DNA from: a virus | Taxonomy: Duplodnaviria > Heunggongvirae > Uroviricota > Caudoviricetes | Length of the DNA: 37,692 nucleotides | Direction: 5' to 3' (one strand) | Virus record (IMG/VR): IMGVR_UViG_2645727775_000019 | Location: 1-37,692 of that record | Part shown: piece after piece, positions 1 to 37,692 of the stretch | How the letters are laid out: each line of letters opens with the position of its first letter | How positions within the stretch are numbered: the stretch's first letter is position 1 | Program-made: the position numbers and the translations under genes | The notes under the pieces: model-generated | Databases searched by the model: none | What the model saw: only the letters and a program-made list of their open reading frames with translations | What the model was told of the DNA's origin: nothing

Positions 1-1158
1 ATGCTCACCGTTAAGCAGATTGAAGCAGCAAAGCCGAAAGAAAAACCATACCGCCTACTCGATGGTAATGGCCTGTACCTTTATGTCCCTGTATCAGGGA
101 AAAAGGTATGGCAGCTTCGCTACAAGATTGACGGTAAGGAGAAAATCCTGACCGTCGGAAAATATCCGCTTATGACTTTGCAGGAGGCAAGGGATAAGGC
201 ATGGACTGCGAGGAAAGACATCTCGGTTGGCATCGATCCGGTAAAGGCGAAAAAGGCTTCGTCTAACAACAATTCCTTTAGCGCCATTTACAAGGAATGG
301 TACGAGCACAAGAAGCAAGTCTGGTCAATAGGCTATGCAACTGAACTTGCAAAAATGTTTGATGACGACATTTTACCTATCATCGGCGGTCTTGAAATTC
401 AGGATATTGAGCCGATGCAACTGCTGGAAGTAATCCGCAGATTTGAAGATCGCGGTGCAATGGAACGAGCCAATAAAGCCCGCAGAAGATGCGGCGAGGT
501 TTTCCGTTACGCTATTGTCACCGGAAGGGCTAAATATAACCCGGCACCTGACCTTGCAGACGCCATGAAAGGATACCGCAAGAAGAACTTCCCGTTTCTT
601 CCAGCAGACCAGATCCCTGCATTCAACAAAGCACTGGCAACATTTTCAGGAAGCATCGTATCGCTCATTGCGACCAAAGTTTTACGCTACACAGCCCTAA
701 GAACGAAAGAGCTTCGTTCCATGCAATGGAAGAACGTCGATTTTGAAAACAGGATTATCACTATCGACGCCAGTGTGATGAAGGGCCGCAAGATTCATGT
801 TGTTCCTATGTCAGACCAGGTGGTTGAACTTCTCACTACGCTAAGCTCCATCACTAAACCAGTATCAGAGTTTGTTTTTGCCGGGCGCAACGATAAGAAG
901 AAGCCAATCTGCGAGAACGCGGTATTGCTTGTGATCAAACAAATCGGCTATGAGGGTCTGGAAAGCGGTCACGGATTCAGGCATGAATTCAGCACAATTA
1001 TGAACGAGCACGAATGGCCTGCTGACGCTATTGAAGTGCAACTGGCACATGCCAACGGCGGATCTGTGCGTGGGATTTACAACCATGCTCAGTATCTCGA
1101 TAAACGCAGAGAAATGATGCAATGGTGGGCGGACTGGCTTGATGAAAAGGTGGCATAG
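1..1158 (+). CDS. intS: P4-family tyrosine integrase (IntS-like)
   Basis: 385-aa ORF; N-terminus MLTVKQIEAAKPKEKPYRLLDGNGLYL is the typical P4-integrase arm-binding domain; C-terminal catalytic domain; length matches IntS. Confidence 0.9.
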   Translation: MLTVKQIEAAKPKEKPYRLLDGNGLYLYVPVSGKKVWQLRYKIDGKEKILTVGKYPLMTLQEARDKAWTARKDISVGIDPVKAKKASSNNNSFSAIYKEWYEHKKQVWSIGYATELAKMFDDDILPIIGGLEIQDIEPMQLLEVIRRFEDRGAMERANKARRRCGEVFRYAIVTGRAKYNPAPDLADAMKGYRKKNFPFLPADQIPAFNKALATFSGSIVSLIATKVLRYTALRTKELRSMQWKNVDFENRIITIDASVMKGRKIHVVPMSDQVVELLTTLSSITKPVSEFVFAGRNDKKKPICENAVLLVIKQIGYEGLESGHGFRHEFSTIMNEHEWPADAIEVQLAHANGGSVRGIYNHAQYLDKRREMMQWWADWLDEKVA

Positions 1159-1164
1159 CGCCAC

Positions 1165-1554
1165 CTACATCACAGGGCAATCATCAAACTCACCAGAACG
1201 CGCATCATTGATGATGTACGTTATCACCCCAAACAAATGCGACTCATCATCAAACAGGCTGGTCGGCTTTGGTATCTCCTCTACCGCTCCAGTCTCAAGA
1301 TTAATCAGATGTGGTTTAGGGTAGCGCTTGTATCGCTTCACTCTGAACTCATTGTCAACTGAACAAATCAGCAACGAGCCATCAAACGGCATCAGTGAAC
1401 TGTCAACGACGAGCAAAGCACCGTACATGATGCCTTCTCGCCAGTACGTTTTCCCTGACCGCATGAAGTACGTTGCCGATGGTTTGCTGATTAACGTCTC
1501 GTCGAGCGATATGCGTTGCTCAACGTAGTCTGCAGCCGGACTCGGGAATCCCAT
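1165..1554 (-). CDS. UmuD'-like (HumD-like) S24-fold protein, starting at the position of the UmuD self-cleavage site
   Basis: 129 aa beginning MGFPSPAADYVEQRI, matching UmuD from Gly25 onward (recalled sequence); true ATG start; the GDSM nucleophile motif reads GKTY here. Confidence 0.75.
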   Translation of the reverse strand: MGFPSPAADYVEQRISLDETLISKPSATYFMRSGKTYWREGIMYGALLVVDSSLMPFDGSLLICSVDNEFRVKRYKRYPKPHLINLETGAVEEIPKPTSLFDDESHLFGVITYIINDARSGEFDDCPVM

Positions 1555-1573
1555 GATGCACCTCAGTCATCAA

Positions 1574-1593
1574 TACTGGATAAAATCACAGTA
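1574..1593. promoter_or_regulatory. LexA (SOS) box overlapping the promoter of the UmuD'-like gene
   Basis: Plus-strand TACTGGATAAAATCACAGTA fits TACTG-N10-CAGTA; lies ~20 nt upstream of the minus-strand ATG and overlaps a TATACT -10-like hexamer. Confidence 0.6.
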
Positions 1594-1971
1594 TAAATGC
1601 TCTATATCAAATCAGCAAAGGAATAGGATAAGAATCTTTGCTGAACCGGTCTATATCATGAGACCCTTTGCAGGTTTACCAGAAAAAACCTTAGGTTTTA
1701 ATGAGCTAACAAAACGTGTCCTCCTAATCATTCTGGGTGCAAAGGTTAAGTTAATTCCTATGAATGAAATTCATGAAACAGTGCAAGTACAAGATGATAA
1801 AGAAGGTCTGCCATGAGTGCTTAAGGATGTGTTTGAATAATCCGCTATGCGTATGACATCCCTGGCTAAGGATAGTTCGCCATGTAGAGTTGTAGAATTG
1901 ATACAGGCTACCAGCATAATATCCAACGATAGCCTGCTCCGTATGTAGACATTATCTATATATAGATCCAC

Positions 1972-2946
1972 CTAAGTATATATTTTTGAGTTTGGTAATG
2001 CCTTCCTGAGCGCTTTAAAAACTATTGAAAGTACGTATTTATATACGTATGCAAAAATACAAACAATTACAACAAACAAGACGGATTTTATCCCATCTGA
2101 ACTTATAAACGATAATAAATGGTATGCTTTCATCAAAAACATGAATTCTATAAGATACATCTCGTAAGATAGTATGCCAATAAATTTCAATGGTGTTATG
2201 TTTATATTTGCAACTCTAAGAATCGATGTAATTCCAATTATAAGAAATGCGCTTGCTATATTTGTTGCTGCATAGTCAAAAAAACTAACATCAATCCCTT
2301 TATAAAAATAAAGGGATAAAATTAAGGACACCAAAGAAACTATGACAAACAAAAGTAATATCCATTTATCTATTGCATATCCTTTGACTTTTTCATACAC
2401 CACTCCAATTAGTGAACCTAGTGGAAATGCAGCAACGTATAGTCCGGCCCCTGCTGGAGGAGGGAATATATCTGCGTTTTTGTAAAGCAATACAGAAAAA
2501 AGGAAAAGGAAGGCTATTTTAATATTAATAGAGATATTAGCGCTAAAAATTAGAAAAAAAGCCAGATACCATATTATTATAAAAGATATATACCACATAC
2601 TAGGATCTATAGTGGCATTCAAATCAATGCCTAGTATGGTAATCGCTAAATGATAAAAGTCATCATTTGTAATTGCTGGATGTCCAAAAGCAATAATCCA
2701 AACAATGGTTATAATAGCGTATGGAACAAGTACTTTTGATAGCCTTTTTGAAAAAAAAGAATCCAACCCTGATTTAATGTAAGATTGCACAAGGCCAAAG
2801 CCTGACAGCATAAGGAATAGAGCAACACCATATGCCCCGGCGTGCGGGATTACATTTACATGCCCAAGCATGACAAGGAGAATAGCAACGCCTTTTAGTT
2901 CAATGGTGTGATCTCTATCAAAAATTACATTACTTATTTTTCTCAT
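1972..2946 (-). CDS. Acyltransferase family 3 integral membrane protein (O-antigen/LPS O-acetyltransferase-like), probable lysogenic conversion gene
   Basis: Multi-TM protein with N-terminal RKISNVIFDRDHTIELKGVAILLVMLGH motif typical of acyltransferase_3; very AT-rich compared with flanks; start taken at internal Met MRKISN. Confidence 0.75.
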   Translation of the reverse strand: MRKISNVIFDRDHTIELKGVAILLVMLGHVNVIPHAGAYGVALFLMLSGFGLVQSYIKSGLDSFFSKRLSKVLVPYAIITIVWIIAFGHPAITNDDFYHLAITILGIDLNATIDPSMWYISFIIIWYLAFFLIFSANISINIKIAFLFLFSVLLYKNADIFPPPAGAGLYVAAFPLGSLIGVVYEKVKGYAIDKWILLLFVIVSLVSLILSLYFYKGIDVSFFDYAATNIASAFLIIGITSILRVANINITPLKFIGILSYEMYLIEFMFLMKAYHLLSFISSDGIKSVLFVVIVCIFAYVYKYVLSIVFKALRKALPNSKIYT

Positions 2947-3149
2947 TTCATGACTACCTGCGCAGTTTTTCATTGCTAATGAATGTTGCATACTTTACAA
3001 AAGTATACTATACAGTATTTGCGTTGTCATTGAATATAAATATACCTGCGGCAGAATCATTATTGAGGAGGCCATAGCAGTGGATAATTCATCCACTGCC
3101 TAGTGCATATATCAATCGCATGATTGTATTTTTGACAAACCTGATTTAG

Positions 3150-3581
3150 CTATTCATCTGGAAAGGTTGGCCATATCACATGCTCTGGATCGGTTGAGAC
3201 ATTGATAGATTTAACGTCATTTTTAAATGCCAACCACGCCGACAGTTTCTCCTTGTTGGTGTCGTTGATTTCACCGAGCATCAGTTCTGTTCGCCAGTCG
3301 AGCATAGTTTCGTCCGCATGTGCCAGCAGTTGCTGGCGAATTTGTTCAGCGGCAGCAATAAGTTCGTCGTGTGTCGGTGGAGGCATATCCCCCCAGGCAG
3401 GATGTCCATCATCACCCGCGATGCGTACTTTCCCTTGCAACGTTCTGTCTTCAATAAATTCCAGGTAAGTGTCATATGTCACTTCGACAATATCAGCAAG
3501 TTCCCATCCGGCCTGTTCATGTTTCGCCACATCATTTTTAGCGAAAAAACTATTATTTGAGGCGCTATAAACCATTTCCAT
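3150..3581 (-). CDS. Tail fiber assembly protein (Tfa)
   Basis: 143 aa; start 1 nt after tail fiber stop; C-terminal region resembles Tfa chaperones. Confidence 0.8.
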   Translation of the reverse strand: MEMVYSASNNSFFAKNDVAKHEQAGWELADIVEVTYDTYLEFIEDRTLQGKVRIAGDDGHPAWGDMPPPTHDELIAAAEQIRQQLLAHADETMLDWRTELMLGEINDTNKEKLSAWLAFKNDVKSINVSTDPEHVIWPTFPDE

Positions 3582-3582
3582 A

Positions 3583-4374
3583 TTAATACCCTACTGCAAT
3601 ATAAAAAACTGATTCACCAGCGTCCTGAGAACCTACCCCCGGAACGCCAGACCAGGCTTTGTTAATGAATGCAAAACCGGTATTACTCAGATCAGATGCT
3701 CTGTACATCGGGCTGAACATCCAGTAGTTGGCTACATATGTTTGTCCGAAAACAATGCCATAGCACTGATTTGTAAATGGCGTAGAAAATAATTTTCCAC
3801 CAGTACCAGCGATAGTCCCGAATCGCATCTGGAACCCATTCGGGAAATTAATTCCGCCTGCCGGTGAAGACCAGTAAGACATATCAGGTATTTGCCCAGC
3901 ACTATTTCCCACGTTTTTTGTTGCAACGGTTCCTAACCCAAGATTAGCTCTTGCATCAGATTTATTTGTTAACTCATAAAGATTATTTTCCTTTTGAAGT
4001 GCTCCTGTTATGCGTAAATCATCACCAGCGGCAACGGTTCCGACTGTCGTGCCCACATCCCTTTTCGCCGCTTCTCCTAAACCAAGGTTTTCGAGAGCCG
4101 TTTGCACAGTGCCATCCGATTTGATATCGCCAAACGGATTCTTGCGGCTTAACAGCAGCGCACGAAGTGCGGTAAGCAGCTGGTCATGCCGCCCTTTCTC
4201 CAGGCTGGCACCGGAGGCCTCCACCACGCTACAAAGTTCTTCCTGCAACATGTCAAAGTAGTCATCATCCAGATCGGTGGCAGGCGTGCCAGTCTGGGGG
4301 TTACCACGGGTAAAACCGTTCTTACCCGCGCCGAACTTATCCTTCTGCGCGGTTTTCGTGTCTATACGATGCAT
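3583..4374 (-). CDS. Tail fiber protein (short, 263 aa)
   Basis: N-terminal [21 protein letters not shown] and repeated ANLGLG-type fiber motifs; position just upstream of Tfa. Confidence 0.75.
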
Positions 4375-4377
4375 GGA

Positions 4378-4962
4378 TTACTCCGGATATTTAAAAATTA
4401 CGTAGGTATGCGAAGGGCAGAGTTTGTTAAGCACGCACTCGACAACGGTGTCGCCCCAGATACGCAGTGCGGAATCACAGGGATCGCCACATGTCATCCA
4501 GGTGGTGTTGGTGGCGGCTGGCATGTTGACCTGCCAGTAATACCGCCATTCCGGCGCATTCACCGCGTCAGTACAGGCCGATGAGCAGGTGAACGTGCTT
4601 TTATCGTATCGCGTGATAGTGGCGTCTGGTCTGCCCAGGGCAGCAAGCTGTGCAAGGTAAAAATCCTCATTGATGCCGCCCGCCAGATTAACCTTCGCAT
4701 CCAGCCGTTGCTGACGCTGGCGAAGGGTCTGTGTCCCTGCGGGAATACATTCATCCGGCAGACCGCACAGACGCTCCCAGCGGTTTATCAGTTCAGTGGT
4801 GGTGCGCGGATCCAGCTCCCGCATCAGGGCATCCGCACGCTGATGAACACGGGTTAATGACGGTGCCGCACCTGCAATCGCCGGATCGCTGGCTGACCAC
4901 GCCGGACCGGGCGGCAGCAGTGTCGACAACAGACGGATGTAATCATCGTTTGTCACGTCCAT
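4378..4962 (-). CDS. Mu gp48-like / YmfQ-like tail protein (DUF2313-type)
   Basis: 194 aa; position after baseplate J-like gene; resemblance to YmfQ-type tail proteins. Confidence 0.65.
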
Positions 4963-6011
4963 GAAATCGTCCCCAGAACCGCCAGTTCATTTTTTGCAAT
5001 GGAGATATTGTCCGCCGGTGCAAGCAACTGATGGCTGTATTCCCCGTTCGCACCGGAAATCGCTTCACTGATACGTGACACCTTCAGTTCTCCCTGCGGA
5101 TAACCATCACGCAGCAGGAACGAACGCAACTCGGCGGTGATGGCAGCCCGTATTTCCGGTGTGTCCGGCGTCACGCGGATATGAAAATCCACTTTATGCG
5201 CCACCGGCCTGAACACATACAAATCAGAGCCTGCCACCGGGGCCAGTGGCCAGATATGTTGTCTTGCCGCCGTTTCCGTTGATTCTTCCGGAATGGGATT
5301 AATCAGGTCACTGCTGGCAATCATCACACCGACAGTTCCCGTTCCCATCCAGTGACGGTATGTCCATGCGCGGGTAATGCCGGGCACTTCTTTAGCCCAG
5401 ACGACATAGTCCCCGTCAGCCCCGCCCTGCGGCGTCCAGTAATACCGCTCAATGACGCGGGCGCGCCACGTTTCCAGATCTTCAGTATCGAATCCGCCAG
5501 TCAGGGTATCTGCAACACCGGAAGACGGCAGACCATTCACCGGCGTGACCAGGATTAATGCCGTACCGTCGTCAGCGTTACCGACCGCGCCTGTAGTTGA
5601 GCAAGTGATCGGCACACGCAGGACACCACCGGAGCTGGTTGCATCGGCAGTTGCCGTGTACTGAACCAGGTCATCGCGCTGAATCACGCTCCCGGCAGTC
5701 ACCTTCAGGCCATCGCTGACACCTTCCCAGCGCATATACCCGCTGGCAGCCGTGGCCCCCTTGCGCGGACACCGTTTCATCGCAGCATGTCGCGCCAGCC
5801 AGGACTCATCGCACAGGTCAGGCAGCATATTCATTGCCAGATAATCGATGTACCCGTAAACCGTATGCAGCGCCGCCGCATACACCTTTGCCCGCACGTC
5901 TTCATCCATGCGCCGGAGCGTGTCGCTGACGTCCAGCCTGGCGAATAAATCGTTACGGAGCATACTGATATTTTCTGCCAGCGTCGGGCGCTGAAATTCA
6001 CTGTCCGCCAT
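4953..6011 (-). CDS. Baseplate J-like protein (Mu gp47-like)
   Basis: 352 aa; synteny with gp45/gp46-like genes; baseplate J family resemblance. Confidence 0.8.
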
Positions 6012-6426
6012 GCGTTATCGCACTCCACAGATCATCAAAAGAAATCATTACCGGTCCGTCACGACGCCAGAGAGTGATACTGTTACCCAGCTCATTAATC
6101 CCGGTGCGGCGGATATCCAGATCAATACGGGACACCACGCCGTCATCAATCATCCATTGCAGGCATTCGCGGATATACCCCCTTACCGTCTGCACCAGCT
6201 GATTGGTCAGTTTGCTGCGCTGAAGCAGCCACAGTCGGGAGCCGTAACGGTCATTCTGTACCGCAGGCCAGGTATCCCCCCACCATCCCATCGGGACGTC
6301 GGCGTTGTCATCAGGCTCCGCCCGCCGCCAGGTGAACAGGGAAATCACCACGGCGCGGGTCAGCGGATCCAGCGGTGCGCTGGCGCAGGTGCGTTTACCG
6401 TTCACCGTCAGCCACAGTTCCATCAT
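5998..6426 (-). CDS. Mu gp46-like baseplate protein
   Basis: 142 aa; between baseplate V-like and J-like genes. Confidence 0.7.
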   Translation of the reverse strand: MMELWLTVNGKRTCASAPLDPLTRAVVISLFTWRRAEPDDNADVPMGWWGDTWPAVQNDRYGSRLWLLQRSKLTNQLVQTVRGYIRECLQWMIDDGVVSRIDLDIRRTGINELGNSITLWRRDGPVMISFDDLWSAITHGGQ

Positions 6427-6971
6427 GCCTCCATCGCTTTATCAGGTTTGTCGGTGTTACTGCCCTGACCGTTCTCTCTGTGACGATGCCCGTTATAGGC
6501 AAGCCGCATCGCTGACATGGTGGTGCCGCCGGAGTCGCACAGGTCTTTCACCTGTCCTGTCACTTCCAGGTCCATTTCAAAACGTGCTTTAGGTGAATTG
6601 CGAAACGTGATCGTTTTACCTGCACCGTCCACCACGATCCCCTCCCGGGTCAGCGTCACGGACTGCCCCTGATCGTCATAGACAGCCACCTCACCCGTCT
6701 GCAGCCCTTTCAGGCGGTAGCGCCGGTCCGACACCGTAACAACCACCGCATGAGAACGGTCGCCATCCGGAAACAACACCACCGCTTCCGCACCGCTGTT
6801 TGCCCTTGCGGTAAAACCGTAGGGTTCAAGATGTTCAACCCCGGCTTTGGGTTCACCGGCAATCAGAGACACATCCACGGTCTGACATTTCGTGGCGGCA
6901 CTGATGCTTTTCACCACTGCCCGCCCAATCAGGCCGAGGAGTTGTCGCTGCATGGCTTCAATCGTCCTCAT
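6423..6971 (-). CDS. Baseplate assembly protein V / spike (Mu gp45-like)
   Basis: 182 aa; 4-nt overlap with downstream gene; family resemblance. Confidence 0.75.
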   Translation of the reverse strand: MRTIEAMQRQLLGLIGRAVVKSISAATKCQTVDVSLIAGEPKAGVEHLEPYGFTARANSGAEAVVLFPDGDRSHAVVVTVSDRRYRLKGLQTGEVAVYDDQGQSVTLTREGIVVDGAGKTITFRNSPKARFEMDLEVTGQVKDLCDSGGTTMSAMRLAYNGHRHRENGQGSNTDKPDKAMEA

Positions 6972-8050
6972 CAGAACGGGTCCTCCTGTACTCTGGCTTT
7001 TTTCTTTTTCCGCGCGCCGGGGGCTTCGGGTTCAGGCAGATAAGCATCAGGTGGGCCGACACGGATTTCCGTCAGGGTGCCGTTCTGGTCCTGAGTAAAC
7101 GTGACTTCCGAAACAAGCAGTTCGGTATTGTCGAAACCACAGACCGGATCAAAGACAATCACCCGCTGGTTGGGCTGCCACAGCGTACCGTTACCCTGTC
7201 GCCAGCCCTGCACCACATAGGTGGTTTCATCCGTCCGCGCCGCCCGTTGTCGGGCTTCAAAGTCCGCACGGGCAATACAGCCTGCCCCCGTAGCCTGCCC
7301 TGTCTGCCTGATATACATCGGACGGTAACGGGCAATAAATGCATCCTCTGTGCGGGCCCGCAGCGCGGTGGTGGTGGCCTCACCGAAATCATCATCGTTT
7401 CCGGCACGCTGCCCCGCCACCTGGTAAACTGAAAACCGCTCCCGGATACTCTTCTCCGTATCACAGGAAAGGATGTTTTCCCCAAGTACCAGCGCGGTAT
7501 GTGCCCGCGTTGAGCCAATACCGCCAATCACCAGCCTGCCGTGCGGGTCGTCGTAAGCCAGTGCCTGCTGCTGACCGAGTATTTTGTTGATTACCTCAAT
7601 CACCGTTTCACCGTGATCAGGCTGGACATCAGGAATAACACCCGACGGCGCACCGCTGTTCACCACCTCAATGCCGAAAGGCGCAGCAAGCGCCTGCGCA
7701 ATCTGTACCAGCGATCGTCCGTTAAACTGTGTCGGTTCGGCTGCACAGTCAATCAGGTCAGCGGTCAGACTGCGTCCGGCAATACCGGTGCTGACCGAAC
7801 GGGCATCGTAACGAACGGGCGTCGCCTCCACCCAGCCGGTGATCACCAGCTCATCACCAATCAGCACCTCCACTTTTGAACCGTTTTTAATGCGCGGCTG
7901 AAGCGTGGTAATCCCCTCATCTCCCGGCCACTGGCGGGTGATCTCCACACTGAAATCCCGCGCCAGCCGTTCAATACCGGCACCGATGCGCACTGATGTC
8001 CAGCCATTCCACTCCCGGCCATTTACCCGTAGCGTGACATTGTCGTTCAT
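6971..8050 (-). CDS. Mu P-like tail/baseplate hub protein (late control D family)
   Basis: 359 aa; follows DNA circulation protein as in Mu-like tail modules. Confidence 0.75.
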   Translation of the reverse strand: MNDNVTLRVNGREWNGWTSVRIGAGIERLARDFSVEITRQWPGDEGITTLQPRIKNGSKVEVLIGDELVITGWVEATPVRYDARSVSTGIAGRSLTADLIDCAAEPTQFNGRSLVQIAQALAAPFGIEVVNSGAPSGVIPDVQPDHGETVIEVINKILGQQQALAYDDPHGRLVIGGIGSTRAHTALVLGENILSCDTEKSIRERFSVYQVAGQRAGNDDDFGEATTTALRARTEDAFIARYRPMYIRQTGQATGAGCIARADFEARQRAARTDETTYVVQGWRQGNGTLWQPNQRVIVFDPVCGFDNTELLVSEVTFTQDQNGTLTEIRVGPPDAYLPEPEAPGARKKKKARVQEDPF

Positions 8051-9423
8051 TGCACTGGCACCTTCAGAGGGATCACCGGCACAAAGCCGGGATGCGTAAT
8101 GGCATTACGCCGGATAATGTCCGCGTCACGCGCCGCGTTATCAAACCAGGCCGCCGCCAGCACCAGCGCGGGTAAAACCTCATCCGGTGTGCGCTGAATG
8201 ATCCGTGCAGACTGTTCAAGGCGCGTGTTGATATCCGCATTCAGATCTGCTTTCACCCGGCGCAGCGCCAGAAACAGCGCATCACTGGTTGTACGGGACA
8301 ACTCCTTATCAATTGCCGTATTCAGTGTGTCGCGAATGTCGGTCAGTTCTTCCCACGTCGGCAGGTCAACCGTGTTTTTCACCGCCGGTGCATTGTTCAG
8401 TGCCGGATGCGTGACGGAAGGCCAGCAAGTGCTCTGCGCAGGTGTTGTTGCCTGCCCCACTGCGGCATTCTGCATCACCGCGGAAGTTGTTAGCGCAGGC
8501 AATCGGGTGACGGCATACGCCGCTTCGCTGATTGCGGTCGTACGAAGGGTGCTGGCAACCACGTTACGCTGCTGCGTCGCCGTGGCGGTGGTTTTACTGT
8601 CCGTTTTCCAGACGCCGCGCGGTTGCAGATCGCTGCCGAGGCTGACACCGGAAAGCGTTTTGATCATGGTGACCAGGTCGCTGGCGTTACCATAAAGGCG
8701 TTTCCCGGTACGCCACATTTTCTGCACCTGCTCAACGAAATTTTTGCCTGACGATGGCGGCGGCAGAAGTACCGAGATATCCCCCTGCAACAGCCTGGCG
8801 GCATCCGATACGGCAGAATCCACCACTTTCATCGCATCAGAAACATACCCCAGCATTATGCTGGCATTACCGATAACGTCGTTCTGCACGAAATCCGCCA
8901 CACCATCGATACTGAAACCGCTGAAGCTGTCACTGATGCAGTCATCCAGTGCAGAACAGGATGACATCAGCGTCTGCGCCGTCGCCGCACCTGATGTGGG
9001 GTAAGAGAGTTCTCCCGCTTCGACAAACTTCAGGTCAAAGCGGACAATACGCCCTTCACTCTTCGATGTGCTGACCCGAACTTCTCCGTCAACACAGACT
9101 TTCAGCTCACCGTATGTCGGATGGACAAGCGTGCCGGGACCGGGTTTATTCAGCGCGTCAATCAGGCGATCGCGCTGGTCAAAGCAGTCATCTCCCACCA
9201 CATAAGCCGTGATGGACGGGCGAAAAGTGATTTTCCCCAGGTCTTCGGTATAGGGTTTGTCGCGGTTCGGGTATTCATGTGTTTCCACACGGCGACCGGT
9301 TCCCGCACTTTCTTCTTCAACCTTAAACGGCACGCCGCGAAATGACGCGTCCTGGAGTCTGTCACGCCAGCCTGAAGACGACGAAAGTAATGAAGGTCGG
9401 GTGGGAAATGAGGATAAATCCAT
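8047..9423 (-). CDS. Mu N-like DNA circulation protein
   Basis: 458 aa; N-terminal domain resembles Mu gpN DNA circularisation protein; directly downstream of tape measure. Confidence 0.75.
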   Translation of the reverse strand: MDLSSFPTRPSLLSSSSGWRDRLQDASFRGVPFKVEEESAGTGRRVETHEYPNRDKPYTEDLGKITFRPSITAYVVGDDCFDQRDRLIDALNKPGPGTLVHPTYGELKVCVDGEVRVSTSKSEGRIVRFDLKFVEAGELSYPTSGAATAQTLMSSCSALDDCISDSFSGFSIDGVADFVQNDVIGNASIMLGYVSDAMKVVDSAVSDAARLLQGDISVLLPPPSSGKNFVEQVQKMWRTGKRLYGNASDLVTMIKTLSGVSLGSDLQPRGVWKTDSKTTATATQQRNVVASTLRTTAISEAAYAVTRLPALTTSAVMQNAAVGQATTPAQSTCWPSVTHPALNNAPAVKNTVDLPTWEELTDIRDTLNTAIDKELSRTTSDALFLALRRVKADLNADINTRLEQSARIIQRTPDEVLPALVLAAAWFDNAARDADIIRRNAITHPGFVPVIPLKVPVQ

Positions 9424-9447
9424 AGACTGACCTCAAAAAGGACTGCG

Positions 9448-11355
9448 TTATCGTGGAAAACGAAAAGGGGAATACCCCACATCGTGCGTGATTTTCATCA
9501 GGGGATCGGCTTTGCCCGGTACATCAATTATCTTCATACCTGGCGGAGCATTCTCGAACGTGACTTTCAGCTCGCTGTGCTGTGTCATGGAAGAAGATGG
9601 ATTCAACAGCGGAACATTGGGTTTGTACTGGCTCAGGCTGGCCTGATACTGCTCGTACTCTTTACGATCAAAAAAAGGCGTCCAGTCTGAAGCCAGAAAC
9701 AGCCCTTTATTATCCAGCCAGTTAACCGTATCTTCAGGAACAACACTTTCCAGAGTATCTTTAACCGGCTCATACATCAGGGTTCCCAAAAAACCATATA
9801 CCCCGGCCTTCCCGATAAAGCCGCGGCCTTTCCCCATCAATCCCGTTTCTGCCGATACCTTCCCCAGCGTACGCATCTCTCTGGTCACTGCGGTAATGGA
9901 TTTGGTAACGTCAGCAACCCATTTGGTTGCCATAAACAGGGCAATCGCTTTCAGAACAGTTTCCCATCCCCCCATCACCTGCGCCGTTTCATCCACCACG
10001 TGCCAGACTTTTTTTATGACAGGGCCTACGGTTTCCCAGTTATCAATAATGAGGTAAGCGCCACCAACCAGAAGAGCAATCAGCCCCTTAGCAGGCGTCA
10101 TATTCATCACACCGCCGAGAACTTTCATGATTCTGGACAAAGAGCCTGCAGCGGCCCCCACTGTCAGTAAAGCCAGACCGATTTTAGCAATGGTCTTAAC
10201 GAGCTCCGGGTTTTCACGGACAAACGTTCTCACTTCCTCAAGGAGCGGTTTTACCGCTTCAAGACCATCATTAACCTCAGGAAGAAACGTTTCCCCCAGC
10301 GTGGAAGAAATGGCATCAAGTTGATTTTGCAGAAGTAAAAGCTGGTTTTCCGTCGTCGCTGCCCTCGAAGCATATTCCTTCTGCATCGAACTGCCATACT
10401 GCTGGGAATCCGCAACCCGCCTGAAGTTGGTACGCAACAAATCAAGGTTAGTCAGCAGAGGTGCTATCGCGCCCAGAGACTCTTTCCCGAACAGGGCATT
10501 CAGCACAGCTGCCTGTTTTTCTTTAGGCACTTTAGCCATCGCATCCAGTACAGACAGTATGGTGCCCCGGGCATCTTTCTGCATATCAGCAGCTAATTTC
10601 TTCGGATTGATCCGCAGAAAACGCAATGCCTGTTTCTGCGATTTTGTCGCAGAATTTCCCGCGGTCAGGGAAAGCATGAAGTTCTTGATCCCTGTGGCGG
10701 CAATTTCTGACTCCACGCCCATCCCGGCAATGGTTGCCCCCATTGCCGCGATTTCGCCGGAAGCCACACCTGCAACACCACCTAAAGGACCAATACGCGT
10801 AACAATATCGGAGATTTTCTTCGCGTTCGCCGGGCCGGTATTACCAAGGTAGTTGATTTTGTCAGCCAGCCCGGCCACTTCATCCTGCGTCATATTAAAC
10901 GCAGTACGCCACTGGGCCATCATCTGCCCGGACTCTTCAGCCGTGGTATCAAAGGCCACGCCCATCTTCACCGCATCAGTGGCAAACTGCATCAGTTCAT
11001 CACGTGCAATCCCGGCCTGACCGCCAGCCGCCACAATTTCCGCGATCCCGTCTGCAGACATGGGAAGCTCAGTAGACAAAGCGCGTACCTGCTCCGTCAT
11101 GGCCTTAAACGCATCCGGCGTATCCAGACCGTCCACCACTTTGCGGACATCAGCCATCTTCGATTCAAGGGTGATGGCTGATTTTACAGGGAGTGCCAGT
11201 GCCCCCATTATTGCAGTACCCGCCCCGGCAGCGCCCAGAGCAAGGCTGGAGACTTCTTTCTGAAACCCCTTAAGCTGACGCTGCATACCTTTAAGCGGGC
11301 CGGACAGCCTGTCAACAGCGGTGATGATGGCTTTCAGCTGAAAATTATCAGCCAT
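9448..11355 (-). CDS. Tail tape measure protein
   Basis: 635 aa, Ala/Gly-rich helical protein with hydrophobic segment; downstream of sheath-tube-chaperone. Confidence 0.85.
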   Translation of the reverse strand: MADNFQLKAIITAVDRLSGPLKGMQRQLKGFQKEVSSLALGAAGAGTAIMGALALPVKSAITLESKMADVRKVVDGLDTPDAFKAMTEQVRALSTELPMSADGIAEIVAAGGQAGIARDELMQFATDAVKMGVAFDTTAEESGQMMAQWRTAFNMTQDEVAGLADKINYLGNTGPANAKKISDIVTRIGPLGGVAGVASGEIAAMGATIAGMGVESEIAATGIKNFMLSLTAGNSATKSQKQALRFLRINPKKLAADMQKDARGTILSVLDAMAKVPKEKQAAVLNALFGKESLGAIAPLLTNLDLLRTNFRRVADSQQYGSSMQKEYASRAATTENQLLLLQNQLDAISSTLGETFLPEVNDGLEAVKPLLEEVRTFVRENPELVKTIAKIGLALLTVGAAAGSLSRIMKVLGGVMNMTPAKGLIALLVGGAYLIIDNWETVGPVIKKVWHVVDETAQVMGGWETVLKAIALFMATKWVADVTKSITAVTREMRTLGKVSAETGLMGKGRGFIGKAGVYGFLGTLMYEPVKDTLESVVPEDTVNWLDNKGLFLASDWTPFFDRKEYEQYQASLSQYKPNVPLLNPSSSMTQHSELKVTFENAPPGMKIIDVPGKADPLMKITHDVGYSPFRFPR

Positions 11356-11439
11356 GCTTCATCTCCTCATTTATACGGACAGCCTCTGCCTCCAGATCAG
11401 CAAAGTGGGAAATAGCCGTCCGGCGAAGTTCAAGGGGGT

Positions 11440-11763
11440 TTAATTTCCAGAACCACGCGACATTGTAGAATCGCTTCCGGAGCTCTCTTCCGTCTCCAAG
11501 CCGGTAAAAAAACGCATTACAATCATGCCTGCCTTGAAAATATCCAGCTTCGTCATCTGCGCTGCAGACGAGCGCGGGATCCCGGCCAGAAGCGGGATAT
11601 ATTTCAGCGCCACCTGACTGTCCATTTTCATACCACCATCAGGCGAAACAGAGAAAGGGAACCCCAGCGCCTCAATCTCGTCATACGTAGGCTCACGTAT
11701 TTCCAGCACATGCAGTGTTTCTTTGTGGGCGATGATCGGTTTTTTAAGTACAAGCTCAATCAC
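11440..11763 (-). CDS. Tail assembly chaperone (P2 gpE / Mu-like)
   Basis: 107 aa between tube and tape measure; T-run slippery site near 3' end (see findings). Confidence 0.6.
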   Translation of the reverse strand: MIELVLKKPIIAHKETLHVLEIREPTYDEIEALGFPFSVSPDGGMKMDSQVALKYIPLLAGIPRSSAAQMTKLDIFKAGMIVMRFFTGLETEESSGSDSTMSRGSGN

Positions 11764-12116
11764 TGGTAATCCCCTTCTTCACCGTGGAACTCAAGATCAA
11801 CCGTGCCTTCTTCGGCATTATGGTTCGCTTCGCCGTGCAGCCAGGCAGACGACAATACATAGACCTGACCGTTCGCCAGCTCGGCAGTGATGGTCATCTC
11901 ATCAGACGAGGTGATTTTGTTCACCGGAAAATTCTTCGGCACCTTGAAAGTCCCTTTGACATAAGGCGCACGGTGAGTTTCCTTGCGGTCCACTGAACCG
12001 TCCAGGCCGATGATGTCATCATTGACCGTCCTGTTCATGGGCACCTCAATGCCGCCGGTCAGCGATAGCTGTTGACCGTCAATTTTGAAATAACAGGTTC
12101 CCCCGATACGGGCCAT
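11760..12116 (-). CDS. Tail tube protein
   Basis: 118 aa immediately downstream of sheath gene with 4-nt overlap. Confidence 0.75.
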   Translation of the reverse strand: MARIGGTCYFKIDGQQLSLTGGIEVPMNRTVNDDIIGLDGSVDRKETHRAPYVKGTFKVPKNFPVNKITSSDEMTITAELANGQVYVLSSAWLHGEANHNAEEGTVDLEFHGEEGDYQ

Positions 12117-13609
12117 TATGCAGACTCCTCTGAATACTGAAGACGGAACTGGTTAACCACGGCAAAGACACGCAACTGGTTAACATAGTCAGGCGGGAAC
12201 AGCGTGTTCAGGCGGTTCGGATCGCTGGCATCACGCTCCACAACCAGGTACTGCTTAAACAGTTCGTAGTTTTCCACGATCCCCGCACGCTCAAGCTGAC
12301 GGTAGGTTGCCAGCAATTCCCCTTTGATCACCGCCGGTGTGACAATCGCCTGACCGGGACCAAAGCGGGTACCGTCGCTGGCAAGCTTGTGACGCCCGTA
12401 CTTACTGGTAATGACGGATTTCAGTTTGCGCAGCACATACGCGCTGGTATGCAGCGTCTCGCTGTCGAGGTAGCTGTTATCCGCAACACCGTAAGCGTTT
12501 TTCCTGTACGTGGTGACATCACGCTGAATGCGCAGCACCCCGCTTTCGACATACGCCGTTGCCACGCCATGAGACAGCAGGGTCTGTTGTTCGGTCATCG
12601 TGAACCGTTTCCCCTTCGGCGCAGGCAGCATACCCACCAGCTCACCGGTCTGCGTGGGACGTGCCGGATCGTTGCGAATAAACACCGCTGCGCGGGCGGT
12701 ACGGCTTGCCGCCAGCTCGTCGGCAGGCGTCTGGGTCTCTTTTTCGTATCCCGCCAGGGTAATGTGCTGCTGGTTAAACTGGTCACCTGCGGTCACCAGT
12801 TCTGACAGCGTGCCGATCTTTGCCGTATACACATGACCATACAGCTGACGCGCATAGCTCCAGCGACCGCTGGTATCGTTCATCTCGGTCACCAGCGTGT
12901 TAACGGAGGCCGTGTCGTTGAACGGCAGGCCGATATAATCAAACGGCTCATCCGCCATTGCAGCCACCGCGCCGGTGAGAACCGGAGCACCCGTTCCGGC
13001 GGTACCCGTCGCCACGGCAATCTGTACGCCCGCTGGCAGCACTTCGCCCCCACCAAAGCCGTAGTAATTGAGGCTGACAGGAATTTCATTCCCGCAAAGC
13101 CCCTTATGACGCGCGGTCAGTGTGACCACGCCTGCCGAAGATGAGGCAGTAAACGGCAGGGTCGGAACGGCATTGATGGCATCCTGGATACTGCTGGCAA
13201 TCGTCGCAACGTTATCGCCGTTGGTCACCGGTGCCTGCACGCGGGTACGTCCCACATAAACATTCACCGTGCCGCTTTCGGTTGCTTCCCCGGTCACCGT
13301 CAGCGTAACCGTTGCCGCCGCGCCTGTGGCTTCCGGAACGGCAATCACATACAGCTCACCAAACGGGTCGGTCTGGCGATAAGCCTCGACCATACGCGCC
13401 AGCTGACTTCCCGCACCACAAATCTGGCGTGCATAGTCTGCCGATGGCATCAGCACCAGACTGTTGGCAACAATCTCTGCACCGTTATTGGCATGACCAA
13501 TCAGCAGCGATGCTCCGCTGTCCTGTGCAGTATTCGCCGCCGAGTTATCCATTTCCGCATAAAAAATCGGAACCAGCGTATTTGACGGAATGGTGTTAAA
13601 GCTCGTCAT
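12116..13609 (-). CDS. Contractile tail sheath protein (Mu gpL-like)
   Basis: 497 aa; sheath family resemblance; AGGTG ribosome binding site upstream. Confidence 0.9.
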   Translation of the reverse strand: MTSFNTIPSNTLVPIFYAEMDNSAANTAQDSGASLLIGHANNGAEIVANSLVLMPSADYARQICGAGSQLARMVEAYRQTDPFGELYVIAVPEATGAAATVTLTVTGEATESGTVNVYVGRTRVQAPVTNGDNVATIASSIQDAINAVPTLPFTASSSAGVVTLTARHKGLCGNEIPVSLNYYGFGGGEVLPAGVQIAVATGTAGTGAPVLTGAVAAMADEPFDYIGLPFNDTASVNTLVTEMNDTSGRWSYARQLYGHVYTAKIGTLSELVTAGDQFNQQHITLAGYEKETQTPADELAASRTARAAVFIRNDPARPTQTGELVGMLPAPKGKRFTMTEQQTLLSHGVATAYVESGVLRIQRDVTTYRKNAYGVADNSYLDSETLHTSAYVLRKLKSVITSKYGRHKLASDGTRFGPGQAIVTPAVIKGELLATYRQLERAGIVENYELFKQYLVVERDASDPNRLNTLFPPDYVNQLRVFAVVNQFRLQYSEESA

Positions 13610-13771
13610 CGGTATTCACCTTTTCATTCACGCGCCGGATATCACCCGCTGCTTCACGGCGCAGCCAGTAGTTGTTCTCATCAACATTTCGCCCCTCGGC
13701 GGGCAAAAGGTCTCCGCGGGCAGGGTCAGGCACTGACCGCCCTTTAACAGGTTTCACAAACATGAAGATTC

Positions 13772-14332
13772 TCAGGAAGGAAGGGTTATTTCGGTGTGAT
13801 GTTCGATATCGCCGTCAGGCCCGTTACCGGGATCGAGATAATCAACATCAATCGCCAGCGTTCGCAGTTCATCCAGACTGTTCAGGTCATCCTGCTGGCG
13901 GGTATCGTCTTCGGTCAGCTCGCTGATGACCGAAAAATCGAACTGATAAATCAGCTCATGACGATTCAGATCCAGCAGCGTGCCGCCGTCATAGGTAATC
14001 GGGTTACCGCACGCTTCCGGGTTCCAGCCCAGCAGGGCCTTAAAGAGCATCTGCCGGACATCGTCCACCACATCATACGAGGCAAACTGACCGCGCTCAT
14101 CACGCCCGTTACTCAGTATGACAACCACGGAGAAGCCCTCTTTCAGCTCCTGCCAGTAGTCGGTCTGGCTTTTGTTTTCTCCCGGAGAGTCATCACCCGG
14201 TACCACATACGCCGCCGGGAGTCTCAGCTTTCCGACCTCCGGCAGATTTTTGAACTGTGCCGCGCCTGCCACCCGGTTTTCAAAATACGGGCAGCGGGCA
14301 CGCAGCGCAGCAATAACAGGCGTCAGTTTCAT
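13772..14332 (-). CDS. Tail terminator / tail completion protein (Mu gp37-like)
   Basis: 186 aa between head-completion genes and sheath. Confidence 0.55.
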   Translation of the reverse strand: MKLTPVIAALRARCPYFENRVAGAAQFKNLPEVGKLRLPAAYVVPGDDSPGENKSQTDYWQELKEGFSVVVILSNGRDERGQFASYDVVDDVRQMLFKALLGWNPEACGNPITYDGGTLLDLNRHELIYQFDFSVISELTEDDTRQQDDLNSLDELRTLAIDVDYLDPGNGPDGDIEHHTEITLPS

Positions 14333-14835
14333 CTGCGTCGTCGCTCCGGCTTCAGTGATTTACGTAATTCCCTCGCCAGAAAATAGCGTGTCCAGCTGCG
14401 GTTCTTTTCAAGAGTTTCCACCATAAAGTTATTACGTGGAGCCAGCCGCCAGCCGCTGCCACCAGATGCACCACGATGATGACTACGACGACGTTTTGCT
14501 CCTCCCCGGACACCAAAAAACAGAAACGCCGGATAGAAGTCACCAGAGATCATCCGGTTCCCCTTCCCGTTGCGCTGGTTAGGGGCAATGCGTGTCATAA
14601 AACCGGCTCGCTTTTTACTGGCTCTCGGCACCATGTAACCAATCGAACGAGCCAGGCGTCCGGTCTGATAACCGGGGTTTTCACCCGGTGCCGACCGCGC
14701 ACGGCGCATCACCAGCCGACGGGCATCACGCATATGACGCTGCCCAATCGTGACAAACGCCCGCCGGACACGGGCGCGGTTAAAGCGCATCTCCGCGGGC
14801 TGCTGAACATCAACGTGAAAAAAGGGAGTCGCCAT
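14329..14835 (-). CDS. HK97 gp10-family virion morphogenesis protein
   Basis: 168 aa, basic N-terminus; synteny. Confidence 0.65.
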   Translation of the reverse strand: MATPFFHVDVQQPAEMRFNRARVRRAFVTIGQRHMRDARRLVMRRARSAPGENPGYQTGRLARSIGYMVPRASKKRAGFMTRIAPNQRNGKGNRMISGDFYPAFLFFGVRGGAKRRRSHHRGASGGSGWRLAPRNNFMVETLEKNRSWTRYFLARELRKSLKPERRRR

Positions 14836-15220
14836 TGCTGCCTCCGTGACTCTGCGTAAATTCGCCCAGTTCCGTACACTCCAGCAGCAGAAAGCGCCGC
14901 GCCCCGTTCAGATCGCGCTGACGTTTCACCCGGTACACACTGTCATCACAGACCACCTCATAATCAGCAGTGATCCCGCGGCGGTAGCGAATGGTGATGT
15001 AATGGGTGATGGCATCTCCGGTCTGCGCGGTTTCCTGCCAGGTGGTGGCACTGGTCTGGATAACCTTCGCCCATGCCCGGAACGCAACCGGGTATTGAGG
15101 CTCCACGCCAAAGTTATCCGCGGGCATATCCACCCGCTGGCGGATCAGGACGCGTTTATTCAGTTCGCCGGGGTCCGGCAGTATGTAGGTTGCGCTGGTC
15201 TGCGCCTGACGAATTTTCAT
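14810..15220 (-). CDS. Head closure / head-tail adaptor protein
   Basis: 136 aa following connector gene. Confidence 0.65.
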   Translation of the reverse strand: MKIRQAQTSATYILPDPGELNKRVLIRQRVDMPADNFGVEPQYPVAFRAWAKVIQTSATTWQETAQTGDAITHYITIRYRRGITADYEVVCDDSVYRVKRQRDLNGARRFLLLECTELGEFTQSHGGSNGDSLFSR

Positions 15221-15540
15221 AGTGGTATAAGGCGATAAGGAGCAACCAACCAGTTAAAACTCATTGGCAACTCCATTTTCTCAACGTCTGTAACCGTTGA
15301 GCGGTTTTCGTAGAAATGGCTGACAAGTAGCAGAAGCGCCAGCTTCACATCATCAGATATCACAAGCCCATCAGGATCATCCGCAGGCCTGTCATCTGCG
15401 GTTGCATACAACTTACGGTTAAGGAAGTTTTCCGTACGACTCTGAGCGGCCTTACCAAGCAGTTCAAGCAACTCATCTTCATCAGAGAAATCATCATCCA
15501 GACGGAGCTGAAGCTTAATCTCTTCCATTTTTAACAGCAT
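15217..15540 (-). CDS. Head-tail connector (gp6-like)
   Basis: Start chosen at ATG (MLLKMEEIK) 7 nt after an AGGAGG site; acidic protein. Confidence 0.65.
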   Translation of the reverse strand: MLLKMEEIKLQLRLDDDFSDEDELLELLGKAAQSRTENFLNRKLYATADDRPADDPDGLVISDDVKLALLLLVSHFYENRSTVTDVEKMELPMSFNWLVAPYRLIPL

Positions 15541-15550
15541 AAAACCTCCT

Positions 15551-15592
15551 GTGCCCGCCAGAACGCGGGCACAAAAAAACCGCATTACGCGG
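15551..15592 (-). terminator. Two hairpins, one with a U-run, downstream of the major capsid gene (partial intrinsic terminator)
   Basis: Minus strand reads CCGCGTAATGCGG followed by TTTTTTT, then GTGCCCGCGTTCTGGCGGGCAC, then AGGAGG and the connector ATG. Confidence 0.55.
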
Positions 15593-15618
15593 CGTGCTGT
15601 ATTACGTAAAAAGACTAA

Positions 15619-16848
15619 TCAACCACCAACGCTACCTTTCCCCACCAGCGCTTTAATGGCAGAGGTGTCTTCCAGGATACAGTCAAAACGATGGAAGGCC
15701 AGAAAACCGGTCTGATCATATTCCGCGTAACGCTCAACCAGACGTTTAAGAATCATGTATCGCACACGACGGATAATGAAGCGATCAAAGTCACCACAGA
15801 ACATGAATTTTTTACCCGCCCCGATATCATCAATTTCCTGATCAATGACATACGGTACATTCAACACTGAAGCAGGTGCCACACCAACAATATCCGGCAA
15901 CCATAAAGGGCGTCCCTGACCGTCTTCCATCTCACTGATCAGTTTCAGCGTATTATCGTTAAACGCCAGGCGGAATTTCGGTCCGCGACGATATGCAGGA
16001 TCAATGCTGTGTTTCAGAGCCAGAATTTCCTGCCACTTCACCGTATTTGCCGCGGCAGTCTGTGTTGTGCCGGTCACAGATGCGACCAGCCCTTTGGGTT
16101 GTTTAGGCGTACCAGCACCCGTCCCCTGAATCAGATAACGGGCTTCACCACGACCAATACGTTCAGCAATGCGACGGGCAAGATAAGCTTCCATATCGAT
16201 CGCGCTGTCCTGCAGCAACTCATTAGACACACGAATGATTTTCGATGTCATTTTGAGCGCCCCAAGACTTCCCATACCGAAATCGGTGTCTTCTTCACCG
16301 GCTTCTTCATTTTCGCCCAGCAGAACACCAACTTCGGAAGTACCATCAGCTGTTGCCCACTCCATGGTGTGACCGTCAGAAGTGGTCAGAATCTGCGCCA
16401 CACTGGCGATGCCACCGTAGGATTTCATCTTCTCAACAACTTTCGCCAGGAATGTTTCTGGTACGGTATATCCGCCCTTTTCATCCTGAGCTACACCCTG
16501 GGCACGAAGTTCACGCAACGCCTTTCGCTCTTCTGATGTCAGCTCACTGGCACCGTGACGCATCCACTTATCAAAAACCTGAGCTCGTTTCTCATCCTGT
16601 TGCGAATTGTTTTCCGGATCAAGATTCTGACGCTGCTCTTCCTCATTGCTTTCAATGTACGCCTGATCCTGACGACGCAGTTCTTCTTCGCGTGCAATTC
16701 GTTCATCAAGCGCTTCCAGTTCGGATTTTGCTTTGTTCCACTCAGTGCGCTGCTCTTCCGTCCATGCGTTATCACCAATTTTTTCATTCAGGGCGCGCAT
16801 GTCAGTTGCGATAGTATTACGTTTCTGTTTCAGTTCATGCAGTTTCAT
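15619..16848 (-). CDS. Major capsid protein, HK97 fold, with N-terminal coiled-coil delta domain
   Basis: 409 aa; charged coiled-coil N-terminus then capsid domain; AAGGAAA ribosome binding site. Confidence 0.9.
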   Translation of the reverse strand: MKLHELKQKRNTIATDMRALNEKIGDNAWTEEQRTEWNKAKSELEALDERIAREEELRRQDQAYIESNEEEQRQNLDPENNSQQDEKRAQVFDKWMRHGASELTSEERKALRELRAQGVAQDEKGGYTVPETFLAKVVEKMKSYGGIASVAQILTTSDGHTMEWATADGTSEVGVLLGENEEAGEEDTDFGMGSLGALKMTSKIIRVSNELLQDSAIDMEAYLARRIAERIGRGEARYLIQGTGAGTPKQPKGLVASVTGTTQTAAANTVKWQEILALKHSIDPAYRRGPKFRLAFNDNTLKLISEMEDGQGRPLWLPDIVGVAPASVLNVPYVIDQEIDDIGAGKKFMFCGDFDRFIIRRVRYMILKRLVERYAEYDQTGFLAFHRFDCILEDTSAIKALVGKGSVGG

Positions 16849-16858
16849 GATGTTTCCT

Positions 16859-17461
16859 TTACGCGTTAAGAAGGGTCAGGACGCGTTCACGCGCCATACG
16901 TTGATTAATGGCTTTCTGTAGCGCGCCGCTGTTGCGCGCCTCCTGCCATGCTTTCATGGAGCGAACAGCCGAGTCAGCTTCCTGATAGGCAGGATATGTC
17001 ACAGGACTGACATCCAGCAGACGGGAAAAGCGGGTTATCTCGCGAATAACAACCCCGTCCTCATCCTGATACCACTCTTCACCGTCACGGGCGACACGGA
17101 AAGCGAAAGATGACTGGTTAATATCTCCACGTTGCATCGGGGCCAGCACTAGATCACGAATGGTCTGTGTCTCCGGAGCCTGGATGTCATAGCGTAATCC
17201 GCGCTCATCAACTGAAAGATTCAGCGTGCCTGCTGCACTACGCCCAAGAATAAAATTAGGATCGTGGTTAAACAGTGCGCGTACATCATCACCAAGCACA
17301 TCGTCAAAAGCGCCGGGCCGGATGATTTCGCGGAATGAACCGAATATCAGCTCAGAACGACAGTCAAACACCGATCCATAACCGATAATGTGCGCCGGGT
17401 TATCGTCATGCCTCTCAGCACGCACCTCACCGCTGTAACAACGGATTTCACGGTCATTCAT
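16859..17461 (-). CDS. Prohead protease (HK97 family)
   Basis: Start at MNDREIR with GAGGGA site; ORF-track start at 17518 would overlap the portal gene by 64 nt. Confidence 0.8.
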   Translation of the reverse strand: MNDREIRCYSGEVRAERHDDNPAHIIGYGSVFDCRSELIFGSFREIIRPGAFDDVLGDDVRALFNHDPNFILGRSAAGTLNLSVDERGLRYDIQAPETQTIRDLVLAPMQRGDINQSSFAFRVARDGEEWYQDEDGVVIREITRFSRLLDVSPVTYPAYQEADSAVRSMKAWQEARNSGALQKAINQRMARERVLTLLNA

Positions 17462-18680
17462 TGGTTTTTCCCTCATCGTTTTTTGGGGGCTTAAAATCTC
17501 CTGCCGGGTTAGCAGCATTCACGCTTACCAGCATCTCGTCCAGCCCTTCAACCGGATTCATATCCTCGAATGCGCGGGCCTCATTACGGCTCATCCATCC
17601 ATCGGTAATAGCGAAGTGATAGAATTGTGCGCGCTCCTGCGGAGTTCCGCGTAAAAGCCCCGTCAGATTGAACCTGACGTAATACCCGGCGGCTAACTCA
17701 GCGCGGGTAAACAAGCGACGGTTAAGCTCCTGCTCCCAGTTCGTCACCCACGGCATCATCGTGTAGCGGACAAACTGAATCGCCTGCGCAGAAATATTGG
17801 AGAAAGTGGCTTTTTCGAGGTCATTAATCATGTGCGCAGGAATATTGAAAATACCGGCGATCATTGAACGGTTCAGCTTCATCATGTCAATGATCTGAGC
17901 GTCAACTGGCGACACAGTCAGTGCCTTGTAATCCAGATCGGCTGGCAGCAGCATGGTTTTGTTTTCCTGGCGGCGTAACGCCTGCGATGCCTTCTGCCAC
18001 TGATCTTTAAGCCAGCCCCAGCTTTCCTTATTGAGTCCGCTTTTAACGGATACTATCCCCGCCGGACGGGCATTACCGCTGAAGAAGCTTTCTGTGTACT
18101 TCTGACCGCTCATCCCCATGCCTATTGTTTCGGCATGTTGCATAATCGGACTCAGCCCCATCTTCTGATTATTACCCAGCGCACGGATGTGGATCATATC
18201 GTCCGGACTGATCGCAAACGCCCCATATTCGTTGTACAAACCGTAGGTATATCGGCCACCAGTATTCATCAGCGTCGTTTCCCACGGCATACAGCAATCC
18301 AGGGATATGACTTCACCGCGACGATTACGTTTCACCCAGGTATACCCATTCCCCCAGCCAAGGATGTGACGTTGCTTCAGTTCGCGCCATTTGTAGCTGG
18401 TTTGCCAGGTATTGGGCTCATCATGAACCAGATAAAACGCCGGATGATCGCGTGCGGGTTCAACCTTCCCCTTGTGCCTGCGCATAACATGCAACGGCAT
18501 CTGGGCAAGGCTGGAAGACAGGACATAGATACAGGAATACACCGCAGCCAGTTTCATCGCAGTCTCAGGACTGACATAAACGTCTGCCCGGAACAGCCCA
18601 TCAGTATCAACGGCATCACCGGTTATCGGGGTGGAAGGATTCTCCAGTGATTTACTTCTGAACAGAGCATCAAGCAGCAC
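17454..18680 (-). CDS. Portal protein (HK97 family)
   Basis: Probable GTG start giving (M)[16 protein letters not shown]; the longer ORF-track start (18728) lies inside the upstream small ORF. Confidence 0.8.
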   Translation of the reverse strand: MLLDALFRSKSLENPSTPITGDAVDTDGLFRADVYVSPETAMKLAAVYSCIYVLSSSLAQMPLHVMRRHKGKVEPARDHPAFYLVHDEPNTWQTSYKWRELKQRHILGWGNGYTWVKRNRRGEVISLDCCMPWETTLMNTGGRYTYGLYNEYGAFAISPDDMIHIRALGNNQKMGLSPIMQHAETIGMGMSGQKYTESFFSGNARPAGIVSVKSGLNKESWGWLKDQWQKASQALRRQENKTMLLPADLDYKALTVSPVDAQIIDMMKLNRSMIAGIFNIPAHMINDLEKATFSNISAQAIQFVRYTMMPWVTNWEQELNRRLFTRAELAAGYYVRFNLTGLLRGTPQERAQFYHFAITDGWMSRNEARAFEDMNPVEGLDEMLVSVNAANPAGDFKPPKNDEGKTNE

Positions 18681-18831
18681 GCGCCCCCCTTCTGGCCATA
18701 GCCAGTGCGCCCACCAGCAGTAAAGCACCGGACAAAATCAGAGCCGGAGCCATACCAAACTGCAGGTAAACCCCGCACGTAAGCAGGCCAAAACCAGCCA
18801 GCCCGATAACATCAGCAATTAGTGATTTCAT
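18670..18831 (-). CDS. Small hydrophobic protein (53 aa) between terminase large subunit and portal
   Basis: ATG overlaps terL stop as ATGA; translation [53 protein letters not shown]; below ORF-track length cut-off. Confidence 0.4.
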
Positions 18832-20561
18832 AGAATTAAGAGATCATCGTCCGGATCAAGAGATGAGAGGAAATCGTCAGGTTCTTTGAGCATTGCCCGA
18901 CCGATCGTCATAATCAGTGCAACCGCACCATCGATTTTGTTTTCCGCCTGCTCCTTGACGGGCTTCACTAAATCATCGTTACCTGGCATGTTTTTGCCGA
19001 CCACATTGCCGATACACCAGGTCATGATGGGATTGCCGTCATGATGAAAGCGTCCCGATTCAATCGCTGCCTCCAGCTCTTTCATCGGGTCGGACATATT
19101 GGCGAAGTTCTGGACGATAGTGACGGGATTCAGGTCTTCATCAGCAAGGTCATGTGACAACCCGGTCGCCCCGAAGGGGTCGATGGGTGACTCACTGACC
19201 GGGCTGATTTTGTTCGCCGCTTTGGCCTCTTCGAGGATGTAGCGATAATCCACCTCCGCACCATCGGTAACGGTCAGAACGCCCATTTCCACCCATTTCT
19301 GAAAACGTTCGGCTGTCCGGCGATCTTCATTTTTCTCGACGCTGTACACCGTGTCATACGGTACCCAGAAACGCGGGGCCACACTGTAGTAATGCGTTTT
19401 ACCGTCAATCTCGCGGGTATAAAGTCGCGCCATACTGTTCATATCCAGCTTACGCGCCAGGTCAAAAGCCAGAATGCACGGCTGCCCCTCGAACTGCTCA
19501 AGGGTCAGTGATTTATCCTCGCAGCTCTGCCAGCTCACCAGGTTGAAATACGCCGAACGCGCCGACACCCAGATATTGAGGTGTTTTGTTTTAAAGACGT
19601 TTGCCAGACGGGCGTTATTTTTCGCACGCTGCTGCTGACTTAACAAAAATTCGCGATAAACCGACACGCCAATATTTGGATTGGCTTTTTCCAGCACCTG
19701 CGGGTCGGTCCAGTCATCGCCTTCGTCAACGGTATAGATGATCCCGAACAGTTCATCGTTGGGTACCGACCCGTTGAGCATCTCGATAACTTCCCGTCGC
19801 TTGTCGTAGCACGGCCCCTCAATGTTGTACCCGGCAGTAGTAATGGCCCACATCAGTGGCTGACGTCGCGCCCCCATCCCGGTAAGCATCGTGGTGTAAA
19901 GCGCATCGGTGGCGTGCTCGTGATATTCATCCACCACCGCACAGTGGGGTGATGAACCATCACCGGGGTTACCGATCAGCGGTTCAAACCGCGCGCCATC
20001 CTCCGGACGATTCATGTTTGAGGCGTTAACCTCAATCCCGAACGCTTCCGTCAGCATGGGTGTGCGTTTACACATCAGTCGCGCCGGGCGAAAGACTTCC
20101 CACGCCTGTTTCTCTGTCGTGGCACCGGAATACACTTCCGCGCCAAACTCGTTATCACAGGCAAAACAATACAGGGCAACACCGGCAGAGATTGCCGATT
20201 TGCCGTTCTTACGGGGGATTTCGGTATACACCTCCCGGAAGCGGCGCAGCCGGGACCCTTTATTGACCCAGCCAAACGCACAGCAGACCACAAATAGCTG
20301 CCACGGCTCCAGCGTGATGGGCATCCTCTTGAATGCCCACTCACCCTTGGTGTGCGGCAACAGCTGAATAAATTTGGCGGCCCGTTCAGCCAGGTCCTTG
20401 TCGAAGCGGTAACGAAACGACTTACTTTTTTCCGCCATCAGGTCATCAAGATGGCGCTGGCAGGCCTGAATCACAAACTGGCAGGCCACAATCTTTCCCC
20501 GCACGACATCACGGGCATACTGATTGGCAGCATTTACGTTGGGGTAAGATTTCCGGCTCAT
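18828..20561 (-). CDS. Terminase large subunit
   Basis: 577 aa; ATPase and nuclease regions; ATGA overlap with terS. Confidence 0.9.
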
Positions 20562-21052
20562 GATTCGATGATTTTCAGAAACGGGTTAGTGGCTTTCTTC
20601 TGCCCCGCCAGGCCAATCAGACGCTGGCGGCTGCTGGGGTCGAGTCCGAGCATTGCCCCCGTGCTGCTCATCTCGGACTCCTGTTCTTTCTTGGCGGTCA
20701 GCTCCGGATTTTTGACCATGCCACCCATTGCACCGGTGATGGTGTTGCCCTGTCTGGCAATATTTTTCACGGCACGCCGCCAGAACTCGTAGGCCACGCA
20801 CCACCGCTCAAGCACCGCGAGGTCAGTCACGCACAGCAGGCCCTGACCGCAGAGTTCTTTGGTTGTCAGTTGCCACATGATCGTGGCGAGAGGGAGATCT
20901 TCTTCAGCGAACCACTCCGGTGGCTCAACACCTTTGATGGGCGTAAAAACAGGTTCATCTTTATTCAGGGCTCGCTTGCCGGGGTTTCCGGCCAGCGCCT
21001 TGCGCGCCGTTGGCTTGGGGCGACGCCCGGAACGCCCCGCCGTTCCAGCCAT
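20558..21052 (-). CDS. Terminase small subunit (P27 family)
   Basis: Start at ATG ([14 protein letters not shown]) with AGGAG site 9 nt upstream; ORF-track start is GTG at 21061. Confidence 0.8.
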
Positions 21053-21177
21053 ATGCGGCACTCCTGGTTAAATTTCATTTTTCGCGGGTATAAAAAAACG
21101 ATGGGGCGGGCAGTCCGGAAGACGTCAGGCCGCAGGGATTTGACCCGCCCCTCCCCTCAGGCAGTTGAGAATCATTA

Positions 21178-21528
21178 TCACTTCAACCGTTCACGGGCCG
21201 TCTTCGCCTTATGGCACGGCCAGCACAGGCTCTGCAGATTACTGTCTGCATCGGTGCCGCCATGCGCTTTAGGGATGATGTGGTCAACGGTTTTAGCTTC
21301 ACGCACCACACCGGCACGCAGACATAACTGACACAGGCCTTTGTCACGTTTCAGCACACGCGCACGGATAACGTCCCACTTCGAACCGTAGCCGCGCTGA
21401 TGACGGGATTGTCCTGGCTTGTATTGCTTCCAGCCTTCGCTTTTGTGGCTTTCGCAGTAGCCTGACGGGTCTGTCGTGGTATTACGGCAGCCGCGAACGC
21501 GGCAGGCTTTTGGAGTTCGAGGGGGCAT
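21178..21528 (-). CDS. HNH endonuclease (terminase-associated)
   Basis: 116 aa with CxxC...H-N-H...CxxC pattern; located just upstream of terS as in HK97-like cos phages. Confidence 0.85.
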   Translation of the reverse strand: MPPRTPKACRVRGCRNTTTDPSGYCESHKSEGWKQYKPGQSRHQRGYGSKWDVIRARVLKRDKGLCQLCLRAGVVREAKTVDHIIPKAHGGTDADSNLQSLCWPCHKAKTARERLK

Positions 21529-21554
21529 AAATATATTCCTGTTCTTTGTTCGGA

Positions 21555-21827
21555 CTATTTGACTGCTGCCAGCAAAGCGTTACGGCGCATCTCGATACTT
21601 CGAATCCCCGCTTTGTCAATATTGCATTGTCCCAACGCCGAAAGCAGGCTCACATTCAGATCCAGACTGGCCCCATAGGTCAGCGGCTCGGGAATGACTG
21701 GCTGGGGAGTTTCAGTAGTCAGGCTTGCTGGCAACGGTACCGCCGGAATCGGTACGTAAACTGTTCGCGTACTTCCGCAACCGGTCAGCAGCGGCAGCAG
21801 GCACAGGGCGTACAGCACAATCATCAT
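21555..21827 (-). CDS. o-spanin (Rz1-like outer-membrane lipoprotein)
   Basis: Starts MMIVLYALCLLPLLTGC (lipobox LLTGC), Pro-rich mature part; other frame than Rz, overlapping its 3' end. Confidence 0.6.
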   Translation of the reverse strand: MMIVLYALCLLPLLTGCGSTRTVYVPIPAVPLPASLTTETPQPVIPEPLTYGASLDLNVSLLSALGQCNIDKAGIRSIEMRRNALLAAVK

Positions 21828-22104
21828 CCGCAACAGCCACTTTGATATCAGCCTGGGTTCTCTGTGACTCCAGTGCGATCTGCTGTTTTGCATGCTGGTT
21901 AGCCTCCAGAACTGTATTGACGATTTGCAGTGATTGCAGGACGTTATTGGTAATAGCGGTTGCCGATTCGGCATTTTGTACAGCCTCATCAGCACGTTTC
22001 TTTTCGCGCTGGTATTTGCTGTGGTAGTGGTTAGCTGACCAGACGAGAGAACCGAATAAAGTCAGGAGGAAAGCAGAAATAACCAGCTTATAGCGAAGTT
22101 TCAT
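21712..22104 (-). CDS. i-spanin (Rz-like)
   Basis: Start at MKLRYK with GGGGTGG site; N-terminal TM helix then helical periplasmic domain; follows endolysin. Confidence 0.6.
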   Translation of the reverse strand: MKLRYKLVISAFLLTLFGSLVWSANHYHSKYQREKKRADEAVQNAESATAITNNVLQSLQIVNTVLEANQHAKQQIALESQRTQADIKVAVADDDCAVRPVPAAAADRLRKYANSLRTDSGGTVASKPDY

Positions 22105-22564
22105 TAACCACCCCGCCAGCTTCTTTGAATTTGGCAATCAGACTATCGATCTTGTGTTCATACTGACCGTAGCCAGCACCGGGCAATGAAGCCCAAATAT
22201 TGCTGCAACGATCAATAGCCTGACGAATATCCCCCCGATCAATCAGCGGCAGCGCGCCGCGTTCTTTAATCTGCTGTAACGCCACCGCATCCTGGCTTTT
22301 CGGGGAGAAATCTTTCAGTCCAAGCTGTTTACGGTAGGCGTCCCACCATTTCGACAGCAGTTGATAACGCCCGGCGGCGGTGGATTTCAGTTTCGGGTTA
22401 AGCGTAACCAGCTTACGTGGATGATCGGAGTAATCAGTAAGCAGTTCGCCACCAACGATAACGTCATAACCATGATTTCTGGTCTTCTGCCATCCGTTAT
22501 CAGTTCCTTCTGACCACGCCAGCATATCGAGGAAGGCTTTACGCTGAGGATTAAGGTTTTGCAT
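22088..22564 (-). CDS. Endolysin, lambda R-like lytic transglycosylase
   Basis: 158 aa; QRKAFLDMLAWSEGTDNG...RYQLL...SQDAVALQQIKERGAL closely matches lambda R as recalled. Confidence 0.9.
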   Translation of the reverse strand: MQNLNPQRKAFLDMLAWSEGTDNGWQKTRNHGYDVIVGGELLTDYSDHPRKLVTLNPKLKSTAAGRYQLLSKWWDAYRKQLGLKDFSPKSQDAVALQQIKERGALPLIDRGDIRQAIDRCSNIWASLPGAGYGQYEHKIDSLIAKFKEAGGVVNETSL

Positions 22565-22868
22565 TTTTCACCCCTGTCAGTCGTTCCCAGAAGTAAGTCA
22601 GCGCAACTGAACCCATTGCACCGCTGATCCCTGCTGTGGCGAGAATCATGTAAATGCTAAATCCGCTTTCGATACTTATCAGGCCACCAATAACACCGGT
22701 AAAACCCGATACCACTATCTGAGCCAGAGCATTAATCCAGCTCCATGTTGCTTTGCTCTGCTTCACATCAATCAGGTAACGGACAAGCCCGCCCCAGCAC
22801 GCGAAGATCAGCAGAACGAGCCAGGACATCCCGGCAATGCTCTCTTTTTCGTGCATATGAATAGCCAT
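22551..22868 (-). CDS. Holin (non-lambda-S type) with possible dual-start motif
   Basis: 105 aa from MAIHMHEK; three hydrophobic segments; immediately upstream of endolysin. Confidence 0.7.
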   Translation of the reverse strand: MAIHMHEKESIAGMSWLVLLIFACWGGLVRYLIDVKQSKATWSWINALAQIVVSGFTGVIGGLISIESGFSIYMILATAGISGAMGSVALTYFWERLTGVKNAKP

Positions 22869-22897
22869 GATTTTGCCGCCGACGGATGATCGGGACT

Positions 22898-23395
22898 CTA
22901 AATGATAGGGAACAGACTCACGGGGTAATTTAACGACAAAGCACGGAGTTGAAGATCCCCACAAGCCTGGAATAAAAAAGCCAGCGACAGGCTGGCAATG
23001 TGAGGGTAACGCAAAGTGCTTAGAAACAAAAAAAGGCCGCCATCGGCGACCTTCGAGGTATCTAGCGTGCTGGATACTTTCAGCTTCGCCTTCAATTCAG
23101 CGTTGATTTCTTTCAGGCGATCAACATCGTTTTTAAGTTTTTCAATGTCTTGCCCTTTATTATCAAGGTCGCGCTGAAGACCTTTAATAATTTCTGTTTG
23201 GGCCGCCTGTACTTCTCGTGTCGTCTGGAGAGACTTATCAATATCATCAACTTGGTTAATCAAGCGTGTACCGAAAAAGCCTACAACTAACATAGTTATC
23301 CCAACCATAAAGTTGAGAACCCAGACTTTTGTTCCGGAAGCAGTGTTTGGAGTTTCGTCGATAAAGTGCACCTTATGCCAGTTAAAGTTACCCAA
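22898..23395 (-). CDS. Hypothetical membrane-anchored coiled-coil protein (cargo gene Y)
   Basis: TM segment VWVLNFMVGITMLVVGFFGT then heptad-like coiled coil; ORF-track start is TTG; 3' portion reads through the terminator hairpins so the true extent is uncertain. Confidence 0.45.
   Translation of the reverse strand: MGNFNWHKVHFIDETPNTASGTKVWVLNFMVGITMLVVGFFGTRLINQVDDIDKSLQTTREVQAAQTEIIKGLQRDLDNKGQDIEKLKNDVDRLKEINAELKAKLKVSSTLDTSKVADGGLFLFLSTLRYPHIASLSLAFLFQACGDLQLRALSLNYPVSLFPII
22971..23051 (-). terminator. Two tandem intrinsic terminator-like hairpins upstream of the holin
   Basis: Minus strand: GGTCGCCGATGGCGGCC then TTTTTTTG, and GCCAGCCTGTCGCTGGC then TTTTTTATT. Confidence 0.6.
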
Positions 23396-23482
23396 CGTCT
23401 GCGCAGATCGTTAGATTCGGCAACATTGTAACTGGATAAGGAATAGAAAACCTTGGAATTTTAAGAAGAAACTGATTGATCG

Positions 23483-23572
23483 ATTATTTAACGAGCGAAC
23501 ACATCCATACACCCCAGACGGGTACTACGACAAAGGCCATGAAATAAGTAACTTTTGCTTGAATGTTTTGCA
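23483..23572 (-). CDS. Candidate 29-aa hydrophobic peptide
   Basis: ATG preceded by AAGGAAG; MQNIQAKVTYFMAFVVVPVWGVWMCSLVK; in AT-rich leader upstream of gene Y, downstream of a TTGATG-17-TAATAT promoter-like site. Confidence 0.3.
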
Positions 23573-23759
23573 TTTCGCTTCCTTAGCAGTCCGATAAGTA
23601 CTGTCTGCTCATCCAACCTAACGAATGTAGATCAGAATGACAAGTCTTTCGCGCTAATTTCAATTTGATATCTGTTCGTAAACATGATGGCGCGAAATAT
23701 TACGCATGAAGTGCTTCTACATCAACATAAAAGTTACTTTTTTTGTGTTCACAGCATGT

Positions 23760-23788
23760 AAAGTAAAAGCCCCGCACGATGGCGAGGC
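23760..23788 (-). terminator. Intrinsic terminator-like hairpin downstream of cargo gene X
   Basis: Minus strand GCCTCGCCATCGTGCGGGGC followed by TTTTACTTT. Confidence 0.5.
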
Positions 23789-23854
23789 TGTTAATTCTTT
23801 GTCGACCAACAAAGCTATGGCGACGATATCAGATTTACATGAAATATAAGCGTT

Positions 23855-24520
23855 TCAGTTCGGTTTTGCAAGACTTACGTGCGAACTTGTCGCCTTTTGT
23901 TGTGAACGTGATCGCGTTACTGAGATAAGCGCACCGCTATCGAGTCGCATAAAGCAGCTACGCATTGCCAACCAGTGAGGCAGGTATGTCTCTGTCCAGG
24001 TGGATTTCGCCACGCCAACCAGTTCCGCCAGCTTCTGGTATTCGTAGGCATCTTTCCCGACCAACCCTGCTTTGACATCCTGCGCTGCCAGCCATATCAG
24101 CTTCTTCAGGCGCTCCATGGTCTTGCCTGCCACCCTCTTCGCGCCGAGATACCCCCTGAATTCAGACCACGCCCACTGGGTGATCGCCACCTGGTATTCA
24201 AAGCTGATGTTTTCACTGTAACTCCACAGCAACCACGCTTTCTGATGTTCTTCGAGAGACAGAACCGCGCGGCGCCATGAAGATGTTGAGAACTCAACCT
24301 GGCTGACCAGTGCAATGGATGAACCTTTTGCGTACGACTGCTTACCGGAAATCGGCGGATTATCCAGCGTAATCATCTTGCCCGTTACCTCATCCAGAAT
24401 GCGCGGCTTCTTTCGTTTATATGTACCAGTATCAAATTGTGCATGCTCCAGCCAGGCTTCAAGCTGTTCAACAGTCATACCAGGGTTAAAAAAATATGGC
24501 TGCTGCTTTTCGCCCTGCAT
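23855..24520 (-). CDS. Hypothetical protein (cargo gene X, 221 aa)
   Basis: Start at MQGEKQQPYFF with GGAGG site directly after the tR'-like terminator; the first 23 codons of the ORF-track version are the terminator hairpin itself; no family recognised by eye. Confidence 0.55.
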   Translation of the reverse strand: MQGEKQQPYFFNPGMTVEQLEAWLEHAQFDTGTYKRKKPRILDEVTGKMITLDNPPISGKQSYAKGSSIALVSQVEFSTSSWRRAVLSLEEHQKAWLLWSYSENISFEYQVAITQWAWSEFRGYLGAKRVAGKTMERLKKLIWLAAQDVKAGLVGKDAYEYQKLAELVGVAKSTWTETYLPHWLAMRSCFMRLDSGALISVTRSRSQQKATSSHVSLAKPN

Positions 24521-24531
24521 TATTGACCTCC

Positions 24532-24560
24532 AGAAAAGCAAAAACCCCGCCGAAGCGAGG
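24532..24560 (-). terminator. tR'-like intrinsic terminator just downstream of Q
   Basis: Minus strand CCTCGC-TTCG-GCGGGG hairpin followed by TTTTTGCTTTTCT. Confidence 0.65.
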
Positions 24561-24670
24561 TTTGTTATGATTTCGTTAACGGCAGACATACAAAGCCCAT
24601 CGTTAGGAGAATCCTAACCATATTTTTTGAAAAATGCAAGCATCATGTCGCCATCTTCGGCGAAAATCAT

Positions 24671-25423
24671 TTATCTTGTCACTTTTCTCAATTGTGTCTC
24701 TGCATATGCTTCTTCCTGCCAGCACTTTGTAACCAGTTTATCAATAACATCTGCATATCCTTTGTACCACTGATAATCCGTCAGGTCCGGTACCAGCTTC
24801 TGGACATGATGCCGCGCCAGTGTGGTTGGTAAACGGCTAAACCGGTTTCCATTGCAACGCCCACAAATCTTATAAACAGGCGTGCCATGAAGCCGGGTCC
24901 TTTTTTCATCCAGGACAATACCTTTACCCTTACACCCTCTGCACGCTGTGCTGACTTCTCCCTTACCATGACAATGCTGACATAGTTCCTTCACCCACTC
25001 CTCCTTGATAACAGATTCACCGCTTCTGGAGTGTTTCACCACTTCGCGCAATACATTATGAAATCCAGTACCTGCACAATGCTCACAGCGAGCCTTACTT
25101 GCCGCAGACCTGGAATAATCAGCAAAGGCAAAATTCACAAGGTAAGGGATGATCTGTAACCGGGTTTCTTCACTCAATTTGTTCAATGTCGGGTTATCCA
25201 GTGCCATCGCGTAATTGAGCAGACCTTCAATCGCAAATTGAGGATCCTGAACACCAACTTTTGCCAGGAATAAGGCAAACCCAAGCGGTGCTTTCGACTG
25301 CACCATCCCCTGCGCAGCCATCACATCCGTAATCGTTAAACCACCTGAGCCTGTCGCCGGTGCGTCATCGCTCAATTTTGGAGATTTTGGGGAGTAATAT
25401 TTTGGTAAGGCTTCAAGGTTCAT
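24671..25423 (-). CDS. Late-gene antiterminator Q (lambda-Q family, QuuQ-like)
   Basis: YYSPKSPKLSDDAPATG...TDVMAAQGM, FAFADYSRSAA, Cys-rich zinc-binding region and C-terminal ...RKVTR parallel lambda Q as recalled; ATG with GGAG site, 250 aa. Confidence 0.8.
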   Translation of the reverse strand: MNLEALPKYYSPKSPKLSDDAPATGSGGLTITDVMAAQGMVQSKAPLGFALFLAKVGVQDPQFAIEGLLNYAMALDNPTLNKLSEETRLQIIPYLVNFAFADYSRSAASKARCEHCAGTGFHNVLREVVKHSRSGESVIKEEWVKELCQHCHGKGEVSTACRGCKGKGIVLDEKRTRLHGTPVYKICGRCNGNRFSRLPTTLARHHVQKLVPDLTDYQWYKGYADVIDKLVTKCWQEEAYAETQLRKVTR

Positions 25424-25436
25424 GCTCGTTCTCCAC

Positions 25437-26432
25437 TTACGCCAATACGCCAATTGCCAGCGCACGATCGATAAAACGAAATATCAGCTCCAGCTGGGAG
25501 CCATACTTCTCTTCAAATGCCACGGTATCCGCATGCAGCTCGTCGTGATGCTTTCTGCACAAAGGCAACACAAAGAGGTCATGCGCTTTTGTACCCATTC
25601 CCCCCTGACCGTGACCTATCAGGTGGTGGGGATCATCAGCGGGCTTTCCACAACATGCACACGGCTGTGTCTTAACCCAGCGCGTGTACTTTTCATTAAC
25701 CCAGCGGCGACGTTTTGGGCGTAACATAAAAGACTCCGGCGACTCCGGATCCACTTTCAGCGCCAGCACCTTTTTCGCTTTATCTTGGATGATGCTGGTG
25801 GCAGGAACCGAAGGCACAAGGTCACTTTCCCGGGTGACAGACGGCACAACAGGTTTCGGTAATCTCAGCGCCTTACGGGCTGCGCTTTCAGGTAAGGCAT
25901 CCGCCAGGTCATTACGAATCAGCCACCAGCACAGTTCCGGCATTGTCACGGCATGGTTATCATCAAAACCGAGATCCCGACGGACTACAGACAACACCCA
26001 GCGGGCACAGTTATCCGTTGCCATTGATTCCAGCCGTTCCGTGAACTGATCGCGCAGCTGGTTATCGCAGTGCCAGCACAGACGGATTGCGCCCGGAGCG
26101 TGTCGCATTGTTGTCATGTTCTCGCTGTGCCAGTCGGAATGAAGCCACTGGCAGCCTTTTTCACGAAGTAACCAGCTTTCAAGACATTCCACGCCACCAG
26201 CACGACGGATCACTGCCTCATTGCGGAACACGGCCCGAACGGCAGGATCATCCGCCAGCGGTTGTGATGCCGCGGGAACGGCACCACTGGCGAAAGATGA
26301 ATAACGTTCCGGCTCAGGCTCCAGCAGGACACGCCCCTGCATAAACAAGGGCATCAGCTCTGAACCTGGCCTGAACAATACGATCCCCATACGCGGGGCA
26401 ATTTCAGGGGTCAGTAGTGCTCTCACGGTCAC
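25437..26432 (-). CDS. DUF968-family protein (YdfU-like) with C-terminal Cys/His HNH-like motif
   Basis: 331 aa; C-terminal CACCGKPADDPHHL...CRKHHDELH; located upstream of Q as ydfU is upstream of quuQ in Qin-type prophages. Confidence 0.65.
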   Translation of the reverse strand: MTVRALLTPEIAPRMGIVLFRPGSELMPLFMQGRVLLEPEPERYSSFASGAVPAASQPLADDPAVRAVFRNEAVIRRAGGVECLESWLLREKGCQWLHSDWHSENMTTMRHAPGAIRLCWHCDNQLRDQFTERLESMATDNCARWVLSVVRRDLGFDDNHAVTMPELCWWLIRNDLADALPESAARKALRLPKPVVPSVTRESDLVPSVPATSIIQDKAKKVLALKVDPESPESFMLRPKRRRWVNEKYTRWVKTQPCACCGKPADDPHHLIGHGQGGMGTKAHDLFVLPLCRKHHDELHADTVAFEEKYGSQLELIFRFIDRALAIGVLA

Positions 26433-26433
26433 C

Positions 26434-27243
26434 TCAATGAACGGTATCGAGCAGCTTTAACAGCTCTGGGAATCGGGATTCGAAGAAATGCGGCTGCGTC
26501 TCGCGCGGATTTGCGGGACTGGTGATGTTCTTGCCGAACATGCAGCCTTTCGCTGTCAGCGACCAGAATTTTTTGATGTTGTTAATCGCGGTACGGCTGT
26601 ATCGTTCGCGCTGCTCGACGATCCCCAGCTTCACCATCTGGTGATATGCCTGATTAGCTGTCAGGCGGATACCATACTGCTTCAGCAGTGCACTCAGTGA
26701 CAGCGTGGGGCGGCTTGAGCCATCAGGCGCGTCAGCAGGAGCATCAATGGCATAGCGCGGTGCCAGATTCGGTAAGCCAACAGCCTCCTGGAGTTTCTGA
26801 CAGGCACCAAGCACTGAAGAGTTAGACAGGTTTAATTCCCGGCGCATAAAGTCCAGCAGAATCACACCAGCCTGCATCTTGTCAGCAGCCTGTCCGGATA
26901 ATTTTTCCGGTGCGCTGGTTACCATGTCGAAAGTACGGATCACCTTCAGATGGAATGACGGGCTGATCCACATTGCATAGGCATACACCAGTTCCTTGCA
27001 GACATACGTTCCCCGTTCATTTCCCCCATGAATCACACTCACCGGGTCAACACCCAAATTCTGGGTGTTGGTCAATTCATGAACAAGCTCAACAGTTTGT
27101 TGGCTGGAAAGAAACTTTCCTGGCTCCTTGGTTCTGGCATTTGCACCAGATGCTACTGCTGCGCGATGCAGATCGTTCAGACTGTAACGCCCATAAGCAT
27201 CACGACGAACTTCAATACCATCAATGACCATCAGATTATTCAT
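26434..27243 (-). CDS. KilA-N domain protein / antirepressor-like
   Basis: 269 aa; N-terminal KilA-N-like region; AGGAG site upstream. Confidence 0.65.
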   Translation of the reverse strand: MNNLMVIDGIEVRRDAYGRYSLNDLHRAAVASGANARTKEPGKFLSSQQTVELVHELTNTQNLGVDPVSVIHGGNERGTYVCKELVYAYAMWISPSFHLKVIRTFDMVTSAPEKLSGQAADKMQAGVILLDFMRRELNLSNSSVLGACQKLQEAVGLPNLAPRYAIDAPADAPDGSSRPTLSLSALLKQYGIRLTANQAYHQMVKLGIVEQRERYSRTAINNIKKFWSLTAKGCMFGKNITSPANPRETQPHFFESRFPELLKLLDTVH

Positions 27244-27262
27244 ACTTCGTTTCTCCTCTTAA

Positions 27263-27652
27263 TCAGGCGGCTGCACCCGCCGTTTTCTCGAACTTACTGA
27301 TAGTGATCTCGACCTTCCCTTTCGGGATAACCGGTCCCCACTCAACCAGCATTCTTTTCACCTGACTGTCGTCTTCCCACACACCCGCGTGGGTCAGGGC
27401 GTCAAACAGCGCCTTGTTATAGTTGTCCAGATCGCGGATCCGGTTATCCGGAGGAAACAACACAATCTCTACTGAAGCTGGTGCCGACGTTGGTTTCGGC
27501 AAACGACGTAACTGCTCAACTATTGCTGAGCACGCCGCGCTCTGGAATTTGCGCCCCGCCGCGCTTATCAGGCTCTTACCTGCAAACGCCCCTTTGTTGG
27601 GGTGTCGCCAGTACGAGTTCACGCTGGGCGGGAAAGGCAGGATCAGCTTCAT
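27263..27652 (-). CDS. rusA: Holliday junction resolvase RusA
   Basis: 129 aa, MKLILPFPPSVNSYW start typical of RusA. Confidence 0.85.
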   Translation of the reverse strand: MKLILPFPPSVNSYWRHPNKGAFAGKSLISAAGRKFQSAACSAIVEQLRRLPKPTSAPASVEIVLFPPDNRIRDLDNYNKALFDALTHAGVWEDDSQVKRMLVEWGPVIPKGKVEITISKFEKTAGAAA

Positions 27653-27975
27653 ACTTTCAGGCCCCTCTCATGTAACCAGTGGGCTGCACGCAGCCTGCCG
27701 TTTTCCTCACCGGCAAGCAGTGCGCGGATAATCCCGACCGCCTCGCTGTCGTCGTCCTTCACCGCGGTATGAAGCGTTATCCCCCGGGCCACGCCACGCT
27801 TTATCGTGATGACGCCTTTTTTCTCCAGTGCACGAAGATGCTCTACCGCTGCATTCACTGAACGGTATCCCAGCATGGTTGCCACCTCCTGATTGGTTGG
27901 CGGAAAGCCACGCTCTTTCTGGTAAGAAATCAGCATATCCAGCACCTGCTGCTGGCATTGAGTTAACGTCGTCAT
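27649..27975 (-). CDS. LexA-type N-terminal DNA-binding domain protein without peptidase domain
   Basis: 108 aa; QQQVLDMLISYQKERGFPPTNQEVATMLGYRSVNAAVEHLRALEKKGVI resembles the LexA winged-helix domain; no S24 domain follows. Confidence 0.55.
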   Translation of the reverse strand: MTTLTQCQQQVLDMLISYQKERGFPPTNQEVATMLGYRSVNAAVEHLRALEKKGVITIKRGVARGITLHTAVKDDDSEAVGIIRALLAGEENGRLRAAHWLHERGLKV

Positions 27976-28625
27976 GCCGCCATCTCCCTGACCAGTTTTT
28001 CCGCCTGCTGGCGAACCTGCACCAGAAAGGCCTCACCACATGCCTCAAGTTCATCGCGCCCGATGTAGCTGATTGTCGGTCCCTTCCAGGTCTTGTCGAA
28101 AACAGCAATAGCACCAGCGAAGAACGCTCCTGTCGGCACCTGCTTCTCGTCCTTCGGGATAAACCAGGCAGGCAGTTCAAAACCAATACGCCCGCGAATA
28201 AAAGCAATATGGTCCGCATCTTCCGGCCACCACACTTCGCTGGTGGCAGCTTTGATCAGGAAAACATAGCGCCCGCCCTTATCACGCATGGCACTGGCAT
28301 GTTTCATGATGTAACGCATGCCGGTGATGTATTGCCCCTCATGCTGACTGGCGCGGCTGTATGGAGGATTTCCAAAGGCAGCACCTTTAAGCTCCGCAAG
28401 ACGTTCTGACCAGTCATGCGCCAGCGCGTTGTCTTCCGCCGTGTAATACGCGGCGCATTTGGCGTTATCACCGTCAGTAAACAGATCCAGAACAAACGGG
28501 CCAAACAGGGTGTTAATTCCCCAGAAAATGTTGTCCGGTGTGCGCCACTGATCGCCCACTTCCTTCAGTTCATGGGCTGGTTTGTTTCGCAACTCCACCA
28601 GCGCCTGGCAATATTTATTACTCAT
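27972..28625 (-). CDS. Phage N6-adenine DNA methyltransferase (Dam-type)
   Basis: NPPY catalytic motif (FGNPPYSRA); ATG start at MSNKYCQ overlaps upstream stop as TAATG. Confidence 0.75.
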   Translation of the reverse strand: MSNKYCQALVELRNKPAHELKEVGDQWRTPDNIFWGINTLFGPFVLDLFTDGDNAKCAAYYTAEDNALAHDWSERLAELKGAAFGNPPYSRASQHEGQYITGMRYIMKHASAMRDKGGRYVFLIKAATSEVWWPEDADHIAFIRGRIGFELPAWFIPKDEKQVPTGAFFAGAIAVFDKTWKGPTISYIGRDELEACGEAFLVQVRQQAEKLVREMAA

Positions 28626-29113
28626 TAAGCCCCCACGTAATTCCCTGACAGATACCACTCATCACCCGATACAGCGCGCTTGCTGCTTTTCCGTAAGCAC
28701 CGCTCACGATGCGCCAGAAAATTGTTTCGTTCTGGCTGGGAGTGGCTTTCACGGAATGCCGCCATCCACACCGTTGCAGCACGACGGTATAAGCCCCTTG
28801 ACTCCAGTTCTTCAGCCTGGCGGGTCAGGCACAAAATCACCCGGGGATCGTTAGTGCCGACATAGAAATTGCGCACAGGTCTGGTTTCACGAACTGGTTG
28901 TGGTTCCGACTCCTGCGCTCTCTCAGTCAGGCGCGGGAAATGTCTGCGTGTATCTCCTTCACAACGGTGAGCCACACGCCCACTCTGACGTAACTTGCTT
29001 GCTGACTGCAGAACGCGCTGCCGTGAGTAACCTGCAAAAGCATCCGCAATGTCTCCGGAAGTACACCCCGGATGGGCTTCAATGAATTTCTGAACTTCAT
29101 TCAAAAGACTCAT
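28625..29113 (-). CDS. Hypothetical regulator with C-terminal ANR/PerC-like motif
   Basis: Start at ATG (MSLLNEVQKF) with GGGGGTG site; C-terminal RGLYRRAATVWMAAF resembles ANR-family small regulators. Confidence 0.45.
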   Translation of the reverse strand: MSLLNEVQKFIEAHPGCTSGDIADAFAGYSRQRVLQSASKLRQSGRVAHRCEGDTRRHFPRLTERAQESEPQPVRETRPVRNFYVGTNDPRVILCLTRQAEELESRGLYRRAATVWMAAFRESHSQPERNNFLAHRERCLRKSSKRAVSGDEWYLSGNYVGA

Positions 29114-29115
29114 AA

Positions 29116-30057
29116 TCACCCCCTGAATCCTGCCGGGATCTGGCTGTAGTCCACATTGTCGTAACTGGCTTTGAAGTACGGGTCTTCACGTTTTTCTGTG
29201 TGCGTGCTGACGGACGGCGATAAGCGCAGGGAAAGCTCATCCCATTTTTCCCGCAACTTCGACGGGCTGAGCACGTTACGGCACCAGAACGGATCGCGGC
29301 TGACGCGGCTGTACATCTCGCAGATTTGTTTGTGAGTACGACCATCCTGCACACACATCAGGCGAATTTCGTTTGCCCAGGCTGTCCAGTTAGGTTCTTT
29401 GGGACGAACCACCTCGCCGTCACATTCGGCGGCCTGCTCGTACAGGGCGATGATTTTTTTCCAGAGCCACTGTGCGCAGGTCAAATCATCCTGCGTTCCC
29501 CACTGGCGCTTTTTAGGGCTGAATACAACCGCATCAGGATGGCGAGTTAAAAAATCCTGTTCATCCATCTGCGTGTCCGGTTGCGAAGCGTCCGGACGAG
29601 AAGGTTTTTTATCTGATGGATCATGTTTTGATTTTACTGACGGATCCCCGCCAGATTCTGACGGGTGAAAACCCGCTTTTTTGCCAGATTTCGACGCATC
29701 AAATTTTGACGGGTCAGATTTTGATGCGTCAGATTTTGACGGGTCAGAATCTGACAGTTGAGAAAATGCCGCTGCCTGAAGCTTCGCAACGTTAAGCTGA
29801 TAAACATTCGACGCATTGCGGTTACCCTGGCGACGCGCCTTACGCGTTAACCAGCCTTCTGCTTCCAGCCGTGCGATAGCCGTTCTGACGGTACTCATCC
29901 CCGCGCCAATCTGGCGGGCAATGGTTTCAATTGATGGCCAGCACACACCTTCGTCATTACTGAAATCAGCCAGGCGGGCCATAATTGCCACGCTGGATAA
30001 TTTCATGCCTGACGCTGCGCAACCATCCCATACATAGCCGGTTAATTTAGTGCTCAT
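29116..30057 (-). CDS. Replication initiator (lambda O-like, HTH N-terminal domain), origin embedded in gene
   Basis: 313 aa; N-terminal HTH replication-protein domain; central linker encoded by tandem DNA repeats (iterons). Confidence 0.7.
   Translation of the reverse strand: MSTKLTGYVWDGCAASGMKLSSVAIMARLADFSNDEGVCWPSIETIARQIGAGMSTVRTAIARLEAEGWLTRKARRQGNRNASNVYQLNVAKLQAAAFSQLSDSDPSKSDASKSDPSKFDASKSGKKAGFHPSESGGDPSVKSKHDPSDKKPSRPDASQPDTQMDEQDFLTRHPDAVVFSPKKRQWGTQDDLTCAQWLWKKIIALYEQAAECDGEVVRPKEPNWTAWANEIRLMCVQDGRTHKQICEMYSRVSRDPFWCRNVLSPSKLREKWDELSLRLSPSVSTHTEKREDPYFKASYDNVDYSQIPAGFRG
29653..29760. repeat. Iteron array (putative ori) inside the O-like gene
   Basis: Three perfect and at least two degenerate ~15-bp tandem units ATTTTGAC(G/A)(G/C)GTCAG, each with internal TGAC/GTCA symmetry; AT-rich stretch adjacent at ~29600-29645. 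Confidence 0.6.
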
Positions 30058-30226
30058 GACCGACCTCTATTTCCCTGAATTTACGACGAAACTGTTCGAG
30101 CGGACTGAAGCATTCATGCTCATAGCCTTCGCGGAGGTAGATAACCCGTTGTGTTTCCGGTTCCCAACGAATGACTCTGACGGGCACTCCGTAGTGATCT
30201 TTGAACCAGCGGTTAACTTGTCGCAA
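30047..30226 (-). CDS. Candidate DUF4222-like small protein (59 aa) in alternative frame, TTG start
   Basis: AGGAG 8 nt upstream of TTG; translation [59 protein letters not shown]; overlaps ORF 30067..30405. Confidence 0.4.
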
Positions 30227-30405
30227 AGGACTGTCTCCTTCTGCCGGTTGAAATCACCCACAGCCCACTCTGCAAAGCTGTGGGTTACAATTTCCCTGTC
30301 ACCTGGTACATTCACTGCATAGCAATATTCCACCTTCGCTTTTCCACCCGGAACAGGAAGCGCAATCAGTTGCGAGCGACGGTAGTGTGTTGTTAAACTG
30401 TTCAT
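30067..30405 (-). CDS. Hypothetical protein (ORF A); 3' portion probably not genuine coding
   Basis: ATG directly after the CII-like stop; first ~55 aa look protein-like, the remainder overlaps the alternative-frame small gene. Confidence 0.35.
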
Positions 30406-30971
30406 GCGTTAGTTTCTCCACAACCAGAAGCAATCGACGCCACGACGCCCGGAGCTGCACACTCGCGGGCGTCATTACTTTCTGAAATGCAAAAAATTTT
30501 GTAGACAAGTGCTGCATGCTCCTGCAGCTTCGAAATTGAGAGATACAGCTCGTCGTTAATTGCTGTCTTCTCATGCGGTTCCACCACACCGTCTTCGATT
30601 GCTGAACGAATCTGTTTTGAATAACTGCCGATCTGTTCAATGACTTCCAGCAGACGCTGGTTAATATCGGCGTTGTCCACATCCTCGACGTCAGGAAGAG
30701 ACACAAAGACGCCATTTGCAGACTGCGCCACAGCATCAGCAATGAAGTGAGTGCCACCAGCACGCTGTAAAACCATTGCCCATCCCAGCGGGAAAATCTG
30801 ATCGCCATCTGCACGAAGGCGGTTGAATAAAGCGTTTTCTGTTACATCGAGCCAGTCAGCCGCTTCAGCGTAACCACCCGGCAACGCCGCGATAGTTTTT
30901 CTGACAGCTTTCACGTACCACTCAGGCTGTTTTTCTATTTTCCAGTGATGCTTACCCACGATTAGCCTCAT
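30402..30971 (-). CDS. CII-like phage regulatory protein
   Basis: 189 aa immediately downstream of cro; resemblance to phage CII/CP76-type regulators. Confidence 0.55.
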
Positions 30972-31002
30972 CGTTCTGTGGTTAAAAATTGAAAGTGTTC
31001 TG

Positions 31003-31203
31003 CTAATCTTTCGGATAGATATCCGGTCTTAAGTCAGATTTCGTAATTGCACCTGACGTGCATTGCTCAAGTTTTTTAGCCAGCACAAAACTGGCTTTTT
31101 TATAGCCATTGAAAACCAGCCGTAAGTAGCCAGGTGTTGAGCCAACTTTTCCGGCCAACTCGCCCTGCTGTTCTTTGGTTAAAGAGTCCCAATACGCTTT
31201 CAT
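31003..31203 (-). CDS. cro: Cro-like HTH repressor
   Basis: 66 aa from MKAYWDSLTKEQQGELAGKVG; divergent from cI across operator region; longer ORF-track version would run into cI. Confidence 0.75.
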   Translation of the reverse strand: MKAYWDSLTKEQQGELAGKVGSTPGYLRLVFNGYKKASFVLAKKLEQCTSGAITKSDLRPDIYPKD

Positions 31204-31293
31204 ACAATATGTACCTCCTGTGTACATATTACATGATTGAAATGAACCTTCAAGATACTTGTACCTTAACGGTACAAGGGTTTTAATTTCGTT
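31204..31293. promoter_or_regulatory. OR-like operator/promoter region between cro and cI
   Basis: Perfect palindromes ATATGTAC-N7-GTACATAT (31207-31229) and CTTGTACC-N5-GGTACAAG (31258-31278), both of form TGTAC-N7-GTACA. Confidence 0.6.
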
Positions 31294-31968
31294 ATGAAAA
31301 CAATCCATGACATCCGGCGGTCTAACGCCAGAAAACTGAGAGATGGTGTTGGCGGGAATTCTTCCTTTGCCACTATGATTGATCGCGAGCCAACCCAGAC
31401 CAGCAGGTTTATGGGAGATGGTGCTACTAAAAATATCGGTGACAGCATGGCACGACACATCGAAAAATGTTTCGACCTACCTGTCGGATGGCTCGATCAA
31501 GAACACCAGACAACGAACATCACAAAAAAACCTGATGTTTCAATCACTAATAAACAAATCACATTAGTCCCTGTCATATCATGGGTACAGGCCGGAGCAT
31601 GGAAAGAAGTTGGATATTCTGAGGTTGATTTGAGCACAGCAGAAACGTATCCCTGCCCTGTACCCTGTGGGGAAATGACTTATATCTTGCGGGTGATAGG
31701 TGATTCAATGATTGATGAGTACCGCCCGGGAGACATGATTTTTGTCGATCCTGAAGTACCTGCCTGCCACGGTGACGACGTTATTGCATTGATGCACGAT
31801 ACAGGTGAAACCACCTTCAAAAGGTTAATAGAAGATGGGACACAGCGTTATCTCAAAGCGTTAAACCCAAACTGGCCTGAGCCTTACATTAAGATCAACG
31901 GTAATTGCTCTATAATTGGTACAGTGATTTTCTCAGGAAAACCAAGAAGATACAAAATCAAAGCCTAA
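31294..31968 (+). CDS. cI: CI-like repressor (HTH plus S24 autopeptidase domain)
   Basis: 224 aa; C-terminal GDSM Ser and FKRL Lys dyad intact. Confidence 0.85.
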   Translation: MKTIHDIRRSNARKLRDGVGGNSSFATMIDREPTQTSRFMGDGATKNIGDSMARHIEKCFDLPVGWLDQEHQTTNITKKPDVSITNKQITLVPVISWVQAGAWKEVGYSEVDLSTAETYPCPVPCGEMTYILRVIGDSMIDEYRPGDMIFVDPEVPACHGDDVIALMHDTGETTFKRLIEDGTQRYLKALNPNWPEPYIKINGNCSIIGTVIFSGKPRRYKIKA

Positions 31969-31980
31969 TCAATGTTTATG

Positions 31981-32004
31981 AACCTGCTTCGGCAGGTTTT
32001 TTTA
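31981..32004 (+). terminator. Intrinsic terminator after cI
   Basis: AACCTGC-TTCG-GCAGGTT hairpin followed by TTTTTTTAT. Confidence 0.7.
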
Positions 32005-32007
32005 TAC

Positions 32008-32036
32008 TTGACAATGTACCTTTGAGATACATAATG
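32008..32036 (+). promoter_or_regulatory. pL-like promoter with overlapping operator-like half sites
   Basis: TTGACA, 16-17 nt spacer, CATAAT/ATAATG; TGTAC half-sites similar to OR inside and beside the spacer. Confidence 0.5.
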
Positions 32037-32212
32037 TACCCAAGAGAAACAACGAACAGGCAGGACGCCCACGAAGTAGCCGCCTGGGGCATATGAAGTC
32101 CAGGATGATTCGTTGAGTCATGTTGTGCCACTAGGCACTCATGTTAAAGCAGGTGTATGAAATGAAAGTCCAGATTTTAAACAATAACTGTGAAGTCGTT
32201 TGGGCGTAAAAC

Positions 32213-32419
32213 ATGACCGCGCGTAGACCAAGGGAGGAAAAAGTGGGAATAGTTAGAAATCAAGCAGATATATTGAAAATCAGCTCTGAATTACTTGGAG
32301 TTTTGAAAAGTGAGCTCACCGCACATGGCATCGAGCCCACTGACGAAAATTTAAGATGGGTTTTGTCGATTATTCAACAATCACTCAAGCCCAGCCTCAG
32401 CAAACTTTTTATCGAGTAG
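32213..32419 (+). CDS. Hypothetical small protein (68 aa; alternative GTG start at 32243 with GGGAGG site)
   Basis: AT-rich; Arg-rich N-terminus MTARRPREEK; first gene after pL-like promoter. Confidence 0.4.
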   Translation: MTARRPREEKVGIVRNQADILKISSELLGVLKSELTAHGIEPTDENLRWVLSIIQQSLKPSLSKLFIE

Positions 32420-32572
32420 TGCTTCGAACTTATCGTAAAGCTTGCTTATGTCGTCTATCGGGTTTTCTGACGTACTGTAATTTTTATCTGATGTCATGGC
32501 AGCAGTCTGATATGCAGTGTGAGTCTTAACCGATAGTTGGAATAAATAAAGAATTTTTTCTTCTTTGGTCAT
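32381..32572 (-). CDS. Hypothetical small protein (63 aa), convergent and overlapping with previous
   Basis: ATG with AAGGAAA site; MTKEEKILYLFQLSVKTHTAY...; 39-nt 3' overlap with the plus-strand small gene. Confidence 0.4.
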   Translation of the reverse strand: MTKEEKILYLFQLSVKTHTAYQTAAMTSDKNYSTSENPIDDISKLYDKFEALLDKKFAEAGLE

Positions 32573-32682
32573 AACTATTTCCTTCTTGGCTATATGAAAA
32601 CACCAAGATACCACCGAGCCTGAAGTGGTGAAAAGACAGGCACATAACAGCTAAGTATTTTCAACCAAAGAGAATCCTTAGC

Positions 32683-32960
32683 GTTGTGGTGAATGCGGCT
32701 CAGCGCACGCGGGTTAAGGTTGAGGCTGACAGTCGACCTTCTGTGGATACCCACCCGTCTGGTGTGCAACCTTCGCCAGGCACCGGGAGGCACCCGGCAC
32801 CACAACTTTATGCTGTGTGTAGTCCTGGCGGTACCAGTTTGTACCCTTGCTTCCGGCTGGTACCGTCCTTTTTACAAAACAGAGAAGAGCATCACCGGAC
32901 GACGGGCTCATAACCCAATCCATCCGGGCGGCTGCCACCGCAGGTGTTCTTCTCTGTTTT
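32683..32960 (+). other. GC-rich non-coding segment with multiple long-range inverted repeats (candidate structured RNA or cis-regulatory element)
   Basis: GTTGTGGTG/CACCACAAC (9 bp), CGGTACCAG/CTGGTACCG (9 bp, then CCTTTTT), AAACAGAGAAGA/TCTTCTCTGTTT (12 bp); translations in all frames are not protein-like. Confidence 0.3.
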
Positions 32961-33010
32961 GTGGAGAAACTAATCGGCCTTGCAGGGTCGATATGATGAG
33001 GAGCAGCAAA

Positions 33011-33373
33011 ATGGCTAGCGAACGCAGTACTGATGTGCAGGCATTTATCGGGGAGCTGGACGGCGGCGTATTTGAAACCAAAATCGGCGCAGTTCTCAGT
33101 GAAGTCGCTTCCGGTGTGATGAACACGAAAACCAAAGGTAAGGTCTCACTCAACCTGGAAATCGAACCATTTGATGAGAACCGTGTGAAAATCAAACACA
33201 AACTCTCATATGTTCGCCCGACTAACCGCGGGAAAATTTCCGAAGAAGACACCACCGAAACGCCGATGTATGTCAATCGCGGTGGTCGCCTGACTATTCT
33301 GCAGGAAGACCAGGGACAGTTACTGACTCTTGCCGGTGAACCTGACGGAAAACTCCGCGCAGCAGGTCGTTAA
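33011..33373 (+). CDS. yfdP: YfdP-like prophage protein
   Basis: 120 aa from MASERS with AGGAG site; the ORF-track N-terminal extension is non-protein-like. Confidence 0.6.
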   Translation: MASERSTDVQAFIGELDGGVFETKIGAVLSEVASGVMNTKTKGKVSLNLEIEPFDENRVKIKHKLSYVRPTNRGKISEEDTTETPMYVNRGGRLTILQEDQGQLLTLAGEPDGKLRAAGR

Positions 33374-33438
33374 TATCGTTTTTAATTAACTGATTATTTA
33401 TCTCATCACTGAATATCTTTATATAGTGAGGACTTATT

Positions 33439-34263
33439 ATGTCTCAGAACTTAGACGCAACCGCAATTAATCAAATCCATGCCCTTATTTCTGCTCAGGG
33501 TGTTAATGAAATTATCAGTAAGATTGGTGCCGATGCTGTGGCATTGCCTGAGAATTTCCGCATTCATGATCTGGAAAAATTTAATTTAAATCGCTTCCGT
33601 TTCCGTGGTGCGCTTTCCACTGCCAGCATCGATGACTTTACCCGTTATTCTAAAGATCTTGCAGATGAAGGCACCCGCTGCTTTATCGATGCTGATAATA
33701 TGCGTGCCGTCAGTGTGCTTAACCTGGGTACTATTGATGAACCAGGTCACGCAGATAACACCGCCACTCTCAAACTGAAAAAGACAGCACCGTTCTCTGC
33801 TCTGTTGTCTGTTAACGGCGAGCGTAACTCCCAGAAATCACTGGCAGAATGGATTGAAGACTGGGCCGACAACCTTGTGGGCTTTGATGCTAATGGTGAC
33901 GCCATTCAGGCAACAAAAGCGGCTGCGGCAATCCGTAAAATCACGATTGAAGCAAACCAGACCGCTGATTTTGAAGATAATGACTTCAGCGGCAAACGCT
34001 CCCTGATGGAATCTGTCGAAGCGAAGACCAAAGACATTATGCCAGTGGCATTTGAATTTAAATGCGTTCCGTTTGAAGGTCTGAAAGAACGTCCGTTTAA
34101 ATTACGCCTCAGCATTATCACTGGCGATCGTCCTGTACTGGTTCTGCGCATTATTCAGCTGGAAGCGGTGCAGGAAGATATGGCTAACGAATTTCGTGAT
34201 CTGCTTGTTGAGAAATTCAAAGACAGCAAAGTAGAAACCTTTATTGGTACTTTCACCGCCTGA
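33439..34263 (+). CDS. yfdQ: YfdQ-like protein (DUF2303-type)
   Basis: 274 aa; size and position match yfdQ of CPS-53. Confidence 0.7.
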
Positions 34264-34390
34264 TTTCATTACTGCAAATGCCCCTGCGGGGGCATTTATG
34301 GAAACGTAATTAACTCAATAATCACCGGATGGTGAGGGCTTCCTTTTACCCAAACTCAGCGCGGTGCAGCGCATATACGTGGAGAACAAA

Positions 34391-34927
34391 ATGTCATTTA
34401 TTAAAACTTTTTCCGGGAAGCATTTTTATTATGACAAGATAAATAAAGACGACATCGTGATTAACGATATCGCGGTTTCCCTTTCAAATATCTGCCGCTT
34501 TGCCGGTCATCTTTCTCACTTCTACAGTGTCGCCCAACATGCGGTGCTTTGCAGCCAGCTGGTGCCGCAGGAATTTGCTTTTGAAGCGTTAATGCATGAT
34601 GCAACAGAAGCGTATTGCCAGGACATCCCCGCACCACTGAAACGCCTTCTTCCTGACTATAAACGGATGGAAGAAAAAATAGATGCAGTAATCCGTGAGA
34701 AATACGGGTTACCTCCTGTTATGAGCACGCCAGTGAAATATGCCGATCTCATTATGCTGGCAACCGAACGCCGTGATCTCGGGCTTGATGATGGCTCTTT
34801 CTGGCCTGTACTGGAAGGCATCCCGGCAACAGAGATGTTCAACGTGATTCCACTGGCACCGGGTCATGCCTACGGGATGTTTATGGAACGTTTTAACGAT
34901 TTATCGGAGTTACGCAAATGCGCATGA
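34391..34927 (+). CDS. yfdR: HD-domain phosphohydrolase (YfdR-like 5'-deoxynucleotidase)
   Basis: 178 aa from MSFIKTF with GGAG site; H...HD metal-binding motif (LMHDATEA). Confidence 0.7.
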   Translation: MSFIKTFSGKHFYYDKINKDDIVINDIAVSLSNICRFAGHLSHFYSVAQHAVLCSQLVPQEFAFEALMHDATEAYCQDIPAPLKRLLPDYKRMEEKIDAVIREKYGLPPVMSTPVKYADLIMLATERRDLGLDDGSFWPVLEGIPATEMFNVIPLAPGHAYGMFMERFNDLSELRKCA

Positions 34928-35280
34928 ATGTTTTCGAAATGGAAGGGTTTCTTCGCGGGAAATGTGTACCGCGAGATCTGAAAGTGAACGAAACAAATGC
35001 TGAGTACCTGGTACGTAAATTCGACGCGCTTGAAGCTAAATGTGCGGCACTGGAAAACAAAATAATACCAGTGTCAGCTGAACTGCCACCAGCAAATGAA
35101 AGTGTTCTGTTATTTGATGCTAATGGAGAAGGCTGGCTGATTGGCTGGCGTTCTCTCTGGTACACCTGGGGACAAAAAGAAACCGGAGAATGGCAGTGGA
35201 CATTTCAGGTTGGGGACCTTGAAAACGTCAATATCACTCACTGGGCAGTAATGCCAAAAGCACCGGAGGCTGGAGCATAA
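34918..35280 (+). CDS. yfdS: YfdS-like protein
   Basis: 120 aa; overlaps upstream gene; Trp-rich C-terminal domain. Confidence 0.6.
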   Translation: MRMNVFEMEGFLRGKCVPRDLKVNETNAEYLVRKFDALEAKCAALENKIIPVSAELPPANESVLLFDANGEGWLIGWRSLWYTWGQKETGEWQWTFQVGDLENVNITHWAVMPKAPEAGA

Positions 35281-35585
35281 TGACCACATTTACCAATAAA
35301 GAACTGATTAAAGAAATCAAAGAACGAATCAGCAGCCTAGAGGTTCGAGACGATATTGAGCGCCGTGCTTATGAAATCGCACTCGTATCTCTGGAAGTAG
35401 AGCCAGATGAACGCGAAGCCTATGAATTATTCATGGAAAAGCGTTTCGGTGACTTAGTAGATCGTCGGAGAGCAAAAAACGGCGATAACGAATACATGGC
35501 ATGGGATATGACTCTCGGTTGGATCGTCTGGCAGCAACGAGCTGGTATCCATTTTTCAACAATGTCACAGCAAGAGGTGAAATAA
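35280..35585 (+). CDS. yfdT: YfdT-like protein
   Basis: 101 aa; start overlaps previous stop. Confidence 0.6.
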   Translation: MTTFTNKELIKEIKERISSLEVRDDIERRAYEIALVSLEVEPDEREAYELFMEKRFGDLVDRRRAKNGDNEYMAWDMTLGWIVWQQRAGIHFSTMSQQEVK

Positions 35586-35716
35586 TGGAGCCATACAGCC
35601 TCACACTCGATGAGTCCTGTTCATTTCTCAAGATATCCAGACCTACCATTGCTGCATCAATGCGGCTTTTTATTGCCTGATTTGCAGGTTCGATTCCATA
35701 TTCGGAGATAGCACTC

Positions 35717-35917
35717 ATGCAACACGAACTACAACCTGATTCACTGGTTGATTTGAAATTCATCATGGCTGATACTGGCTTCGGTAAGACCTTCATCTAT
35801 GACCGGATTAAGTCCGGCGACCTGCCTAAAGCCAAAGTTATCCACGGACGAGCAAGATGGTTATATCGTGACCATTGTGAATTCAAAAATAAGCTCTTAA
35901 GCCGCGCCAATGGGTAA
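35717..35917 (+). CDS. torI: AlpA/TorI-type excisionase (recombination directionality factor)
   Basis: 66 aa MQHELQPDSLVDLKFIMADTGFGKTFIYDRIKSGDLPKAKV...; winged-helix Xis fold family; adjacent to attR. Confidence 0.85.
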   Translation: MQHELQPDSLVDLKFIMADTGFGKTFIYDRIKSGDLPKAKVIHGRARWLYRDHCEFKNKLLSRANG

Positions 35918-35990
35918 AATAGCGGGTAAAATATTTTTCACATCTAAAAAACACCATTCCAATCAATCCCCTGCCGCCTCAAGTAGATGT

Positions 35991-36005
35991 CTGCAGGGGA
36001 CACCA
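35991..36005 (+). repeat. attR core: copy of tRNA 3' end (CTGCAGGGGACACCA)
   Basis: Acceptor-stem 3' half plus CCA; matches argW 3' end as recalled; plus orientation as expected when int lies downstream of the tRNA at attL. Confidence 0.6.
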
Positions 36006-36444
36006 GATACCCTTCAAACGATATCTACCTTCACCCCGTAAAAGATAAGTTTGGCAGCACATTTGCCCTATCTACTCATTTTTCCTGCAACAGGTTGAAA
36101 TCTCAACACGGTCAGAAAACGCTGATGACTAAACAGCCCTGGGCCGGGCGATGTAACCATCACACACAATCCTGATCGCGAAATATGGCGTGACTTGATA
36201 CTTCACTCCACAATGCTTTCCTTGATGAATTCGCAGGCCCGTGATACACGGGACAGGTCGCTGAATTACGACAATGCCCTGGAAATCAGCGAGCCGTGTA
36301 TCCAGAGTACATTTGAGCGACTGTACCAGAACATGAATGAGGCGTTTGGATTAGGCGATTATTAGCAGGGCTAAGCATTTTGGTATTATTATTTTCCGGT
36401 TGAGGGATATAGAGCTATCGACAACAACCGGAAAAAGTTTACGT

Positions 36445-37692
36445 TTATATTGCTGAAGGTACTGGCGTTTCCATCACTATTTGCTCACGTTTTTTACTCA
36501 GGAAGAAAATGCCAAATAGCAACATCAGGCAGACAATACCCGAAATTGCGAAAAAAACCGTCTGGTAGCCTGCGTGGTCAAAGAGTATCCCAGTCGGCGT
36601 TGAAAGCAGCACAATCCCCAACGAACTGGCAATTTGAAAACCAATCAGAAAGATCGTCGACGACAGGCGCTTATCAAAATTTGCCACGCTGTATTTGAAG
36701 ACGGATATGACACAAAGTGGAACCTCAATGGCATGTAACAGCTTCACTAATGAAATAATCCAGGGGTTAACGAATAGCGCGCAGGAAAGGATACGCAACG
36801 CCATAATCACAACACCGATAAGTAATGCATTTTTTGGCCCTACCCGATTCACAAAGAAAGGAATAATCGCCATGCACAGCGCTTCGAGTACCACCTGGAA
36901 TGAGTTGAGATAACCATACAGGCGCGTTCCTACATCGTGTGATTCGAATAAACCTGCATAAAAGACAGGAAAGAGTTGTTGATCAAAAATGTTATAGAAA
37001 GACCACGTCCCCACAATAAATATGACGAAAACCCAGAAGTTTCGATCCTTGAAAACTGCGATAAAATCCTCTTTTTTTACCCCTCCCGCATCCGCCGCTA
37101 TGCACTGGTGATCCTTATCTTTAAAACGCATGTTGATCATCATAAATACAGCGCCAAATAGCGAGACCAACCAGAAGTTGATATGGGGACTGATACTAAA
37201 AAATATACCGGCAAAGAACGCGCCAATAGCATAGCCAAAAGATCCCCAGGCGCGCGCTGTTCCATATTCGAAATGAAAATTTCGCGCCATTTTTTCGGTG
37301 AAGCTGTCAAGCAAACCGCATCCCGCCAGATACCCCAGGCCAAAAAAGAGCGCCCCCAGAATTAGACCTGCAGAAAAATTGCTTTGCAGTAACGGTTCAT
37401 AAACGTAAATCATAAACGGTCCGGTCAAGACCAGAATGAAACTCATACACCAGATGAGCGGTTTCTTCAGACCGAGTTTATCCTGAACGATGCCGTAGAA
37501 CATCATAAATAGAATGCTGGTAAACTGGTTGACCGAATAAAGTGTACCTAATTCCGTCCCTGTTAATCCTAGATGTCCTTTCAGCCAAATAGCGTATAAT
37601 GACCACCACAGCGACCAGGAAATAAAAAAGAGAAATGAGTAACTGGATGCAAAACGATAGTACGCATTTCTGAATGGAATATTCAGTGCCAT
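36445..37692 (-). CDS. cscB: LacY-family oligosaccharide:H+ symporter (sucrose permease CscB-like), host gene
   Basis: 415 aa, 12-TM MFS permease with LacY-like N-terminus; outside the prophage. Confidence 0.75.
   Translation of the reverse strand: MALNIPFRNAYYRFASSYSFLFFISWSLWWSLYAIWLKGHLGLTGTELGTLYSVNQFTSILFMMFYGIVQDKLGLKKPLIWCMSFILVLTGPFMIYVYEPLLQSNFSAGLILGALFFGLGYLAGCGLLDSFTEKMARNFHFEYGTARAWGSFGYAIGAFFAGIFFSISPHINFWLVSLFGAVFMMINMRFKDKDHQCIAADAGGVKKEDFIAVFKDRNFWVFVIFIVGTWSFYNIFDQQLFPVFYAGLFESHDVGTRLYGYLNSFQVVLEALCMAIIPFFVNRVGPKNALLIGVVIMALRILSCALFVNPWIISLVKLLHAIEVPLCVISVFKYSVANFDKRLSSTIFLIGFQIASSLGIVLLSTPTGILFDHAGYQTVFFAISGIVCLMLLFGIFFLSKKREQIVMETPVPSAI

Follow-up and report, generated by a model that had tools for sequence, protein, structure and literature searches.

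Positions 1 to 36,005 of the window (the whole stretch of 37,692 nt that was analysed) are confirmed to be a full-length, apparently undamaged temperate myovirus prophage of the SfV family, inserted in argW. It is an ordinary prophage, of a kind of E. coli and Shigella virus that is common and well described. As originally predicted it is apparently intact: the complete prophage gene set lies between these positions, and alignment to relatives revealed no inactivating lesion in any essential module, nor was a frameshift, stop codon or IS insertion found in any gene of the prophage. The accompanying claim that all modules were present without truncations held for every lytic-cycle gene, each of which is full length, but not for a phage-82-type Q gene, which is truncated at its 5' end. 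The combination of lambdoid control, HK97-type head and Mu-like contractile tail had been put forward as a notable mosaic; it is the published SfV-type architecture, which defines SfV and its relatives SfI, SfII and SfIV, phages of a family of UV-inducible, cos-packaging myoviruses (PMC3851460). The same architecture is visible in the annotation of the SfV record.

General features of the prophage

The prophage measures approximately 36.2 kb, the family range being 35.1–39.8 kb. It is 95–98% identical to SfV at the nucleotide level across ca. 27 of 36 kb, and a further 1.4 kb (21120–22555) is collinear at 88.6%; the other SfV-collinear blocks (94–98%) are 4049–9363, 11735–21119, 24578–29191, 30369–32230 and 32607–35646. 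Segments unlike SfV match other deposited phage genomes, the tape measure and chaperone genes matching vB_EcoM-720R4, and the early-right/replication region vB_EcoM-720R4, vB_EcoM-689R6 and PhiR29. The holin, a 157-amino acid ORF, the C-terminus of the tail fibre and the tail fibre assembly protein have matches in prophages only, with no close counterpart in deposited phage genomes.

The structural, lysis, regulatory and replication proteins are all full length with respect to homologs in SfV or in E. coli prophages and phages, mostly with 92–100% amino acid identity; for the KilA-N, lysis, CII-like and replication proteins the values are 86–92% or less versus SfV and 94–99% versus E. coli homologs. 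Pfam matches were obtained for the integrase, terminase, portal, protease, capsid, connector, holin, Q, KilA-N, CII-like, cI and HTH replication proteins, while those for the tail and baseplate proteins were taken from the gene table of the source contig. The latter is a draft short-read contig (GCA_001265415.1, JHRL01000017.1) which is 100% identical to the window over positions 1–14374. A single draft contig supports the mosaic junctions.

With SfV the prophage shares its gene order, HK97-type head, cos packaging, Mu-like contractile tail and baseplate, a lambdoid cI/cro/Q control system in which cI and Cro give the same immunity type, and a cargo slot between the integrase and tail fibre genes. 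Unlike SfV, which possesses SfV Int/Xis and gtrA/gtrB/gtrV, it carries IntS/TorI at argW and a humD-like gene plus an acyltransferase as cargo. The two also differ in the tape measure, chaperone, tail-fibre C-terminus, fibre assembly protein, holin and replication protein, and a truncated Q82-type cassette occupies the place of SfV orf47/orf48.

Full-length argW prophages exist in complete E. coli genomes, as exemplified by strain C7 (NZ_CP010240.1, 4606045–4649108), the prophage of which lies at the same site with argW on the left and cscB on the right. Its layout is likewise intS, cargo including an acyltransferase, SfV-like tail, head and terminase genes, lysis genes, Q, cI, yfdP-T and torI. 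It differs in its capsid/portal allele set, its lysis cassette (with a GH19 endolysin), cI and cro, and has cargo of its own (IS fragments, an AraC-type regulator and a GIY-YIG protein); the DUF968 gene, the gene upstream of yfdP, and cscB are frameshifted in C7.

Integration module and chromosomal flanks

The integration genes, attachment site and right flank are as follows:

1..1158, plus strand: intS, tyrosine integrase of the KplE1/P4 (DUF4102 arm-binding) type (Pfam Arm-DNA-bind_3, Phage_int_M, Phage_integrase)
35717..35917, plus strand: torI, recombination directionality factor (excisionase), 66/66 residues identical to K-12 TorI
35991..36005, plus strand: attR core, 15 nt, CTGCAGGGGACACCA, an exact match to the 3' end of argW and to the K-12 att core
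36445..37692, minus strand: cscB, matching an "oligosaccharide MFS transporter" beside cscK/cscA/cscR in E. coli C7

Base 1 of the window is the intS start codon. The protein shows 99.2% amino acid identity to K-12 IntS and, in agreement with the original prediction of a P4-type integrase, contains the P4/DUF4102-type arm-binding, central and catalytic domains. The attL site and the intS promoter lie outside the window and are visible only in the source contig, where argW occupies -236..-162 and the attL core -176..-162. The right end of the prophage is exact; the attR core there duplicates the 3' end of argW. The att core has been given as CTGCAGGGGACACCAT (PMC2951348); in the window the 16th base, after the core, is G. 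The same publication describes the biochemistry of IntS/TorI, the uncoupled arrangement of integrase and directionality factor genes, and the movement of this module between the otherwise unrelated phages HK620, Sf6 and CUS-3 (PMC2951348). The chromosomal flanks are yfdC-argW on the left and cscB on the right. A csc-type sucrose permease had been expected next to the prophage, and the assignment of cscB is upheld by its matches to csc loci, including a second locus in which PfkB and GH32 genes adjoin the match.

Tail, head and packaging genes

The morphogenesis genes comprise:

3150..3581, minus strand: tail fibre assembly protein (Caudo_TAP)
3583..4374, minus strand: short tail fibre (PHROG tail fibre, E 1.5e-83)
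4378..9423, minus strand: Mu-like baseplate genes (gp48, gp47/J, gp46, gp45 and gp44/P homologs) and DNA-circulation protein (SfV orf15–20)
9448..13763, minus strand: tape measure (635 aa), tail assembly chaperone, tail tube, contractile sheath (497 aa) and DUF2635 protein
13772..15585, minus strand: tail terminator, neck protein, head closure protein and head-tail connector (Pfam Phage_HCP, Phage_connect_1)
15619..21061, minus strand: HK97-type head and packaging genes, namely major capsid protein, S78 prohead protease, portal, 53-aa ORF, TerL and TerS (Pfam)
21100..21140, no strand: cos junction, the SfV virion ends meeting at 21119|21120

The tail fibre shows 93% identity to its E. coli C41 prophage counterpart at the N-terminus and, over its whole length, 50% to SfV orf21. 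The baseplate and DNA-circulation proteins are 98–99.7% identical over their full length to the products of SfV orf15–20, the tube and sheath are 99% identical to SfV, and the tape measure (99.5%) and chaperone (97.2%) align full length with the C41 prophage. Over window positions 9464–15541 phage vB_EcoM-720R4 has 96.5% nucleotide identity. There is a 3-nt in-frame indel at the sheath/DUF2635 overlap. The terminator-to-connector proteins are 92–100% identical, full length, to SfV orf6–9 and the C41 prophage, and the head and packaging proteins 98.8–99.8%, again full length, to SfV orf1–5. The cos junction is conserved: at 21119|21120 the SfV alignment jumps from SfV base 1 to base 37074, and the surrounding 120 nt are ~94% identical.

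Lysis and late control

Between cos and the early genes the following features were recognized:

21178..21528, minus strand: terminase-associated HNH endonuclease (Pfam HNH)
21555..22137, minus strand: Rz/Rz1 spanins (Rz1 lipobox LLTGC)
22088..22564, minus strand: lambda-R-like endolysin (LysC family)
22551..22868, minus strand: LydA-type holin (Pfam Phage_holin_3_3)
22898..23371, minus strand: 157-aa membrane and coiled-coil protein, the first gene past the 82-type late promoter
23766..23839, minus strand: isrJ-family short RNA (Rfam RF01393, 64.9 bits, gathering score 37)
23855..24520, minus strand: chimeric second antiterminator gene, phage-82-type Q (Pfam Phage_antiter_Q, profile positions 21–217 of 220 only)
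24542..24670, minus strand: SfV-type late promoter region downstream of Q1, aligned to the region past Q in SfV and C7
24671..25423, minus strand: Q1, intact SfV/QuuQ-type antiterminator with a DnaJ-like zinc-finger region (Pfam Antiterm, E 1.3e-53)

The endolysin is 89–92% identical to those of SfV and C41. The gene for the 157-amino acid protein has 99.9% nucleotide identity to a "hypothetical protein" gene in three E. coli genomes, and its PHROG matches are weak only. Q1 is 99.2% identical to SfV Q over its full length; the homolog in the C41 prophage is frameshifted. A terminator scan placed a hairpin at 24542–24563, and SfV has a terminator annotated at the homologous place.

A foreign Q82-type cassette, with a late promoter and terminator of its own, separates the SfV-type late promoter from the lysis genes. 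In the chimeric Q gene a 22-nt microhomology (24444–24466) marks the in-frame junction between 18 codons from a small late ORF and residues 26–229 of a phage-82-type Q, of which the first ~25 codons are lost; the gene has 79% nucleotide identity to phage 82 Q, and the exact protein was found in the source genome only. An 82-type late promoter-like site (23871–23843) is followed by a terminator hairpin (23789–23768), and the isrJ-family RNA corresponds to the promoter-proximal terminated transcript of this promoter. The cassette could in principle disturb late transcription; the truncated Q itself looks dispensable, given that the Q of SfV type and the late promoter region belonging to it are undamaged.

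Early genes and immunity

The early and immunity regions contain:

25437..30971, minus strand: DUF968/HNH, KilA-N, RusA, LexA-like regulator, Dam methylase, PerC/YfdN, O-like replication protein (HTH_36), YmfM-like protein and CII-like YmfL (Pfam)
31003..31203, minus strand: cro, identical to SfV Cro (66/66)
31204..31293, no strand: operator region, ~93% identical to SfV
31294..31968, plus strand: cI, 223/224 identical to SfV cI (Peptidase_S24 profile positions 1–116 of 116)
32213..35585, plus strand: two small ORFs, YfdP (226 aa, full length), YfdQ, YfdR (5'-deoxynucleotidase), YfdS and YfdT (PHROG families)

The early-right genes have full-length matches in SfV, C7 and C41, and the DNA is 97.6% identical to vB_EcoM-720R4 over 24578–30472 and 96.7% to vB_EcoM-689R6 over 24576–30983. 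The DUF968 gene is intact here and frameshifted in both C7 and C41. The early-left proteins are 98–100% identical at the amino acid level to those of K-12 CPS-53 and to SfV orf28–32. Because cI is so nearly identical to that of SfV and retains the Ala-Gly, GDSM (Ser) and K motifs of self-cleavage, we infer that the prophage would be inducible.

Expected mode of action

Most probably this is a complete SfV-type prophage at argW which would work as its near-identical characterised relatives do. The LexA-like self-cleaving repressor cI would silence the prophage until SOS-activated RecA led to its cleavage. Early leftward transcription would then provide TorI which, together with a constitutive low level of IntS, would bring about excision, and early rightward transcription the O-like replication protein and the SfV-type Q antiterminator. 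Q-modified RNA polymerase would start at the late promoter that directly follows Q, pass all later terminators, including those of the inserted cassette, and transcribe the genes for lysis, cos-terminase, HK97-type head and Mu-like tail. Intact reading frames alone do not establish particle production, missense and regulatory defects being invisible to sequence comparison.

The element might instead be gene-complete but functionally defective, a cryptic prophage kept only as a carrier of lysogenic-conversion genes, through uncoupling of late transcription by the Q82-type cassette, missense changes or a mismatch between tail fibre and host. In favour of this, the Q82-type gene is truncated and chimeric, its restriction to one genome suggests a recent, untried rearrangement, two extra terminator-like hairpins now lie upstream of the holin, and the frameshifts in the Q and DUF968 genes of close relatives in other E. 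coli genomes show that the family decays readily. Yet the Q gene of SfV type is intact, as are the promoter region and the terminator that follow it, all matching their counterparts in SfV and the C7 prophage, and in lambdoid phages a polymerase modified by Q should read through the terminators it meets later. With no frameshift, stop codon or IS insertion in any gene and a size inside the family range, we regard a cryptic prophage as unlikely. Far less probable still is an assembly chimera of two related prophages joined at shared sequence, be it the Q junction or the 97–99% conserved structural genes. In its favour, the sequence comes from a draft short-read contig, one genome often contains several SfV-like prophages (median of 2 matching places, maximum 8), and at least one complete genome has an inter-prophage rearrangement involving an argW element; but the Q junction shares 22 nt only, less than the k-mers that assemblers usually employ, and the reading frame is kept across the fusion. 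Gene order is perfectly collinear with SfV from att end to att end, the attL and attR cores match, the flanks are those expected, and the closed C7 genome has the same overall layout. The complete SfV-type prophage is thus the reading which we retain.

Relation to K-12 CPS-53/KplE1

The original prediction of kinship to CPS-53/KplE1 agrees with the common argW site and att core and with the identity of IntS (99.2%) and TorI (100%). The suggestion that the K-12 element is a remnant was likewise substantiated by alignment to K-12 CPS-53, which revealed two deletions and the yfdM and yfdO fragments. K-12 aligns to window positions 1–1153, 4049–4312, 28359–29824 and 32992–36005 only. From this alignment CPS-53/KplE1 is evidently the remnant of such a virus, which suffered two internal deletions and exchanged its cargo. 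One deletion corresponds to 4313–28358 (tail, head, packaging, lysis, Q and most early-right genes) and the other to 29825–32991 (N-terminus of the replication protein, CII-like gene, cro and cI). K-12 yfdM is an N-terminal fragment of the Dam methylase, and yfdO a C-terminal fragment of the O-like replication protein, of the window prophage. In both elements intS and torI occupy opposite ends; YfdP/Q/R/S/T are 98–100% identical (YfdQ/R/S/T 99–100%) and YfdN 95%. The cargo of CPS-53 is the gtrA/gtrB/gtrS-type yfdGHI whereas here it is the humD-like gene and the acyltransferase, and CPS-53 is flanked by dsdC rather than cscB.

Cargo genes

The intS-proximal cargo would constitute lysogenic conversion genes:

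1165..1554, minus strand: humD-like gene, 129 aa, "pre-cleaved" UmuD' homolog (UmuD' structure match, Pfam Peptidase_S24)
1574..1593, no strand: perfect LexA-box palindrome, TACTG-N10-CAGTA, 20 nt upstream of the humD-like start codon
1972..2991, minus strand: Acyl_transf_3 membrane acyltransferase (Pfam PF01757, E 2.4e-17)

The HumD-like protein starts M-GFPSPAADYVEQRI, which is the exact N-terminus of UmuD', and its best solved-structure match is UmuD' (1umu, E 1.8e-21, query 2–118 to chain 1–114). Database relatives are named "HumD family translesion DNA polymerase". The LexA box is the sole exact match in the window, the chance expectation being 0.59 matches at up to one mismatch. In being UmuD'-sized, starting at the position of the UmuD cleavage product, having "HumD family" relatives and lying behind a LexA box, the gene resembles that of phage P1, the HumD of which is reported, as cited in PMC4713147, to be a functional UmuD' homolog (McLenigan et al. 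1999). Unlike P1-borne HumD, it adjoins the integrase of argW prophages of two morphotypes, the myovirus described here and a P22-like prophage in strain 19SZHZ803Rt. Where UmuD has its catalytic serine (GDSM), the aligned residues of the window protein read GKTY. No umuC-like partner gene is encoded in the window. Under LexA-box control, the UmuD'-like protein would act in SOS mutagenesis in the lysogen.

The acyltransferase gene has a GC content of 33% (GC profile). The protein is rare, only 37 relatives having been found, some of which are named OafA/YrhL-type acetylases; no phage homolog was found. Its location at the position of SfV gtrABV suggests a putative surface-polysaccharide O-acetylase, which would probably act in surface-polysaccharide acetylation in the lysogen.

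Ends of the element and recombination module

The element belongs to a well-known kind of prophage and holds nothing unexpected for E. coli prophages: it is an SfV-type temperate myovirus at argW carrying an IntS/TorI (KplE1-type) recombination module. The window has approximately 55 plausible genes, and both of its ends are start codons, base 1 being that of a 385-amino acid integrase and the last base that of a 415-amino acid minus-strand gene. Window 1-14374 is 100% identical to the source contig (JHRL01000017.1 of GCA_001265415.1), on which argW is located at -236..-162 (negative coordinates are bases upstream of window base 1). Since argW falls just outside the window, a tRNA scan of the window found no tRNA genes. 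The attL core, CTGCAGGGGACACCA, lies on the contig at -176..-162, where it forms the 3’ end of argW, and the same 15 nt recur as attR at 35991-36005; the duplication comprises 15 of the 16 nt of the published CTGCAGGGGACACCA(T). The element thus extends from -176 to 36005, ca. 36.2 kb. Of the boundaries originally proposed, 1-36005, the right one is exact, while the left one is an effect of the window cutting off the end.

The integrase, assigned by Pfam to the P4/DUF4102 type, is an orthologue of E. coli K-12 IntS; its gene begins 162 nt downstream of argW, is oriented as in K-12 and is transcribed inward from the attL end. At the attR end, uncoupled from int and 74 nt before the attR core, is torI (35717-35917), the product of which is identical to K-12 TorI at 66 of 66 residues. 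Inward IntS at attL, TorI at attR and a duplicated att core are the hallmarks of a KplE1/CPS-53-type module, and all were found. Modules of this type also have an intS promoter which overlaps attL and is repressed by IntS and TorI; that promoter region lies outside the window. In the KplE1 model the control of excision is exerted on the directionality factor, and the module is common to the otherwise different phages HK620, Sf6 and CUS-3 (PMC2951348).

Beyond attR a 440-nt spacer (36006-36444) leads to cscB. Two small ORFs (35987-36175 and 36195-36365) share 82-89% identity with the corresponding spacer of E. coli C7, in which cscB is frameshifted; it is intact in the window.

Relationship to Shigella phage SfV

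The best matches among phage records (megablast) are Shigella phages SfV, SfI, SfII and SfIV and Escherichia phages vB_EcoM-720R4, vB_EcoM-689R6 and SKA5. The alignment with SfV is collinear, with 94-98% nucleotide identity over window 4049-9363, 11735-21119, 24578-29191, 30369-32230 and 32607-35646, and 88.6% over 21120-22555. Both ends of the linear SfV genome meet at 21119|21120, within 120 nt of conserved sequence; this junction is the cos site as it lies in the prophage.

The HK97-type head and cos-packaging proteins (P27-type TerS, TerL, portal, S78 protease and capsid) share 98.8-99.8% amino acid identity with SfV orf1-5, and Pfam recognized the P27-type small terminase, TerL, portal, S78 protease, HK97-fold capsid, connector and head-completion proteins. 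The contractile tail and baseplate are Mu-like, with 98-99.7% identity to the products of SfV orf10-12 and orf15-20, which the SfV record annotates as homologues of Mu gp38-gp48; Pfam families here include Phage_sheath, Tail_tube, tape measure, Phage_Mu_Gp45, GP46, Baseplate_J (gp47-type) and Phage_Mu_Gp48. Within this region 9464-15541 is 96.5% identical at the nucleotide level to phage vB_EcoM-720R4, and the tape measure and chaperone are 99.5% and 97.2% identical at the amino acid level to those of a related prophage in E. coli C41. Control is lambdoid, with divergent cI and cro genes and a Q antiterminator upstream of the lysis genes. The remaining modules gave Pfam matches to a LydA-type holin, Antiterm-type Q, DUF968/HNH, KilA-N, an HTH_36 replication protein, a CII-like protein and an S24 repressor.

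The structural, packaging, lysis, regulatory and replication proteins are all full-length when compared with SfV or E. coli prophage and phage homologues, and most are 92-100% identical to them. Against their SfV counterparts, identities are lower for the KilA-N, lysis and CII-like proteins (86-90%) and for the replication protein (31%); E. coli homologues share 92-99% identity with all of these except Rz/Rz1, for which SfV is closest (90%). The early-right/replication region matches C7, vB_EcoM-720R4 and vB_EcoM-689R6. The gene set is thus complete for a lytic cycle, as had been claimed from the sequence. That there were no obvious truncations holds insofar as IS elements, frameshifts and internal stops were not found, the only indel closely inspected being a 3-nt in-frame difference at the sheath/DUF2635 overlap; it fails for a second Q gene, which is 5’-truncated and chimeric. 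In close relatives, by contrast with the window, the Q and DUF968 genes are frameshifted.

The element lacks two traits of the SfV family. The gtrA, gtrB and gtr(type) genes for O-antigen glucosylation and serotype conversion, which members of the SfV family carry between int and the tail fibre genes, are absent, their place being taken by a humD-like gene and an Acyl_transf_3 gene. SfV-type Int and Xis are likewise missing; homology with SfV ends at 35646, and IntS/TorI with att in argW are present instead.

The original prediction regarded the joining of lambda-like control, an HK97-like head and a Mu-like contractile tail as a notable mosaic. This does not stand, lambdoid control with an HK97-type head and Mu-like tail being the published architecture of SfV, which was reportedly first described by Allison et al. 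in 2002 (J Bacteriol 184:1974). Nor is its combination with the KplE1 module exceptional: a full-length element laid out in the same way occupies the argW-cscB interval of E. coli C7, and among the top matches for the left end most have intS beside SfV-type baseplate genes. The KplE1 module with the same humD-like gene also occurs on a P22-like prophage (one genome). No complete genome reproduced the whole window, and no complete E. coli genome covered at least 80% of either window half in one place. We rejected this as a sign of novelty: every module has a known counterpart with 94-99.9% identity, and the lack of a single matching genome reflects the shuffling of modules, not an element of a new type. 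In E. coli 2021CK-01784 (NZ_CP104371.1, 4596000-4637500) an SfV-like prophage begins with argW-intS and ends with a lambda-type integrase/excisionase beside ybhC, which looks as though a chromosomal rearrangement had joined two prophages.

Relationship to CPS-53/KplE1

Kinship with CPS-53/KplE1, the cryptic argW prophage of E. coli K-12, was confirmed by whole-prophage alignment. CPS-53 aligns solely to window 1-1153, 4049-4312, 28359-29824 and 32992-36005, and the shared proteins are highly conserved (IntS, 99.2% amino acid identity; TorI, YfdS and YfdR, 100%; YfdQ, 99.6%; YfdT, 99%; YfdP, 98%; YfdN, 95%). Three K-12 genes are identified as fragments: yfdM corresponds to the first ~90 residues of a 217-amino acid Dam methylase and yfdO to the C-terminal 122 residues of a 313-amino acid replication protein, both intact in the window, and yfdL matches the N-terminus of the tail fibre. 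CPS-53/KplE1 is therefore the same kind of phage after two deletions, which in window coordinates span 4313-28358 (24 kb) and 29825-32991 (3.2 kb). The two elements differ in cargo (yfdGHI, which are gtr genes, in CPS-53 versus the humD-like and acyltransferase genes) and in flank (dsdC versus cscB). The present element defines these deletions and provides a clean full-length reference for CPS-53/KplE1 before its decay. Because its IntS and TorI hardly differ from those of K-12, the source strain would lend itself naturally to work on how KplE1-type excision is controlled in a prophage that has kept its repressor and lytic genes.

In the window and in SfV, YfdP is a 226-amino acid ORF (32693-33373), of which K-12/RefSeq annotate the last 120 codons only. 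Its upstream part is frameshifted in several genomes, and the K-12 yfdP gene model is probably a truncated remnant.

Proposed life cycle

By analogy with near-identical characterised relatives, we infer the following steps. SOS induction would lead to self-cleavage of cI and derepression of the prophage. The repressor is identical to SfV cI at 223 of 224 residues (sole change I4V) and retains the Ala-Gly cleavage site, the serine of the GDSM motif and the lysine, Cro is identical at all 66 residues, and the operator region is ~93% identical; because of this conservation SOS derepression, and immunity resembling that of SfV, would be expected. The leftward operon ends with torI, and the autoregulated intS lies at the opposite end, so arranged that excision is expected to proceed as in the KplE1 model. 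The SfV-type antiterminator, Q1, and the region just downstream, including its terminator hairpin, are intact; late transcription would begin just downstream of Q1 (SfV-type promoter, about 24600-24670) and extend by read-through into the genes for lysis, packaging, head and tail. The SfIV paper (PMC3851460) characterizes the family as myoviruses that package from cos, respond to UV induction and have head proteins of the HK97 family; on this and on the cI self-cleavage motifs rests the prediction that the element is inducible.

The Q region

The window has two antiterminator Q genes in tandem:

24671-25423, minus strand: Q1, SfV-type antiterminator, 99.2% identical to SfV Q
24542-24563: terminator hairpin downstream of Q1
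23855-24520, minus strand: chimeric, phage-82-type Q
23766-23839, minus strand: isrJ-family short transcript (Rfam, 64.9 bits), which directly follows the 82-type Q and is flanked by a promoter-like site and a terminator

Where SfV has orf47 and orf48 between Q and the holin, the window has at 21583-24466 the lambdoid lysis/Q module of three complete E. coli genomes (98.3% identity overall, 99.9% over 22560-24466). The second Q gene is of the phage 82 type (79% nucleotide identity to phage 82 Q; PF06323). It is not a full-length gene with a start codon of its own: the PF06323 match spans only profile positions 21-217 of 220, and in place of the native first 25 codons there are 18 foreign ones, fused in frame to the part for residues 26-229 of an 82-type Q. 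The junction is a 22-nt microhomology (24444-24466) with the small late ORF that follows Q in C7-type phages, the first 18 codons of which supply the foreign residues. The chimeric protein is also encoded on the source contig, at the expected offset, and the exact protein was found in the source genome only; the two-Q arrangement was not found in the close relatives vB_EcoM-689R6, MS 69-1, 2012C-4221, C7 and SfV.

We interpret the chimeric Q as a recombination scar, probably a harmless one. The order of the elements, namely SfV-type Q, its late promoter and terminator, chimeric Q, second late promoter with the isrJ-like transcript, and terminator, would also suit a two-step antitermination relay in which Q1 switches on the chimeric Q, which then boosts or times the lysis and structural genes at its own promoter. 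The chimeric Q would in that case be expressed as the first late gene, and the first 25 residues of 82-type Q proteins would be dispensable. We consider such a relay very unlikely, and favour the scar.

The 82-type cassette carries its own late promoter-like site (about 23840-23870), isrJ-family transcript and terminator. IsrJ is a family of Hfq-binding sRNAs in Salmonella; at least in this cassette, it corresponds to the short transcript, ended by a terminator, that starts at a lambdoid late promoter. The ORF at 22898-23371, for a 157-amino acid membrane and coiled-coil protein, is the gene closest behind the 82-type late promoter, a position that in Stx phages belongs to the stx genes. Its 3’ part contains two terminator-like hairpins (23032-23054 and 22980-22996).

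Cargo genes

Two genes next to intS constitute typical lysogenic-conversion material, namely a UmuD’ mimic under predicted SOS control and a rare acyltransferase, and could affect mutagenesis and surface antigenicity:

1165-1554, minus strand: humD-like gene, 129 amino acids
1972-2991, minus strand: Acyl_transf_3 gene, 33% GC

The HumD-like protein starts exactly at the N-terminus of UmuD’, M-GFPSPAADYVEQRI. Its best match among solved structures is UmuD’ (E value 1.8e-21), aligned from chain residue 1, and its database relatives are named HumD family. Ahead of the gene, at 1574-1593, is the window’s sole perfect copy of the LexA box TACTG-N10-CAGTA; the stricter pattern CTGT-N8-ACAG was not found. 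Homology over the length of the fold from the N-terminus of the cleavage product, together with predicted LexA control, points to a HumD/UmuD’-like protein. Phage P1 HumD is reported to be a functional homologue of UmuD’ (McLenigan et al. 1999, as referenced in PMC4713147). The protein has GKTY where UmuD has the catalytic serine motif GDSM, and no umuC partner is present near the gene. An 87-amino acid plus-strand ORF (1553-1816) is probably not a gene; it matched no family and overlies the promoter and LexA box of the humD-like gene. The same pair of intS and humD-like gene is found on the P22-like argW prophage of E. coli 19SZHZ803Rt.

The possibility of a defence island beside int or Q was dropped after PADLOC found no defence systems in ten cargo or unknown ORFs, bar one insignificant match to Csx27. 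The acyltransferase has few database relatives, the closest being 99% and 84% identical and the others, in Citrobacter, Enterobacter and Aeromonas, at most 60%. A tblastn search of 50,697 phage records gave no relevant match, and its assignment as an Sf6 Oac-type phage gene was rejected. Because it occupies the slot of the O-antigen modification genes of the SfV family, our guess is that it may be a surface-polysaccharide O-acetylase. The same gene is carried at the same locus in GCA_037121665.1 by a remnant prophage of ~10 kb with different baseplate genes.

Follow-up and report, generated by a model that had tools for sequence, protein, structure and literature searches.

The window, by which we mean the whole stretch of 37,692 nucleotides (37.7 kb) that was analyzed, contains a mosaic prophage. 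Positions 4057-20000 are ~98% identical to the structural genes of the Shigella/E. coli phage SfV and its relatives (SfIV, SfII), yet the integrase is of the IntS type, the insertion lies at the argW site next to yfdC and the SfV gtr cluster is missing. The genes are arranged in the order integrase (1-1158, at the start of the window and adjoining humD), humD, acyltransferase, tail-fibre assembly gene and Mu-like baseplate genes. Further along, a full-length match to the Rfam family of the Hfq-binding sRNA isrJ is found at 23766-23839 on the minus strand (64.9 bits for a gathering score of 37).

The acyltransferase gene (1972-2991, minus strand; PHROG 3333) encodes an Acyl_transf_3 or O-acetyltransferase-like membrane protein, probably an O-antigen acetylase that converts the serotype. 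It fills a cargo slot, between humD and the gene for tail-fibre assembly, that in related loci is occupied by acyltransferases of other kinds (MBOAT, hexapeptide-repeat). The same arrangement is found in all six loci listed with the exact HumD protein, beside homologues of yfdC, mlaA and fadL, i.e., at the E. coli argW site; on draft contigs these homologues were recognized by their Pfam domains and by comparison with the genes named at this site in the E. coli locus L003. Among E. coli complete genomes, no match covering 80% of positions 1100-1700 was found, and the best match to this segment is 87% identical and lies at the same intS/argW site. In this SfV-like prophage, which occupies the argW site of E. 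coli, humD is accessory cargo located at the integrase end, and no UmuC homologue was found in the 37.7 kb window.

The HumD-family gene and its start codon

The humD-family coding sequence occupies 1165..1554 on the minus strand (129 amino acids plus the stop codon at 1165-1167) and was characterized from the ORF list, from NCBIfam, Pfam, PDB and PHROG comparisons and from dN/dS. The NCBIfam equivalog model NF051876 (NF051876.1), named "HumD family translesion DNA polymerase," matches positions 1-129 of 129 with 217.8 bits for a cut-off of 120; the Pfam match is Peptidase_S24, and PHROG 811 (UmuD-like protein) is matched at 1.4e-45. The best PDB matches are UmuD' (1umu, E = 1.8e-21, and 1i4v) and then UmuD, G2 being placed on residue 1 of UmuD', which is Gly25 of UmuD. 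In direct alignments, the protein is 86% identical to a homologue from an E. coli prophage inserted at the same site of the chromosome, 65% to N15 gp26, 63% to P1 HumD and 43% to UmuD. An initial annotation, made from the sequence alone, had proposed a UmuD'-like protein resembling P1 HumD and had suggested alignment to UmuD and HumD as a check; the equivalog score and these identities agree with the proposal, and the protein is indeed related to UmuD.

The exact protein sequence is present on 19 public contigs, where the ORF is intact and full length, and intact full-length ORFs are also found in hundreds of clusters. Records of proteins 97-98% identical to it exist for Citrobacter sedlakii and E. 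coli, several under the HumD family name, while the label "LexA family transcriptional regulator" carried by near-identical proteins is a misnomer. A repressor of the LexA/CI type was considered and rejected, given a length of only 129 amino acids, the absence of an N-terminal DNA-binding domain and a score of 28.4 bits with the LexA model TIGR00498 (cut-off 110.95), of which only the C-terminal domain is matched. A self-cleaving UmuD was likewise rejected: the protein has neither the N-terminal arm nor a Cys/Ala-Gly site, it lacks the Ser nucleophile in a GDSM-type motif, and it scores 86.7 bits with the NCBIfam UmuD subfamily model PRK10276, under the cut-off of 110. Judged by its sequence, the gene is an ordinary member of the HumD family and displays all the sequence-level features of membership, namely the equivalog score, a start equivalent to Gly25, an orphan position on a prophage without umuC and a LexA operator directly upstream. 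The AlphaFold2 model built on the 113-sequence family alignment has low confidence (mean pLDDT 47, pTM 0.33) because this alignment holds close relatives only, and the fold is assigned by homology to the sequences of the UmuD' crystal structures.

The product of the minus-strand ORF begins M-GFPSPAADYVEQR; in the ORF list, its sequence opens MGFPSPAADYVEQRISLDET... (MGFPSPAADYVEQRISLDETLISKPSATYFMRSGKTYWREG...). When aligned, the M-GFPSP start falls on C24-G25FPSP of UmuD, that is, on the Cys24/Gly25 cleavage point. Translation of the minus strand over 1495-1650 gives ...IQY, two stops and LRCI-MGFPSP in frame: the frame is shut by two TGA codons (1567..1572, minus strand) located 5-6 codons ahead of the ATG, and none of the codons between this pair and the ATG is a start. 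The short N-terminus is therefore real and not an annotation artefact, and a longer form with a Cys-Gly site cannot be made. The initial annotation had the protein begin at the residue of the UmuD cleavage product, as it does, G2 lying on UmuD Gly25; the upstream in-frame start with a Cys-Gly site, which it had named as the sign of an artefact, is absent, its place being taken by the two TGA codons. A Shine-Dalgarno sequence, GAGGTG, can be read 4 nt ahead of the ATG (1559..1564, minus strand), and the same or a similar motif occupies the matching place in P1, in the E. coli homologue and in Hafnia phage yong1. On the gene strand, the order upstream is ...TTTGCTGATTTGATATAGAGCATTTA-TACTGTGATTTTATCCAGTA-TTGATGACTGAGGTGCATC-ATG.

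The LexA box, the candidate promoter and homologous loci

The LexA (SOS) box TACTGTGATTTTATCCAGTA lies 19 nt before the ATG (1574..1593, minus strand; 1593-1574 in the direction of the gene). Within the 37.7 kb window, TACTGT-N9-CAGTA is matched exactly at this place only, and when the window was shuffled 100 times with its dinucleotides preserved, no exact match arose. Looser patterns are not enriched over the whole window, a LexA pattern with 2 mismatches being found 10 times for 5.2 expected and CTGT-N9-CAG showing no significant excess. The box TACTGGATAAAATCACAGTA of the initial annotation, for which no strand was named, is the plus-strand reading of the same positions, and it was rightly called well formed: it is exact, unique in the window and spaced as in P1 humD.

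The further claim that the box overlaps the promoter is upheld in part. A candidate sigma-70 promoter can be discerned by eye at 1590..1618 on the minus strand, with a -35 element TTGCTG (1618-1613), a 17-nt spacer and a -10 element TATACT (1595-1590) that overlaps the first bases of the box; this candidate agrees with the consensus at 8/12 positions, which is under the threshold of the consensus promoter scan, and the scan called nothing over 1000-2100. An alternative promoter, also picked out by eye on the minus strand, consists of TTGATA (1610-1605) and a TG-extended GATTTT (1587-1582). The overlap of the LexA box with the humD promoter is what we infer from such elements. Upstream, the acyltransferase gene shares the strand of humD and no terminator is predicted between the two, so that some LexA-independent read-through into humD is possible.

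humD has been termed a LexA-regulated SOS gene (PMC9603915). The P1 record contains a "LexA binding site in the regulatory region of lxr and humD" that ends 19 nt before the humD ATG, a spacing equal to that of the window gene, and a lexA site is annotated ahead of Gp23 in phiKO2. Thirteen distinct loci with a pre-truncated gene were compared, namely the window, the E. coli homologue (L003), P1, N15, phiKO2, HK140, BTP1 and six further loci (Hafnia phage yong1, Aeromonas phage pAEv1818, Pantoea phage G19, L018/L019, L020/L021, and L022). A CTG-N10-CAG box with good flanks is found 14-44 nt before the start codon in 12 of them, the lone locus without a box being HK140, whose humD-type gene is second in an operon. 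In the loci L018 and L019 (about 3930-4000), an identical HumD protein is encoded behind unrelated upstream genes, and the two sequences become identical precisely from the LexA box onwards, which indicates that a recombination junction lies there and that box and gene travel as one cassette.

The surroundings of the gene differ between phages. P1 HumD, of the same NF051876 family, also has 129 amino acids and starts MGFPSPAADYVE at the UmuD' N-terminus, and neither gene has an adjacent umuC; however, humD of P1, a plasmid prophage, is found beside phd-doc and divergent from lxr, whereas the window humD is situated between the integrase gene and the O-acetyltransferase-like gene of an integrated SfV-like prophage. 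N15 gp26 and phiKO2 Gp23 (62% identical to the window protein) are pre-truncated UmuD-like proteins of linear plasmid prophages and both genes have a LexA box upstream, but they adjoin partition genes, and in phiKO2 the box is 44 nt upstream with a divergent dinI. In Salmonella phage BTP1 (L012, 401-773), the reading frame of the humD homologue is broken by a stop after 28 codons, and tblastn matches this pseudogene in two pieces; the LexA box 17 nt upstream of it, TACTGTATTAATATACAGTA, is still perfect. The BTP1 record has a hypothetical protein over this pseudogene, on the other strand.

In the window, an ORF of 87 amino acids (1553-1816, plus strand) is divergent from humD and spans both its start and the LexA box, and gene callers in public assemblies place an 86- or 52-aa gene there. 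This ORF has no PHROG match and is probably spurious; that it could be a genuine LexA target in the manner of P1 lxr was considered and rejected, owing to the missing PHROG match and to an upstream neighbor that is not conserved among the loci. Were the box nevertheless to serve a divergent gene comparable to P1 lxr or phiKO2 dinI, humD could be regarded as a decaying, functionless remnant. While the BTP1 pseudogene with its intact box and the divergent 86-87-aa ORF over the box are compatible with such a view, a dN/dS of 0.17 relative to the 86%-identical E. coli homologue indicates purifying selection on humD, which is full length on the 19 contigs and in hundreds of clusters. Moreover, the 87-aa ORF belongs to no PHROG family, and it is the neighbor that varies by locus while box and humD are constant, so that the remnant hypothesis appears extremely improbable.

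Active-site positions and the C-terminal tail

With E. coli UmuD and UmuD', the window protein has in common the C-terminal domain (43% identity), the UmuD' N-terminus, the equivalent of Lys97 and LexA control. Unlike UmuD, it has no N-terminal arm, no Cys-Gly site and no umuC operon; it has Thr for Ser60 and 10 to 11 additional residues at the C-terminus. In the alignments, the Ser60 motif SGDSM of UmuD corresponds to SGKTYW, with Thr36 (codon ACG, 1447..1449, minus strand) at the nucleophile position, and the general base Lys97 corresponds to Lys73 (codon AAG, 1336..1338, minus strand). The replacement of Ser in GKTY and the retention of Lys had both been read correctly in the initial annotation. 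Lys73 is invariant in the direct alignment of the window protein with P1 HumD, N15 gp26, the E. coli homologue and UmuD. At the nucleophile position, N15 gp26 resembles the window protein in having Thr (GATHY), whereas P1 HumD keeps Ser (ADSHH). Among 121 close relatives, this column contains Thr in 79, Ser in 39, Ala in 2 and Met in 1, and the Lys column contains Lys in 119. The active site is thus altered as had been claimed, but the alteration is not peculiar to this gene, Thr being the majority residue of the HumD family (79/121).

A wider comparison was made by searching 1.84 billion representatives at 50% identity and sorting the full-coverage matches according to how many residues precede the Gly25 column. 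Ser is kept in 56 of the 69 clusters with a long N-terminus, and Lys and an Ala/Cys-Gly site in 59 each. The 45 pre-truncated clusters, which start with M-G, have Ser in 8 and Thr in 13, the rest being scattered (Ala, Tyr, His, Gly, Asp, and others), and at the Lys position 20 of them have Lys, 14 Arg and 4 Cys. The nucleophile region reads GQAM in Aeromonas phage pAEv1818 and PDYCQS in Hafnia phage yong1. With no cleavage site left, selection on the Ser-Lys dyad would be relaxed, which accounts for Thr36 and is supported by the family comparison. On these sequences, the decay of the dyad is a matter of relaxed selection rather than a special adaptation of the window gene, while the hydroxyl and the Lys kept in the close HumD clade allow a slight chance that some structural or catalytic role persists. 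Because the exchange of Ser for Thr preserves a hydroxyl, the loss of peptidase activity in the window protein is something that we infer rather than a demonstrated property.

It can be hypothesized from the same residues that Thr36 and Lys73 are catalytic and that HumD acts as a protease in trans, for instance on host UmuD, LexA or a phage repressor presented on RecA filaments. Intermolecular cleavage is known for UmuD-like proteins, and a hydroxyl residue and the Lys are present in 118 and 119 of the 121 close-family members, respectively. However, both dyad residues are lost in more distant pre-truncated homologues, the GDSM motif is rewritten to GKTYW, and in peptidases with a Ser-Lys dyad, Thr generally replaces Ser poorly; a role as a trans-acting protease is accordingly considered very unlikely.

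The C-terminal tail NDARSGEFDDCPVM (residues 116-129; 1168..1209, minus strand), defined by alignment and conservation, is specific to HumD. This acidic tail (SGEFDDCPVM at its end) is absent from UmuD, whose sequence ends ...VVKAMR, and the conserved tail NDARSGEFDDCPV(M/I) is common to the window protein and P1 HumD. In an alignment of 113 relatives, the tail is the best-conserved stretch of the HumD family, with positions at least 90% conserved. Variants are found in distant pre-truncated homologues (GEFDDTPF, SEFDDNPCM, CEWDDLPVI), and the motif occurs in only one of 74 long-N-terminus proteins, being almost confined to the pre-truncated class. The C-terminal tip of E. coli SSB, ...MDFDDDIPF in the sequence from PDB 1eqq, bears a loose likeness to this tail. 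A conceivable but rather improbable role would thus be that of an interaction peptide that mimics the acidic tip of SSB and recruits HumD to SSB-binding partners or to SSB-coated DNA. If true, the tail would give phage UmuD' proteins a recruitment route that host UmuD' lacks, and it might also make up for the absent N-terminal arm. No mention of this idea was found in the searchable literature, a body of texts that does not include the 1999 HumD paper. Strongly conserved as it is, the tail plays no part in the best explanation of the gene.

Proposed action in the lysogen and significance

The best explanation, which we hold to be probable, is that the gene encodes a LexA-controlled, pre-truncated HumD that partners host UmuC and is carried as cargo by an SfV-like prophage at argW. 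In an undamaged lysogen, host LexA would keep humD off by binding to the box, which overlaps the likely -10/start region. Following DNA damage, RecA would become active, LexA would cleave itself and humD would be transcribed. The product would be made already truncated: since methionine aminopeptidase removes an initiator Met that precedes Gly, the sequence predicts an N-terminus GFPSP... equal to that of the UmuD' generated by RecA-assisted cleavage. HumD would in this manner skip the slow processing of UmuD to UmuD' and would not need RecA-assisted cleavage. It would then dimerize and join UmuC in a Pol V-like translesion polymerase sooner than the host could achieve by its own pathway, this UmuC being presumably that of the host because the prophage carries no umuC. 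The outcome would be more damage tolerance and more mutagenesis for host and prophage DNA alike. LexA binding, dimerization and the binding of UmuC and RecA are attributed to the window protein by analogy with P1 HumD, to which it is 63% identical. The replacement of UmuD' function is known only for P1 HumD, and the window protein may be expected to share it on the same grounds.

Conversely, the protein might modulate or antagonize the host by forming mixed dimers with UmuD or UmuD', or by titrating UmuC or RecA filaments, so that host Pol V activity or the UmuD2C checkpoint would be damped or re-timed for the phage. A conserved dimer-forming UmuD' core, a family-specific tail that is missing from UmuD and an orphan gene without umuC would all fit such an antagonist. 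However, no sequence feature argues for inhibition, and P1 HumD is described, in passages of two papers, as complementing UmuD' function and facilitating SOS mutagenesis (PMC7092418, PMC4713147, citing J Bacteriol 181:7005 of 1999). Antagonism is for these reasons thought unlikely, and all three rival explanations (antagonist, trans-acting protease and functionless remnant) are less well supported than that of a HumD carried as prophage cargo. As for how much such a HumD contributes, P1 HumD in the work of McLenigan in 1999 reportedly complemented well only from a high-copy plasmid and had low steady-state levels, so that the physiological contribution may be small.

The HumD family, its pre-truncated form and its control by LexA are already described and curated, the family has an experimental foundation, and the window gene is in this sense already known. 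The logic of a LexA-controlled, pre-activated UmuD' is said to have been worked out for P1 in 1999, and standard annotation with the HumD model of PGAP would name the gene correctly, which leaves it little weight as a discovery. With regard to the family, the decay of the Ser-Lys dyad after the loss of the cleavage site provides a tidy example of relaxed selection. Several types of temperate phages (P1-like, N15-like, lambdoid, P22-like, and SfV-like) carry a portable cassette consisting of a LexA box and humD. With it, the post-translational brake that the host puts on Pol V can be circumvented, which bears on stress-induced mutagenesis in lysogens.

Follow-up and report, generated by a model that had tools for sequence, protein, structure and literature searches.

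An AT-rich acyltransferase gene lies near the integrase gene of an SfV-like prophage, where related phages carry genes for O-antigen modification, and this raises the question of what the gene does and how it came to be there. The window, the whole stretch of 37,692 nucleotides analysed here (IMG/VR record IMGVR_UViG_2645727775_000019), contains this gene 203 bp downstream of the genes that build the end of the tail fibre, and its relationship to these neighbours bears on both parts of the question.

The prophage and its int-proximal slot

Of window coordinates 4050–29000, 82% can be aligned with Shigella phage SfV, at 97% identity. The integrase at the left end is 96–97% identical to E. coli intS, which adjoins argW and yfdC, and the right end contains yfdR/S/T and torI, beyond which comes a LacY-type transporter gene of the chromosome. 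The prophage looks complete and encodes a CI-type repressor, a CII-like protein, and a Q antiterminator. The int-proximal region is organized as follows (+, rightwards; −, leftwards):

1..1158 (+): intS-type tyrosine integrase at the left end of the prophage, argW site (Pfam Phage_integrase, Arm-DNA-bind_3, and Phage_int_M)
1165..1554 (−): humD-like gene, UmuD′-type S24 protein (HumD equivalog model of NCBIfam; 217.8 bits, cut-off 120)
1555..1971 (no strand assigned): low-GC spacer of 417 bp from the acyltransferase stop to the humD start, 38.4% GC
1972..2946 (−): acyltransferase coding sequence, AT3-only membrane protein, 324 aa
2947..3149 (−): 203-bp spacer separating the acyltransferase gene from the chaperone gene, conserved with the 82%-identical cassette described below
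3150..3581 (−): tail fibre assembly chaperone (Caudo_TAP; Pfam PF02413, E=1.4e-21), part of the cassette
3583..4149 (−): distal, receptor-side part of the tail fibre (C-terminal ~190 of 263 residues), with the cassette boundary inside the gene
4150..4374 (−): N-terminal portion of the tail fibre, specific to the backbone and on the side that attaches to the baseplate, 96–98% identical to SfI, SfII, SfV, and SKA5

Comparison of SfV, SfII, and K-12 shows that the cargo of the slot, which lies between int and the gene for tail fibre assembly, varies among members of the family:

SfV: gtrA-gtrB-gtrV
K-12 CPS-53: yfdG-yfdH-yfdI, between intS and the tail fibre assembly genes
SfII: gtrA-gtrB-gtrII, an IS, and the AT3 acyltransferase gene SfII_25 (oacD)
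Other E. coli: an unrelated 375-aa AT3 protein, or a DUF1919 protein

An earlier, sequence-only reading of this DNA pointed to yfdGHI at the equivalent position in CPS-53. These genes are indeed found there, and the positional argument is stronger than it was put, given the close match of the backbone to SfV and the variation of the slot across SfV, K-12, and SfII. There are no gtr genes in window coordinates 1–4400, and the acyltransferase gene is absent from SfV, SfI, SfII, and SfIV. It has some of the properties of a moron, being inserted between genes that are adjacent in related phages and having a deviant GC content, and it is cargo of an otherwise SfV-like argW prophage, located in the O-antigen modification slot of this phage family. 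The same reading placed it between the tail fibre assembly gene and int; it does follow the Caudo_TAP gene, but the humD-like gene and the 417-bp spacer intervene before int. The gene is transcribed in the same direction as the tail genes, whereas the gtr genes and oacD of this phage family are oppositely oriented, and because of this difference its expression in lysogens is plausible but putative.

The gene was described as having a much lower GC content than the rest of the prophage, and computation of GC and GC3 bears this out. It has a GC content of 32.6% (GC3 26.5%), compared with a window mean of 50.8% (sd 5.6%, calculated over 975-bp segments), and is the lowest-GC stretch in the window. 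It sits in a low-GC island extending from approximately 1555 to 3149, in which the flanking spacers also have low GC contents (38.4% and 35.5%); the nearby baseplate genes are 57% GC. Low GC is not peculiar to this acyltransferase gene, as the type-specific slot genes of its relatives (gtrV, gtrII, yfdI, SfII_25, the other AT3 gene, and the DUF1919 gene) all fall between 27.6% and 34.6%.

There are three in-frame ATG start candidates on the leftwards strand, at 2991, 2973, and 2946, and the longest reading (1972–2991) encodes 339 aa. In an 84%-identical homologue the 15-codon upstream extension is closed by an in-frame TAA (…AGT CGT TAA ATG AGA…), and the conserved start is therefore the ATG at 2946, giving a 324-aa product. 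The 339-aa and 333-aa readings are rejected on the same grounds, translation probably begins at neither 2973 nor 2991, and the coordinates 1972–2946 originally proposed agree with the conserved start and delimit a real open reading frame. The homologue also encodes 324 aa, with a dN/dS of 0.18 between the two genes, and the exact protein is encoded on at least 24 E. coli contigs from draft assemblies, where it is annotated only as 'acyltransferase family protein'. These observations confirm the predicted gene as something other than a chance reading.

The acyltransferase and its relatives

The protein scores 63.4 bits on Pfam Acyl_transf_3 (PF01757; cut-off 31, E=2.4e-17). The match spans residues 32–320 of the 339-aa form and positions 7–323 of the 326-position profile. 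PF01757 is the sole Pfam domain, with no SGNH or other extracytoplasmic domain, such that the protein has an AT3-only architecture like that of Oac, WecH, and Lag-1; it also matches PHROG 3333 ('O-acetyltransferase'; E=3e-14, 53.6 bits), and NCBIfam assigns it to no subfamily. An AlphaFold model (pLDDT 92.5, pTM 0.90) is an all-helical membrane protein with ten long transmembrane helices, as in the TmAT fold. The family assignment made from the DNA alone was correct, and of the 10–12 transmembrane segments envisaged it is the low end that fits the model. The human lysosomal heparan-alpha-glucosaminide N-acetyltransferase HGSNAT is 15% identical, but it is a larger, eukaryotic enzyme that performs N-acetylation, and its relevance is limited to the fold and the general mechanism.

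Motifs were read off an alignment of 29 clade sequences together with an hhalign register with Oac of phage Sf6. H29 is invariant in all 29 sequences, and the residue 11 positions before it, K18, is Lys in 26 and Arg in three, aligning with R11 of Oac. R68 is nearly invariant and is followed three residues on by K71, which is Lys or Arg across the clade; this pair aligns with the R73/R76 region of Oac. Other conserved residues include F44, L45, S48, G49, and S260-Y-E262-x-Y-L. K18/H29 and R68/K71 are predicted to be the counterparts of the R-X10-H and RXXR motifs of AT3 proteins. R-X10-H, in TMH1, has been called absolutely conserved in AT3 and RXXR sits at the cytoplasmic face of TMH3; OafB, OafA, and Oac strictly require the residues of both motifs, and in models these residues hold acetyl-CoA within a central pore, the His lying close to the thioester on the periplasmic side (PMC9833829). 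A small oddity is that, despite this description of R-X10-H, Lys takes the place of its Arg here, so that the charge is kept and the residue is changed.

The gene is rare. Megablast and blastn searches of 5,426 complete E. coli genomes and 50,697 phage records gave no DNA match to the gene or its flanks, and tblastn of the protein against the same phage records returned nothing but one weak metagenomic match. Assemblies that encode the exact protein or its 84% variant include GCA_032644545.1, GCA_002463005.1, GCA_043244355.1, GCA_048640985.1, GCA_017073775.1, and GCA_040140785.1. The 84% variant is present in E. coli and Citrobacter amalonaticus, and relatives at 52–60% identity are found in Citrobacter freundii, Enterobacter asburiae, Aeromonas hydrophila, and further assemblies, one of them in a small island beside carotenoid genes. 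Relatives at ~40% identity occur in Clostridium and Lysinibacillus, and a scan of species-representative genomes revealed distant relatives only (≤38% identity) in Clostridia, Bacteroidales, and others. At least five further prophage backbones contain relatives at 53–84% identity, as a rule immediately behind a tail fibre or tailspike gene, and the 40% relative in a Lysinibacillus prophage likewise comes after tail fibre genes. Two other settings are seen: a 52–53% relative lies between the repressor and int genes of an Aeromonas P2-like prophage, co-directional with both, and the relative in Clostridium putrefaciens occupies a plain chromosomal site. Clade members all have GC contents well below their surroundings (30–36% in Proteobacteria, 25–27% in the two Firmicute examples). 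Relatives, including integrase-bearing and degraded prophage remnants, retain an intact gene, and its best homologues are uncharacterised prophage acyltransferases rather than peptidoglycan enzymes; disruption in related strains, or best homologues that act on peptidoglycan or other non-LPS substrates, would have spoken against the conversion function first suggested. The protein is predicted to be a rare and uncharacterised branch of an ordinary kind of lysogenic conversion gene.

Among characterised systems, Sf6 Oac (OacA) offers one parallel. It is an AT3-only protein of 333 aa encoded between a receptor-binding (tailspike) gene and int, both proteins match PHROG 3333 (230.5 bits for Oac), and the N-terminal basic-x10-His and FxxSG motifs are in register. 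However, BLASTP between the two is not significant (E=0.04 over 37 residues), the hhalign probability is 41%, and Sf6 is not recovered by tblastn of the window protein against all phage records. The window protein further differs in having Lys for Oac Arg11 and RxxK for the RxRR cluster of Oac, and Sf6 has a podovirus backbone in which oac is convergent with the tailspike gene. The proposed analogy to oac of Sf6 consequently holds for architecture and position but not for orthology. Oac blocks superinfection by Sf6 and is a model of seroconversion and superinfection exclusion (PMC9558356).

SfII OacD (SfII_25) is similarly AT3-only, of comparable size (349 aa) and low GC (31.4%), and lies in the same slot; it catalyses 6-O-acetylation of GlcNAc in the O-antigen (PMC9558356). 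Its likeness to the window protein is at the superfamily level only (BLASTP E=0.39, hhalign probability 34%), and it gives no score on PHROG 3333. oacD runs opposite to the window gene, in the direction of int and gtr, and is found alongside gtrA/B/II and an IS, whereas the window gene stands in place of gtr and shares the orientation of the tail genes. The 375-aa AT3 protein of the other E. coli slot has no significant BLASTP match to the window protein. The gtrABX genes of SfV, SfI, SfII, and CPS-53 (yfdGHI) share the slot, a low-GC type-specific part, and presumably the purpose, but belong to unrelated families and achieve glucosylation with three proteins rather than acylation with one. 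OafA and OafB (GtrC family II; Salmonella, BTP1), which are prophage-borne and acetylate O-antigen (PMC9833829, PMC9558356), share the AT3 domain and have the acetyl-CoA pore and the R-X10-H and RXXR motifs, of which the window protein has putative Lys-containing counterparts, but they have a fused periplasmic SGNH domain that is lacking in the 324-aa AT3-only window protein, and no tblastn similarity to the window protein is detectable for them in the phage collection.

A cassette of fibre tip, chaperone, and acyltransferase

The acyltransferase gene is part of a mobile fibre-tip cassette, which is the new observation here. The cassette corresponds to window coordinates 1167–4149 and includes the fibre tip, the chaperone, the acyltransferase, the spacer, and humD. 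Loci bearing the exact acyltransferase protein (L070–L077) match the window to different extents and in different contexts:

L073: 100% over 1–8946; SfV-type backbone; argW
L072, L074, L076: 99.6% over 4149–1167 only; Wedge1-type backbone; next to dacD-sbmC-yeeA
L071: 98.7% over 4088–1; Wedge1-type backbone; argW
L070, L075, L077: 99.2% over 7488–1101; SfV-type baseplate; dacD

One boundary falls within the fibre gene. Identity to the SfV/SfII family stops at approximately 4049–4078, and the cassette match reaches 4096–4149. The N-terminal part of the fibre has only 33–35% amino acid identity to the fibre of the other backbone, and the fibre tip is only ~30% identical to those of SfV, SfI, SfII, and SfIV and 79% identical to that of locus L003. 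At the other end, humD is an extra gene in the slot and forms the int-side end of the 99.6%-identical segment, the match ending at 1167. These boundaries and the near-identical copies indicate that the module is acquired whole, by recombination, and that at least two unrelated tail backbones have received it, and the presence of the 99.6% block in an unrelated backbone at another site indicates that the acyltransferase gene moves together with receptor specificity. The cassette is found at two chromosomal sites, or three if the 84% variant is included. The simple exchange of gtr for an acyltransferase gene that was first suggested does not describe this region; instead, a ~3-kb cassette that also carries a fibre tip, chaperone, and humD has replaced it.

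A more divergent version is present in an E. coli prophage integrated at smpB/ssrA, where a block corresponding to 4096–1871 is 82% identical (blastn) and spans the C-terminal two-thirds of the fibre gene, the chaperone and acyltransferase genes, and ~100 bp beyond; homology to the 84% variant stops ~100–130 bp past the acyltransferase stop codon. The baseplate genes of the ssrA prophage differ from those of the window and encode Sheath_initiator, a 399-aa Baseplate_J, and Phage_Wedge1 proteins. The fibre tip (~79–88%), chaperone (83% amino acid identity, dN/dS 0.22), and acyltransferase (84%) have diverged to similar degrees, all with dN/dS values of 0.18–0.22. A comparable linkage is seen with tailspikes, in that relatives at 55–57% identity directly follow P22-type tailspike genes in two different phage contexts, one in Citrobacter freundii and one from sequencing-run assemblies. 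In both cases the acyltransferase has diverged in step with the receptor-binding protein encoded beside it, with fibre tip and AT3 identities of 79% and 84%, and, between the two tailspike contexts, tailspike and AT3 identities of 77% and 74%.

Residence within such a cassette raises the question of whether the acyltransferase gene is a functionless passenger, carried only because it lies inside a tail fibre recombination cassette. In favour of this, the function is putative and the gene is rare, being absent from the 5,426 complete E. coli genomes. We nonetheless consider this highly improbable, as dN/dS is 0.18, the window gene and its 84% variant are both 324 aa, the catalytic-motif positions are all kept, at least 24 contigs as well as several prophage remnants carry the gene intact, and the clade is conserved across genera at 53–60% identity.

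The regulatory signals around the gene are few. The 203-bp spacer upstream contains a conserved hairpin (3075–3101) with an 11-bp stem but without a U tract; the predicted folding energies are −19.2 and −23.7 kcal/mol (z −3.5 and −4.7) for the window and homologue pair, and there is one compensatory A-U to G-C change. A single sigma-70-like match is present in the spacer (−35 ATGACA at 3030, −10 TATACT ending at 3002; 10 of 12 positions), and it is degraded in the 84% variant. We do not claim an independent promoter, because promoter-like sites are not enriched in the region (five found, 8.9 expected). A terminator scan found no intrinsic terminator after the acyltransferase stop codon, and there is no Rfam match in coordinates 1100–3700.

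This arrangement would also suit a gene transcribed mainly as the last member of the late tail operon, which would act during lytic growth, for instance by acetylating the receptor on the dying cell and its debris so that progeny virions stay free. It runs in the direction of the fibre and chaperone genes and lies close downstream of them, similar arrangements follow tailspike or tail fibre genes in other phages, the hairpin lacks a U tract, and the promoter match is weak and not conserved. Nonetheless, the Aeromonas relative is co-directional with repressor and integrase genes in a lysogeny context, and the intact genes of degraded prophage remnants argue for a benefit to the host cell. Classical morons that follow the tail genes, lambda lom among them, are co-directional with them and yet are expressed in lysogens, and O-antigen turnover is presumably slow relative to the lytic cycle. 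A role mainly in lytic growth is accordingly improbable.

Putative modification of the phage receptor

We favour a role in lysogens, in which the protein probably O-acetylates the O-antigen or another polysaccharide used as receptor, giving seroconversion and superinfection exclusion. The similar proposal made in the earlier reading is thus reasonable, though supported only in part. By analogy with the family, the reaction would be an acyl-CoA-dependent transfer across the membrane to an extracytoplasmic sugar. Acetyl-CoA would enter the central pore from the cytoplasm, its 3′-phosphate would be held by the basic residues K18 and R68/K71 (the RXXR-type motif), and the acetyl group would be passed near H29 at the periplasmic face to a sugar hydroxyl of a surface polysaccharide. 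The likely acceptor would be the O-antigen repeat unit or another polysaccharide that is the phage's own receptor, and the lysogen would have an altered O-antigen epitope and be a poor target for adsorption by phages with the same fibre tip.

Three considerations point to this acceptor: the slot carries O-antigen modification in every characterised relative; the gene is repeatedly linked to receptor-binding proteins and co-diverges with them; and SfI/SfV-type and Sf6 biology involves O-antigen-dependent host range and conversion genes that block re-infection. In SfI/SfV-type phages host range goes with the serotype of the O-antigen, and immunity is proposed to arise from O-antigen modification (PMC3636060). 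Against this reading, no characterised enzyme is close, the gene has the orientation of the late tail genes, the Arg of R-X10-H is replaced by Lys, the sole promoter-like match is not shared with the 84% variant, and the terminator scan was negative downstream of the gene.

An active enzyme could instead modify another envelope glycan (K-antigen or colanic-acid capsule, ECA, LPS core, periplasmic glucans, or peptidoglycan) and so contribute to phage or immune evasion. AT3 acceptors are diverse and include ECA, OPG, capsule, peptidoglycan, and secreted products (PMC9558356), and family membership consequently gives no substrate. AT3-only enzymes acting on such acceptors are known (WecH on ECA, OpgC on glucans, IcaC on PNAG; PMC9558356), and no sequence feature assigns an acceptor to the window protein, whether by NCBIfam or by BLASTP against Oac, OacD, and the slot AT3. 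The nearest relatives beyond Proteobacteria are in Firmicutes, which have no LPS, and the clade is not O-antigen-specific, since it has members in Gram-positive prophages and chromosomes without LPS. However, O-antigen modification is the function of the slot in every characterised case of this phage family, the Enterobacterales members of the clade adjoin fibre tips and P22-type tailspikes, and the peptidoglycan O-acetylases of the family have a fused SGNH domain (PMC9558356), which the window protein lacks. A different glycan acceptor is thus rather unlikely, and were capsule the receptor, the logic of masking one's own receptor would hold too.

The preferred reading of O-antigen or receptor acetylation in lysogens can be extended, tentatively, to the whole of 1167–4149. 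This segment may possibly be a portable 'recognise-and-mask' cassette, consisting of a fibre tip, its chaperone, and an enzyme that modifies the receptor recognised by that tip, with humD as a passenger, and recombining into unrelated myovirus backbones at different attachment sites. P22-like phages would have a parallel version composed of tailspike and acyltransferase, and the enzyme would belong to a phage-specialised AT3-only clade with Lys in R-X10-H and a low-GC, Firmicute-like origin.

A prophage-borne AT3 protein that modifies the phage receptor is a textbook concept, so the gain is incremental; the gene itself will not surprise a specialist, but the cassette and the clade make a clean, testable system. 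If the proposed function is correct, mechanistic work would gain a small enzyme of the AT3-only kind in which R-X10-H has Lys for Arg. Acetylation of E. coli O-antigens by this protein would explain O-acetyl groups for which there is no gene in the O-antigen cluster, and in-silico serotyping would gain a determinant that is not yet listed. [quoted passage not shown]

Flanks and motif of the acyltransferase gene

The 324-aa acyltransferase gene (window 1972-2946, leftwards-transcribed) is separated from the upstream tail fibre chaperone gene by a spacer that contains a conserved stem-loop motif.

3075-3101, hairpin with an 11-bp stem, in the chaperone–acyltransferase spacer

The hairpin has a z-score of -3.5 in the window and -4.7 in the 82% identical copy of the block found in an E. 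coli prophage at ssrA, and it contains a compensatory change from A-U to G-C. It is not a canonical terminator because the stem is not followed by a U tract, and could serve to stabilise a 3′ end or to bind a protein. Within the protein, residue 18 (window ~2893-2895) is a lysine in place of the arginine of the R-X10-H motif, a substitution seen in 26 of the 29 clade sequences in the alignment; this arginine has been termed absolutely conserved (PMC9833829).

The humD end of the cassette and the right part of the window

The cassette that recurs at 99.6% identity in another tail backbone ends on its int side with humD, next to which a small ORF has been called on the other strand.

1165-1554, leftwards, humD-type gene (UmuD′ analogue; NCBIfam equivalog, 217.8 bits)
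1553-1816, rightwards, small ORF of 52 or 86 aa, reported by gene callers in public assemblies

There is no umuC partner near the humD-type gene in the window. Just upstream of the humD start is a LexA-box-like sequence, TACTGTGATTTTATCCAGTA (CTG-N10-CAG; window 1573-1592), and the first 49 bp upstream (window 1572-1620) are 84% conserved upstream of a Citrobacter humD. Neither Pfam nor PHROG gives a match for the small ORF, whose start overlaps that of humD on the opposite strand; it probably does not represent a gene.

At the immunity region there is a second stretch of low GC (~41%; window ~31300-32700), where the repressor gene faces a cro/YdaS-like ORF and a CII-like gene.

31294-31968, rightwards, CI-type S24 repressor, 224 aa

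The right end (window 34500-37692) contains yfdR/S/T and torI followed by a chromosomal LacY-family transporter gene. Even the best-matching complete E. coli genomes reach only ~96% identity over this segment, and only 11 of the 5,426 cover it in one piece; the junction arrangement is uncommon.

Related loci and the int-proximal slot

Relatives of the acyltransferase and other cargo genes are present in several comparison prophages.

L016 10001-10978, 52-53% relative of the acyltransferase, Aeromonas hydrophila P2-like prophage
L007 6719-7866, IS (rve-family transposase), Citrobacter freundii prophage
L001 3384-4511, unrelated 375-aa AT3 protein (PHROG 3333, 160 bits), E. coli argW prophage
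L002 2852-3439, DUF1919 protein, E. coli argW prophage

The Aeromonas relative is flanked by and co-directional with a CI-type repressor gene and an integrase gene, a lysogeny-module position in contrast to the tail-end position in Enterobacterales. In the Citrobacter prophage the IS splits the run of tail genes upstream of a tailspike–acyltransferase pair, which is followed by dinI and humD adjoining yfdC (the argW neighbourhood); no integrase is present at this end. In three E. coli loci at dacD (L070, L075 and L077) early genes of the yfdP/yfdQ type lie directly against pieces of the baseplate hub gene, and these loci are therefore deleted prophage remnants, although the cassette of fibre tip, acyltransferase and humD is still intact. 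The L001 and L002 genes, both low in GC, occupy the int-proximal slot between int and the tail fibre assembly gene, a general hot spot for cargo that modifies the cell surface.

Follow-up and report, generated by a model that had tools for sequence, protein, structure and literature searches.

Tail genes and a T-run near the end of the chaperone gene

We analysed a stretch of 37,692 nucleotides of phage DNA, which we will call the window. It is a prophage of the SfIV/SfV type whose contractile tail module resembles that of Mu. Over 25 kb, it is a mosaic of the SfV/SfIV type. Around the site discussed here, the sequence shares 99.5% identity with Shigella phage SfIV and about 74-77% with phiP27 and ST64B, and a prophage in E. 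coli ECCHD184 contains a 501-nt stretch that is 100% identical to the window. The tail genes lie on the minus strand in the order sheath, tube, chaperone, an 84-nt "gap", and tape measure, which gives the chaperone gene the position of the lambda G/GT class. Past the tape measure gene are baseplate genes that resemble N and P of Mu. The features that we will refer to are:

13609..12116, minus strand: tail sheath (from the ORF list and the annotated order)
11760..12116, minus strand: tail tube, 118 aa (annotated as "tail tube protein" in SfIV, at 99.5% identity, and by PGAP in E. coli)
11440..11763, minus strand: zero-frame tail assembly chaperone (G/E-like), 107 aa, with a GTG start and a TAA stop at 11442..11440 (ORF and PF10109)
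11506..11512, minus strand: putative slippery heptamer T_TTT_TTT, at codons 85-86 (Phe-Phe) after CGT (sequence and phase)
11443..11505, minus strand: overlap zone, the 21 zero-frame codons past the slip site (TGLETEESSGSDSTMSRGSGN, rich in Ser and acidic residues; translation)
11348..11506, minus strand: −1 extension (T/E′-like), 52 codons from 11506 to 11351 and then TGA at 11350..11348 (translation)
9448..11355, minus strand: tape measure protein, 635 aa, with its ATG at 11355..11353 (ORF; annotated in SfIV and in E. coli)
11430..11432, minus strand: the TGA that a sequence-only reading had taken as the end of the extension; it lies in the +1 frame (frame arithmetic and three-frame translation)

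Neighboring genes are tightly packed. The TGA of the tube gene overlaps the GTG start of the chaperone gene (GTGA). The ATG of the tape measure gene overlaps the stop codon of the extension (ATGGCTGA), and the Shine-Dalgarno sequence of the tape measure gene, GAGGAG, lies inside the last codons of the extension.

The 107-aa chaperone matches the Pfam family PF10109 (Phage_TAC_7) with 32.1 bits (the cut-off is 25). The match covers residues 5-86 and ends exactly at the slip site. PF10109 is described as "tail assembly chaperone proteins E, or 41 or 14" and includes E of P2 and gp41 of Mu. The chaperone also matches phrog_166 from PHROGs ("tail protein", E = 1.9e-25). No model in NCBIfam matches the 107-aa protein or the 138-aa fusion that we describe below.

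The sequence-only reading had proposed that ribosomes shift into the −1 frame at a run of seven T's about 20 codons before the stop of the chaperone gene. The run is where it was said to be: A7 on the plus strand (11506-11512) is a T7 on the minus strand, within the chaperone ORF and 21 codons before its TAA. The zero-frame codons here are CGT (11514-11512), TTT, TTT (11508-11506), and ACC, which is the X_XXY_YYZ phase for tandem −1 slippage. No second in-phase heptamer occurs along the open stretch of the −1 frame.

The same reading had the −1 frame open for about 25 codons, to the TGA at 11430-11432. But this TGA (11432..11430) begins 10 nt past the zero-frame TAA and is therefore in the +1 frame, whose peptide is FLPAWRRKRAPEAILQCRVVLEIKPP followed by the stop. 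The −1 frame itself is translated as YRLGDGRELRKRFYNVAWFWKLNPLELRRTAISHFADLEAEAVRINEEMKHG and runs for 52 codons to the TGA at 11350..11348. By translation, the bases of the overlap zone (11443..11505) are the ones that shifted ribosomes would read in this frame as well. What had been described as a short extension is thus 52 aa long, as compared to 57 aa for E′ of P2. The predicted fusion has 86 + 52 = 138 aa, and the peptide across the junction would be …MIVMRFFYRLGDGR…. Other peptides that are predicted from the −1 frame include FYNVAWFWK, LNPLELR, and TAISHFADLEAEAVR.

The −1 frame is open for 96 codons in all (11638..11351) and overlaps the end of the chaperone ORF. We found no ATG, GTG, or TTG within these 96 codons, apart from one at 4 codons from the stop. 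As there is no usable start codon, we rejected the idea that translation of the −1 ORF begins independently. We also ruled out that the extension is the 5' part of the tape measure gene, whose ATG is in a different frame.

How much of this would be expected by chance? The window contains 16 runs of A or T that are at least seven long. Given the density of stop codons in the −1 frames of the neighboring genes (6.3%), the chance that 52 codons would be open is about 0.03. Because A/T runs are common and the chance of an open frame is not negligible, the single sequence is only suggestive. The significance of the site comes from its conservation and from the pattern of substitutions.

Conservation of the heptamer and selection on the extension

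Prophages related to the window usually have both the heptamer and the extension. In phiP27, ST64B, and prophages from S. flexneri, Erwinia, and Pantoea, T_TTT_TTT is found at the same Phe-Phe codons, it is followed by a −1 ORF of 52-53 codons, and the stop of this ORF overlaps the start of the tape measure gene. SfV, SfII, Pantoea phage AH07, and Edwardsiella phage EPP-1, whose chaperones are 42-49% identical, have T_TTT_TTC and a −1 ORF of 53 codons. In these four phages, the zero frame stops just 3 codons past the heptamer.

To reach more distant relatives, we found their loci by scanning with single proteins. The arrangement is retained at 33-42% identity of the chaperone in Yersinia phage YeP1 (T_TTT_TTT), Pseudomonas phage PG1 (T_TTT_TTG), and DVM-2008 and Burkholderia phage BgVeeders33 (both T_TTT_TTC). 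Overall, about 12 distinct lineages, down to 33% identity of the chaperone, have a −1 ORF of 52-64 codons that ends in or beside the start of the tape measure gene. The sequence-only reading had suggested a comparison with the slippery sites of related phages as a check. This comparison came out in favor of the site, as most relatives keep both the heptamer and the extension. The sole exception among the relatives that we examined is Paraburkholderia phage IPK, an unverified record in which the T-run is absent.

Within two larger sets of loci, the pattern does not vary. T7 is present in all 73 of the scorable SfIV-like loci from IMG/VR, and the extension has either 50 or 52 codons (52 in 72 of them). 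In the 74 full-length loci from Pseudomonas in IMG/VR, the codons are AGT TTT TTC in every case, and the extension has 54 codons.

The codon before the Phe pair varies: it may be CGT, AAT, GGT, AGT, or CCT, which encode Arg, Asn, Gly, Ser, and Pro. Yet wherever a lineage retains the T-run, the wobble base of this codon is T. Since the wobble T is fixed while the codon varies, there is a constraint at synonymous sites, on the heptamer itself.

The extension can be aligned in all of the lineages. Four positions are invariant (A17, P24, A42, and R44), and the motif shared by all is (Y/F)..A.(F/Y)W.(I/V/L/M)(N/D)P, with Y..A.FW.(I/V/L)(N/D)P ... A.RI as a stricter form. In the relatives, conservation at the protein level begins near the heptamer.

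The substitutions beyond the chaperone stop are those of a coding sequence. Between the window and phiP27, there are 2, 1, and 16 differences at codon positions 1, 2, and 3 of the −1 frame (binomial p = 7e-6). By the method of Nei and Gojobori (NG86), this part of the extension has dN of 0.08 and dS of 1.52, and the other two frames contain stops. For the body of the chaperone, the corresponding values are dN of 0.13 and dS of 0.82. Among closer relatives, dN/dS for the extension is about 0.05-0.13, which is as low as for the chaperone body. The −1 ORF is under strong purifying selection. For the last six or so codons of the extension, the nucleotide constraint is confounded, because the Shine-Dalgarno sequence of the tape measure gene sits within them.

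In the 21-codon overlap zone, both frames could be compared. Between the window and phiP27, the −1 frame has dN of 0.13 and dS of 0.86, while the zero frame has dN of 0.31 and dS of 0.12. Among the closer relatives, it is the −1 frame that is the more constrained one in this zone. This pattern fits a zero-frame tail that is rich in Ser and acidic residues, is poorly constrained, and is absent from the SfV clade. In more distant pairs from Erwinia and Pantoea, the two frames are alike in their constraint within the overlap zone.

Probable ribosomal frameshifting and its alternatives

The sequence-only reading compared the site to G/GT of lambda and E/E′ of P2, and in this it was on target: the gene order, the match to PF10109, the phase of the heptamer, its conservation, the missing start codon of the −1 ORF, and the purifying selection all agree with a programmed −1 frameshift of that kind. 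We consider it likely that the chaperone gene undergoes programmed −1 ribosomal frameshifting at the T7. With UUU UUU in the P and A sites, both Phe tRNAs would slip back by one base and pair again on U_UUU_UUU (11512..11506). The ribosomes that shift, a minority, would then read 52 codons in the −1 frame, to the UGA at 11350..11348, and would make the 138-aa fusion. Its N-terminal 86 residues would be the chaperone domain, and its C-terminal 52 residues would be a T/E′-like domain. The 107-aa protein would come from the majority, which do not leave the zero frame. By analogy to lambda and to E/E+E′ of P2, we predict that the two products act at a fixed ratio while the tail is assembled and that virions contain neither. 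The overlap between the stop of the extension and the start of the tape measure gene would fit with translational coupling within one operon. We infer the ribosomal nature of the shift, its efficiency, and the roles of both proteins.

We looked for the elements that stimulate −1 frameshifting in other bacterial systems. The minimum free energy folds of the 66 and 113 nt past the heptamer are no more stable than those of shuffled sequences (z = +0.27 and −0.25), and the fold of the upstream sequence is also like that of shuffles (z = −0.17). A consensus fold of seven relatives, from RNAalifold, has −2.8 kcal/mol with a positive covariation term, so there is no support from covariation. By eye, the 30 nt on the 5' side of the heptamer have no Shine-Dalgarno-like motif, the distance of 6-17 nt included. 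Thus the site has neither the Shine-Dalgarno-like element nor the hairpin or pseudoknot of the dnaX and IS3 types, as far as these searches can tell.

What efficiency might be expected of such a heptamer? With reporters in E. coli, Sharma et al. 2014 measured 0.33% frameshifting for U_UUU_UUU without a stimulator and 10.2% with the pseudoknot from IS3; for U_UUU_UUC, the corresponding values are 0.12% and 7.6% (PMC4066793, Table S3). In the same study, the z scores for occurrence in E. coli genes, in the X_XXZ_ZZN phase, are −15.6 for U_UUU_UUU and −1.10 for U_UUU_UUC (PMC4066793). Both heptamers have thus been measured to shift by −1 in E. coli, whose genes strongly avoid them (PMC4066793). 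The chaperone gene discussed here is not among the five prophage clusters of that study (PMC4066793). If the bare heptamer gives 0.33%, then a useful efficiency would imply either a stimulator that we do not recognize, such as the nascent peptide or the codon context, or else transcriptional slippage.

Transcriptional slippage, either alone or alongside ribosomal slippage, would have RNA polymerase add a U at the T7. Translation of the resulting mRNA with U8 would give the same 138-aa fusion (R-F-F-Y-R-L...). Because the protein would be identical, ribosomal and transcriptional slippage are indistinguishable in silico. The site is, after all, a homopolymer of seven T's, the efficiency of the bare heptamer on the ribosome is low, and we found no ribosomal stimulator. 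Also, E. coli genes contain fewer UUUUUUU than expected in each of the three phases, and transcriptional slippage or indels are a possible reason for this avoidance (PMC4066793). The database protein P0001, with the junction ...MRFYRL..., reads as if it came from a run of five T's. Database proteins with an altered length of the T-run imply that the run is prone to indels at some level, though possibly only in sequencing.

On the other hand, a run of six T's followed by C or G is in general a much poorer template for slippage by the polymerase, yet it is still a valid X_XXY_YYZ heptamer. This is what most lineages have, including the SfV, Pseudomonas, and Burkholderia clades and P2, always in phase, which makes transcriptional slippage less likely. 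The site of P2 is on record as a translational −1 frameshift (reviewed in PMC5009743). Nor is there a consistent terminator-like hairpin before the run: a pattern scan of the site found none, and the 45-nt folds that end in the T-run, from 10 phages, have z scores from −1.65 to +1.15 and no common stem. We therefore view transcriptional slippage as rather improbable. It is still more plausible than the idea that there is no recoding at all, with the T-run being incidental and the −1 ORF being either an independent small gene or an unexpressed remnant. There are some hints in this direction: the record for vB_EcoM-689R6 annotates a separate 60-aa "hypothetical protein" in the gap, PHROGs has a family of such small ORFs (phrog_32181, which the extension matches with E = 4e-6), and a frameshift is annotated in none of the records that we inspected (nine GenBank or RefSeq phage records and one PGAP record from E. 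coli). However, a small gene would have to start within a frame that has no start codon until 4 codons before its end, dN/dS of about 0.05-0.13 is not expected of an unexpressed remnant, protein conservation begins near the heptamer, and the heptamer and its wobble T are kept in the T-run lineages. We think that an absence of recoding is very unlikely.

Finally, ribosomes could enter the frame that leads to the TGA at 11430-11432 and add about 25 residues, as the sequence-only reading had it. This would require a shift of +1 or −2, or the loss of one U. Past the T-run of the window, the +1 frame does indeed stay open for 26 codons (FLPAWRRK…KPP and then a stop). There is also a precedent within the same Pfam family: for the chaperone of Mu, a −2 shift has been reported (Xu et al. 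2004, cited by PMC2628397), and the +1/−2 frame of Mu is open for 55 codons. Among the relatives of the window, though, the open length of the +1 frame ranges from 10 to 56 codons and its peptide is not conserved. It has stops beyond the stop of the G-like gene, and its apparent dN/dS is above 1 in most pairs. When the +1 peptide of the window was compared to the profile of the extension, 3425 of 5000 shuffles scored as well or better. Given the variable length and the stops in relatives, this reading is refuted as a conserved feature, and as an account of the window we find it scarcely credible. Ribosomal −1 frameshifting at the T7 is the explanation that we carry forward.

Comparison with P2, lambda, and Mu, and annotation of the site

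In P2, E/E+E′ is a programmed −1 frameshift that was reportedly described by Christie et al. in 2002. The G/GT frameshift of lambda was reportedly worked out by Levin, Hendrix and Casjens in 1993 and by Xu, Hendrix and Duda in 2004, 2013, and 2014.

P2 is the closest parallel. Its RefSeq record (NC_001895) annotates E+E′ as a −1 frameshift, with T_TTT_TTG at codon 84 and an extension of 57 aa. PF10109 covers residues 7-85 of E, PF06528 covers the extension, and the stop of the extension overlaps the start of T (ATGAGTAA). In both P2 and the window, then, the PF10109 domain ends at the slip site, the slip site is a T_TTT_TTN heptamer (at codon 84 in P2 and codon 85 in the window), the extensions are of similar size, and their stops overlap the start of the tape measure gene (ATGAGTAA in P2 and ATGGCTGA in the window). 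An evident RNA structure that would stimulate the shift is lacking from both (PMC3091744 for P2 and its relatives). But the last base of the heptamer is G in P2 and T in the window, the zero-frame tail has 6 codons in P2 instead of 21, and the sheath and tube genes of the window are Mu-like, not P2-like. Also, the extension of P2 matches PF06528, while the extension of the window falls below a match: when we compared the extensions of the window and of five relatives to Pfam, no family matched at E up to 1-5, so PF06528 was not found in any of them.

In lambda, the gene with the slip site has the same position as in the window, with the major tail or tube gene on one side and the tape measure gene on the other. 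As is predicted for the window, two nested products share one start, with a low-level −1 shift near the 3′ end. G of lambda lines the tape measure protein in many copies, and the rare GT recruits the tube subunit via its T domain (PMC5009743). The ratio of G to GT is critical, neither protein is in the virion, and the frameshift does not require a downstream structure (PMC5009743). Unlike the window, lambda slips on G_GGA_AAG and has a non-contractile tail, and its G and T are from different sequence families. We detected no sequence similarity of the genes in the window to lambda.

Mu has a chaperone in the same Pfam family (gp41) and a homologous tail module (sheath L and tube M). But Mu has no T-run and no open −1 frame; instead, its +1/−2 frame runs for 55 codons after a G-run (GGGGGCG). 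Conversely, the window has a putative −1 shift at a T-run and has no G-run, and a stop ends its +1/−2 frame after 26 codons, so the site is not of the Mu type. The open frame of Mu agrees with PMC2628397, which credits Xu et al. 2004 with a −2 shift for Mu and −1 shifts elsewhere.

To ask if the extensions are related, we compared the extension profile to those of P2 and Mu with hhalign. The match to E′ of P2 has E = 1.7e-3 and a probability of 15%, and 26 of 5000 shuffles scored as well or better. The match to the −2-frame extension of Mu has E = 4e-4, and none of 5000 shuffles did as well. For the controls, the number of shuffles that were as good or better was 458 of 5000 for the −1 frame of Mu, besides the 3425 of 5000 for the +1 frame of the window. 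Since the Mu extension beats all 5000 shuffles, its T-like domain is probably homologous to the SfV-type extension. More broadly, the profile comparisons suggest that the T-like domains of SfV-type phages, P2, and Mu are probably, if not demonstrably, homologous. We can tentatively imagine, although the odds are against it, that the T-like domain of contractile tails is a single homologous module and that lineages differ in how they recode to reach it, with P2 and the group of SfV, SfIV, and phiP27 shifting by −1 on T_TTT_TTN and Mu shifting by −2 on a G-run. In that case, the direction of frameshifting would have switched during evolution while the domain was retained, and the SfIV-type site would be efficient enough without a recognizable RNA stimulator.

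The site is a genuine and ordinary case of the known class of frameshifts in tail chaperones. The phenomenon is in the textbooks; what is missing is the annotation. In the records that we inspected (SfIV, SfV, SfII, phiP27, ST64B, newer phages, and E. coli from PGAP), the locus has a single short gene for a "tail protein" or "phage tail assembly protein", and the gap of 84-141 nt behind it is left without explanation. The site is not mentioned in the SfIV genome paper or in the other literature that we searched, which did not extend to the tables of Xu 2004 and Christie 2002.

Protein databases contain almost no trace of the 138-aa product, and searches of them say little about function. When we used phmmer to compare the 52-aa extension to 1.84 billion representative proteins, we found 7 matches, mostly fragments or mis-assemblies, and none of them was informative about function. 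A sequence search of the PDB with the fusion gave only noise (E of at least 0.26). We also ran AlphaFold2 on P0001, which is a natural fusion, with an alignment of 17 rows; the mean pLDDT was 45 and the model was unusable.

The phiP27-like copy that is widespread in S. flexneri has a one-base insertion (TCCGGAAAC becomes TCCGGGAAAC) 27 nt past the T7. This insertion joins the zero frame to the −1 frame, so that standard translation makes only a 142-aa GT-like protein.

The main value of this finding is for annotation, and the understanding of the phenomenon is unchanged. Among 5426 complete genomes of E. coli, 1072 contain sequence that is similar to part of this gene pair, and 211 do so with at least 80% coverage. 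The site adds a T_TTT_TTT heptamer that lacks a stimulator to those that are available for studying how context affects −1 frameshifting. It also provides a criterion for identifying defective prophages, such as the widespread copy in S. flexneri with the fused gene. For the biology of these phages, the site completes the set of tail assembly genes of a common family of serotype-converting and Stx-associated prophages, and this may extend to elements from Pseudomonas with related tail genes (DVM-2008-like loci).

Departures from the slip site among related loci

The sequence AGT TTT TTC and a 54-codon -1 ORF are kept in 74/74 of the full-length Pseudomonas DVM-2008-like loci from IMG/VR (within L107-L186), so the slip site is also fixed in these Pseudomonas elements with SfV-like tail genes. 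The homologue from Paraburkholderia phage IPK (L098; PV588664.1, an unverified record, 695-1206) encodes the Phe-Phe pair as TTC TTC and lacks the T-run. There, the -1 frame is open from just 3 codons upstream of the chaperone stop, and then forms a 71-codon ORF bearing the conserved FW..P motif. IPK may use a different slip site, around GAG GGC GCG TAA, or the unverified record may contain an error.

In many genomes of S. flexneri, a single nucleotide has been inserted into a phiP27-like copy of the chaperone gene (TCCGGAAAC to TCCGGGAAAC); we compared this form with loci L007 and L002:

LR861788.1 1805215-1808643, gene 1501-1929: example of the copy with the inserted base (L104-L106)

The insertion lies 27 nt 3′ of the slippery heptamer (T7), which is itself intact. 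With the extra base, the zero frame runs on into the -1 frame, so that a 142-aa GT-like protein is all that standard translation makes, and the free chaperone is lost. In the collection, 754 blocks list the protein of this copy (P0007). The insertion is probably a sign of a defective prophage.

Changed T-run lengths, along with other indels in the chaperone gene, are implied by the junction sequences of four assembly-derived database proteins (P0001, P0009, P0015, and P0021), of which several come from the Logan collection. Reading the protein sequence of P0001, we infer that its T-run would be T5. Judging from these sequences, the homopolymer is apparently prone to errors or indels, in sequencing or in nature.

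The two C-termini

11440-11505, minus strand: zero-frame tail TGLETEESSGSDSTMSRGSGN, Ser/acid-rich, 3′ of the slip site
11351-11506: extension compared with Mu

Between the window and phiP27, the zero-frame tail shows an apparent dN > dS, and in the SfV clade only 3 zero-frame codons follow the slip site. From sequence comparison, the C-terminus of the short chaperone product looks dispensable.

Against a profile of SfV-type -1 extensions, the -2-frame extension of Mu (L102; NC_000929, locus 2950-3117) outscored 5000/5000 shuffles, and E′ of P2 outscored 4974 of 5000. Mu and the window appear to share the T-like domain, but the direction of the frameshift is not the same. Despite this difference, the T-like domains seem to be homologous.

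Heptamers and overlaps elsewhere in the window

22898-23395, minus strand: 165-aa ORF of the lysis region, with in-phase heptamers at 23033 and 22979
11760-11763, minus strand: GTGA, overlap of tube stop and chaperone start
within 11348-11372, minus strand: ATGGCTGA, overlap of tape-measure start and extension stop

Two heptamers, T_TTT_TTG and T_TTT_TTA, are in phase in the lysis-region ORF, and a long -1 ORF follows each of them. Since this -1 ORF extends an overlapping holin-like ORF (22551..22964) upstream, the case looks like an incidental overlap and not like recoding.

The GAGGAG Shine-Dalgarno sequence of the tape-measure gene lies within the final codons of the -1 extension (11348-11372, minus strand). 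Together with the overlaps on both sides, this internal Shine-Dalgarno suggests translational coupling along the operon.

Follow-up and report, generated by a model that had tools for sequence, protein, structure and literature searches.

A probable cos site of the SfI/SfV/phiP27 type between the HNH endonuclease and small terminase genes of an Escherichia coli-type prophage

The closest described relatives of the locus treated here are found in SfI, SfV, SfII and SfIV, serotype-converting phages of Shigella and E. coli that possess HK97-like heads and a small terminase (TerS) of the P27 family. Outward sequencing of SfI virion DNA from both sides, compared with the prophage, left a 10-nt gap, 5'-TGCCCGCCCC-3', from which the authors concluded that packaging is of the cos type, like that of SfV (PMC3636060). 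In HK97, the cos ends carry 10-nt 3' overhangs, TerS binds at +15..+29 downstream of the cut, where an A-tract is read by its shape, and the HNH protein gp74 stimulates cos cleavage (PMC11331095, PMC9410871). Moreover, the Stx2e phage phiP27 bears an annotated 'cos-site', CGCCCGCCCC. The cos of the SfI/SfV/phiP27 group is already known, and the site described below is an ordinary known element of this kind.

In the window, by which the whole 37,692-nt stretch of analysed DNA is meant, open reading frames and Pfam matches place the cos locus between an HNH endonuclease gene and the terS-terL-portal genes, the order on the minus strand being lysis genes, HNH endonuclease, intergenic region, terS, terL and portal (Table 1). 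The packaging genes are intact open reading frames with full-length family matches, and among the 666 terS homologues found, those of 99-100% identity are named P27-family terminase small subunit. Judged from the sequence, the ATG of terS with the ribosome-binding site listed in Table 1 is a more likely start than GTG 21061, and the annotation of SfV orf1 uses the same start; with this ATG taken, the intergenic region comprises 21053-21177 (125 nt). An earlier, sequence-only reading of this DNA had assigned the feature to 21062-21177 between HNH and terS, of which the location stands, while the left edge had been set by the less likely GTG. The HNH-cos-terS region is 97-100% identical to that of E. 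coli, Shigella and Salmonella phages of the SfV/SfI/SfII/SfIV group, with the same gene order and no difference of substance at cos; the window copy is an E. coli-type prophage whose ends are assigned by homology.

The 10-mer at 21112..21103 of the minus strand (plus strand 21103-21112, GGGGCGGGCA) is identical to the SfI cohesive end, and the SfI record, which was linearised by its authors to finish with the cos site, ends at the position of window 21103. The annotated cos-site of phiP27 occupies the homologous position in the same register, being preceded by GGGGAGGGGCGGGTCAAATC, 20 nt and GGAC and followed by ...ATTTTTACACCCGCGAAAT; it differs in the first overhang base (C, against T in the window) and in a few positions of the right block, with about 81% identity over 80 nt. 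The family 10-mer, YGCCCGCCCC, is likewise present at the expected place in the window. On the strength of these matches, nicks are predicted at 21103/21102 on the minus strand and at 21112/21113 on the plus strand, which would generate 10-nt 3' overhangs. The 3' polarity is proposed for the window phage by analogy, because a gap in run-off reads from both sides fits recessed 5' ends and because the overhangs of HK97 are 3' and 10 nt long. The breakpoint of the SfV and SfIV records is 21119/21120; it precedes the SfI overhang by 7 nt, a difference that may be due to a loose linearisation of these records. Very probably, then, the cos site of a temperate phage of the SfV/SfI/phiP27 type with an HK97-type packaging machine lies here, its ends being placed by homology.

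The HK97 genome itself offers a further register. Its record ends in ...GGGCAGGGGGGGGGATCAAATC, 20 nt, TGAC and CGCCGCCAAA, and starts with GTTTGAATTTAACGCTAACCCGATTTTTTTAG, so that the left half of its cos is homologous to that of the window in exact register, namely a G-run with TCAAATC, 20 nt, TGAC and a 10-nt overhang. A position weight matrix of the left half (54 columns, built from 53 relatives with P27-type terS, HK97 excluded) was run over both strands of the whole HK97 genome and returned a single top match at 39679-39732, which ends at the last base of the record and scores +35.3 versus -9.6 for the next best (z 7.1); in phiP27, this matrix gives a match whose end coincides exactly with the annotated cos-site. 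The right-half matrix gave no match anywhere in the HK97 genome. The proteins are divided in the same manner: TerL, portal and HNH of the window are homologous to HK97 gp2, gp3 and gp74 (E 2e-30, 2e-43 and 2e-10), while its TerS shows no BLASTP similarity to gp1 and carries PF05119, no Pfam family being recognised in gp1. Thus the left half of cos goes with homologous TerL, HNH and portal proteins, and the right half with differing terS families.

Within the right half, whose sequence is unrelated between the two phages by matrix scan, one likeness to HK97 is nevertheless seen, namely an ACCCG core next to an A/T tract, a few turns beyond the nick on its downstream side. By the HK97 genome sequence, the +15..+29 segment bound by its TerS is CTAACCCGATTTTTT, A-tract included, with the core at +18..+22; in the window, the core stands at +14..+18 and, together with its flanking A/T tracts, covers +13..+25 within a near-invariant block. 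The overhangs also differ (CGCCGCCAAA in HK97 versus TGCCCGCCCC in the window). Searches with the predicted TerS structure against known folds gave no useful match; because of this, and because the terS families show no detectable relationship in sequence, the TerS-DNA mechanism of HK97 is carried over to the window phage as an analogy. The proposal of the sequence-only reading that a cos site lies here, in an HNH-terS-terL module of the HK97 type, is borne out by the SfI 10-mer, by the registers of phiP27 and HK97 and by the homologous TerL, portal and HNH proteins; the comparison with known HK97-like cos sites that it named as a check has placed the window register on the HK97 genome end and the phiP27 cos-site. 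Its further statement that the HNH protein assists cos cleavage in HK97-type phages agrees with the role of gp74 in HK97, to which the window HNH protein is homologous.

A more distant parallel is provided by lambda, whose cos (cosQ-cosN-cosB) also consists of an upstream element, a nicking site and a downstream small-terminase site and is likewise flanked by the lysis genes and the small terminase gene. The cos of lambda has 12-nt 5' overhangs and is not known to involve an HNH protein or to share sequence with the site described here. The terminase genes of the window belong to the HK97 and P27 families, and the likeness to lambda is one of layout alone.

Table 1. Genes and cos subsites of the packaging locus in the window (mean pairwise identity among the 53 aligned relatives; distances counted from the top-strand nick).
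Feature	Position	Strand	Mean pairwise identity	Remarks
HNH endonuclease gene (gp74-like packaging accessory nuclease)	21178..21528	-		PF01844, E 2.3e-16; 38% identity over 65 aa to HK97 gp74, E 2e-10
Upstream cos subsite, GGGGAGGGGCGGG + TCAAATC (GGGGAGGGGCGGGTCAAATC)	21156..21137	-	0.75	-54..-35; register shared by HK97
Spacer, 20 nt, free sequence	21117..21136	-	0.44	length constant in almost all 53 relatives and in HK97
Nicking region (cosN-like), GGAC + 10-nt overhang TGCCCGCCCC	21103..21116	-	0.67 (NNAC + overhang)	matches SfI ends, phiP27 and HK97 register
Near-invariant block (cosB-like), ATTTTTATACCCGCGAAAAATGAAATTTAA, T(T)TTTTTATACCCGCGAAAAATGAAATTTAA	21068..21098	-	0.89	+5..+35; opens with the T-run
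Small terminase gene terS (P27 family)	20558..21052	-		PF05119, E 2.3e-21; ATG 21052; AGGAG RBS 21065..21061
Large terminase gene terL (ATPase + nuclease)	18828..20561	-		PF03354, PF20441; 27% identity to HK97 gp2, E 2e-30
Portal protein gene	17454..18728	-		PF04860, E 3e-98; 26% identity to HK97 gp3, E 2e-43

The subsites listed in Table 1 emerged from a comparison of 62 loci with terS relatives ranging from 99% down to 30% identity, one genome per species being taken; with a shared motif as anchor, 53 distinct upstream regions of these loci were aligned with MAFFT. An earlier scan of viral contigs had furnished 99-100% identical copies only. The alignment, which spans Enterobacterales, Orbaceae (Gilliamella), Comamonadaceae and Alcaligenaceae, falls into a single register that is gap-free save for one or two single-base exceptions. 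Against identities of 0.83/0.88/0.44 at codon positions 1/2/3 of terS, the near-invariant block is more conserved than positions 1 and 2, and strong purifying selection therefore acts on the blocks at the DNA level, their identity lying above the third-position rate. The spacers (0.40-0.44), including about five variable bases between the overhang and the near-invariant block, drift in sequence at approximately the third-position rate and retain their length. Conservation in the nicking region is clustered at the left nick (AC/NGCC..C, the slash marking the nick), the bases at the right nick being variable, and we propose from this pattern that the specificity of the overhang region resides mainly at the left nick, AC/NGCC. 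In the window, the G-block and the downstream ATTTTTAYACCCGCGAAA block stand at the fixed spacing seen in the 53 relatives, the left-half and right-half matrices give one match each, both at the cos locus, and the near-invariant block, which is unchanged in 80 close relatives, occurs once.

The near-invariant block is probably the small-terminase binding site of the P27 terS family (cosB-like), a reading made by analogy because the block is conserved and placed where the TerS of HK97 binds. For the G-run + TCAAATC element, the hypothesis is put forward that it is a cosQ-like element, or a nuclease-positioning element recognised by TerL or HNH, because it is conserved, is held at a fixed distance from the nick and is inherited together with TerL and HNH, not with terS; its analogy to lambda cosQ is one of position only. 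Judged by eye, an IHF site or a G-quadruplex in the G-block seems unlikely, the TTR part of the IHF consensus and a fourth G-run being missing in most relatives.

The feature that had drawn attention to this region was a GC-rich palindrome. GGGGCGGG (21103-21110) and CCCGCCCC (21144-21151) are indeed perfect reverse complements of 8 bp with a 33-nt spacer, and the downstream arm is followed on the minus strand by ATCG and then, after this 4-nt gap, by the T7 run that had been noticed, corresponding to A7 at 21092-21098 of the plus strand. On its own, the inverted repeat is not statistically remarkable: when the 125-nt intergenic region was shuffled 2,000 times with its dinucleotides preserved, 9.6% of the shuffles contained a perfect repeat of this kind (8 bp or longer, spacer of at most 60 nt), and the whole window holds 74 such pairs of 8-mers, of which 4 are GC-rich. 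The position of the SfI 10-mer (minus strand, 21112..21103) makes the downstream arm part of the cohesive end, of which it accounts for eight of the ten bases, while the upstream arm lies inside the conserved G-run + TCAAATC element; the perfect match of the two arms is confined to the SfV-like clade.

Whether the repeat does anything as a unit was weighed on this background. Its arms might be inverted copies of a recognition sequence for a dimeric or multimeric protein (HNH or TerL), or might form a cruciform that marks the cut site, and it speaks for this that in many relatives (70% of the alignment cells pairable), and loosely in HK97, the G-block is similar to the overhang region read as its reverse complement, a resemblance that in the family consensus extends to the flanking GTC/GAC. 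Such pairability, however, equals that of the shuffled control and persists at 56-70% when the partner is slid by 1-3 columns, because a G-run is being matched with a C-run and composition suffices. In addition, several of the 80 loci whose terS is at least 99% identical have GGGGGAGG in the upstream arm and an unchanged overhang, so that the arms do not compensate for each other, and the perfect 8-mer match is a peculiarity of SfV-like phages. With no covariation, and with the repeat broken in close as well as distant relatives, a functional palindrome was rejected and is regarded as unlikely. We conclude from the comparison that the 8-bp palindrome is incidental and follows from the opposite orientation of a G-run element and a C-rich overhang, since the pairability does not exceed that of shuffled sequences, covariation is lacking and the repeat is broken in relatives. 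Accordingly, of the idea that a GC-rich palindrome marks cos here, the site has held and the palindrome as a functional unit has not, its arms belonging to two separately conserved subsites whose complementarity is lost without compensation in most relatives.

The other function offered for the palindrome, that of a Rho-independent terminator in which palindrome and T7 would stop transcription coming from the lysis/HNH genes or, in the lysogen, keep read-through out of the structural genes, is judged quite improbable. The minimum free energy fold does pair the G-run with the C-rich overhang, the helix ending 1 nt before the T7, but its arms enclose a loop of 33 nt instead of a compact one of 3-8 nt, an arm-to-T7 gap of 4 nt remains, and the terminator scan does not flag the site. 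The folding energy is ordinary (z -0.27 against dinucleotide and -0.95 against mononucleotide shuffles), RNAalifold found zero consensus pairs in the 53 relatives, the arm helix can pair in 70.3% of the alignment cells versus 72.3% in shuffles, and three of the eight arm pairs are unpaired in most relatives. The T-run, moreover, is part of the most conserved block of primary sequence. Although three Xenorhabdus loci (L115-L117) have canonical hairpins of 9-10 bp directly followed by T7 in the same place, many relatives have no terminator-like hairpin within 3 nt before the T-run, and the Xenorhabdus hairpins over cos are specific to their clade. Two Q-type antiterminator genes upstream of the lysis genes also weigh against it, since by lambdoid analogy late transcription should cross cos into terS, terL and the head genes. 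As a general feature, the terminator failed the scan, the comparison of folding with shuffles, RNAalifold and the pair counting for both the arm helix and a local hairpin of the Xenorhabdus type; it was rejected because consensus structure, covariation and unusual stability are all wanting. That the whole arrangement is a chance repeat in the non-functional spacer of a decayed prophage agrees with the frequency of such repeats, which alone are expected in about 10% of shuffles; it is hardly credible beside surrounding blocks that, in different genera and orders, are conserved more strongly than coding positions, that coincide with experimentally determined phage ends and that adjoin intact packaging genes with full-length family matches.

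For the cos site, then, a mechanism modelled on HK97 may be proposed, with three conserved parts at fixed spacing (G-run + TCAAATC; NNAC + overhang; the T-run block of about 30 bp). After induction, the prophage DNA would form concatemers, on which TerS, as a ring, would bind the downstream block and recruit TerL. TerL and the HNH protein, which is encoded just upstream, would then nick the strands 10 nt apart at NNAC/N10/, leaving the overhang TGCCCGCCCC-3' at the HNH-side end. Packaging would start from the terS side, run into the head genes toward lower window coordinates and end at the next cos, where the motor would meet the G-run element and then the nicking site, and TerS bound just beyond the nicking site would serve as a roadblock, as proposed for HK97. 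The overhang is devoid of two-fold symmetry, which fits the published suggestion for HK97 that each strand is cut by a different nuclease.

A tentative extension of this scheme, which we hold to be possible but rather doubtful, is that the left half (G-run + TCAAATC, 20-nt spacer, NNAC and overhang) is a widely shared module for recognition and termination, read by the TerL/HNH/portal part of HK97-type packaging machines regardless of the terS family, so that cos specificity would be modular and, in HNH-dependent cos phages, the long-missing counterpart of cosQ would be the G-block. If so, recombination would exchange the left half without the right half, which is linked to terS, as a mosaic joint at cos in close relatives suggests. 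In two Klebsiella phages (MK422452.1 and MK422450.1), the similarity to the HK97 cos junction (76-80% identity) is limited to its left half, G-run through overhang, which fits a separable left module. In a Chloroflexota metagenome-assembled genome (MAG) (L145), the left-half matrix, built from proteobacterial loci, scores +18.6 at 1406-1459 (next best -8.5), ending 41 nt upstream of a 31%-identical terS, and the G-run architecture may accordingly be very widespread; the same scan of a Planctomicrobium locus (L146) gave no such match.

In the 80 IMG/VR relatives with terS at least 99% identical (L005-L084; window 21048-21187), the stretch from the overhang to terS is essentially invariant. Several unrelated sequence types are met with in front of the G-run, in the HNH 3' end and its flank, which suggests that a recombination joint lies at cos or immediately upstream of it. 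The first 30 or so residues of TerS (window 20963-21052) hardly vary among homologues with overall identities as low as 65% and are disordered in the model prediction; by analogy with HK97 TerS (Arg7), this N-terminal arm may contact DNA.

About a fifth of the complete E. coli genomes (1,121 of 5,426) contain the 125-nt intergenic sequence, and among the matches listed, none of eight carried a feature annotation at the cos site. The location of cos fixes the virion genome ends and the packaging direction, which aids the annotation of a common E. coli prophage type, and the candidate TerS site of about 30 bp for the P27 terS family, together with the upstream G-run shared with HK97, provides concrete starting points for the study of HK97-type packaging. 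A literature search on the conserved motifs and on the determination of the phiP27 cos returned nothing relevant, and the two-part layout, the near-invariant block of about 30 bp and the G-run shared with HK97 were absent from the searchable literature, of which the coverage was partial; no novelty is claimed for them.

Several further observations were made in the prophage and its relatives. In Xenorhabdus L115, L116 and L117, some 110 nt ahead of terS, the G-run and the spacer after it are fully complementary and form a 12-bp hairpin that holds TCAAATC in its loop, and a second hairpin of 9-10 bp around the overhang core is directly followed by T7, so that cos is overlain by a terminator-like structure, the folding z being about -5. 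The tandem Q-type antitermination genes of the window (23855-24589 and 24671-25465, both on the minus strand) lie upstream of the lysis cassette and are of two different kinds, one matching PF06323 (Phage_antiter_Q) and the other PF03589 (Antiterm) with a DnaJ-type CXXCXGXG zinc motif. At its start, the window holds a complete integrase gene (1-1158, plus strand), which adjoins the tail end of the prophage (window 1-3581) and whose 3' end abuts an S24-peptidase-like ORF (1165-1554, minus strand); at the other end (window 35600-37692) stands lacY (36445-37692, minus strand), which is not accompanied by any ORF of lacA size. An acyltransferase-3 gene (1972-2991, minus strand), possibly a moron of the O-antigen acetylase type, adjoins the tail-fibre assembly genes. 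Finally, a MAG contig labelled 'Bacillota bacterium' (L085, JAEWTL010000102.1) carries terS and cos at 99% identity, and a partial terS homologue (P0112) bears the label Leptospira interrogans; in both cases, enterobacterial phage DNA seems to have been mis-binned or to be a contamination.

Follow-up and report, generated by a model that had tools for sequence, protein, structure and literature searches.

The window, by which we mean the whole stretch of 37,692 nucleotides that was analysed, carries a small two-gene block at about 23725..23028, between the late-gene switch and the lysis genes of a prophage. Like all of the other features discussed below, this block, which we call the cassette, lies on the minus strand. 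It sits 3' of the gene for the antiterminator Q and a short RNA of the IsrJ family, and 5' of a gene for a LydA-type holin. Its conserved parts are a sigma-70 promoter, a 29-codon gene, a 121-nt spacer with a hairpin, a second gene (gene 2), and a terminator located within the reading frame of gene 2. The sequence bears out the original prediction that two membrane proteins are encoded here as a self-contained unit, immediately before the holin gene and behind what reads as a promoter of their own.

The elements on both sides of the cassette are as follows. Upstream, the late antiterminator gene Q (23855..24589) is of the PF06323 type (Pfam E=3.4e-80), and the RefSeq name for the equivalent gene is “bacteriophage antitermination protein Q”. 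The end of Q is overlapped by a promoter-like site, TTGCAA-17-TATATT (23843..23871), which matches 9/12 consensus positions and is the only promoter call in the region. Immediately after this site comes the IsrJ-family short RNA (23766..23839), which scores 64.9 bits with the Rfam model RF01393 against a gathering score of 37, over the full length of the model (1-75), and ends in an intrinsic terminator (23789..23768). It is this flanking RNA, and not the cassette, that belongs to the IsrJ family. The promoter-like site is probably the Q-dependent late promoter, the equivalent of pR', and the IsrJ-like RNA is probably the short pR'-tR' transcript, in other words, the mark of a real late promoter and terminator region. 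The RNA is part of the phage backbone, as it also occurs in KFu022, a prophage without the cassette, and next to the PF06323-type Q of other loci, whatever the clade of the cassette. Downstream, there is a second intrinsic terminator of the phage backbone (22980..22996), which is also present in KFu022. The cassette had been described as standing before the lysis genes, and these indeed follow: the PF16083 holin directly downstream (22551..22868, Pfam E=1.8e-22), then a GH24 lysozyme, and then Rz and Rz1 (22137..21712). In-frame ATG codons stand at both 22868 and 22856 in the holin gene, and the RefSeq CDS starts at the latter. A megablast search with the DNA of the cassette region gave matches to the end of Q and to the backbone only.

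The cassette promoter, TTGATG-17-TAATAT (23697..23725), was read directly from the sequence and is conserved across lineages. A GC-rich discriminator (cgCGCC) follows the -10 element TAATAT, and the predicted transcription start is near 23689. The promoter is present at the place where it was first noticed, but to call it “near-consensus” was an overstatement for the window, where it matches only 8/12 consensus positions; with a scan threshold of 9/12, it remained uncalled. The promoters at the same position in other lineages are mostly TTGATA-16/17-TATAAT with 10-11/12 matches. Among 18 representative lineages, 16 have a promoter of at least 9/12, many of them 11/12, and in two distant lineages (L012 and L006) both the promoter and the terminator were called independently. 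This pattern of conservation suggests an active promoter. A transcript starting there would have a leader of ~116 nt (23574..23689), for which the alignment and the minimum-free-energy folds of the individual sequences give conserved sequence blocks and a large hairpin closing just 5' of the SD of the first gene.

This first gene (23484..23573) encodes a 29-residue peptide with a single transmembrane (TM) segment, MQNIQAKVTYFMAFVVVPVWGVWMCSLVK, and has an SD, TAAGGA (23585..23580), 6 nt upstream of its start. What had been proposed as an open reading frame (ORF) for a hydrophobic membrane peptide with a ribosome binding site turns out to be a genuine gene under purifying selection. The ORF is kept in every scorable related prophage and is exactly 29 codons long in all 61 other scorable loci; it starts with ATG or TTG, its SD is conserved, and its pN/pS is 0.29 overall, with a dN/dS of ~0.1 for closer pairs. 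The hydrophobic character of the peptide was confirmed, and the family shares the motif P[VAS]WG[VIFM]W..SL[VI]K, followed by the stop codon. In RefSeq, the peptide is not annotated in the window; elsewhere it is called sporadically as a “hypothetical protein”, and an exact look-up of the peptide returned only calls of this kind. The gene has an ordinary ribosome site, and the peptide would be the main product of the cassette in the lysogen.

Gene 2 encodes a larger membrane protein. Its conserved core (23027..23362) has 112 codons with an ATC start, and was defined using alignments, selection, start-codon analysis, AlphaFold2, and heptad assignment. The protein consists of a 12-residue tail, a TM helix at about residues 13-31, and a coiled coil of about nine heptads, with the C-terminal end of the core encoded by the terminator hairpin and its T-run. 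The one TM helix and the long heptad coiled coil of the original prediction are both seen: one TM segment reaches a Kyte-Doolittle value of 2.05 across 19 residues; the coiled coil keeps to one heptad register over ~67 columns, with a LIVM frequency of 0.60-0.64 at the a and d positions versus 0.08-0.11 elsewhere; and the AlphaFold2 model is one helix from residue 7 to residue 106. Read in frame, gene 2 has a pN/pS of 0.33-0.39, and both other frames give values of 1 or more. Gene 2, like the peptide gene, is thus a genuine gene under purifying selection. Its product is probably a bitopic protein of ~110 residues, whose coiled coil is probably a parallel dimer; the flanking charges give no call on the membrane topology.

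The ends of gene 2 are unusual. The frame first listed for it, 23395..22898, is present in the window, but the conserved coding region within it starts at the ATC at 23362 and ends at the T-run (23034..23028). Two other starts have been assigned, the TTG at 23395 in the listed ORF and the GTG at 23371 chosen by PGAP. Among the 37 distinct sequences of the cassette that we collected, the start codon is ATA in 34 and ATC in three, the window being one with ATC. The SD is 8-9 nt upstream of this codon, a geometry equal to that of the peptide gene. There is no in-frame ATG, GTG, or TTG upstream of it in 13/37 sequences, and in one lineage (L058) a stop codon is found one codon upstream. Codons 7-18, which precede the first conserved Met, have a pN/pS of 0.37, compared with 1.1-1.2 off frame. 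In 24/37 sequences, some canonical start does exist upstream, at inconsistent positions, and in the window the GTG at 23371 is three codons upstream of the ATC and overlaps the SD; because of these codons, the initiation of gene 2 could differ between lineages. The internal Met, M19, was also considered as a start and rejected, since purifying selection also acts on the codons that precede it and a start there would truncate the TM helix; moreover, this Met is not universal, and is replaced by Leu in L003, L014, and L017. The comparative analysis thus points to initiation at AUA, or at AUC in the window. In E. coli, the near-cognate codons AUA and AUC initiate at ~1-2% (range 0.02-3%) of the level of AUG (bioRxiv 10.1101/063800).

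The ribosome site of gene 2 also appears to be hidden, as the hairpin of the spacer is predicted to pair with it. In unconstrained folds, the anti-SD strand CCUUAUCCAGUUA (23429..23441) pairs with the ribosome-binding region of gene 2, here the SD strand UAACUGGCAUAAGG (23371..23384), which contains the SD AUAAGG 8 nt upstream of the start; an inner hairpin, AACGAUCUGCGCAGACGUU (23394..23412), was found by RNAalifold inside this anti-SD:SD helix. The pairing of the anti-SD with 23384..23371 is seen in the minimum-free-energy folds of the window and of almost all lineages. The duplex has an energy of -16.0 kcal/mol in the window (z=-4.7 versus shuffles), and z values of about -4 to -6.5 elsewhere, outside the Serratia-type clade and L020; for the latter two, z is only +0.2 to -2.5, yet the SD is still predicted to be paired. 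It should be pointed out that the two parts of the structure come from different methods: RNAalifold on the MAFFT alignment yields the inner hairpin only, while the anti-SD:SD helix is obtained by folding each sequence separately. The inner hairpin has 97% of its cells paired and compensatory changes in 6/8 pairs. The column-wise support for the anti-SD:SD helix is modest (73% paired, two pairs with double changes) because the register of the helix shifts between clades; the bases beside the helix co-vary between lineages as GCA/UGC, ACA/UGU, and CCA/UGG. Over the 18 lineages, the mean unpaired probability of the gene 2 SD is 0.12 versus 0.41 for the peptide SD, with little difference between the two in the window itself (0.20 for gene 2 versus 0.26 for the peptide).

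The other end of gene 2 is defined by the intrinsic terminator of the cassette (23028..23054), which was called with 10 pairs and consists of a stem-loop at 23054..23032 and the T-run at 23034..23028. The hairpin and the T-run lie inside the gene 2 frame in all 31 distinct sequences, in at least four types of hairpin sequence, and the first in-frame stop codon of gene 2 comes 8-167 nt past the T-run in all 31, with none before the terminator. Assuming a working terminator, the gene 2 message would have no in-frame stop before its 3' end. Transcripts ending at this terminator would be stop-less, and the product should therefore be tagged by tmRNA and degraded. A terminator placed before the stop codon is reportedly the classic route to ssrA-tagged proteins, one that is said to go back to Keiler, Waller, and Sauer in 1996. 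The possibility of a frameshift or slippage on the T-run towards a conserved stop was rejected, given that the distance to a stop in the +1 and +2 frames is short in some lineages and 28-490 nt in others. Products of read-through would have arbitrary C-terminal tails of 3-55 residues. Such tails are odd for a functional read-through form, and the terminated, stop-less form may be the relevant one, either released by ArfA or acting in its tagged state.

In the window, the unconserved read-through tail amounts to ~43 codons (22898..23026, stop codon 22900..22898), and it is included in the RefSeq protein for gene 2, WP_032172870.1, of 157 residues, for which the searchable literature has no mention. 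The frame being open to 22898 and accepted by RefSeq, one could take the annotated ORF of 157-165 residues, with its hydrophobic C-terminal tail, as the real protein and regard the internal terminator-like hairpins as non-functional. The conservation, however, ends exactly at the T-run, while the hairpin and T-run are themselves kept in 31/31 sequences despite the changes in hairpin sequence. The tails are wholly unlike between homologues; that of the window reads through two terminators into phage backbone DNA, a part of which (~23011..22971) is non-coding in the cassette-free KFu022. To us, this makes the annotated ORF hardly credible as the real protein.

The same cassette was found in 62 loci, which represent the 37 distinct sequences, in prophages of Escherichia, Klebsiella, Salmonella, Enterobacter, Kosakonia, Raoultella, and Serratia. 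In ~57/62 loci, the Q gene ends 280-450 nt upstream of the cassette, and a holin, or a methyltransferase and a holin, is located downstream; in the Serratia loci, the methyltransferase gene stands between the cassette and the holin. The flanks vary a great deal, with at least four types of Q and five holin families. Near-identical cassettes border three different holin families, and cassettes of a single clade are found behind different types of Q. Lineages resemble each other in sequence from the -35 element as far as the T-run; in all of them, the promoter is kept at the left edge and the hairpin with its T-run at the right edge. The AT-richness noticed at the start is also real: the GC content is 0.38-0.43 in the cassette versus about 0.48-0.56 in the flanks, a base composition unlike that of the neighbouring phage genes. 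The presence of the cassette at this one site is patchy even among close relatives. It has no counterpart in the related E. coli prophage KFu022 (L002), where the order runs from the IsrJ terminator to the backbone terminator to the holin; KFu022 and other E. coli prophages have the end of Q, the IsrJ-like RNA, the backbone terminator, and the holin, but not the insert of ~750 bp. Only 3 of 5426 complete E. coli genomes have the cassette.

These properties recall the morons of lambdoid phages, such as bor and lom of lambda, gp15 of HK97, and the stx operon in the same Q-to-S interval. Like them, the cassette is an extra block between two backbone genes, with what appear to be its own promoter and terminator and with a base composition unlike its flanks; it is missing in close relatives, and would be covered by late read-through transcription. 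Unlike the described morons, it encodes proteins unrelated to any described moron product, and its gene 2 would not simply be expressed: the SD is predicted to be occluded, translation would start at a near-cognate codon, and the terminator precedes any stop codon.

The proteins of the cassette belong to no recognised family, as was suspected from the beginning: nothing significant was found in Pfam, NCBIfam, PADLOC, PDB, or Foldseek searches. The matches in Pfam, NCBIfam, and PADLOC were sub-threshold coiled-coil noise only, and a profile search of PDB sequences gave only generic coiled coils (Abraxas, GCN4, geminin). Foldseek found no match in the PDB for the AlphaFold2 model of gene 2, an outcome to be expected since the model is a single long helix. 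A search of 1.84 billion cluster representatives with an HMM profile gave only 17 clusters below E=1e-10, followed by a weak tail of unrelated TM-plus-coil proteins, and no match to gene 2 was found by tblastn in 50,697 deposited phage genomes. A known function for gene 2, such as that of a lysis accessory protein, would have changed the picture, and none was found. The best candidate is a weak match to a PHROG of Rz-like spanins, phrog_739, which is the top PHROG match for two divergent gene 2 members (E=1.6e-4 and 1.1e-3); the NCBIfam model phage_LysB, TIGR03495, scores 15.8 bits (E=0.013) with a cut-off of 92.75.

Our preferred reading, in which we place moderate confidence, is that the cassette is a horizontally mobile moron whose peptide is made in lysogens while its coiled-coil protein is locked until late read-through transcription. 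The insertion site would be just past the Q-dependent late promoter and terminator and just before the lysis genes of Enterobacterales lambdoid prophages. Three locks are envisaged on gene 2: its SD would be paired with the upstream anti-SD in the conserved hairpin; its translation would have to start at a near-cognate AUA (AUC in the window); and with no stop codon before the cassette terminator, its mRNA would be stop-less and lead to tagging by tmRNA and degradation. Together, the three locks should leave gene 2 almost silent. The protein would accumulate only with read-through of the terminator, most obviously by RNA polymerase that has been modified by Q and arrives from the late promoter once the prophage is induced. 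Such read-through would add an in-frame stop codon to the gene 2 message, and the same late transcript would also cover the holin, endolysin, and spanin genes. What the two proteins do is a matter of speculation; in our working model, the peptide could be a constitutive membrane partner or antagonist, and the coiled-coil protein could be a harmful or timing-sensitive effector of the envelope that is released in the lytic phase.

A bolder version of this mechanism, which we judge unlikely, would make the cassette a triple-locked switch of a class undescribed in phages. The AUA start, the anti-SD hairpin, and the missing stop would then make up a trigger for the lysis phase or for suicide, one that responds to the state of the transcription and translation machinery, with the constitutively made peptide as the cognate membrane antagonist of the gene 2 protein. 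Under a triple lock, stable gene 2 protein would be expected in two situations only: either Q-modified polymerase or a tightly coupled ribosome overrides termination, or there is a failure of ribosome rescue or of IF3 fidelity.

Other readings put the weight on the membrane nature of the products or on the neighbourhood of the cassette. Known exclusion proteins are often small inner-membrane proteins, and both products of the cassette are membrane proteins; the peptide, alone or together with a trace of the coiled-coil protein, could be made by the lysogen and act at the inner membrane against incoming phages, to block DNA entry or to cause abortive infection, which would make the cassette a superinfection-exclusion or anti-phage moron. 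The conserved, constitutive-looking promoter and the terminator of its own, typical of morons, would agree with this role, as would a slot where lambdoid phages carry other accessory genes and tRNAs. We find it possible if doubtful, as no defence family of PADLOC-DB 2.0 is matched (best E of 0.0087-0.048, coiled-coil noise), and as exclusion leaves unexplained both the triple throttling of gene 2 and the restriction of the cassette to the Q-lysis interval. The location directly upstream of the holin, where the genes would be co-transcribed with the late genes, would suit a lysis accessory or regulator, in which a spanin- or antiholin-like coiled-coil protein tunes the timing of lysis, the peptide modulates it, and the promoter is secondary. 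The predicted N-terminal TM helix and long coiled coil of gene 2 are the architecture of Rz-type i-spanins, and gene 2 is like lambda Rz and P2 LysB in size (~110-150 residues) and in being near the lysis cassette. Yet it precedes the holin gene instead of following the endolysin gene, and the Rz-like and LysB matches are below the curated cut-offs and fit a generic TM-plus-coiled-coil similarity, with no model for Rz, LysB, or DUF2570 above its curated threshold and no match to a Pfam spanin family. There is also no embedded or adjacent lipoprotein partner; an ORF with a lipobox was found in 0/37 sequences in any frame of the gene 2 region, and the idea of an embedded o-spanin was rejected on this ground. 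Every host phage already has its own spanins, Rz and Rz1 in the case of the window. Neither Pfam nor PHROG gave a holin match, and a specific holin partner is at odds with the five unrelated holin families and with the Serratia methyltransferase gene in between. Since a separate promoter and terminator are not normal for lysis genes either, we think a lysis accessory rather improbable.

In size and hydrophobicity, the peptide by itself matches type I toxins, and the long structured leader and the mobility of the cassette could also fit a type I toxin-antitoxin-like stabilisation module, with the peptide as a membrane toxin under RNA-level control. As in hok/sok and tisB/istR-1, the cassette encodes a hydrophobic membrane peptide of small size, its mRNA would be long and structured, and translation is predicted to be controlled through SD occlusion. 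In contrast to those systems, no conserved promoter-like site exists on the opposite strand of the cassette in the 18 lineages and no antitoxin RNA of Rfam was found in it, and the occluded gene is that of the larger coiled-coil protein, not of the peptide. The SD of the peptide gene is not consistently occluded, and its promoter reaches 10-11/12 in most lineages; together, these should be lethal for a toxin. A module of this type is, in our view, very unlikely.

The mobile moron with a locked second gene, the reading that we prefer, can be compared with a few well-studied systems. The isrK-orf45-anrP genes in the Q-to-lysis interval of Gifsy-1 pair a small ORF with a second gene that is transcribed but translationally silent, and the isrK-orf45-anrP-isrJ locus is like the cassette in its place, its promoter, its small ORF, the silencing of the second gene by mRNA structure, and its IsrJ-type neighbour (PMC4825925). 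The two loci differ in that no sequence relationship was detected between them, and AnrP is a soluble antirepressor, not a membrane protein. The activation in Gifsy-1 is by the IsrK sRNA in trans, and no such RNA was identified for the cassette; also, the IsrJ-like RNA of the window lies upstream of the cassette, unlike the layout in Gifsy-1. For the start codon, the counterparts are infC and pcnB of E. coli, where a near-cognate AUU behind a good SD keeps translation low and sensitive to IF3. Gene 2 would likewise have a near-cognate AUN start behind a good SD, but the codon is AUA or AUC instead of AUU, and is assigned by comparative analysis alone. For the missing stop codon, the counterpart is arfA. 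The stop-less end of the arfA message is made largely by RNase III cleavage, while that of gene 2 would be made by an intrinsic terminator. In both cases, the stop-less message is due to a 3' hairpin, by prediction in gene 2; the product of arfA is kept low by tmRNA-mediated tagging (PMC10107115), which for gene 2 is a prediction only.

With the cassette, the accessory pool of Enterobacterales prophages gains a conserved but unannotated membrane protein of 29 residues and an orphan family of coiled-coil proteins, in the slot that holds the Shiga toxin genes in other lambdoid phages. If initiation at AUA or AUC proves true, gene 2 would be among the very few natural enterobacterial genes that start in this way. 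Should the stop-less design prove functional, nature would have its own version of the laboratory constructs behind the discovery of ssrA tagging, with the stability of a protein tied directly to Q antitermination or to ribosome rescue. A phenotype of the cassette, be it in lysis timing, exclusion, or toxicity, could expose a new function at the level of the membrane.

The late-gene junction of this lambdoid prophage, where every feature lies on the minus strand, holds a two-gene cassette at about 23725..23028. The cassette occupies an interval of about 1 kb between a Q antiterminator of the PF06323 type (24589..23855, 244 residues) and a LydA-type holin (22868..22551, PF16083), which is followed by the other lysis genes (a GH24 lysozyme, then DUF2570/Rz with Rz1) and, beyond these, by an HNH endonuclease and the terminase. 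The same interval is present at 100% identity in E. coli 2012C-4221, where RefSeq records one "hypothetical protein" only. Two late antiterminator genes of different families stand in tandem in the window (25465-23855): a PF03589 "Antiterm" protein of 264 residues with a DnaJ-type zinc-finger region (25465..24671) lies directly upstream of the PF06323 Q, and in 2012C-4221, whose cassette is identical, its place upstream of a single Q is taken by ylcG and rusA. The holin gene has two in-frame ATG codons three codons apart (MAIHMHEK...; 22868-22854), the second being the RefSeq start; the pair recalls the dual-start S107/S105 holin/antiholin motif of lambda.

A promoter-like site (TTGCAA-17-TATATT, 23871..23843) overlaps the stop codon of Q. 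Immediately downstream, 23839..23766 matches the IsrJ RNA model over its full length (RF01393; 64.9 bits, gathering score 37), and the 3' end of this RNA is an intrinsic terminator. In Gifsy-1, IsrJ is a constitutive short RNA of about 74 nt located between a Q-like gene and the lysis genes (PMC4825925; PMC7067206). Since the IsrJ-like matches go with PF06323-type Q genes regardless of the downstream content (compared loci L002, L003, L017 and L029), we read the site and the RNA as a probable late promoter plus its short, terminated product, equivalent to pR'-tR' in lambda. For this Q family, IsrJ may be no more than the pR'-tR' leader RNA. The 5' end of the IsrJ-like RNA, UGUAAAU, is extended -10-like and would suit a sigma-dependent pause site for Q loading.

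The boundaries of the cassette are seen by comparison with KFu022, a related E. coli prophage (L002), in which the same Q end and IsrJ-like RNA are followed by about 75 nt, a terminator identical to 22996..22980 of the window, and the holin. In place of these 75 nt the window has about 750 bp (roughly 23765..23012), with a GC content of 0.38-0.43 versus about 0.48-0.56 in either flank. The insert is present in only 3 of 5426 complete E. coli genomes. Relatives of its second gene are few: 16 clusters among 5.8 billion proteins, 17 clusters with E<1e-10 in a profile search of 1.84 billion cluster representatives, and none among 50,697 deposited phage genomes. For comparison, 62 copies (37 distinct sequences) could be used, taken from 50 IMG/VR viral contigs and from genomes of Klebsiella, Serratia, Enterobacter and Raoultella; Salmonella and Kosakonia relatives were also seen among the protein matches.

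Every element of the cassette is conserved in these copies, and so is its genomic context. In about 57 of the 62 loci, the first large ORF upstream encodes a Q antiterminator (PF06323, PF03589, PF06530/DUF1133, or an unannotated type of 214-223 residues), with 280-450 nt from the end of Q to the first cassette gene, and the downstream holin belongs to one of five families (PF16083, PF04971, PF05106, and PF16931 with PF05449). A methyltransferase gene separates cassette and holin in the Serratia clade. Near-identical cassettes lie beside three different holin families in L017, L018 and L019, and one cassette clade is found behind different Q types, so that the cassette is an independent mosaic unit, yet always in one slot. 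In some loci tRNA genes lie between cassette and holin (L026:3705-4251, which also has an STnc100 sRNA match; L033:3349-3420), and the same Q-to-S slot carries tRNAs in E. coli M37H (hit H15) and in Stx phages. One IMG/VR copy (L051:2991-3321) has an indel near the start of the second gene that destroys the conserved N-terminal tail (TKLQILLLEQKYGL...), and is probably pseudogenised.

The left edge of between-lineage homology is the -35 element of the cassette promoter, for which the family consensus is TTGATA-16/17-TATAAT followed by gcCGCGCCAT. The window's version (TTGATG-17-TAATAT, 23725..23697) matches only 8/12 consensus positions and is thus weaker than the original prediction had it; an independent scan tool detected the promoter in L012 and L006. 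The GC-rich discriminator CGCGCC that follows (23688-23696 in the window) is the same in every aligned locus. A discriminator of this kind is a typical feature of promoters down-regulated by ppGpp/DksA, so expression of the peptide may track growth rate. The leader of 111-146 nt (116 nt in the window) is predicted to fold into a large hairpin closing just 5' of a conserved SD, CUAAGGA. Gene 1 (23573..23484) is exactly 29 codons long in 62 scorable loci, starts with ATG or TTG 7-9 nt past the AGG of the SD, and encodes a single hydrophobic span (Kyte-Doolittle 1.94) with the motif M/L-N-x-I/L-Q ... P[VAS]WG[VIFM]W..SL[VI]K directly before the stop codon. It is under purifying selection (pN/pS 0.29; dN/dS about 0.1 for moderately diverged pairs), is unannotated in RefSeq, and elsewhere has only sporadic calls as a "hypothetical protein".

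The spacer between the two genes is near-constant, at 119-125 nt (121 in the window) with one outlier of 143, and an unconstrained fold of each sequence predicts the same design. An anti-SD strand, CCUUAUCCAGUUA (23441..23429), is predicted to pair with the ribosome-binding region of gene 2, UAACUGGCAUAAGG (23384..23371), enclosing an inner hairpin (23412..23394). The duplex energy is -13 to -20 kcal/mol (z about -4 to -6.5 versus shuffles) in most clades; the duplex is weaker in the Serratia-type clade and L020 (z +0.2 to -2.5), with the SD still paired in the folds. The SD-adjacent bases co-vary across lineages (GCA/UGC, ACA/UGU, CCA/UGG), and in the inner hairpin pairing reaches 97%, while 6 of its 8 pairs carry compensatory changes. 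A column-wise count gives the outer helix only moderate support, at 73% paired, because its register shifts between clades. In partition-function calculations the mean unpaired probability is 0.12 for the gene 2 SD (0.00-0.29) and 0.41 for the peptide SD (0.05-0.65); the window's values are 0.20 and 0.26.

Gene 2 (conserved core 23362..23027) aligns nearly without gaps over about 108-110 codons. These encode a tail of 12 residues, a TM helix (Kyte-Doolittle 2.05) and a coiled coil in which one heptad register runs unbroken for about 67 columns. AlphaFold2 models it as one helix (residues 7-106, mean pLDDT 74). Purifying selection is evident over the TM and coiled-coil parts (pN/pS 0.33-0.39 versus at least 1 in both other frames) and reaches 5' of the first conserved Met (codons 7-18, 0.37 versus 1.1-1.2 off frame). 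Conserved coding begins at an invariant UAU(A/C), where the codon is ATA in 34 of the 37 distinct sequences and ATC in the 3 of the window's clade (23362 in the window), 8-9 nt past the AGG of the conserved SD, the same geometry as in gene 1. No in-frame ATG, GTG or TTG lies between the upstream stop and this codon in 13 of the 37, from at least 6 lineages; in L058-L060 that stop lies only one codon upstream. In the other sequences, canonical start codons occur upstream at no consistent position. Gene 2 is thus most probably initiated at AUA or AUC, judging from these alignments, and such near-cognate codons work in E. coli at roughly 1-2% (0.02-3%) of AUG (bioRxiv 10.1101/063800). The window's GTG at 23371, chosen by PGAP, is a possible start, but it shares bases with the SD, and the sister Klebsiella clade has GTA in its place. 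The DNA farther 5' is conserved, but its frames differ between clades, so the conservation is that of an RNA rather than a protein.

Conservation of the gene 2 protein stops exactly at a GC-rich hairpin and T-run, the cassette terminator (stem-loop 23054..23032, T-run 23034..23028), which lies within the reading frame in 31 of 31 distinct sequences despite at least four sequence versions of the hairpin (-7.7 to -15.4 kcal/mol). The first in-frame stop comes 8-167 nt past the T-run, and the C-terminal tails are unrelated across lineages. A frameshift to a conserved stop codon was considered and rejected, as none is reachable. The window's tail also reads through the second, phage-owned backbone terminator (22996..22980) to a stop at 22900..22898, 29 nt short of the holin ATG. 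In a close homologue, P0005, a different T-run length shifts the frame after the terminator, which continues via the holin upstream region into the holin start (…GGKIMAIHMHEKESIAGMS) and shows that annotated gene 2 C-termini are arbitrary. In Enterobacter sp. C2 (L012:4253-4309), a second hairpin, GAAGGCTGCCAACTGGCGGCCTTTT, lies 14 nt beyond the cassette terminator GCCACCTTCGGGTGGC and closely resembles the terminator of the window's clade; this could reflect tandem terminators in an ancestral cassette, or recombination between the two clades.

Gene 2 lacks a canonical start codon and, up to the cassette terminator, a stop codon, and its SD lies in a predicted duplex. We propose that in the lysogen the cassette promoter would yield an mRNA of about 660 nt ending at the cassette terminator, the lysis genes being further insulated by the backbone terminator. 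The peptide would be freely translated, while SD occlusion and the near-cognate start codon would throttle gene 2, and the few ribosomes on it would reach a stop-less 3' end, with tmRNA tagging and proteolysis of the product as the expected outcome. The classic route to ssrA-tagged proteins, reportedly that of Keiler et al. in 1996, is to put a terminator before the stop codon. A natural gene under such control is arfA (PMC10107115). Upon induction, Q-modified polymerase from the late promoter would pass tR' and the cassette terminator, and the read-through mRNA would gain an in-frame stop codon and be produced in quantity along with the lysis genes. Another possible trigger is a ribosome so tightly coupled to the polymerase that it blocks the hairpin, letting cassette-promoter transcription continue towards the holin. 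Such heavy repression would suggest that the gene 2 protein is costly to the cell. Speculatively, the coiled-coil protein could act on the envelope as an effector that is harmful or sensitive to timing, with the peptide as a constitutive partner or antagonist.

As to known systems, the gene 2 protein weakly resembles i-spanins, which suggests that it may act at the envelope. We rejected gene 2 as a spanin, since the scores are sub-threshold (phrog_739, E=1.6e-4; TIGR03495, 15.8 bits versus a cut-off of 92.75), its side of the holin is the wrong one, and the phage already encodes Rz and Rz1; none of the 37 sequences has a lipoprotein partner. The antisense-RNA criterion excludes a type I toxin-antitoxin locus, the PADLOC defence families gave no match to the cassette, and specificity for one holin is ruled out by cassette contexts with differing holin families. 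The closest architectural analogue is isrK-orf45-anrP of Gifsy-1, which shares the location and likewise combines a small ORF with a translationally silent gene behind it; its proteins are unrelated to those of the cassette, and it has a different activator, the IsrK sRNA acting in trans (PMC4825925).

The window and the compared loci bear out the module of the original prediction, a promoter, a peptide and a coiled-coil protein upstream of the holin, with the start and end of gene 2 revised. Its reading as an autonomous, orphan module also holds, and the sequence does not single out a toxin, a defence system or a lysis regulator among the roles suggested. By sequence-based criteria (presence or absence among relatives, own promoter and terminator, deviant composition) the cassette qualifies as a moron. 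Morons are a known category; this one encodes two proteins that are uncharacterised, and its expression locks form an unusual combination. The three locks proposed for gene 2 are directly testable.

Follow-up and report, generated by a model that had tools for sequence, protein, structure and literature searches.

Introduction

Intrinsic termination frees the RNA in or just past a run of uridines, and a UUCG tetraloop with an immediate U-tract is the classic signature of an intrinsic terminator. Hairpins at the 3' ends of mRNAs also stabilise transcripts. In phages, cassettes called morons carry a terminator of their own and are inserted between conserved modules.

In certain bacterial genes the terminator lies within the reading frame itself. 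An internal rho-independent terminator in brfA of Bacillus subtilis gives rise to a non-stop mRNA and to an SsrA-tagged product that is degraded (PMC6881298), and ArfA is analogous to BrfA in being made from a non-stop mRNA under the control of trans-translation (PMC6881298, PMC8012679). The element inside the genes for these two proteins is either a rho-independent terminator or an RNase III hairpin (PMC6881298, PMC8012679). Translation strongly represses terminators that lie late within the coding sequence or only a few bp past its stop codon (Li et al., PMC4824070). In the Gifsy-1 prophage, the locus antQ-isrK-orf45-anrP-isrJ includes IsrJ, a 74-nt terminated RNA downstream of anrP (PMC2330248, PMC4825925).

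Here we analyse a prophage-type late leader in which an open reading frame, Y, continues through two predicted intrinsic terminators, T1 and T2, before it reaches a stop codon. We know of no description of a phage gene with a stop-less reading frame that runs through its own terminator. The explanation we favour, to which we give about an even chance of being right as a whole, is that T1 is an ancestral terminator in front of which the stop codon of Y was lost, that it acts as one of several barriers in series, and that the RNAs ending there are non-stop.

Results

Layout of the late leader

The window, by which we mean the whole stretch of 37,692 nt analysed here (a Caudoviricetes record of IMG/VR), carries on its minus strand a DUF968 gene, two successive Q-type genes belonging to PF03589 and PF06323, ORF Y and a LydA-type holin gene, followed 3' of the holin on the same strand by a GH24 endolysin, Rz/Rz1, an HNH gene and the small terminase subunit (Table 1). 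Between Q and the holin the order is Q (PF06323), a putative pR' with an IsrJ-like tR', a small ORF that we call X, then Y, T1, T2 and the holin.

Table 1 Features of the late leader and their positions in the window.
Feature	Position	Strand	Remarks
Q-type antiterminator (PF03589)	24671-25465	(-)	
Antiterminator Q gene (PF06323)	23855..24589	(-)	E = 3.4e-80; phrog_304; directly upstream of the IsrJ-like unit
IsrJ-like 75-nt unit	23766..23839	(-)	Rfam RF01393, full length, 64.9 bits vs gathering score 37; ends in hairpin 23789-23768
Small ORF X	23484..23573	(-)	29 aa, MQNIQAKVTYFMAFVVVPVWGVWMCSLVK; good Shine-Dalgarno; first cassette gene, previously unannotated
Translated conserved part of Y	23055..23371	(-)	Short N-terminus, transmembrane helix, ~70-residue coiled coil, linker VSSTLDTSK
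T1, predicted intrinsic terminator	23024..23054	(-)	10-bp stem 23054-23045/23041-23032, GAU loop, U7 23034-23028, then GUUU
Read-through tail of ORF Y, non-conserved	22898..23031	(-)	~44 codons + TAG; spans T1 U-tract, T2 and holin leader
T2, predicted intrinsic terminator	22971..22996	(-)	6-bp stem, 5-nt loop, U6, then AUUCC
Holin, LydA-type, PF16083	22551..22868	(-)	First lysis-cassette gene; ATG 22868

A preliminary description of this DNA, drawn from its letters alone, had noted two hairpins with U-runs (T7 and T6) inside an open frame of 165 codons that ends some 30 nt short of the holin start, and our folds and terminator scan bear this out. ORF Y spans 165 codons from 23395 to 22898, is open across both hairpins, and its TAG (22900-22898) stands 29 nt from the holin ATG. 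In the DNA, T1 reads GAAGGTCGCC-GAT-GGCGGCCTTT (23054-23032) with G-C at six of its ten pairs, followed by T7 and then GTTTCT; the corresponding RNA is GAAGGUCGCC-GAU-GGCGGCCUUU and then U7, and the codons, in frame within ORF Y, specify K-V-A-D-G-G-L-F-L-F. T2 reads GCCAGC-CTGTC-GCTGGC (22996-22980; CUGUC loop in the RNA), followed by T6 at 22979-22974. The predicted folding energies are -18.7 kcal/mol for T1 (z = -4.0) and -10.9 kcal/mol for T2 (z = -4.2), and none of 200 shuffles folded as well in either case. Both combine a hairpin with a U-run on the gene strand, as an intrinsic terminator should (10 bp and U7 in T1, 6 bp and U6 in T2). Scanning of a 10-kb region returned 22 terminator-like sites, compared with 10.5 +/- 3.4 in shuffled sequence, and T1 has the highest number of pairs among them.

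Both terminators are co-oriented with the late genes and lie between pR' and the first lysis gene, as late-leader terminators in general do, T1 about 800 nt and T2 about 860 nt downstream of the Q stop. The preliminary description had taken them for a tR'-like arrangement placed unusually far from Q. This does not hold, since the canonical unit is found directly past Q: a promoter-like site (23871-23843) immediately follows the PF06323 gene, and the IsrJ-like unit starts just after its -10. An IsrJ-like unit also lies directly 3' of Q in L006, L007 and L010. It is probably the short pR'-tR' transcript of the adjacent Q, that is, the actual tR', and by analogy its position suggests a counterpart of the lambda 6S-type pR'-tR' transcript and not an independent sRNA gene. 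Because this unit occupies the promoter-proximal tR' position, T1 and T2 are extra downstream terminators and not a displaced tR'. The insulation of the lysis genes by T1 and T2, which the preliminary description had also put forward, is plausible from their placement. The late leader is clarified in two respects, namely that an Rfam IsrJ stands where a lambda 6S-like pR'-tR' transcript would be expected and that the second leader terminator, T2, is widespread.

Other features of the region were noted alongside. The tandem Q-family genes (PF03589 and PF06323) are separated by a terminator at 24563-24542, which lies within the first codons of the longest ORF of the second Q gene, and no Rfam match to isrK was found in the window. 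The holin gene has two in-frame ATGs four codons apart (MAIHMHEK...; 22854-22868 on the minus strand), of which PGAP takes the second; the pair may represent a dual-start holin/antiholin arrangement. A weak conserved hairpin is present in the holin leader at 22963-22942.

Conservation and covariation of the T1 hairpin

We compared 44 copies of the locus, comprising the window, the RefSeq copy L001 and 42 fetched loci (3 from genomes and 39 from IMG/VR); 29 of the sequences are distinct, and identities range from 44 to 99 %. A terminator-like hairpin lies at the identical codon of Y in every copy. Its stem occurs in six types (GGTCGCC/GGCGGCC; GCCACC/GGTGGC with a UUCG loop; the same stem with UAAG; ACCACC/GGTGGT; GGCTGCC/GGCAGC; and GGCTGCCC/GGGCGGC), all of them with U5-U7 and with folding energies of -11.6 to -18.5 kcal/mol. 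In a model-based alignment 95.7 % of the pair cells hold standard pairs, compared with 35-63 % when the partner is slid, and compensatory double changes at three of the eight pairs demonstrate covariation. Pairing is in fact undercounted at 95.7 % because the E. coli/Klebsiella stem is misregistered: in the MAFFT and covariance-model alignments the nine "unpaired" cells are this stem standing one column off register, and direct extraction of the stem gives ten pairs in its own register. The residues encoded by T1 vary along with the stem (VADGG, PPSGG, PPKGG, AASGQ and AAPRGG), and since they track the stem type, selection acts on the RNA structure.

This bears on whether the hairpins are terminators at all. 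They might reflect a constraint on the encoded protein, or be an element of RNA stability or processing, for instance a protector of the 3' end after cleavage; termination at this locus is predicted from sequence, and hairpins at mRNA 3' ends have a stabilising role too. However, the residues change with the stem while pairing and U5-U7 persist, the UUCG tetraloops and immediate U-tracts are those of intrinsic terminators, and the homologous hairpin of the outgroup locus L047 has the normal position behind a stop codon. We thus regard it as very unlikely that T1 and T2 are something other than terminators.

Absence of a stop codon upstream of T1

For the open frame the preliminary description had left a choice: either the true end of Y lies further upstream, owing to a frameshift, a sequencing error or pseudogenisation, or the terminators are intragenic. 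It had proposed that homologous prophages be searched for an in-frame stop before 23051. None of the 44 copies has an in-frame stop there or anywhere else before T1, and none was found in any linker-carrying protein match either; in all 44 the first in-frame stop lies beyond the hairpin, 14-171 nt (median 64.5) past the last G-C pair. With the hairpin at the same codon throughout, it is the intragenic alternative that stands.

Several further observations show that the frame is genuine. RefSeq holds Y as WP_032172870, a protein of 157 aa with a GTG start at 23371. Three complete E. coli genomes match the locus DNA at 99.8-100 % identity and one IMG/VR contig encodes Y at 99 % protein identity, which together exclude a sequencing error. 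Pairwise differences in the Y core are distributed as 3041/2374/6878 over codon positions 1/2/3, and the same count is 120/98/777 for GIPLTLN, the linker of seven codons directly before the hairpin; Y codons are under purifying selection right up to the hairpin. Furthermore, a protein search returned 16 relatives in Klebsiella, Salmonella, Enterobacter, Kosakonia and Serratia, all 16 of which are conserved through the hairpin, up to "...LDTSKVADGGLF", with unrelated tails of unequal length thereafter. Three distant Y members, P0027, P0028 and P0030, end directly after the coiled coil and do not have the linker, and they are what a proponent of a true end before T1, brought about by frameshift, sequencing error or decay, could point to. 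Against the identical or nearly identical DNA in three complete genomes, the strong third-position bias in the linker and the lack of an earlier stop in all 44 copies, we consider that such an artefact or pseudogene has next to no probability and reject it.

We also rejected slippage or frameshifting onto a conserved stop in an alternative frame: the window does have a +1-frame TAA, but the type-B hairpin loci that were inspected by eye in the alternative frames, L003 among them, are without a nearby stop.

The read-through tail and the origin of the stop-less state

The preliminary description had asked about conservation of a hydrophobic C-terminal tail across the hairpins. The outcome is split: the frame stays open through T1 in all copies, whereas the hydrophobic tail that follows shows no conservation at all. 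The tails of Y are unrelated between lineages, the distances to the stop fit random sequence, and even the close relatives L006 and L007 differ, with TAA in one and AAA in the other a few codons past the U-run. Given that no stop precedes T1, the chance of an open tail of 43 codons is (61/64)^43, or about 0.13, which is not improbable; the feature that is not due to chance is the clade-wide missing stop before T1. We read the last 43 predicted codons of Y as accidental read-through; in the explanation we favour they form a functionless and lineage-specific tail. For annotation this means that about 44 of the 157-165 predicted codons come from reading through terminators and into the adjacent holin leader, and that they should not be taken for a hydrophobic C-terminal domain.

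Outgroups have the ordinary layout. In L047 the coding sequence ends ...AAA TGA acat and is followed by AAGGTCGCTTAGGCGGCC-T6-GTTTTT, so that the hairpin stands 4 nt past the stop; by sequence comparison this hairpin is clearly the homologue of T1. In L046 a TAA is followed by a terminator 11 nt on. Because the outgroups show a stop and then a terminator, T1 is ancestral and the stop-less state derived. T1 belongs to the X-Y cassette as its own intrinsic terminator, and the enterobacterial clade of Y has kept the stop-less state throughout. The independent stop-less lineages are few, corresponding to about six stem types.

The loss of the stop need not have had any consequence. It could have happened once, with Y made only from Q-antiterminated late RNA and with the tail and the overlap selectively irrelevant. 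Tail lengths that look geometric or random and differ even among close relatives, together with the ordinary layout in outgroups, agree with this, as do the terminator's own constraints, which disfavour new stops: only a few single changes within the G+C-rich stem or the U-tract would create a stop, and the stop-less state could be kept neutrally. Nevertheless, a single base change at the first codon of the hairpin, AAG to TAG, would restore a stop and is absent from the roughly 29 distinct sequences, and polymerase leaking through tR' at a basal level would still produce RNAs that end at T1. This neutral account largely overlaps with the explanation we favour, from which it differs only in denying a role for non-stop rescue, and in that narrower form we find it somewhat unlikely.

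A discrete X-Y-T1 cassette and a separate holin leader module

ORF X is kept in every Y locus, including the outgroups L046 and L047, and probably encodes a small membrane peptide inherited together with Y. The cassette extends from about 23575 to about 23025; among loci with different Q types, homology runs from about 23540 to about 23029 (furthest in L022), ending just past the U-run of T1. It sits 3' of at least two Q families and of genes in the Q position that match neither, and 5' of varied lysis cassettes, and DLP12-like prophages that are homologous in other respects do not have it. Lysis-type genes follow Y in all 42 fetched loci, and most of these have a recognisable Q about 500-650 nt upstream of Y. 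The full cassette is present in 3 of 5,426 complete E. coli genomes, and a tblastn search of 50,697 phage records found no Y, its matches covering only the part made up of the tail and the holin leader.

Between X and Y there is a conserved TAnAAT box resembling a -10 element (23430-23425), with no convincing -35 and no match at this site in a sigma-70 scan. It hints that Y might be transcribed in lysogens too, in which case a non-stop design would look wasteful. Past this box lies a covarying palindrome (23394-23430 on the minus strand), AACGATCTGCGCAGACGTT in the window and GACATGCGGCCGCACGTC in other loci, a candidate operator or 5'-UTR hairpin.

On the other side of the cassette, tRNA genes lie downstream of Y in L009 (4618-4691), L017 (5116-5269), L022 (4355-4426, directly past T1) and L031 (4450-4521); Stx phages carry tRNAs at the same late-leader position. 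A match to STnc100 in L017 and one to isrI in L042 also lie downstream of Y. Identification of Y itself with the sRNA IsrI was considered and rejected: the window has no Rfam match to it, and the isrI match of L042 is outside Y.

T2 has a different distribution from T1 and, judged by homology, belongs to the holin leader module and not to Y. The holin module, T2 included, is common to 805 E. coli genomes that have no Y, with homology beginning at window position 23014 or 22998. In two DLP12-like prophages (L044 and L045) the order is Q (PF06323), a promoter region, a first terminator, a spacer of about 90 nt, a T2 homologue and the holin, with no Y; the T2 homologue there is GCCAGC-TACAT-GCTGGC-T6-ATTCC. 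In an informal comparison, unrelated stems precede an identical TTTTTTATTC tail in L002, L006 and L010, and L044 has another loop. T2 is thus a second leader terminator widespread among some 800 DLP12-like E. coli prophages. The second terminator follows the stop of Y in most lineages, and T2 falls within the Y ORF here only because the chance stop of Y comes 80 nt past it.

The Y protein and its start

The Y family has no significant match in Pfam, NCBIfam or PHROG, where only weak coiled-coil similarities appeared, such as one to an Rz-like spanin (E = 3.9e-4). Y shows neither homology with ArfA or BrfA nor a match to any ribosome-rescue family. The family is tiny, an exhaustive profile search yielding 28 cluster representatives. 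An AlphaFold model of Y consists of one long helix, residues 20-108, with pLDDT of 70-80, and the tail has pLDDT below 50. A role in lysis or in the cell envelope would be a guess based on its position.

Candidate starts are GTG 23371 (PGAP), TTG 23395 (the first start of the ORF) and a conserved in-frame ATC at 23362. The canonical candidates, TTG 23395 and GTG 23371, are not conserved among loci. An AAGG at 23374-23371 is invariant, and 7-9 nt on, all loci including the outgroups have an in-frame ATA (ATC in the window, 23362-23360); from this pattern Y may initiate at a non-AUG codon.

Discussion

The explanation we favour can be set out as follows. In the enterobacterial clade the stop before T1 is missing, leaving a frame that runs through hairpin and U-tract to a chance stop. 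Polymerase that has not been modified by Q would be blocked before the lysis genes by tR', T1 and T2 in series, whereas Q-modified polymerase would pass all three. Because the point of RNA release always precedes the first in-frame stop, RNAs ended at T1, and in the window those ended at T2 as well, would be non-stop. The Y product made from them would be directed to trans-translation, with SsrA tagging and degradation, and only antiterminated late transcripts would give rise to Y with a normal stop. T1 is perhaps leaky when Y is translated, because a trailing ribosome represses terminators so placed (PMC4824070).

The same repression underlies a rival reading. A ribosome on Y would mask the 5' arm of the hairpin, coupling transcription of the lysis genes to translation of Y; termination would then be limited to transcripts that are untranslated or uncoupled, and RNAs lacking a stop would be rare. 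In favour of this proposal, every copy has its stop beyond the hairpin, T1 and T2 both fall within the frame of Y in the window, and translation is known to repress terminators late in an ORF (PMC4824070). However, Q-modified polymerase should have no need of such gating, the second terminator is mostly past the stop of Y, which would make the gating lineage-specific, and the start of Y is perhaps a weak non-AUG codon, which argues against dense ribosome traffic. We consider translational gating unlikely.

The explanation we favour, a lost stop in front of an ancestral terminator, also has a stronger form in which Y is a natural non-stop gene that works as an AND gate: without Q its product is tagged and destroyed, and with Q it gains a stop and accumulates. 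This form seems to us improbable. If true, it would confine Y, a membrane coiled-coil protein beside the holin, post-transcriptionally to the late phase, and would be the first phage case of the ArfA/BrfA principle.

The terminators themselves are ordinary; a family-wide reading frame that runs stop-less through its own covarying terminator is uncommon, with precedent in unrelated genes. The locus offers a natural, evolutionarily retained example of such a frame in E. coli prophages and a candidate substrate of trans-translation. It is also a candidate case in which antitermination decides whether an ORF gets a stop codon.

Among known systems, the lambda-type late leader is similar in having several terminators in series between Q, with its promoter-proximal unit, and the holin; in contrast to tR', however, T1 and T2 are not promoter-proximal, and T1 lies inside a translated gene. 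Gifsy-1 resembles the window in the order of Q (PF03589), a terminator, a PF06323 gene and IsrJ. There, however, IsrJ is treated as a virulence-associated sRNA and AnrP as anti-repressor-like (PMC4825925, PMC2330248). These papers describe no X-Y cassette, and isrK has no Rfam counterpart in the window. X-Y-T1 is like a phage moron in being a discrete cassette with variable Q types and lysis cassettes around it, but its terminator is inside an ORF and the evidence for a promoter consists of the -10-like box. As in the BrfA and ArfA genes, the terminator of Y lies inside the ORF and upstream of the annotated stop, in all 44 copies, and the annotated C-terminal codons are in the gene but probably not in the terminated mRNA. 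Unlike these ribosome-rescue factors, to which it is unrelated, Y is a coiled-coil membrane protein encoded in the late leader of a phage; its SsrA tagging is a prediction, and antitermination could conditionally supply its stop.

Follow-up and report, generated by a model that had tools for sequence, protein, structure and literature searches.

Introduction

One of the closest described counterparts of the protein at the centre of this study is gp6 of the Bacillus thuringiensis tectivirus GIL01. This LexA homologue, truncated yet functional, is produced by an early operon, carries only a 14-residue extension, and has a changed recognition helix in which Lys38 is critical; it recognises GaCACAnnTGTGaC and turns on a late promoter (PMC6182141). 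In phage lambda, a neighbour of the resolvase gene rap/ninG encodes NinH, which mimics Fis (PMC7166090). In host LexA, the DNA-contact residues of helix 3 are given as Ser39, Asn41, Ala42, Glu44, and Glu45 (PMC3091678). Moreover, the K-12 prophage KplE1, to which the present locus is related, has its integration site at argW (PMC2951348, PMC3509656).

The region considered here lies within a window that comprises the whole stretch of viral DNA analysed (37,692 nucleotides). Its gene content is already known: the same genes carry annotations in the Shigella phage SfII, in Stx2 phages, and in roughly one half of the complete E. coli genomes, 2745 of 5426 of which hold a match to the region. As gene content, therefore, the region matters little. 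What is new here is the behaviour of dam as an optional cassette with exact ends, the linkage of a truncated lexA-like gene to rusA, the presence of methylase genes upstream of it, and a fusion found in Kluyvera.

Over 2.9 kb, the region shares 97.7% identity with SfII, and genes SfII_41-45 of that phage are annotated in the same order as O, PerC family, dam, 'LexA DNA binding domain protein', and RusA. However, SfII carries gtr serotype-conversion genes where the window has humD and an acyltransferase gene. As judged from sequence, the first two genes of the chain that follows O are those known in K-12 as yfdN and yfdM: CPS-53/KplE1 keeps yfdO, yfdN, and yfdM with the same overlaps, K-12 YfdN is 95% identical to the window protein, YfdM equals the first 89 residues of the Dam protein of the window (100% identical), and TorI is also 100% identical to its window counterpart. 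In contrast, the K-12 element is deleted from inside dam onward and lacks both the truncated lexA-like gene and rusA.

Gene Chain and Probable Transcription Unit

All genes of the chain are encoded on the minus strand. The chain is headed by the gene of an O-like replication initiator of 313 amino acids (29116-30057; HTH_36; phrog_391 'replication initiation O-like', E=1.5e-135), inside which a repeat search detected candidate origin iterons (family D1; 29685-29759), namely about five copies of a CAGATTTTGACGGGT-like repeat with a 15-bp period; since the ori of lambda lies inside O, these iterons are, by analogy, probably the origin. There follow the genes for a YfdN-type PerC-family protein of 162 amino acids (28625-29113; 164 amino acids from GTG; PF06069, phrog_1324), an orphan phage N6-adenine DNA methyltransferase of the Dam type with 217 amino acids (27972-28625; PF05869, TIGR01712, NPPY), a truncated LexA homologue of 108 amino acids, hereafter LexA-head (27649-27975; PF01726), and a RusA-family Holliday junction resolvase of 129 amino acids (27263-27652; PF05866, phrog_34). 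After RusA, the same unit continues with a KilA-N protein (26434-27243; PF04383) and a DUF968/HNH protein (25437-26432; PF06147, HNHc_6), after which come the Q antiterminator genes. The three domain calls of the central genes (PerC, Dam, and LexA_DNA_bind) all exceed curated thresholds.

The original prediction held that the genes downstream of O are chained by stop/start overlaps, and these are seen at every junction that it named. The O stop codon TGA (29118-29116) overlaps an alternative GTG start of yfdN (29119) as GTGA, and the ATG at 29113, located 2 nt past the O stop and behind a GGGGG Shine-Dalgarno, is the better-placed start; the PerC stop and the Dam start share TAATG (28627-28623), and the Dam stop and the LexA-head start share ATGA (27975-27972). 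A fourth overlap, previously missed, joins the LexA-head stop to the RusA start, again as ATGA (27652-27649), and a Shine-Dalgarno-like G-run is located within the upstream gene at every junction of the chain. This chaining is real yet not special, as stop/start overlap is a habit of the whole phage, with 1- or 4-nt overlaps at 13 of the 36 same-strand gene junctions in the window.

No terminator-like site was found on the minus strand between 30057 and 25750, that is, from O to DUF968, and thus the chain would be part of one long early-right transcription unit. The former notion of a self-contained three-gene module was not borne out: the chain spans from O to RusA and beyond, and the genes past RusA (KilA-N, DUF968/HNH, then Q) keep their order in SfII and in distant relatives. 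After loss of the repressor, a single transcript would run from cro/cII through O, YfdN, Dam, LexA-head, RusA, KilA-N, and DUF968 to Q, and ribosomes would cross from gene to gene at the 1- to 4-nt stop/start overlaps, as at one third of the junctions of this phage. The genes of the chain would, in such an arrangement, represent independent accessory functions in a mosaic slot of a nin-like early-right operon.

The PerC-Family Regulator YfdN

The 162-aa protein had been read as a regulator in two parts, and its AF2 model agrees, with a winged helix (residues 1-60), a disordered linker (63-84), and a three-helix PerC domain (90-149); the mean pLDDT is 76.8, and both folded domains reach about 90. 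The PerC profile PF06069 matches residues 98-151 with 36.6 bits against a cut-off of 22.6. The RGLYRRAATVWMAAF motif is indeed present, at residues 106-120 and thus in the C-terminal half, but it does not end the protein, as had been proposed. The 'ANR-like' label did not hold: the ANR model NF033650 covers only residues 96-128 and reaches 21.2 bits, below its cut-off of 32, and the family is PerC and the gene K-12 yfdN. Membership among the AraC negative regulators, which are small single-domain proteins, was accordingly rejected for this two-domain protein of 162 amino acids. The search for relatives of known structure by sequence returned none for YfdN, and its N-terminal domain matches just generic MarR/ArsR winged helices with non-significant E-values.

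As with the PerC/Pch proteins, which activate the LEE1 (ler) promoter in EPEC and EHEC, the C-terminal three-helix domain of YfdN matches Pfam PerC. However, the Pch proteins are shorter than YfdN and consist of the PerC domain only, whereas YfdN carries an extra N-terminal winged helix and linker, and no LEE target is implied for it in this host. YfdN would be a regulator of the PerC family that carries a winged helix in addition. The gene has been described as the K-12 homologue of PerC, and the pch genes, which encode the PerC homologues of EHEC, are prophage-encoded (PMC5931665), as is YfdN. The deletion of yfdN served in that work only as a clean background (PMC5931665), and no report of YfdN activity was found in the literature searched.

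The Dam Methyltransferase Cassette

The call of an NPPY N6-adenine methyltransferase proved sound, as family models and motif agree. The protein scores 156 bits against PF05869 and 254.9 bits, over its full length, against TIGR01712 (cut-off 97.05), and the activity motif is in place, with GNPPY at residues 85-89; no relative of known structure was found by sequence. The full-length match, the NPPY motif, and the orphan state of the enzyme, which has no restriction partner, are shared with the phage Dam family, of which the Dam proteins of T1, HP1, and VT2 are members and from which the methylase of the window shows no notable difference. PADLOC assigned MTase_II to it at 520 bits over the full length and, when partner nuclease or defence genes beside the methylase were sought, returned only MTase models for Dam and nothing significant for its neighbours, which are the PerC and LexA-head genes. 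A defence, anti-defence, or restriction-modification system was consequently discarded as a candidate.

The dam gene is an optional cassette that comes and goes precisely. It is missing in about 28 of 80 near-identical viral contigs, all of which keep the LexA-head gene, and the dam-less junction falls exactly at TAATGA, the cassette being cut precisely at the ATGA overlaps: the dam-less sequence reads GGGGGC[T/G]TAATGACG, as compared with TAATGAGT...GGCATGACG when dam is present.

In a survey of 233 related LexA-head loci, the gene immediately preceding that of LexA-head encodes a DNA methyltransferase in about 135 of 232 (about 58%), and four kinds of enzyme occupy this position: MT-A70, Dam (PF05869), C5, and C5 fused to D12. 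A DinI-like gene is found there in 13 loci, and a PerC or replication gene in about 50. Foreign methylases reportedly induce SOS in E. coli via Mcr/Mrr (Heitman and Model are said to have described this in 1987), and it might be argued from this and from the frequency of methylase and DinI-like neighbours that methylase and LexA-head form a functional unit, in which, for instance, an uncleavable mimic damps the SOS response provoked by phage methylation of host DNA. We regard such a unit as quite improbable. About one third of otherwise identical phages keep the LexA-head gene and lack dam, the PerC and replication genes take the upstream place in the loci mentioned, and several unrelated methylase families at one position resemble a cargo slot rather than a partnership. 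Furthermore, the target of the enzyme is presumably GATC, as for characterised phage Dam members, and GATC methylation would not be foreign in E. coli because this host is already Dam-positive. The frequency of GATC in the window is also ordinary, with 145 sites observed and 146 expected from base composition. Avoidance or clustering of GATC was examined as a sign of Dam biology and likewise dismissed, with no cluster near the dam and LexA-head genes.

LexA-Head, a LexA Homologue without the Protease Domain

As had been predicted, the 108-aa protein is genuinely homologous to LexA but truncated, and profile, alignment, AF2 model, and Foldseek search all show the DNA-binding domain of LexA with the S24 protease domain missing. 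It falls in the LexA family PF01726 rather than in an unrelated helix-turn-helix family, scoring 69 bits against a cut-off of 23.7 over all 65 model positions, and aligns without gaps to residues 1-68 of E. coli LexA with 51.5% identity (LexA N-terminal domain, E=7e-16). The AF2 model (mean pLDDT 83.7) retrieved 1lea and 3jso, with about 50% identity and an rmsd of 1.0-1.3 Å across 67-69 residues, and it superposes on LexA in the DNA complex 3jso to within 1.0-1.1 Å. The winged helix-turn-helix (1-68) is followed by a short linker and a two-helix hairpin (75-87, 91-103) that replaces the protease domain; no match to the Peptidase_S24 profile was found in the protein, which ends at residue 108. 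Among the five contact residues named in PMC3091678, S39, N41, A42, and E45 are kept and E44 is replaced by Val; R28 is replaced by Asn, and the recognition helix differs from that of LexA at positions 40 and 44, with more variation in relatives. In more distant relatives, E45 becomes D, G, A, S, I, or L, and therefore SOS-box reading is not a family-wide constraint.

A short LLAGE stretch aligns weakly with the VAAGE of LexA and was considered as a retained cleavage site that the host protease domain could cut in trans. This was rejected because the stretch varies in relatives, which show LLANE, LLVGE, VERE, TRK, or DDQ, the Ala-Gly pair not being conserved. Since LexA-head has neither a protease domain nor a conserved Ala-Gly site, it cannot be cleaved.

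Such a short open reading frame could be a decaying, functionless remnant of a captured lexA gene, given that it is shorter than LexA and scores 70.1 bits against the lexA equivalog TIGR00498, below the cut-off of 110.95. Nevertheless, 738 contigs carry the exact sequence and its 90% cluster comprises 2527 members, relatives down to about 40% identity share the same length and architecture, including the conserved two-helix tail and the invariant residues S39, N41, R64, G65, and I66, and the predicted fold is confident, all of which makes decay, already disfavoured, barely credible. In the literature searched, no experimental study of an enterobacterial phage LexA-head protein was found.

Linkage and Fusion of LexA-Head to RusA

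The RusA protein encoded after LexA-head scores 55.6 bits against PF05866 (cut-off 22.8) and only 71 bits against NF007305, the narrow model for DLP12 RusA, whose cut-off is 200, and therefore represents a divergent subfamily of RusA. In the survey of related loci, the next gene after that of LexA-head is rusA in 195 of 229 (about 85%), usually with a 4-nt overlap, and this linkage persists in relatives down to 43% identity with different upstream genes. In Kluyvera, the head (1-68) and a 13-aa linker are fused in frame to full-length RusA, which takes the place of the tail; the fusion cluster contains 18 distinct sequences, 17 of them 208 aa long, from K. ascorbata, K. cryocrescens, and metagenomes. 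A second fusion, P0158, joins a LexA head to the HNH half of DUF968.

These observations hint at a role as RusA partner, in which LexA-head would be an accessory subunit or regulator of RusA, and perhaps also of the DUF968/HNH nuclease, with the head targeting DNA and the tail binding RusA, and would not be an SOS transcription factor at all. The linkage is tight and old, and both fusions, as well as the lack of a promoter region of its own in which the LexA-head gene could house an operator, would fit. However, shared gene order in mosaic phages can be a matter of position alone, about 25 loci have no adjoining rusA, the DUF968 fusion is a singleton, and deletion fusions arise in decaying prophages, where PerC-RusA fusions (P0289, P0290, and P0296) also exist. 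Moreover, the Kluyvera fusion is equally compatible with a tail that is a mere dimerisation device, because RusA is a homodimer. This explanation seems unlikely.

SOS Boxes and the Proposed Role of LexA-Head

The presence of an SOS box before a UmuD'-like gene was confirmed. The gene, humD, encodes a protein of 129 amino acids with the S24 peptidase fold only (1165-1554, minus strand; Peptidase_S24; HumD equivalog NF051876, 217.8 bits against a cut-off of 120), and it is preceded by the sole strong SOS (LexA) box of the window, TACTGTGATTTTATCCAGTA (1574-1593, minus strand), which matches CTGT-N8-ACAG with one mismatch and overlaps the -10 element of the humD promoter TTGCTG-17-TATACT. No perfect CTGT-N8-ACAG occurs in the window, and matches with one mismatch number 18, as compared with 11.9±3.4 in shuffled sequences, 3 of 100 of which reach 18. 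Near-match boxes thus exceed the shuffled level mildly at best, and the humD box is the one convincing site. Across the whole window, CTGT/ACAG palindromes with spacings of 0-20 show no enrichment and no candidate operator.

The best overall explanation, which has about an even chance of being correct, is that the region forms part of the nin-like early-right operon in an intact lambdoid prophage of the KplE1/CPS-53/SfII type, in other words an ordinary early operon, to which is added an uncleavable LexA-head acting as a RecA-independent DNA-binding regulator. LexA-head would dimerise via its two-helix tail and bind CTGT half-sites of the LexA type while the phage grows lytically and the LexA of the host has been destroyed, and would in this way regulate independently of RecA. 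Occupancy of SOS boxes is plausible on sequence grounds, and it fits the four retained contact residues. Nevertheless, the half-site spacing of a helical-hairpin dimer need not equal that of LexA, and the genes conserved beside that of LexA-head encode RusA and DNA methylases rather than SOS functions; both points count against an SOS mimic.

As with GIL01 gp6, LexA-head might instead have a phage-specific operator and control a phage promoter, for example in late-gene timing, rather than host SOS boxes. gp6 recognises a palindrome of its own and turns on the late promoter P3 (PMC6182141), members of PHROG 362, which LexA-head matches, are labelled 'transcriptional repressor', and the departures of the recognition helix from LexA at positions 40 and 44, with their further variation in relatives, would agree with another target. 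However, the palindrome search described above gave no over-represented CTGT-containing candidate, the phage already carries two Q-type antiterminator genes for late control, and the four residues credited in LexA with reading the SOS half-site are kept, so that this possibility appears rather improbable.

The RecA-independent regulator of the best explanation can be placed in a wider, more tentative proposal, which we regard as less likely than not. LexA-head may belong to an unstudied, conserved nin-region family of enterobacterial lambdoid phages in which a LexA winged helix is combined with exchangeable tails, and it may serve either as a RecA-proof stand-in for LexA that re-silences SOS genes after induction, among them ruvAB and competing elements under LexA control, or as a partner that directs RusA to DNA. 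The residual value of the region lies in this 108-aa protein, with which prophages that are themselves SOS-induced carry an abundant version of the SOS repressor head that cannot be cleaved. Were it to bind SOS boxes, the phage would possess its own means of switching off both the damage response of the host and the competitors that LexA controls in pathogenic E. coli and Shigella; were it to act with RusA, that resolvase would have its first known partner.

Comparison with Known DNA-Binding Systems

LexA-head resembles gp6 of GIL01 in being phage-encoded, in belonging to an early operon, and in consisting mainly of the LexA winged helix-turn-helix, with no protease or dimerisation domain (PMC6182141). 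However, it has a helical hairpin tail of 40 residues, sits before rusA in a lambdoid nin region, and keeps S39, N41, A42, and E45 of LexA, contact residues according to PMC3091678. From host LexA, with which it shares gapless residues 1-68 and a fold within about 1 Å, it differs in the absence of the S24 catalytic domain, of Ser119 and Lys156, and of a conserved Ala84-Gly85 site, and probably also in its dimerisation element. Lambda NinH contains the helix-turn-helix of Fis and not the winged helix of LexA, its gene is located downstream of the resolvase gene whereas that of LexA-head is upstream, and the resolvase is Rap instead of RusA. Nevertheless, both NinH and LexA-head are small phage copies of the DNA-binding part of a global DNA-binding protein of the host, encoded in the nin region beside a resolvase gene.

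LexA-Head Protein

The 108-aa protein (27975-27649, minus strand), predicted earlier to be a LexA DNA-binding domain lacking the protease domain, matches all 65 positions of the Pfam LexA_DNA_bind model (PF01726; 69 bits, cut-off 23.7), scores below the cut-off of the lexA equivalog model (TIGR00498; 70.1 bits, cut-off 110.95), and contains no protease domain. It aligns with residues 2-70 of E. coli LexA (E=7e-16), with 51.5% identity over a gap-free stretch of residues 1-68. The AlphaFold2 model (mean pLDDT 83.7) reproduces the helices and wing of LexA (helices 6-22, 28-35, and 40-52; strands 56-58 and 66-68), followed by a low-confidence linker and a tail of two helices (75-87 and 91-103), and Foldseek places the head within 1.0-1.3 Å of the LexA N-terminal domain, including DNA-bound LexA (3jso). 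LexA contacts DNA through Ser39, Asn41, Ala42, Glu44, and Glu45 (PMC3091678), of which four are kept in the 108-aa protein and Glu44 is replaced by Val. The LLAGE motif, aligned by HMMER to VAAGE of the LexA cleavage region, varies among relatives, and the protease domain is missing; the protein therefore cannot respond to RecA in the manner of LexA. In the favoured reading, it would act as an uncleavable LexA-type DNA binder, paired via its hairpin tail and recognizing CTGT-type half-sites in the lytic phase.

When 1.84 billion representatives were scanned in full with HMMER, relatives covering both head and tail were recovered, with lengths of 105-135 aa, identities down to about 40%, and a common tail pattern, EAV-x-(I/L)(I/L)(R/Q)(A/E)(L/M)(L/I)...A...(W/F/Y)L. 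Family members resemble E. coli LexA (43-59% identity over the head) about as closely as they resemble each other (44-69%). Ser39 and Asn41 never vary and Ala42 is mostly retained. At position 45, about half of the members have Glu, and the others have Asp, Gly, Ala, Ser, Ile, or Leu; the protein of the window is thus among the most LexA-like of its family, and SOS-box recognition is not obviously a family-wide constraint. In species-level genome scans, the family was seen in Enterobacteriaceae prophages only, in Shigella, Citrobacter, Kluyvera, Kosakonia, Enterobacter, and Franconibacter. The representative search also returned metagenomic proteins (P0132, P0133, and P0152) that carry two tandem LexA-type heads on a single polypeptide and lack a protease domain; these are single-chain pseudo-dimers.

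Gene Chain and Transcription

All genes of the chain are encoded on the minus strand: an O-like replication initiator (30057-29116, 313 aa), a PerC-family protein (29113-28625, 162 aa, or 164 aa if GTG at 29119 is taken as the alternative start), a methyltransferase (28625-27972, 217 aa), the LexA-head protein, and RusA (27652-27263, 129 aa), all delimited by ORF listing and direct reading. The O/PerC junction is GGGGGTGATTATG, where the GTG shares bases with the O stop codon and an ATG lies 2 nt further on, the PerC/Dam junction is TAATG, and the Dam/LexA-head junction is ATGA. The stop/start overlaps of the original prediction are therefore present in the sequence, but the chain exceeds the three genes proposed and reaches RusA through another ATGA, which was missing from that list. 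A G-rich Shine-Dalgarno sequence lies inside the upstream gene at every junction. Nevertheless, such chaining is not unusual, since in a greedy gene set covering the whole window 13 of 36 same-strand junctions show a 1- or 4-nt overlap between start and upstream stop; genes are tightly packed throughout the phage.

Beyond RusA, a 19-nt gap is followed by genes for KilA-N and DUF968/HNH proteins and then by two Q-type antiterminator genes, and no terminator-like hairpin was found on the coding strand from 30057 to about 25750. Most likely, the region is read within one early-right transcript once the S24-type CI repressor (31294-31968) is lost, with the overlaps crossed by ribosome re-initiation. 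Taken whole, this operon reading, with the 108-aa protein as a specific LexA-type DNA-binding regulator, stands at roughly even chances. The tandem Q-type genes (23855-25465, minus strand) differ from each other (PF03589 at 25465-24671; PF06323 at 24589-23855), and terminator-like hairpins occur just within the second ORF (24563-24542, strong) and past it (23789-23768). About five 15-bp iterons (CAGATTTTGACGGGT-like; 29685-29759) within the O gene encode a repetitive SDPSK peptide stretch and probably form the replication origin; O is not followed by any P, DnaC, or helicase-loader gene.

The 162-aa protein deserves its earlier label of PerC-like (PF06069; 36.6 bits, cut-off 22.6). By contrast, its ANR-like label reflects a sub-threshold resemblance of residues 96-128 alone (NF033650; 21.2 bits, cut-off 32), and ANR membership is not supported. 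Its AlphaFold2 model, built from 16 homologues (mean pLDDT 76.8), has three parts: a confident winged helix (1-60) weakly resembling generic MarR/ArsR winged helices, a disordered linker (63-84), and three confident helices (90-149). The 217-aa protein, called an NPPY methylase from the start, carries GNPPY at residues 85-89 and exceeds the cut-offs of PF05869 (Dam; 156 bits, cut-off 28.1) and TIGR01712 (254.9 bits, cut-off 97), also matching PADLOC MTase_II over its full length (520 bits, E=1.1e-157).

Gene Neighbourhood

Of the new results, gene context proved the most informative. Across 233 loci drawn from four subfamilies, rusA lies directly downstream of the LexA-head gene at 195 of the 229 loci scored, and DUF968 at 25. 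Directly upstream (232 loci scored) are MT-A70 methylase (about 60), Dam (PF05869; 55), PerC (about 33), a replication gene (19), an unknown 85-aa gene (16), a C5 methylase fused to a D12 methylase (15; about 600-750 aa), a DinI-like gene (13), or a C5 methylase alone (5). Methyltransferases of four kinds (MT-A70, Dam, C5, and C5+D12) thus occupy the upstream slot, as in loci L088, L096-L101, L113, L158, and others. One subfamily (L215-L229) has the DinI-like gene (PF06183; e.g., L228:2341-2592) just upstream and DUF968, not rusA, downstream, and has NAVALHL in its recognition helix in place of NAAVEHL.

Among 80 viral contigs chosen for a near-identical LexA-head gene (loci L003-L082), dam is present in about 50 and absent in about 28. 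Where dam is missing, the stop of the PerC gene and the start of the LexA-head gene overlap as TAATGACG, and therefore the cassette boundaries fall exactly at the ATGA/TAATGA stop-start overlaps. Hence dam (27972-28625) is an optional presence/absence cassette and a clean case of gene-boundary mosaicism. A functional pairing of the 108-aa protein with the methylase is very improbable; YfdN, the methylase, and the LexA head would be independent accessory functions in a mosaic slot.

In Kluyvera, head residues 1-68, a 13-residue linker, and a complete RusA are joined in frame, the tail being replaced; head-RusA fusions of 208 and 212 aa occur at L095:3001-3627 and L096:3001-3639. The 208-aa cluster comprises 18 different sequences, found in K. 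ascorbata, K. cryocrescens, and metagenomes, so the fusion is a maintained gene rather than an artefact of assembly. RusA, a homodimer, can substitute for the helical hairpin. In P0158, a 240-aa singleton from one ENA contig, the head is joined to the HNH-bearing C-terminal half of DUF968, and L106 and P0135 form one lineage with a different, longer C-terminal domain; thus, the head is a module that accepts different tails. That the 108-aa protein serves as a RusA partner, as gene order and the Kluyvera fusion might suggest, is unlikely, and a DNA-binding role paired through the hairpin is preferred.

SOS Boxes

The window contains no perfect CTGT-N8-ACAG; one-mismatch versions number 18 versus 11.9±3.4 in shuffles, and other CTGT/ACAG spacings gave no signal. 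The sole convincing SOS box is the near-consensus TACTGTGATTTTATCCAGTA (1574-1593), which overlaps the -10 element of a promoter (TTGCTG-17-TATACT) and lies 20 nt upstream of a 129-aa gene (1165-1554, minus strand), as expected from the SOS box reported before a UmuD'-like gene. The product is a HumD-family UmuD' analogue (NF051876, 217.8 bits) with the S24 fold only, encoded next to the integrase gene. Thus, the prophage holds both a head-less S24 protein and a protease-less LexA head. The narrower claim that the 108-aa protein occupies host SOS boxes is possible but doubtful.

Origin and Known Relatives

Shigella phage SfII matches the 2.9-kb stretch at 97.7% identity, and its genes SfII_41 to SfII_45 already carry the labels O protein, PerC activator family, dam, "LexA DNA binding domain protein", and RusA; the stretch is also present in Stx2a and Stx2c phages. 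Matches occur in 2745 of 5426 complete E. coli genomes, and 1079 carry at least 80% of it. Because gene string and annotations are public and extremely common, the finding as written is already known; the modest new observations are that methylase slot, LexA-head gene, and rusA keep their order, that the cassette is bounded exactly by ATGA overlaps, and that the head is fused to RusA in Kluyvera. The limited literature searched contained no experimental study of this enterobacterial protein, which is absence of evidence only.

The K-12 CPS-53/KplE1 cryptic prophage keeps yfdO-yfdN-yfdM with overlaps identical to those of the window; its YfdN is 95% identical to the PerC protein, and YfdM corresponds to the first 89 residues of the methylase (100%), cut just past NPPY. 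Together with the integrase (1-1158), a 66-aa ORF (35717-35917) 100% identical to the K-12 TorI excisionase, and a LacY-family permease (36445-37692), which we take to be CscB, these identities show the window to be an intact KplE1/CPS-53-type prophage of the argW-side locus; it contains no tRNA gene. KplE1 integrates at argW and has been studied for IntS/TorI recombination (PMC2951348, PMC3509656). An Acyl_transf_3 gene (1972-2991, minus strand), likely encoding an O-antigen acetylase, lies next to int, where SfII and CPS-53 carry gtrA/gtrB/gtr(type) glucosylation genes instead.

A precedent is gp6 of the Bacillus thuringiensis tectivirus GIL01, a truncated LexA homologue that has acquired an operator of its own and switches on late genes (PMC6182141). 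By analogy, the 108-aa protein might regulate its own phage operator, which seems improbable for a head retaining most LexA contacts, and binding to LexA-type half-sites remains the favoured reading. Mimicry of a host regulator has a further parallel in lambda NinH, which mimics host Fis and is encoded beside the resolvase gene rap (PMC7166090).
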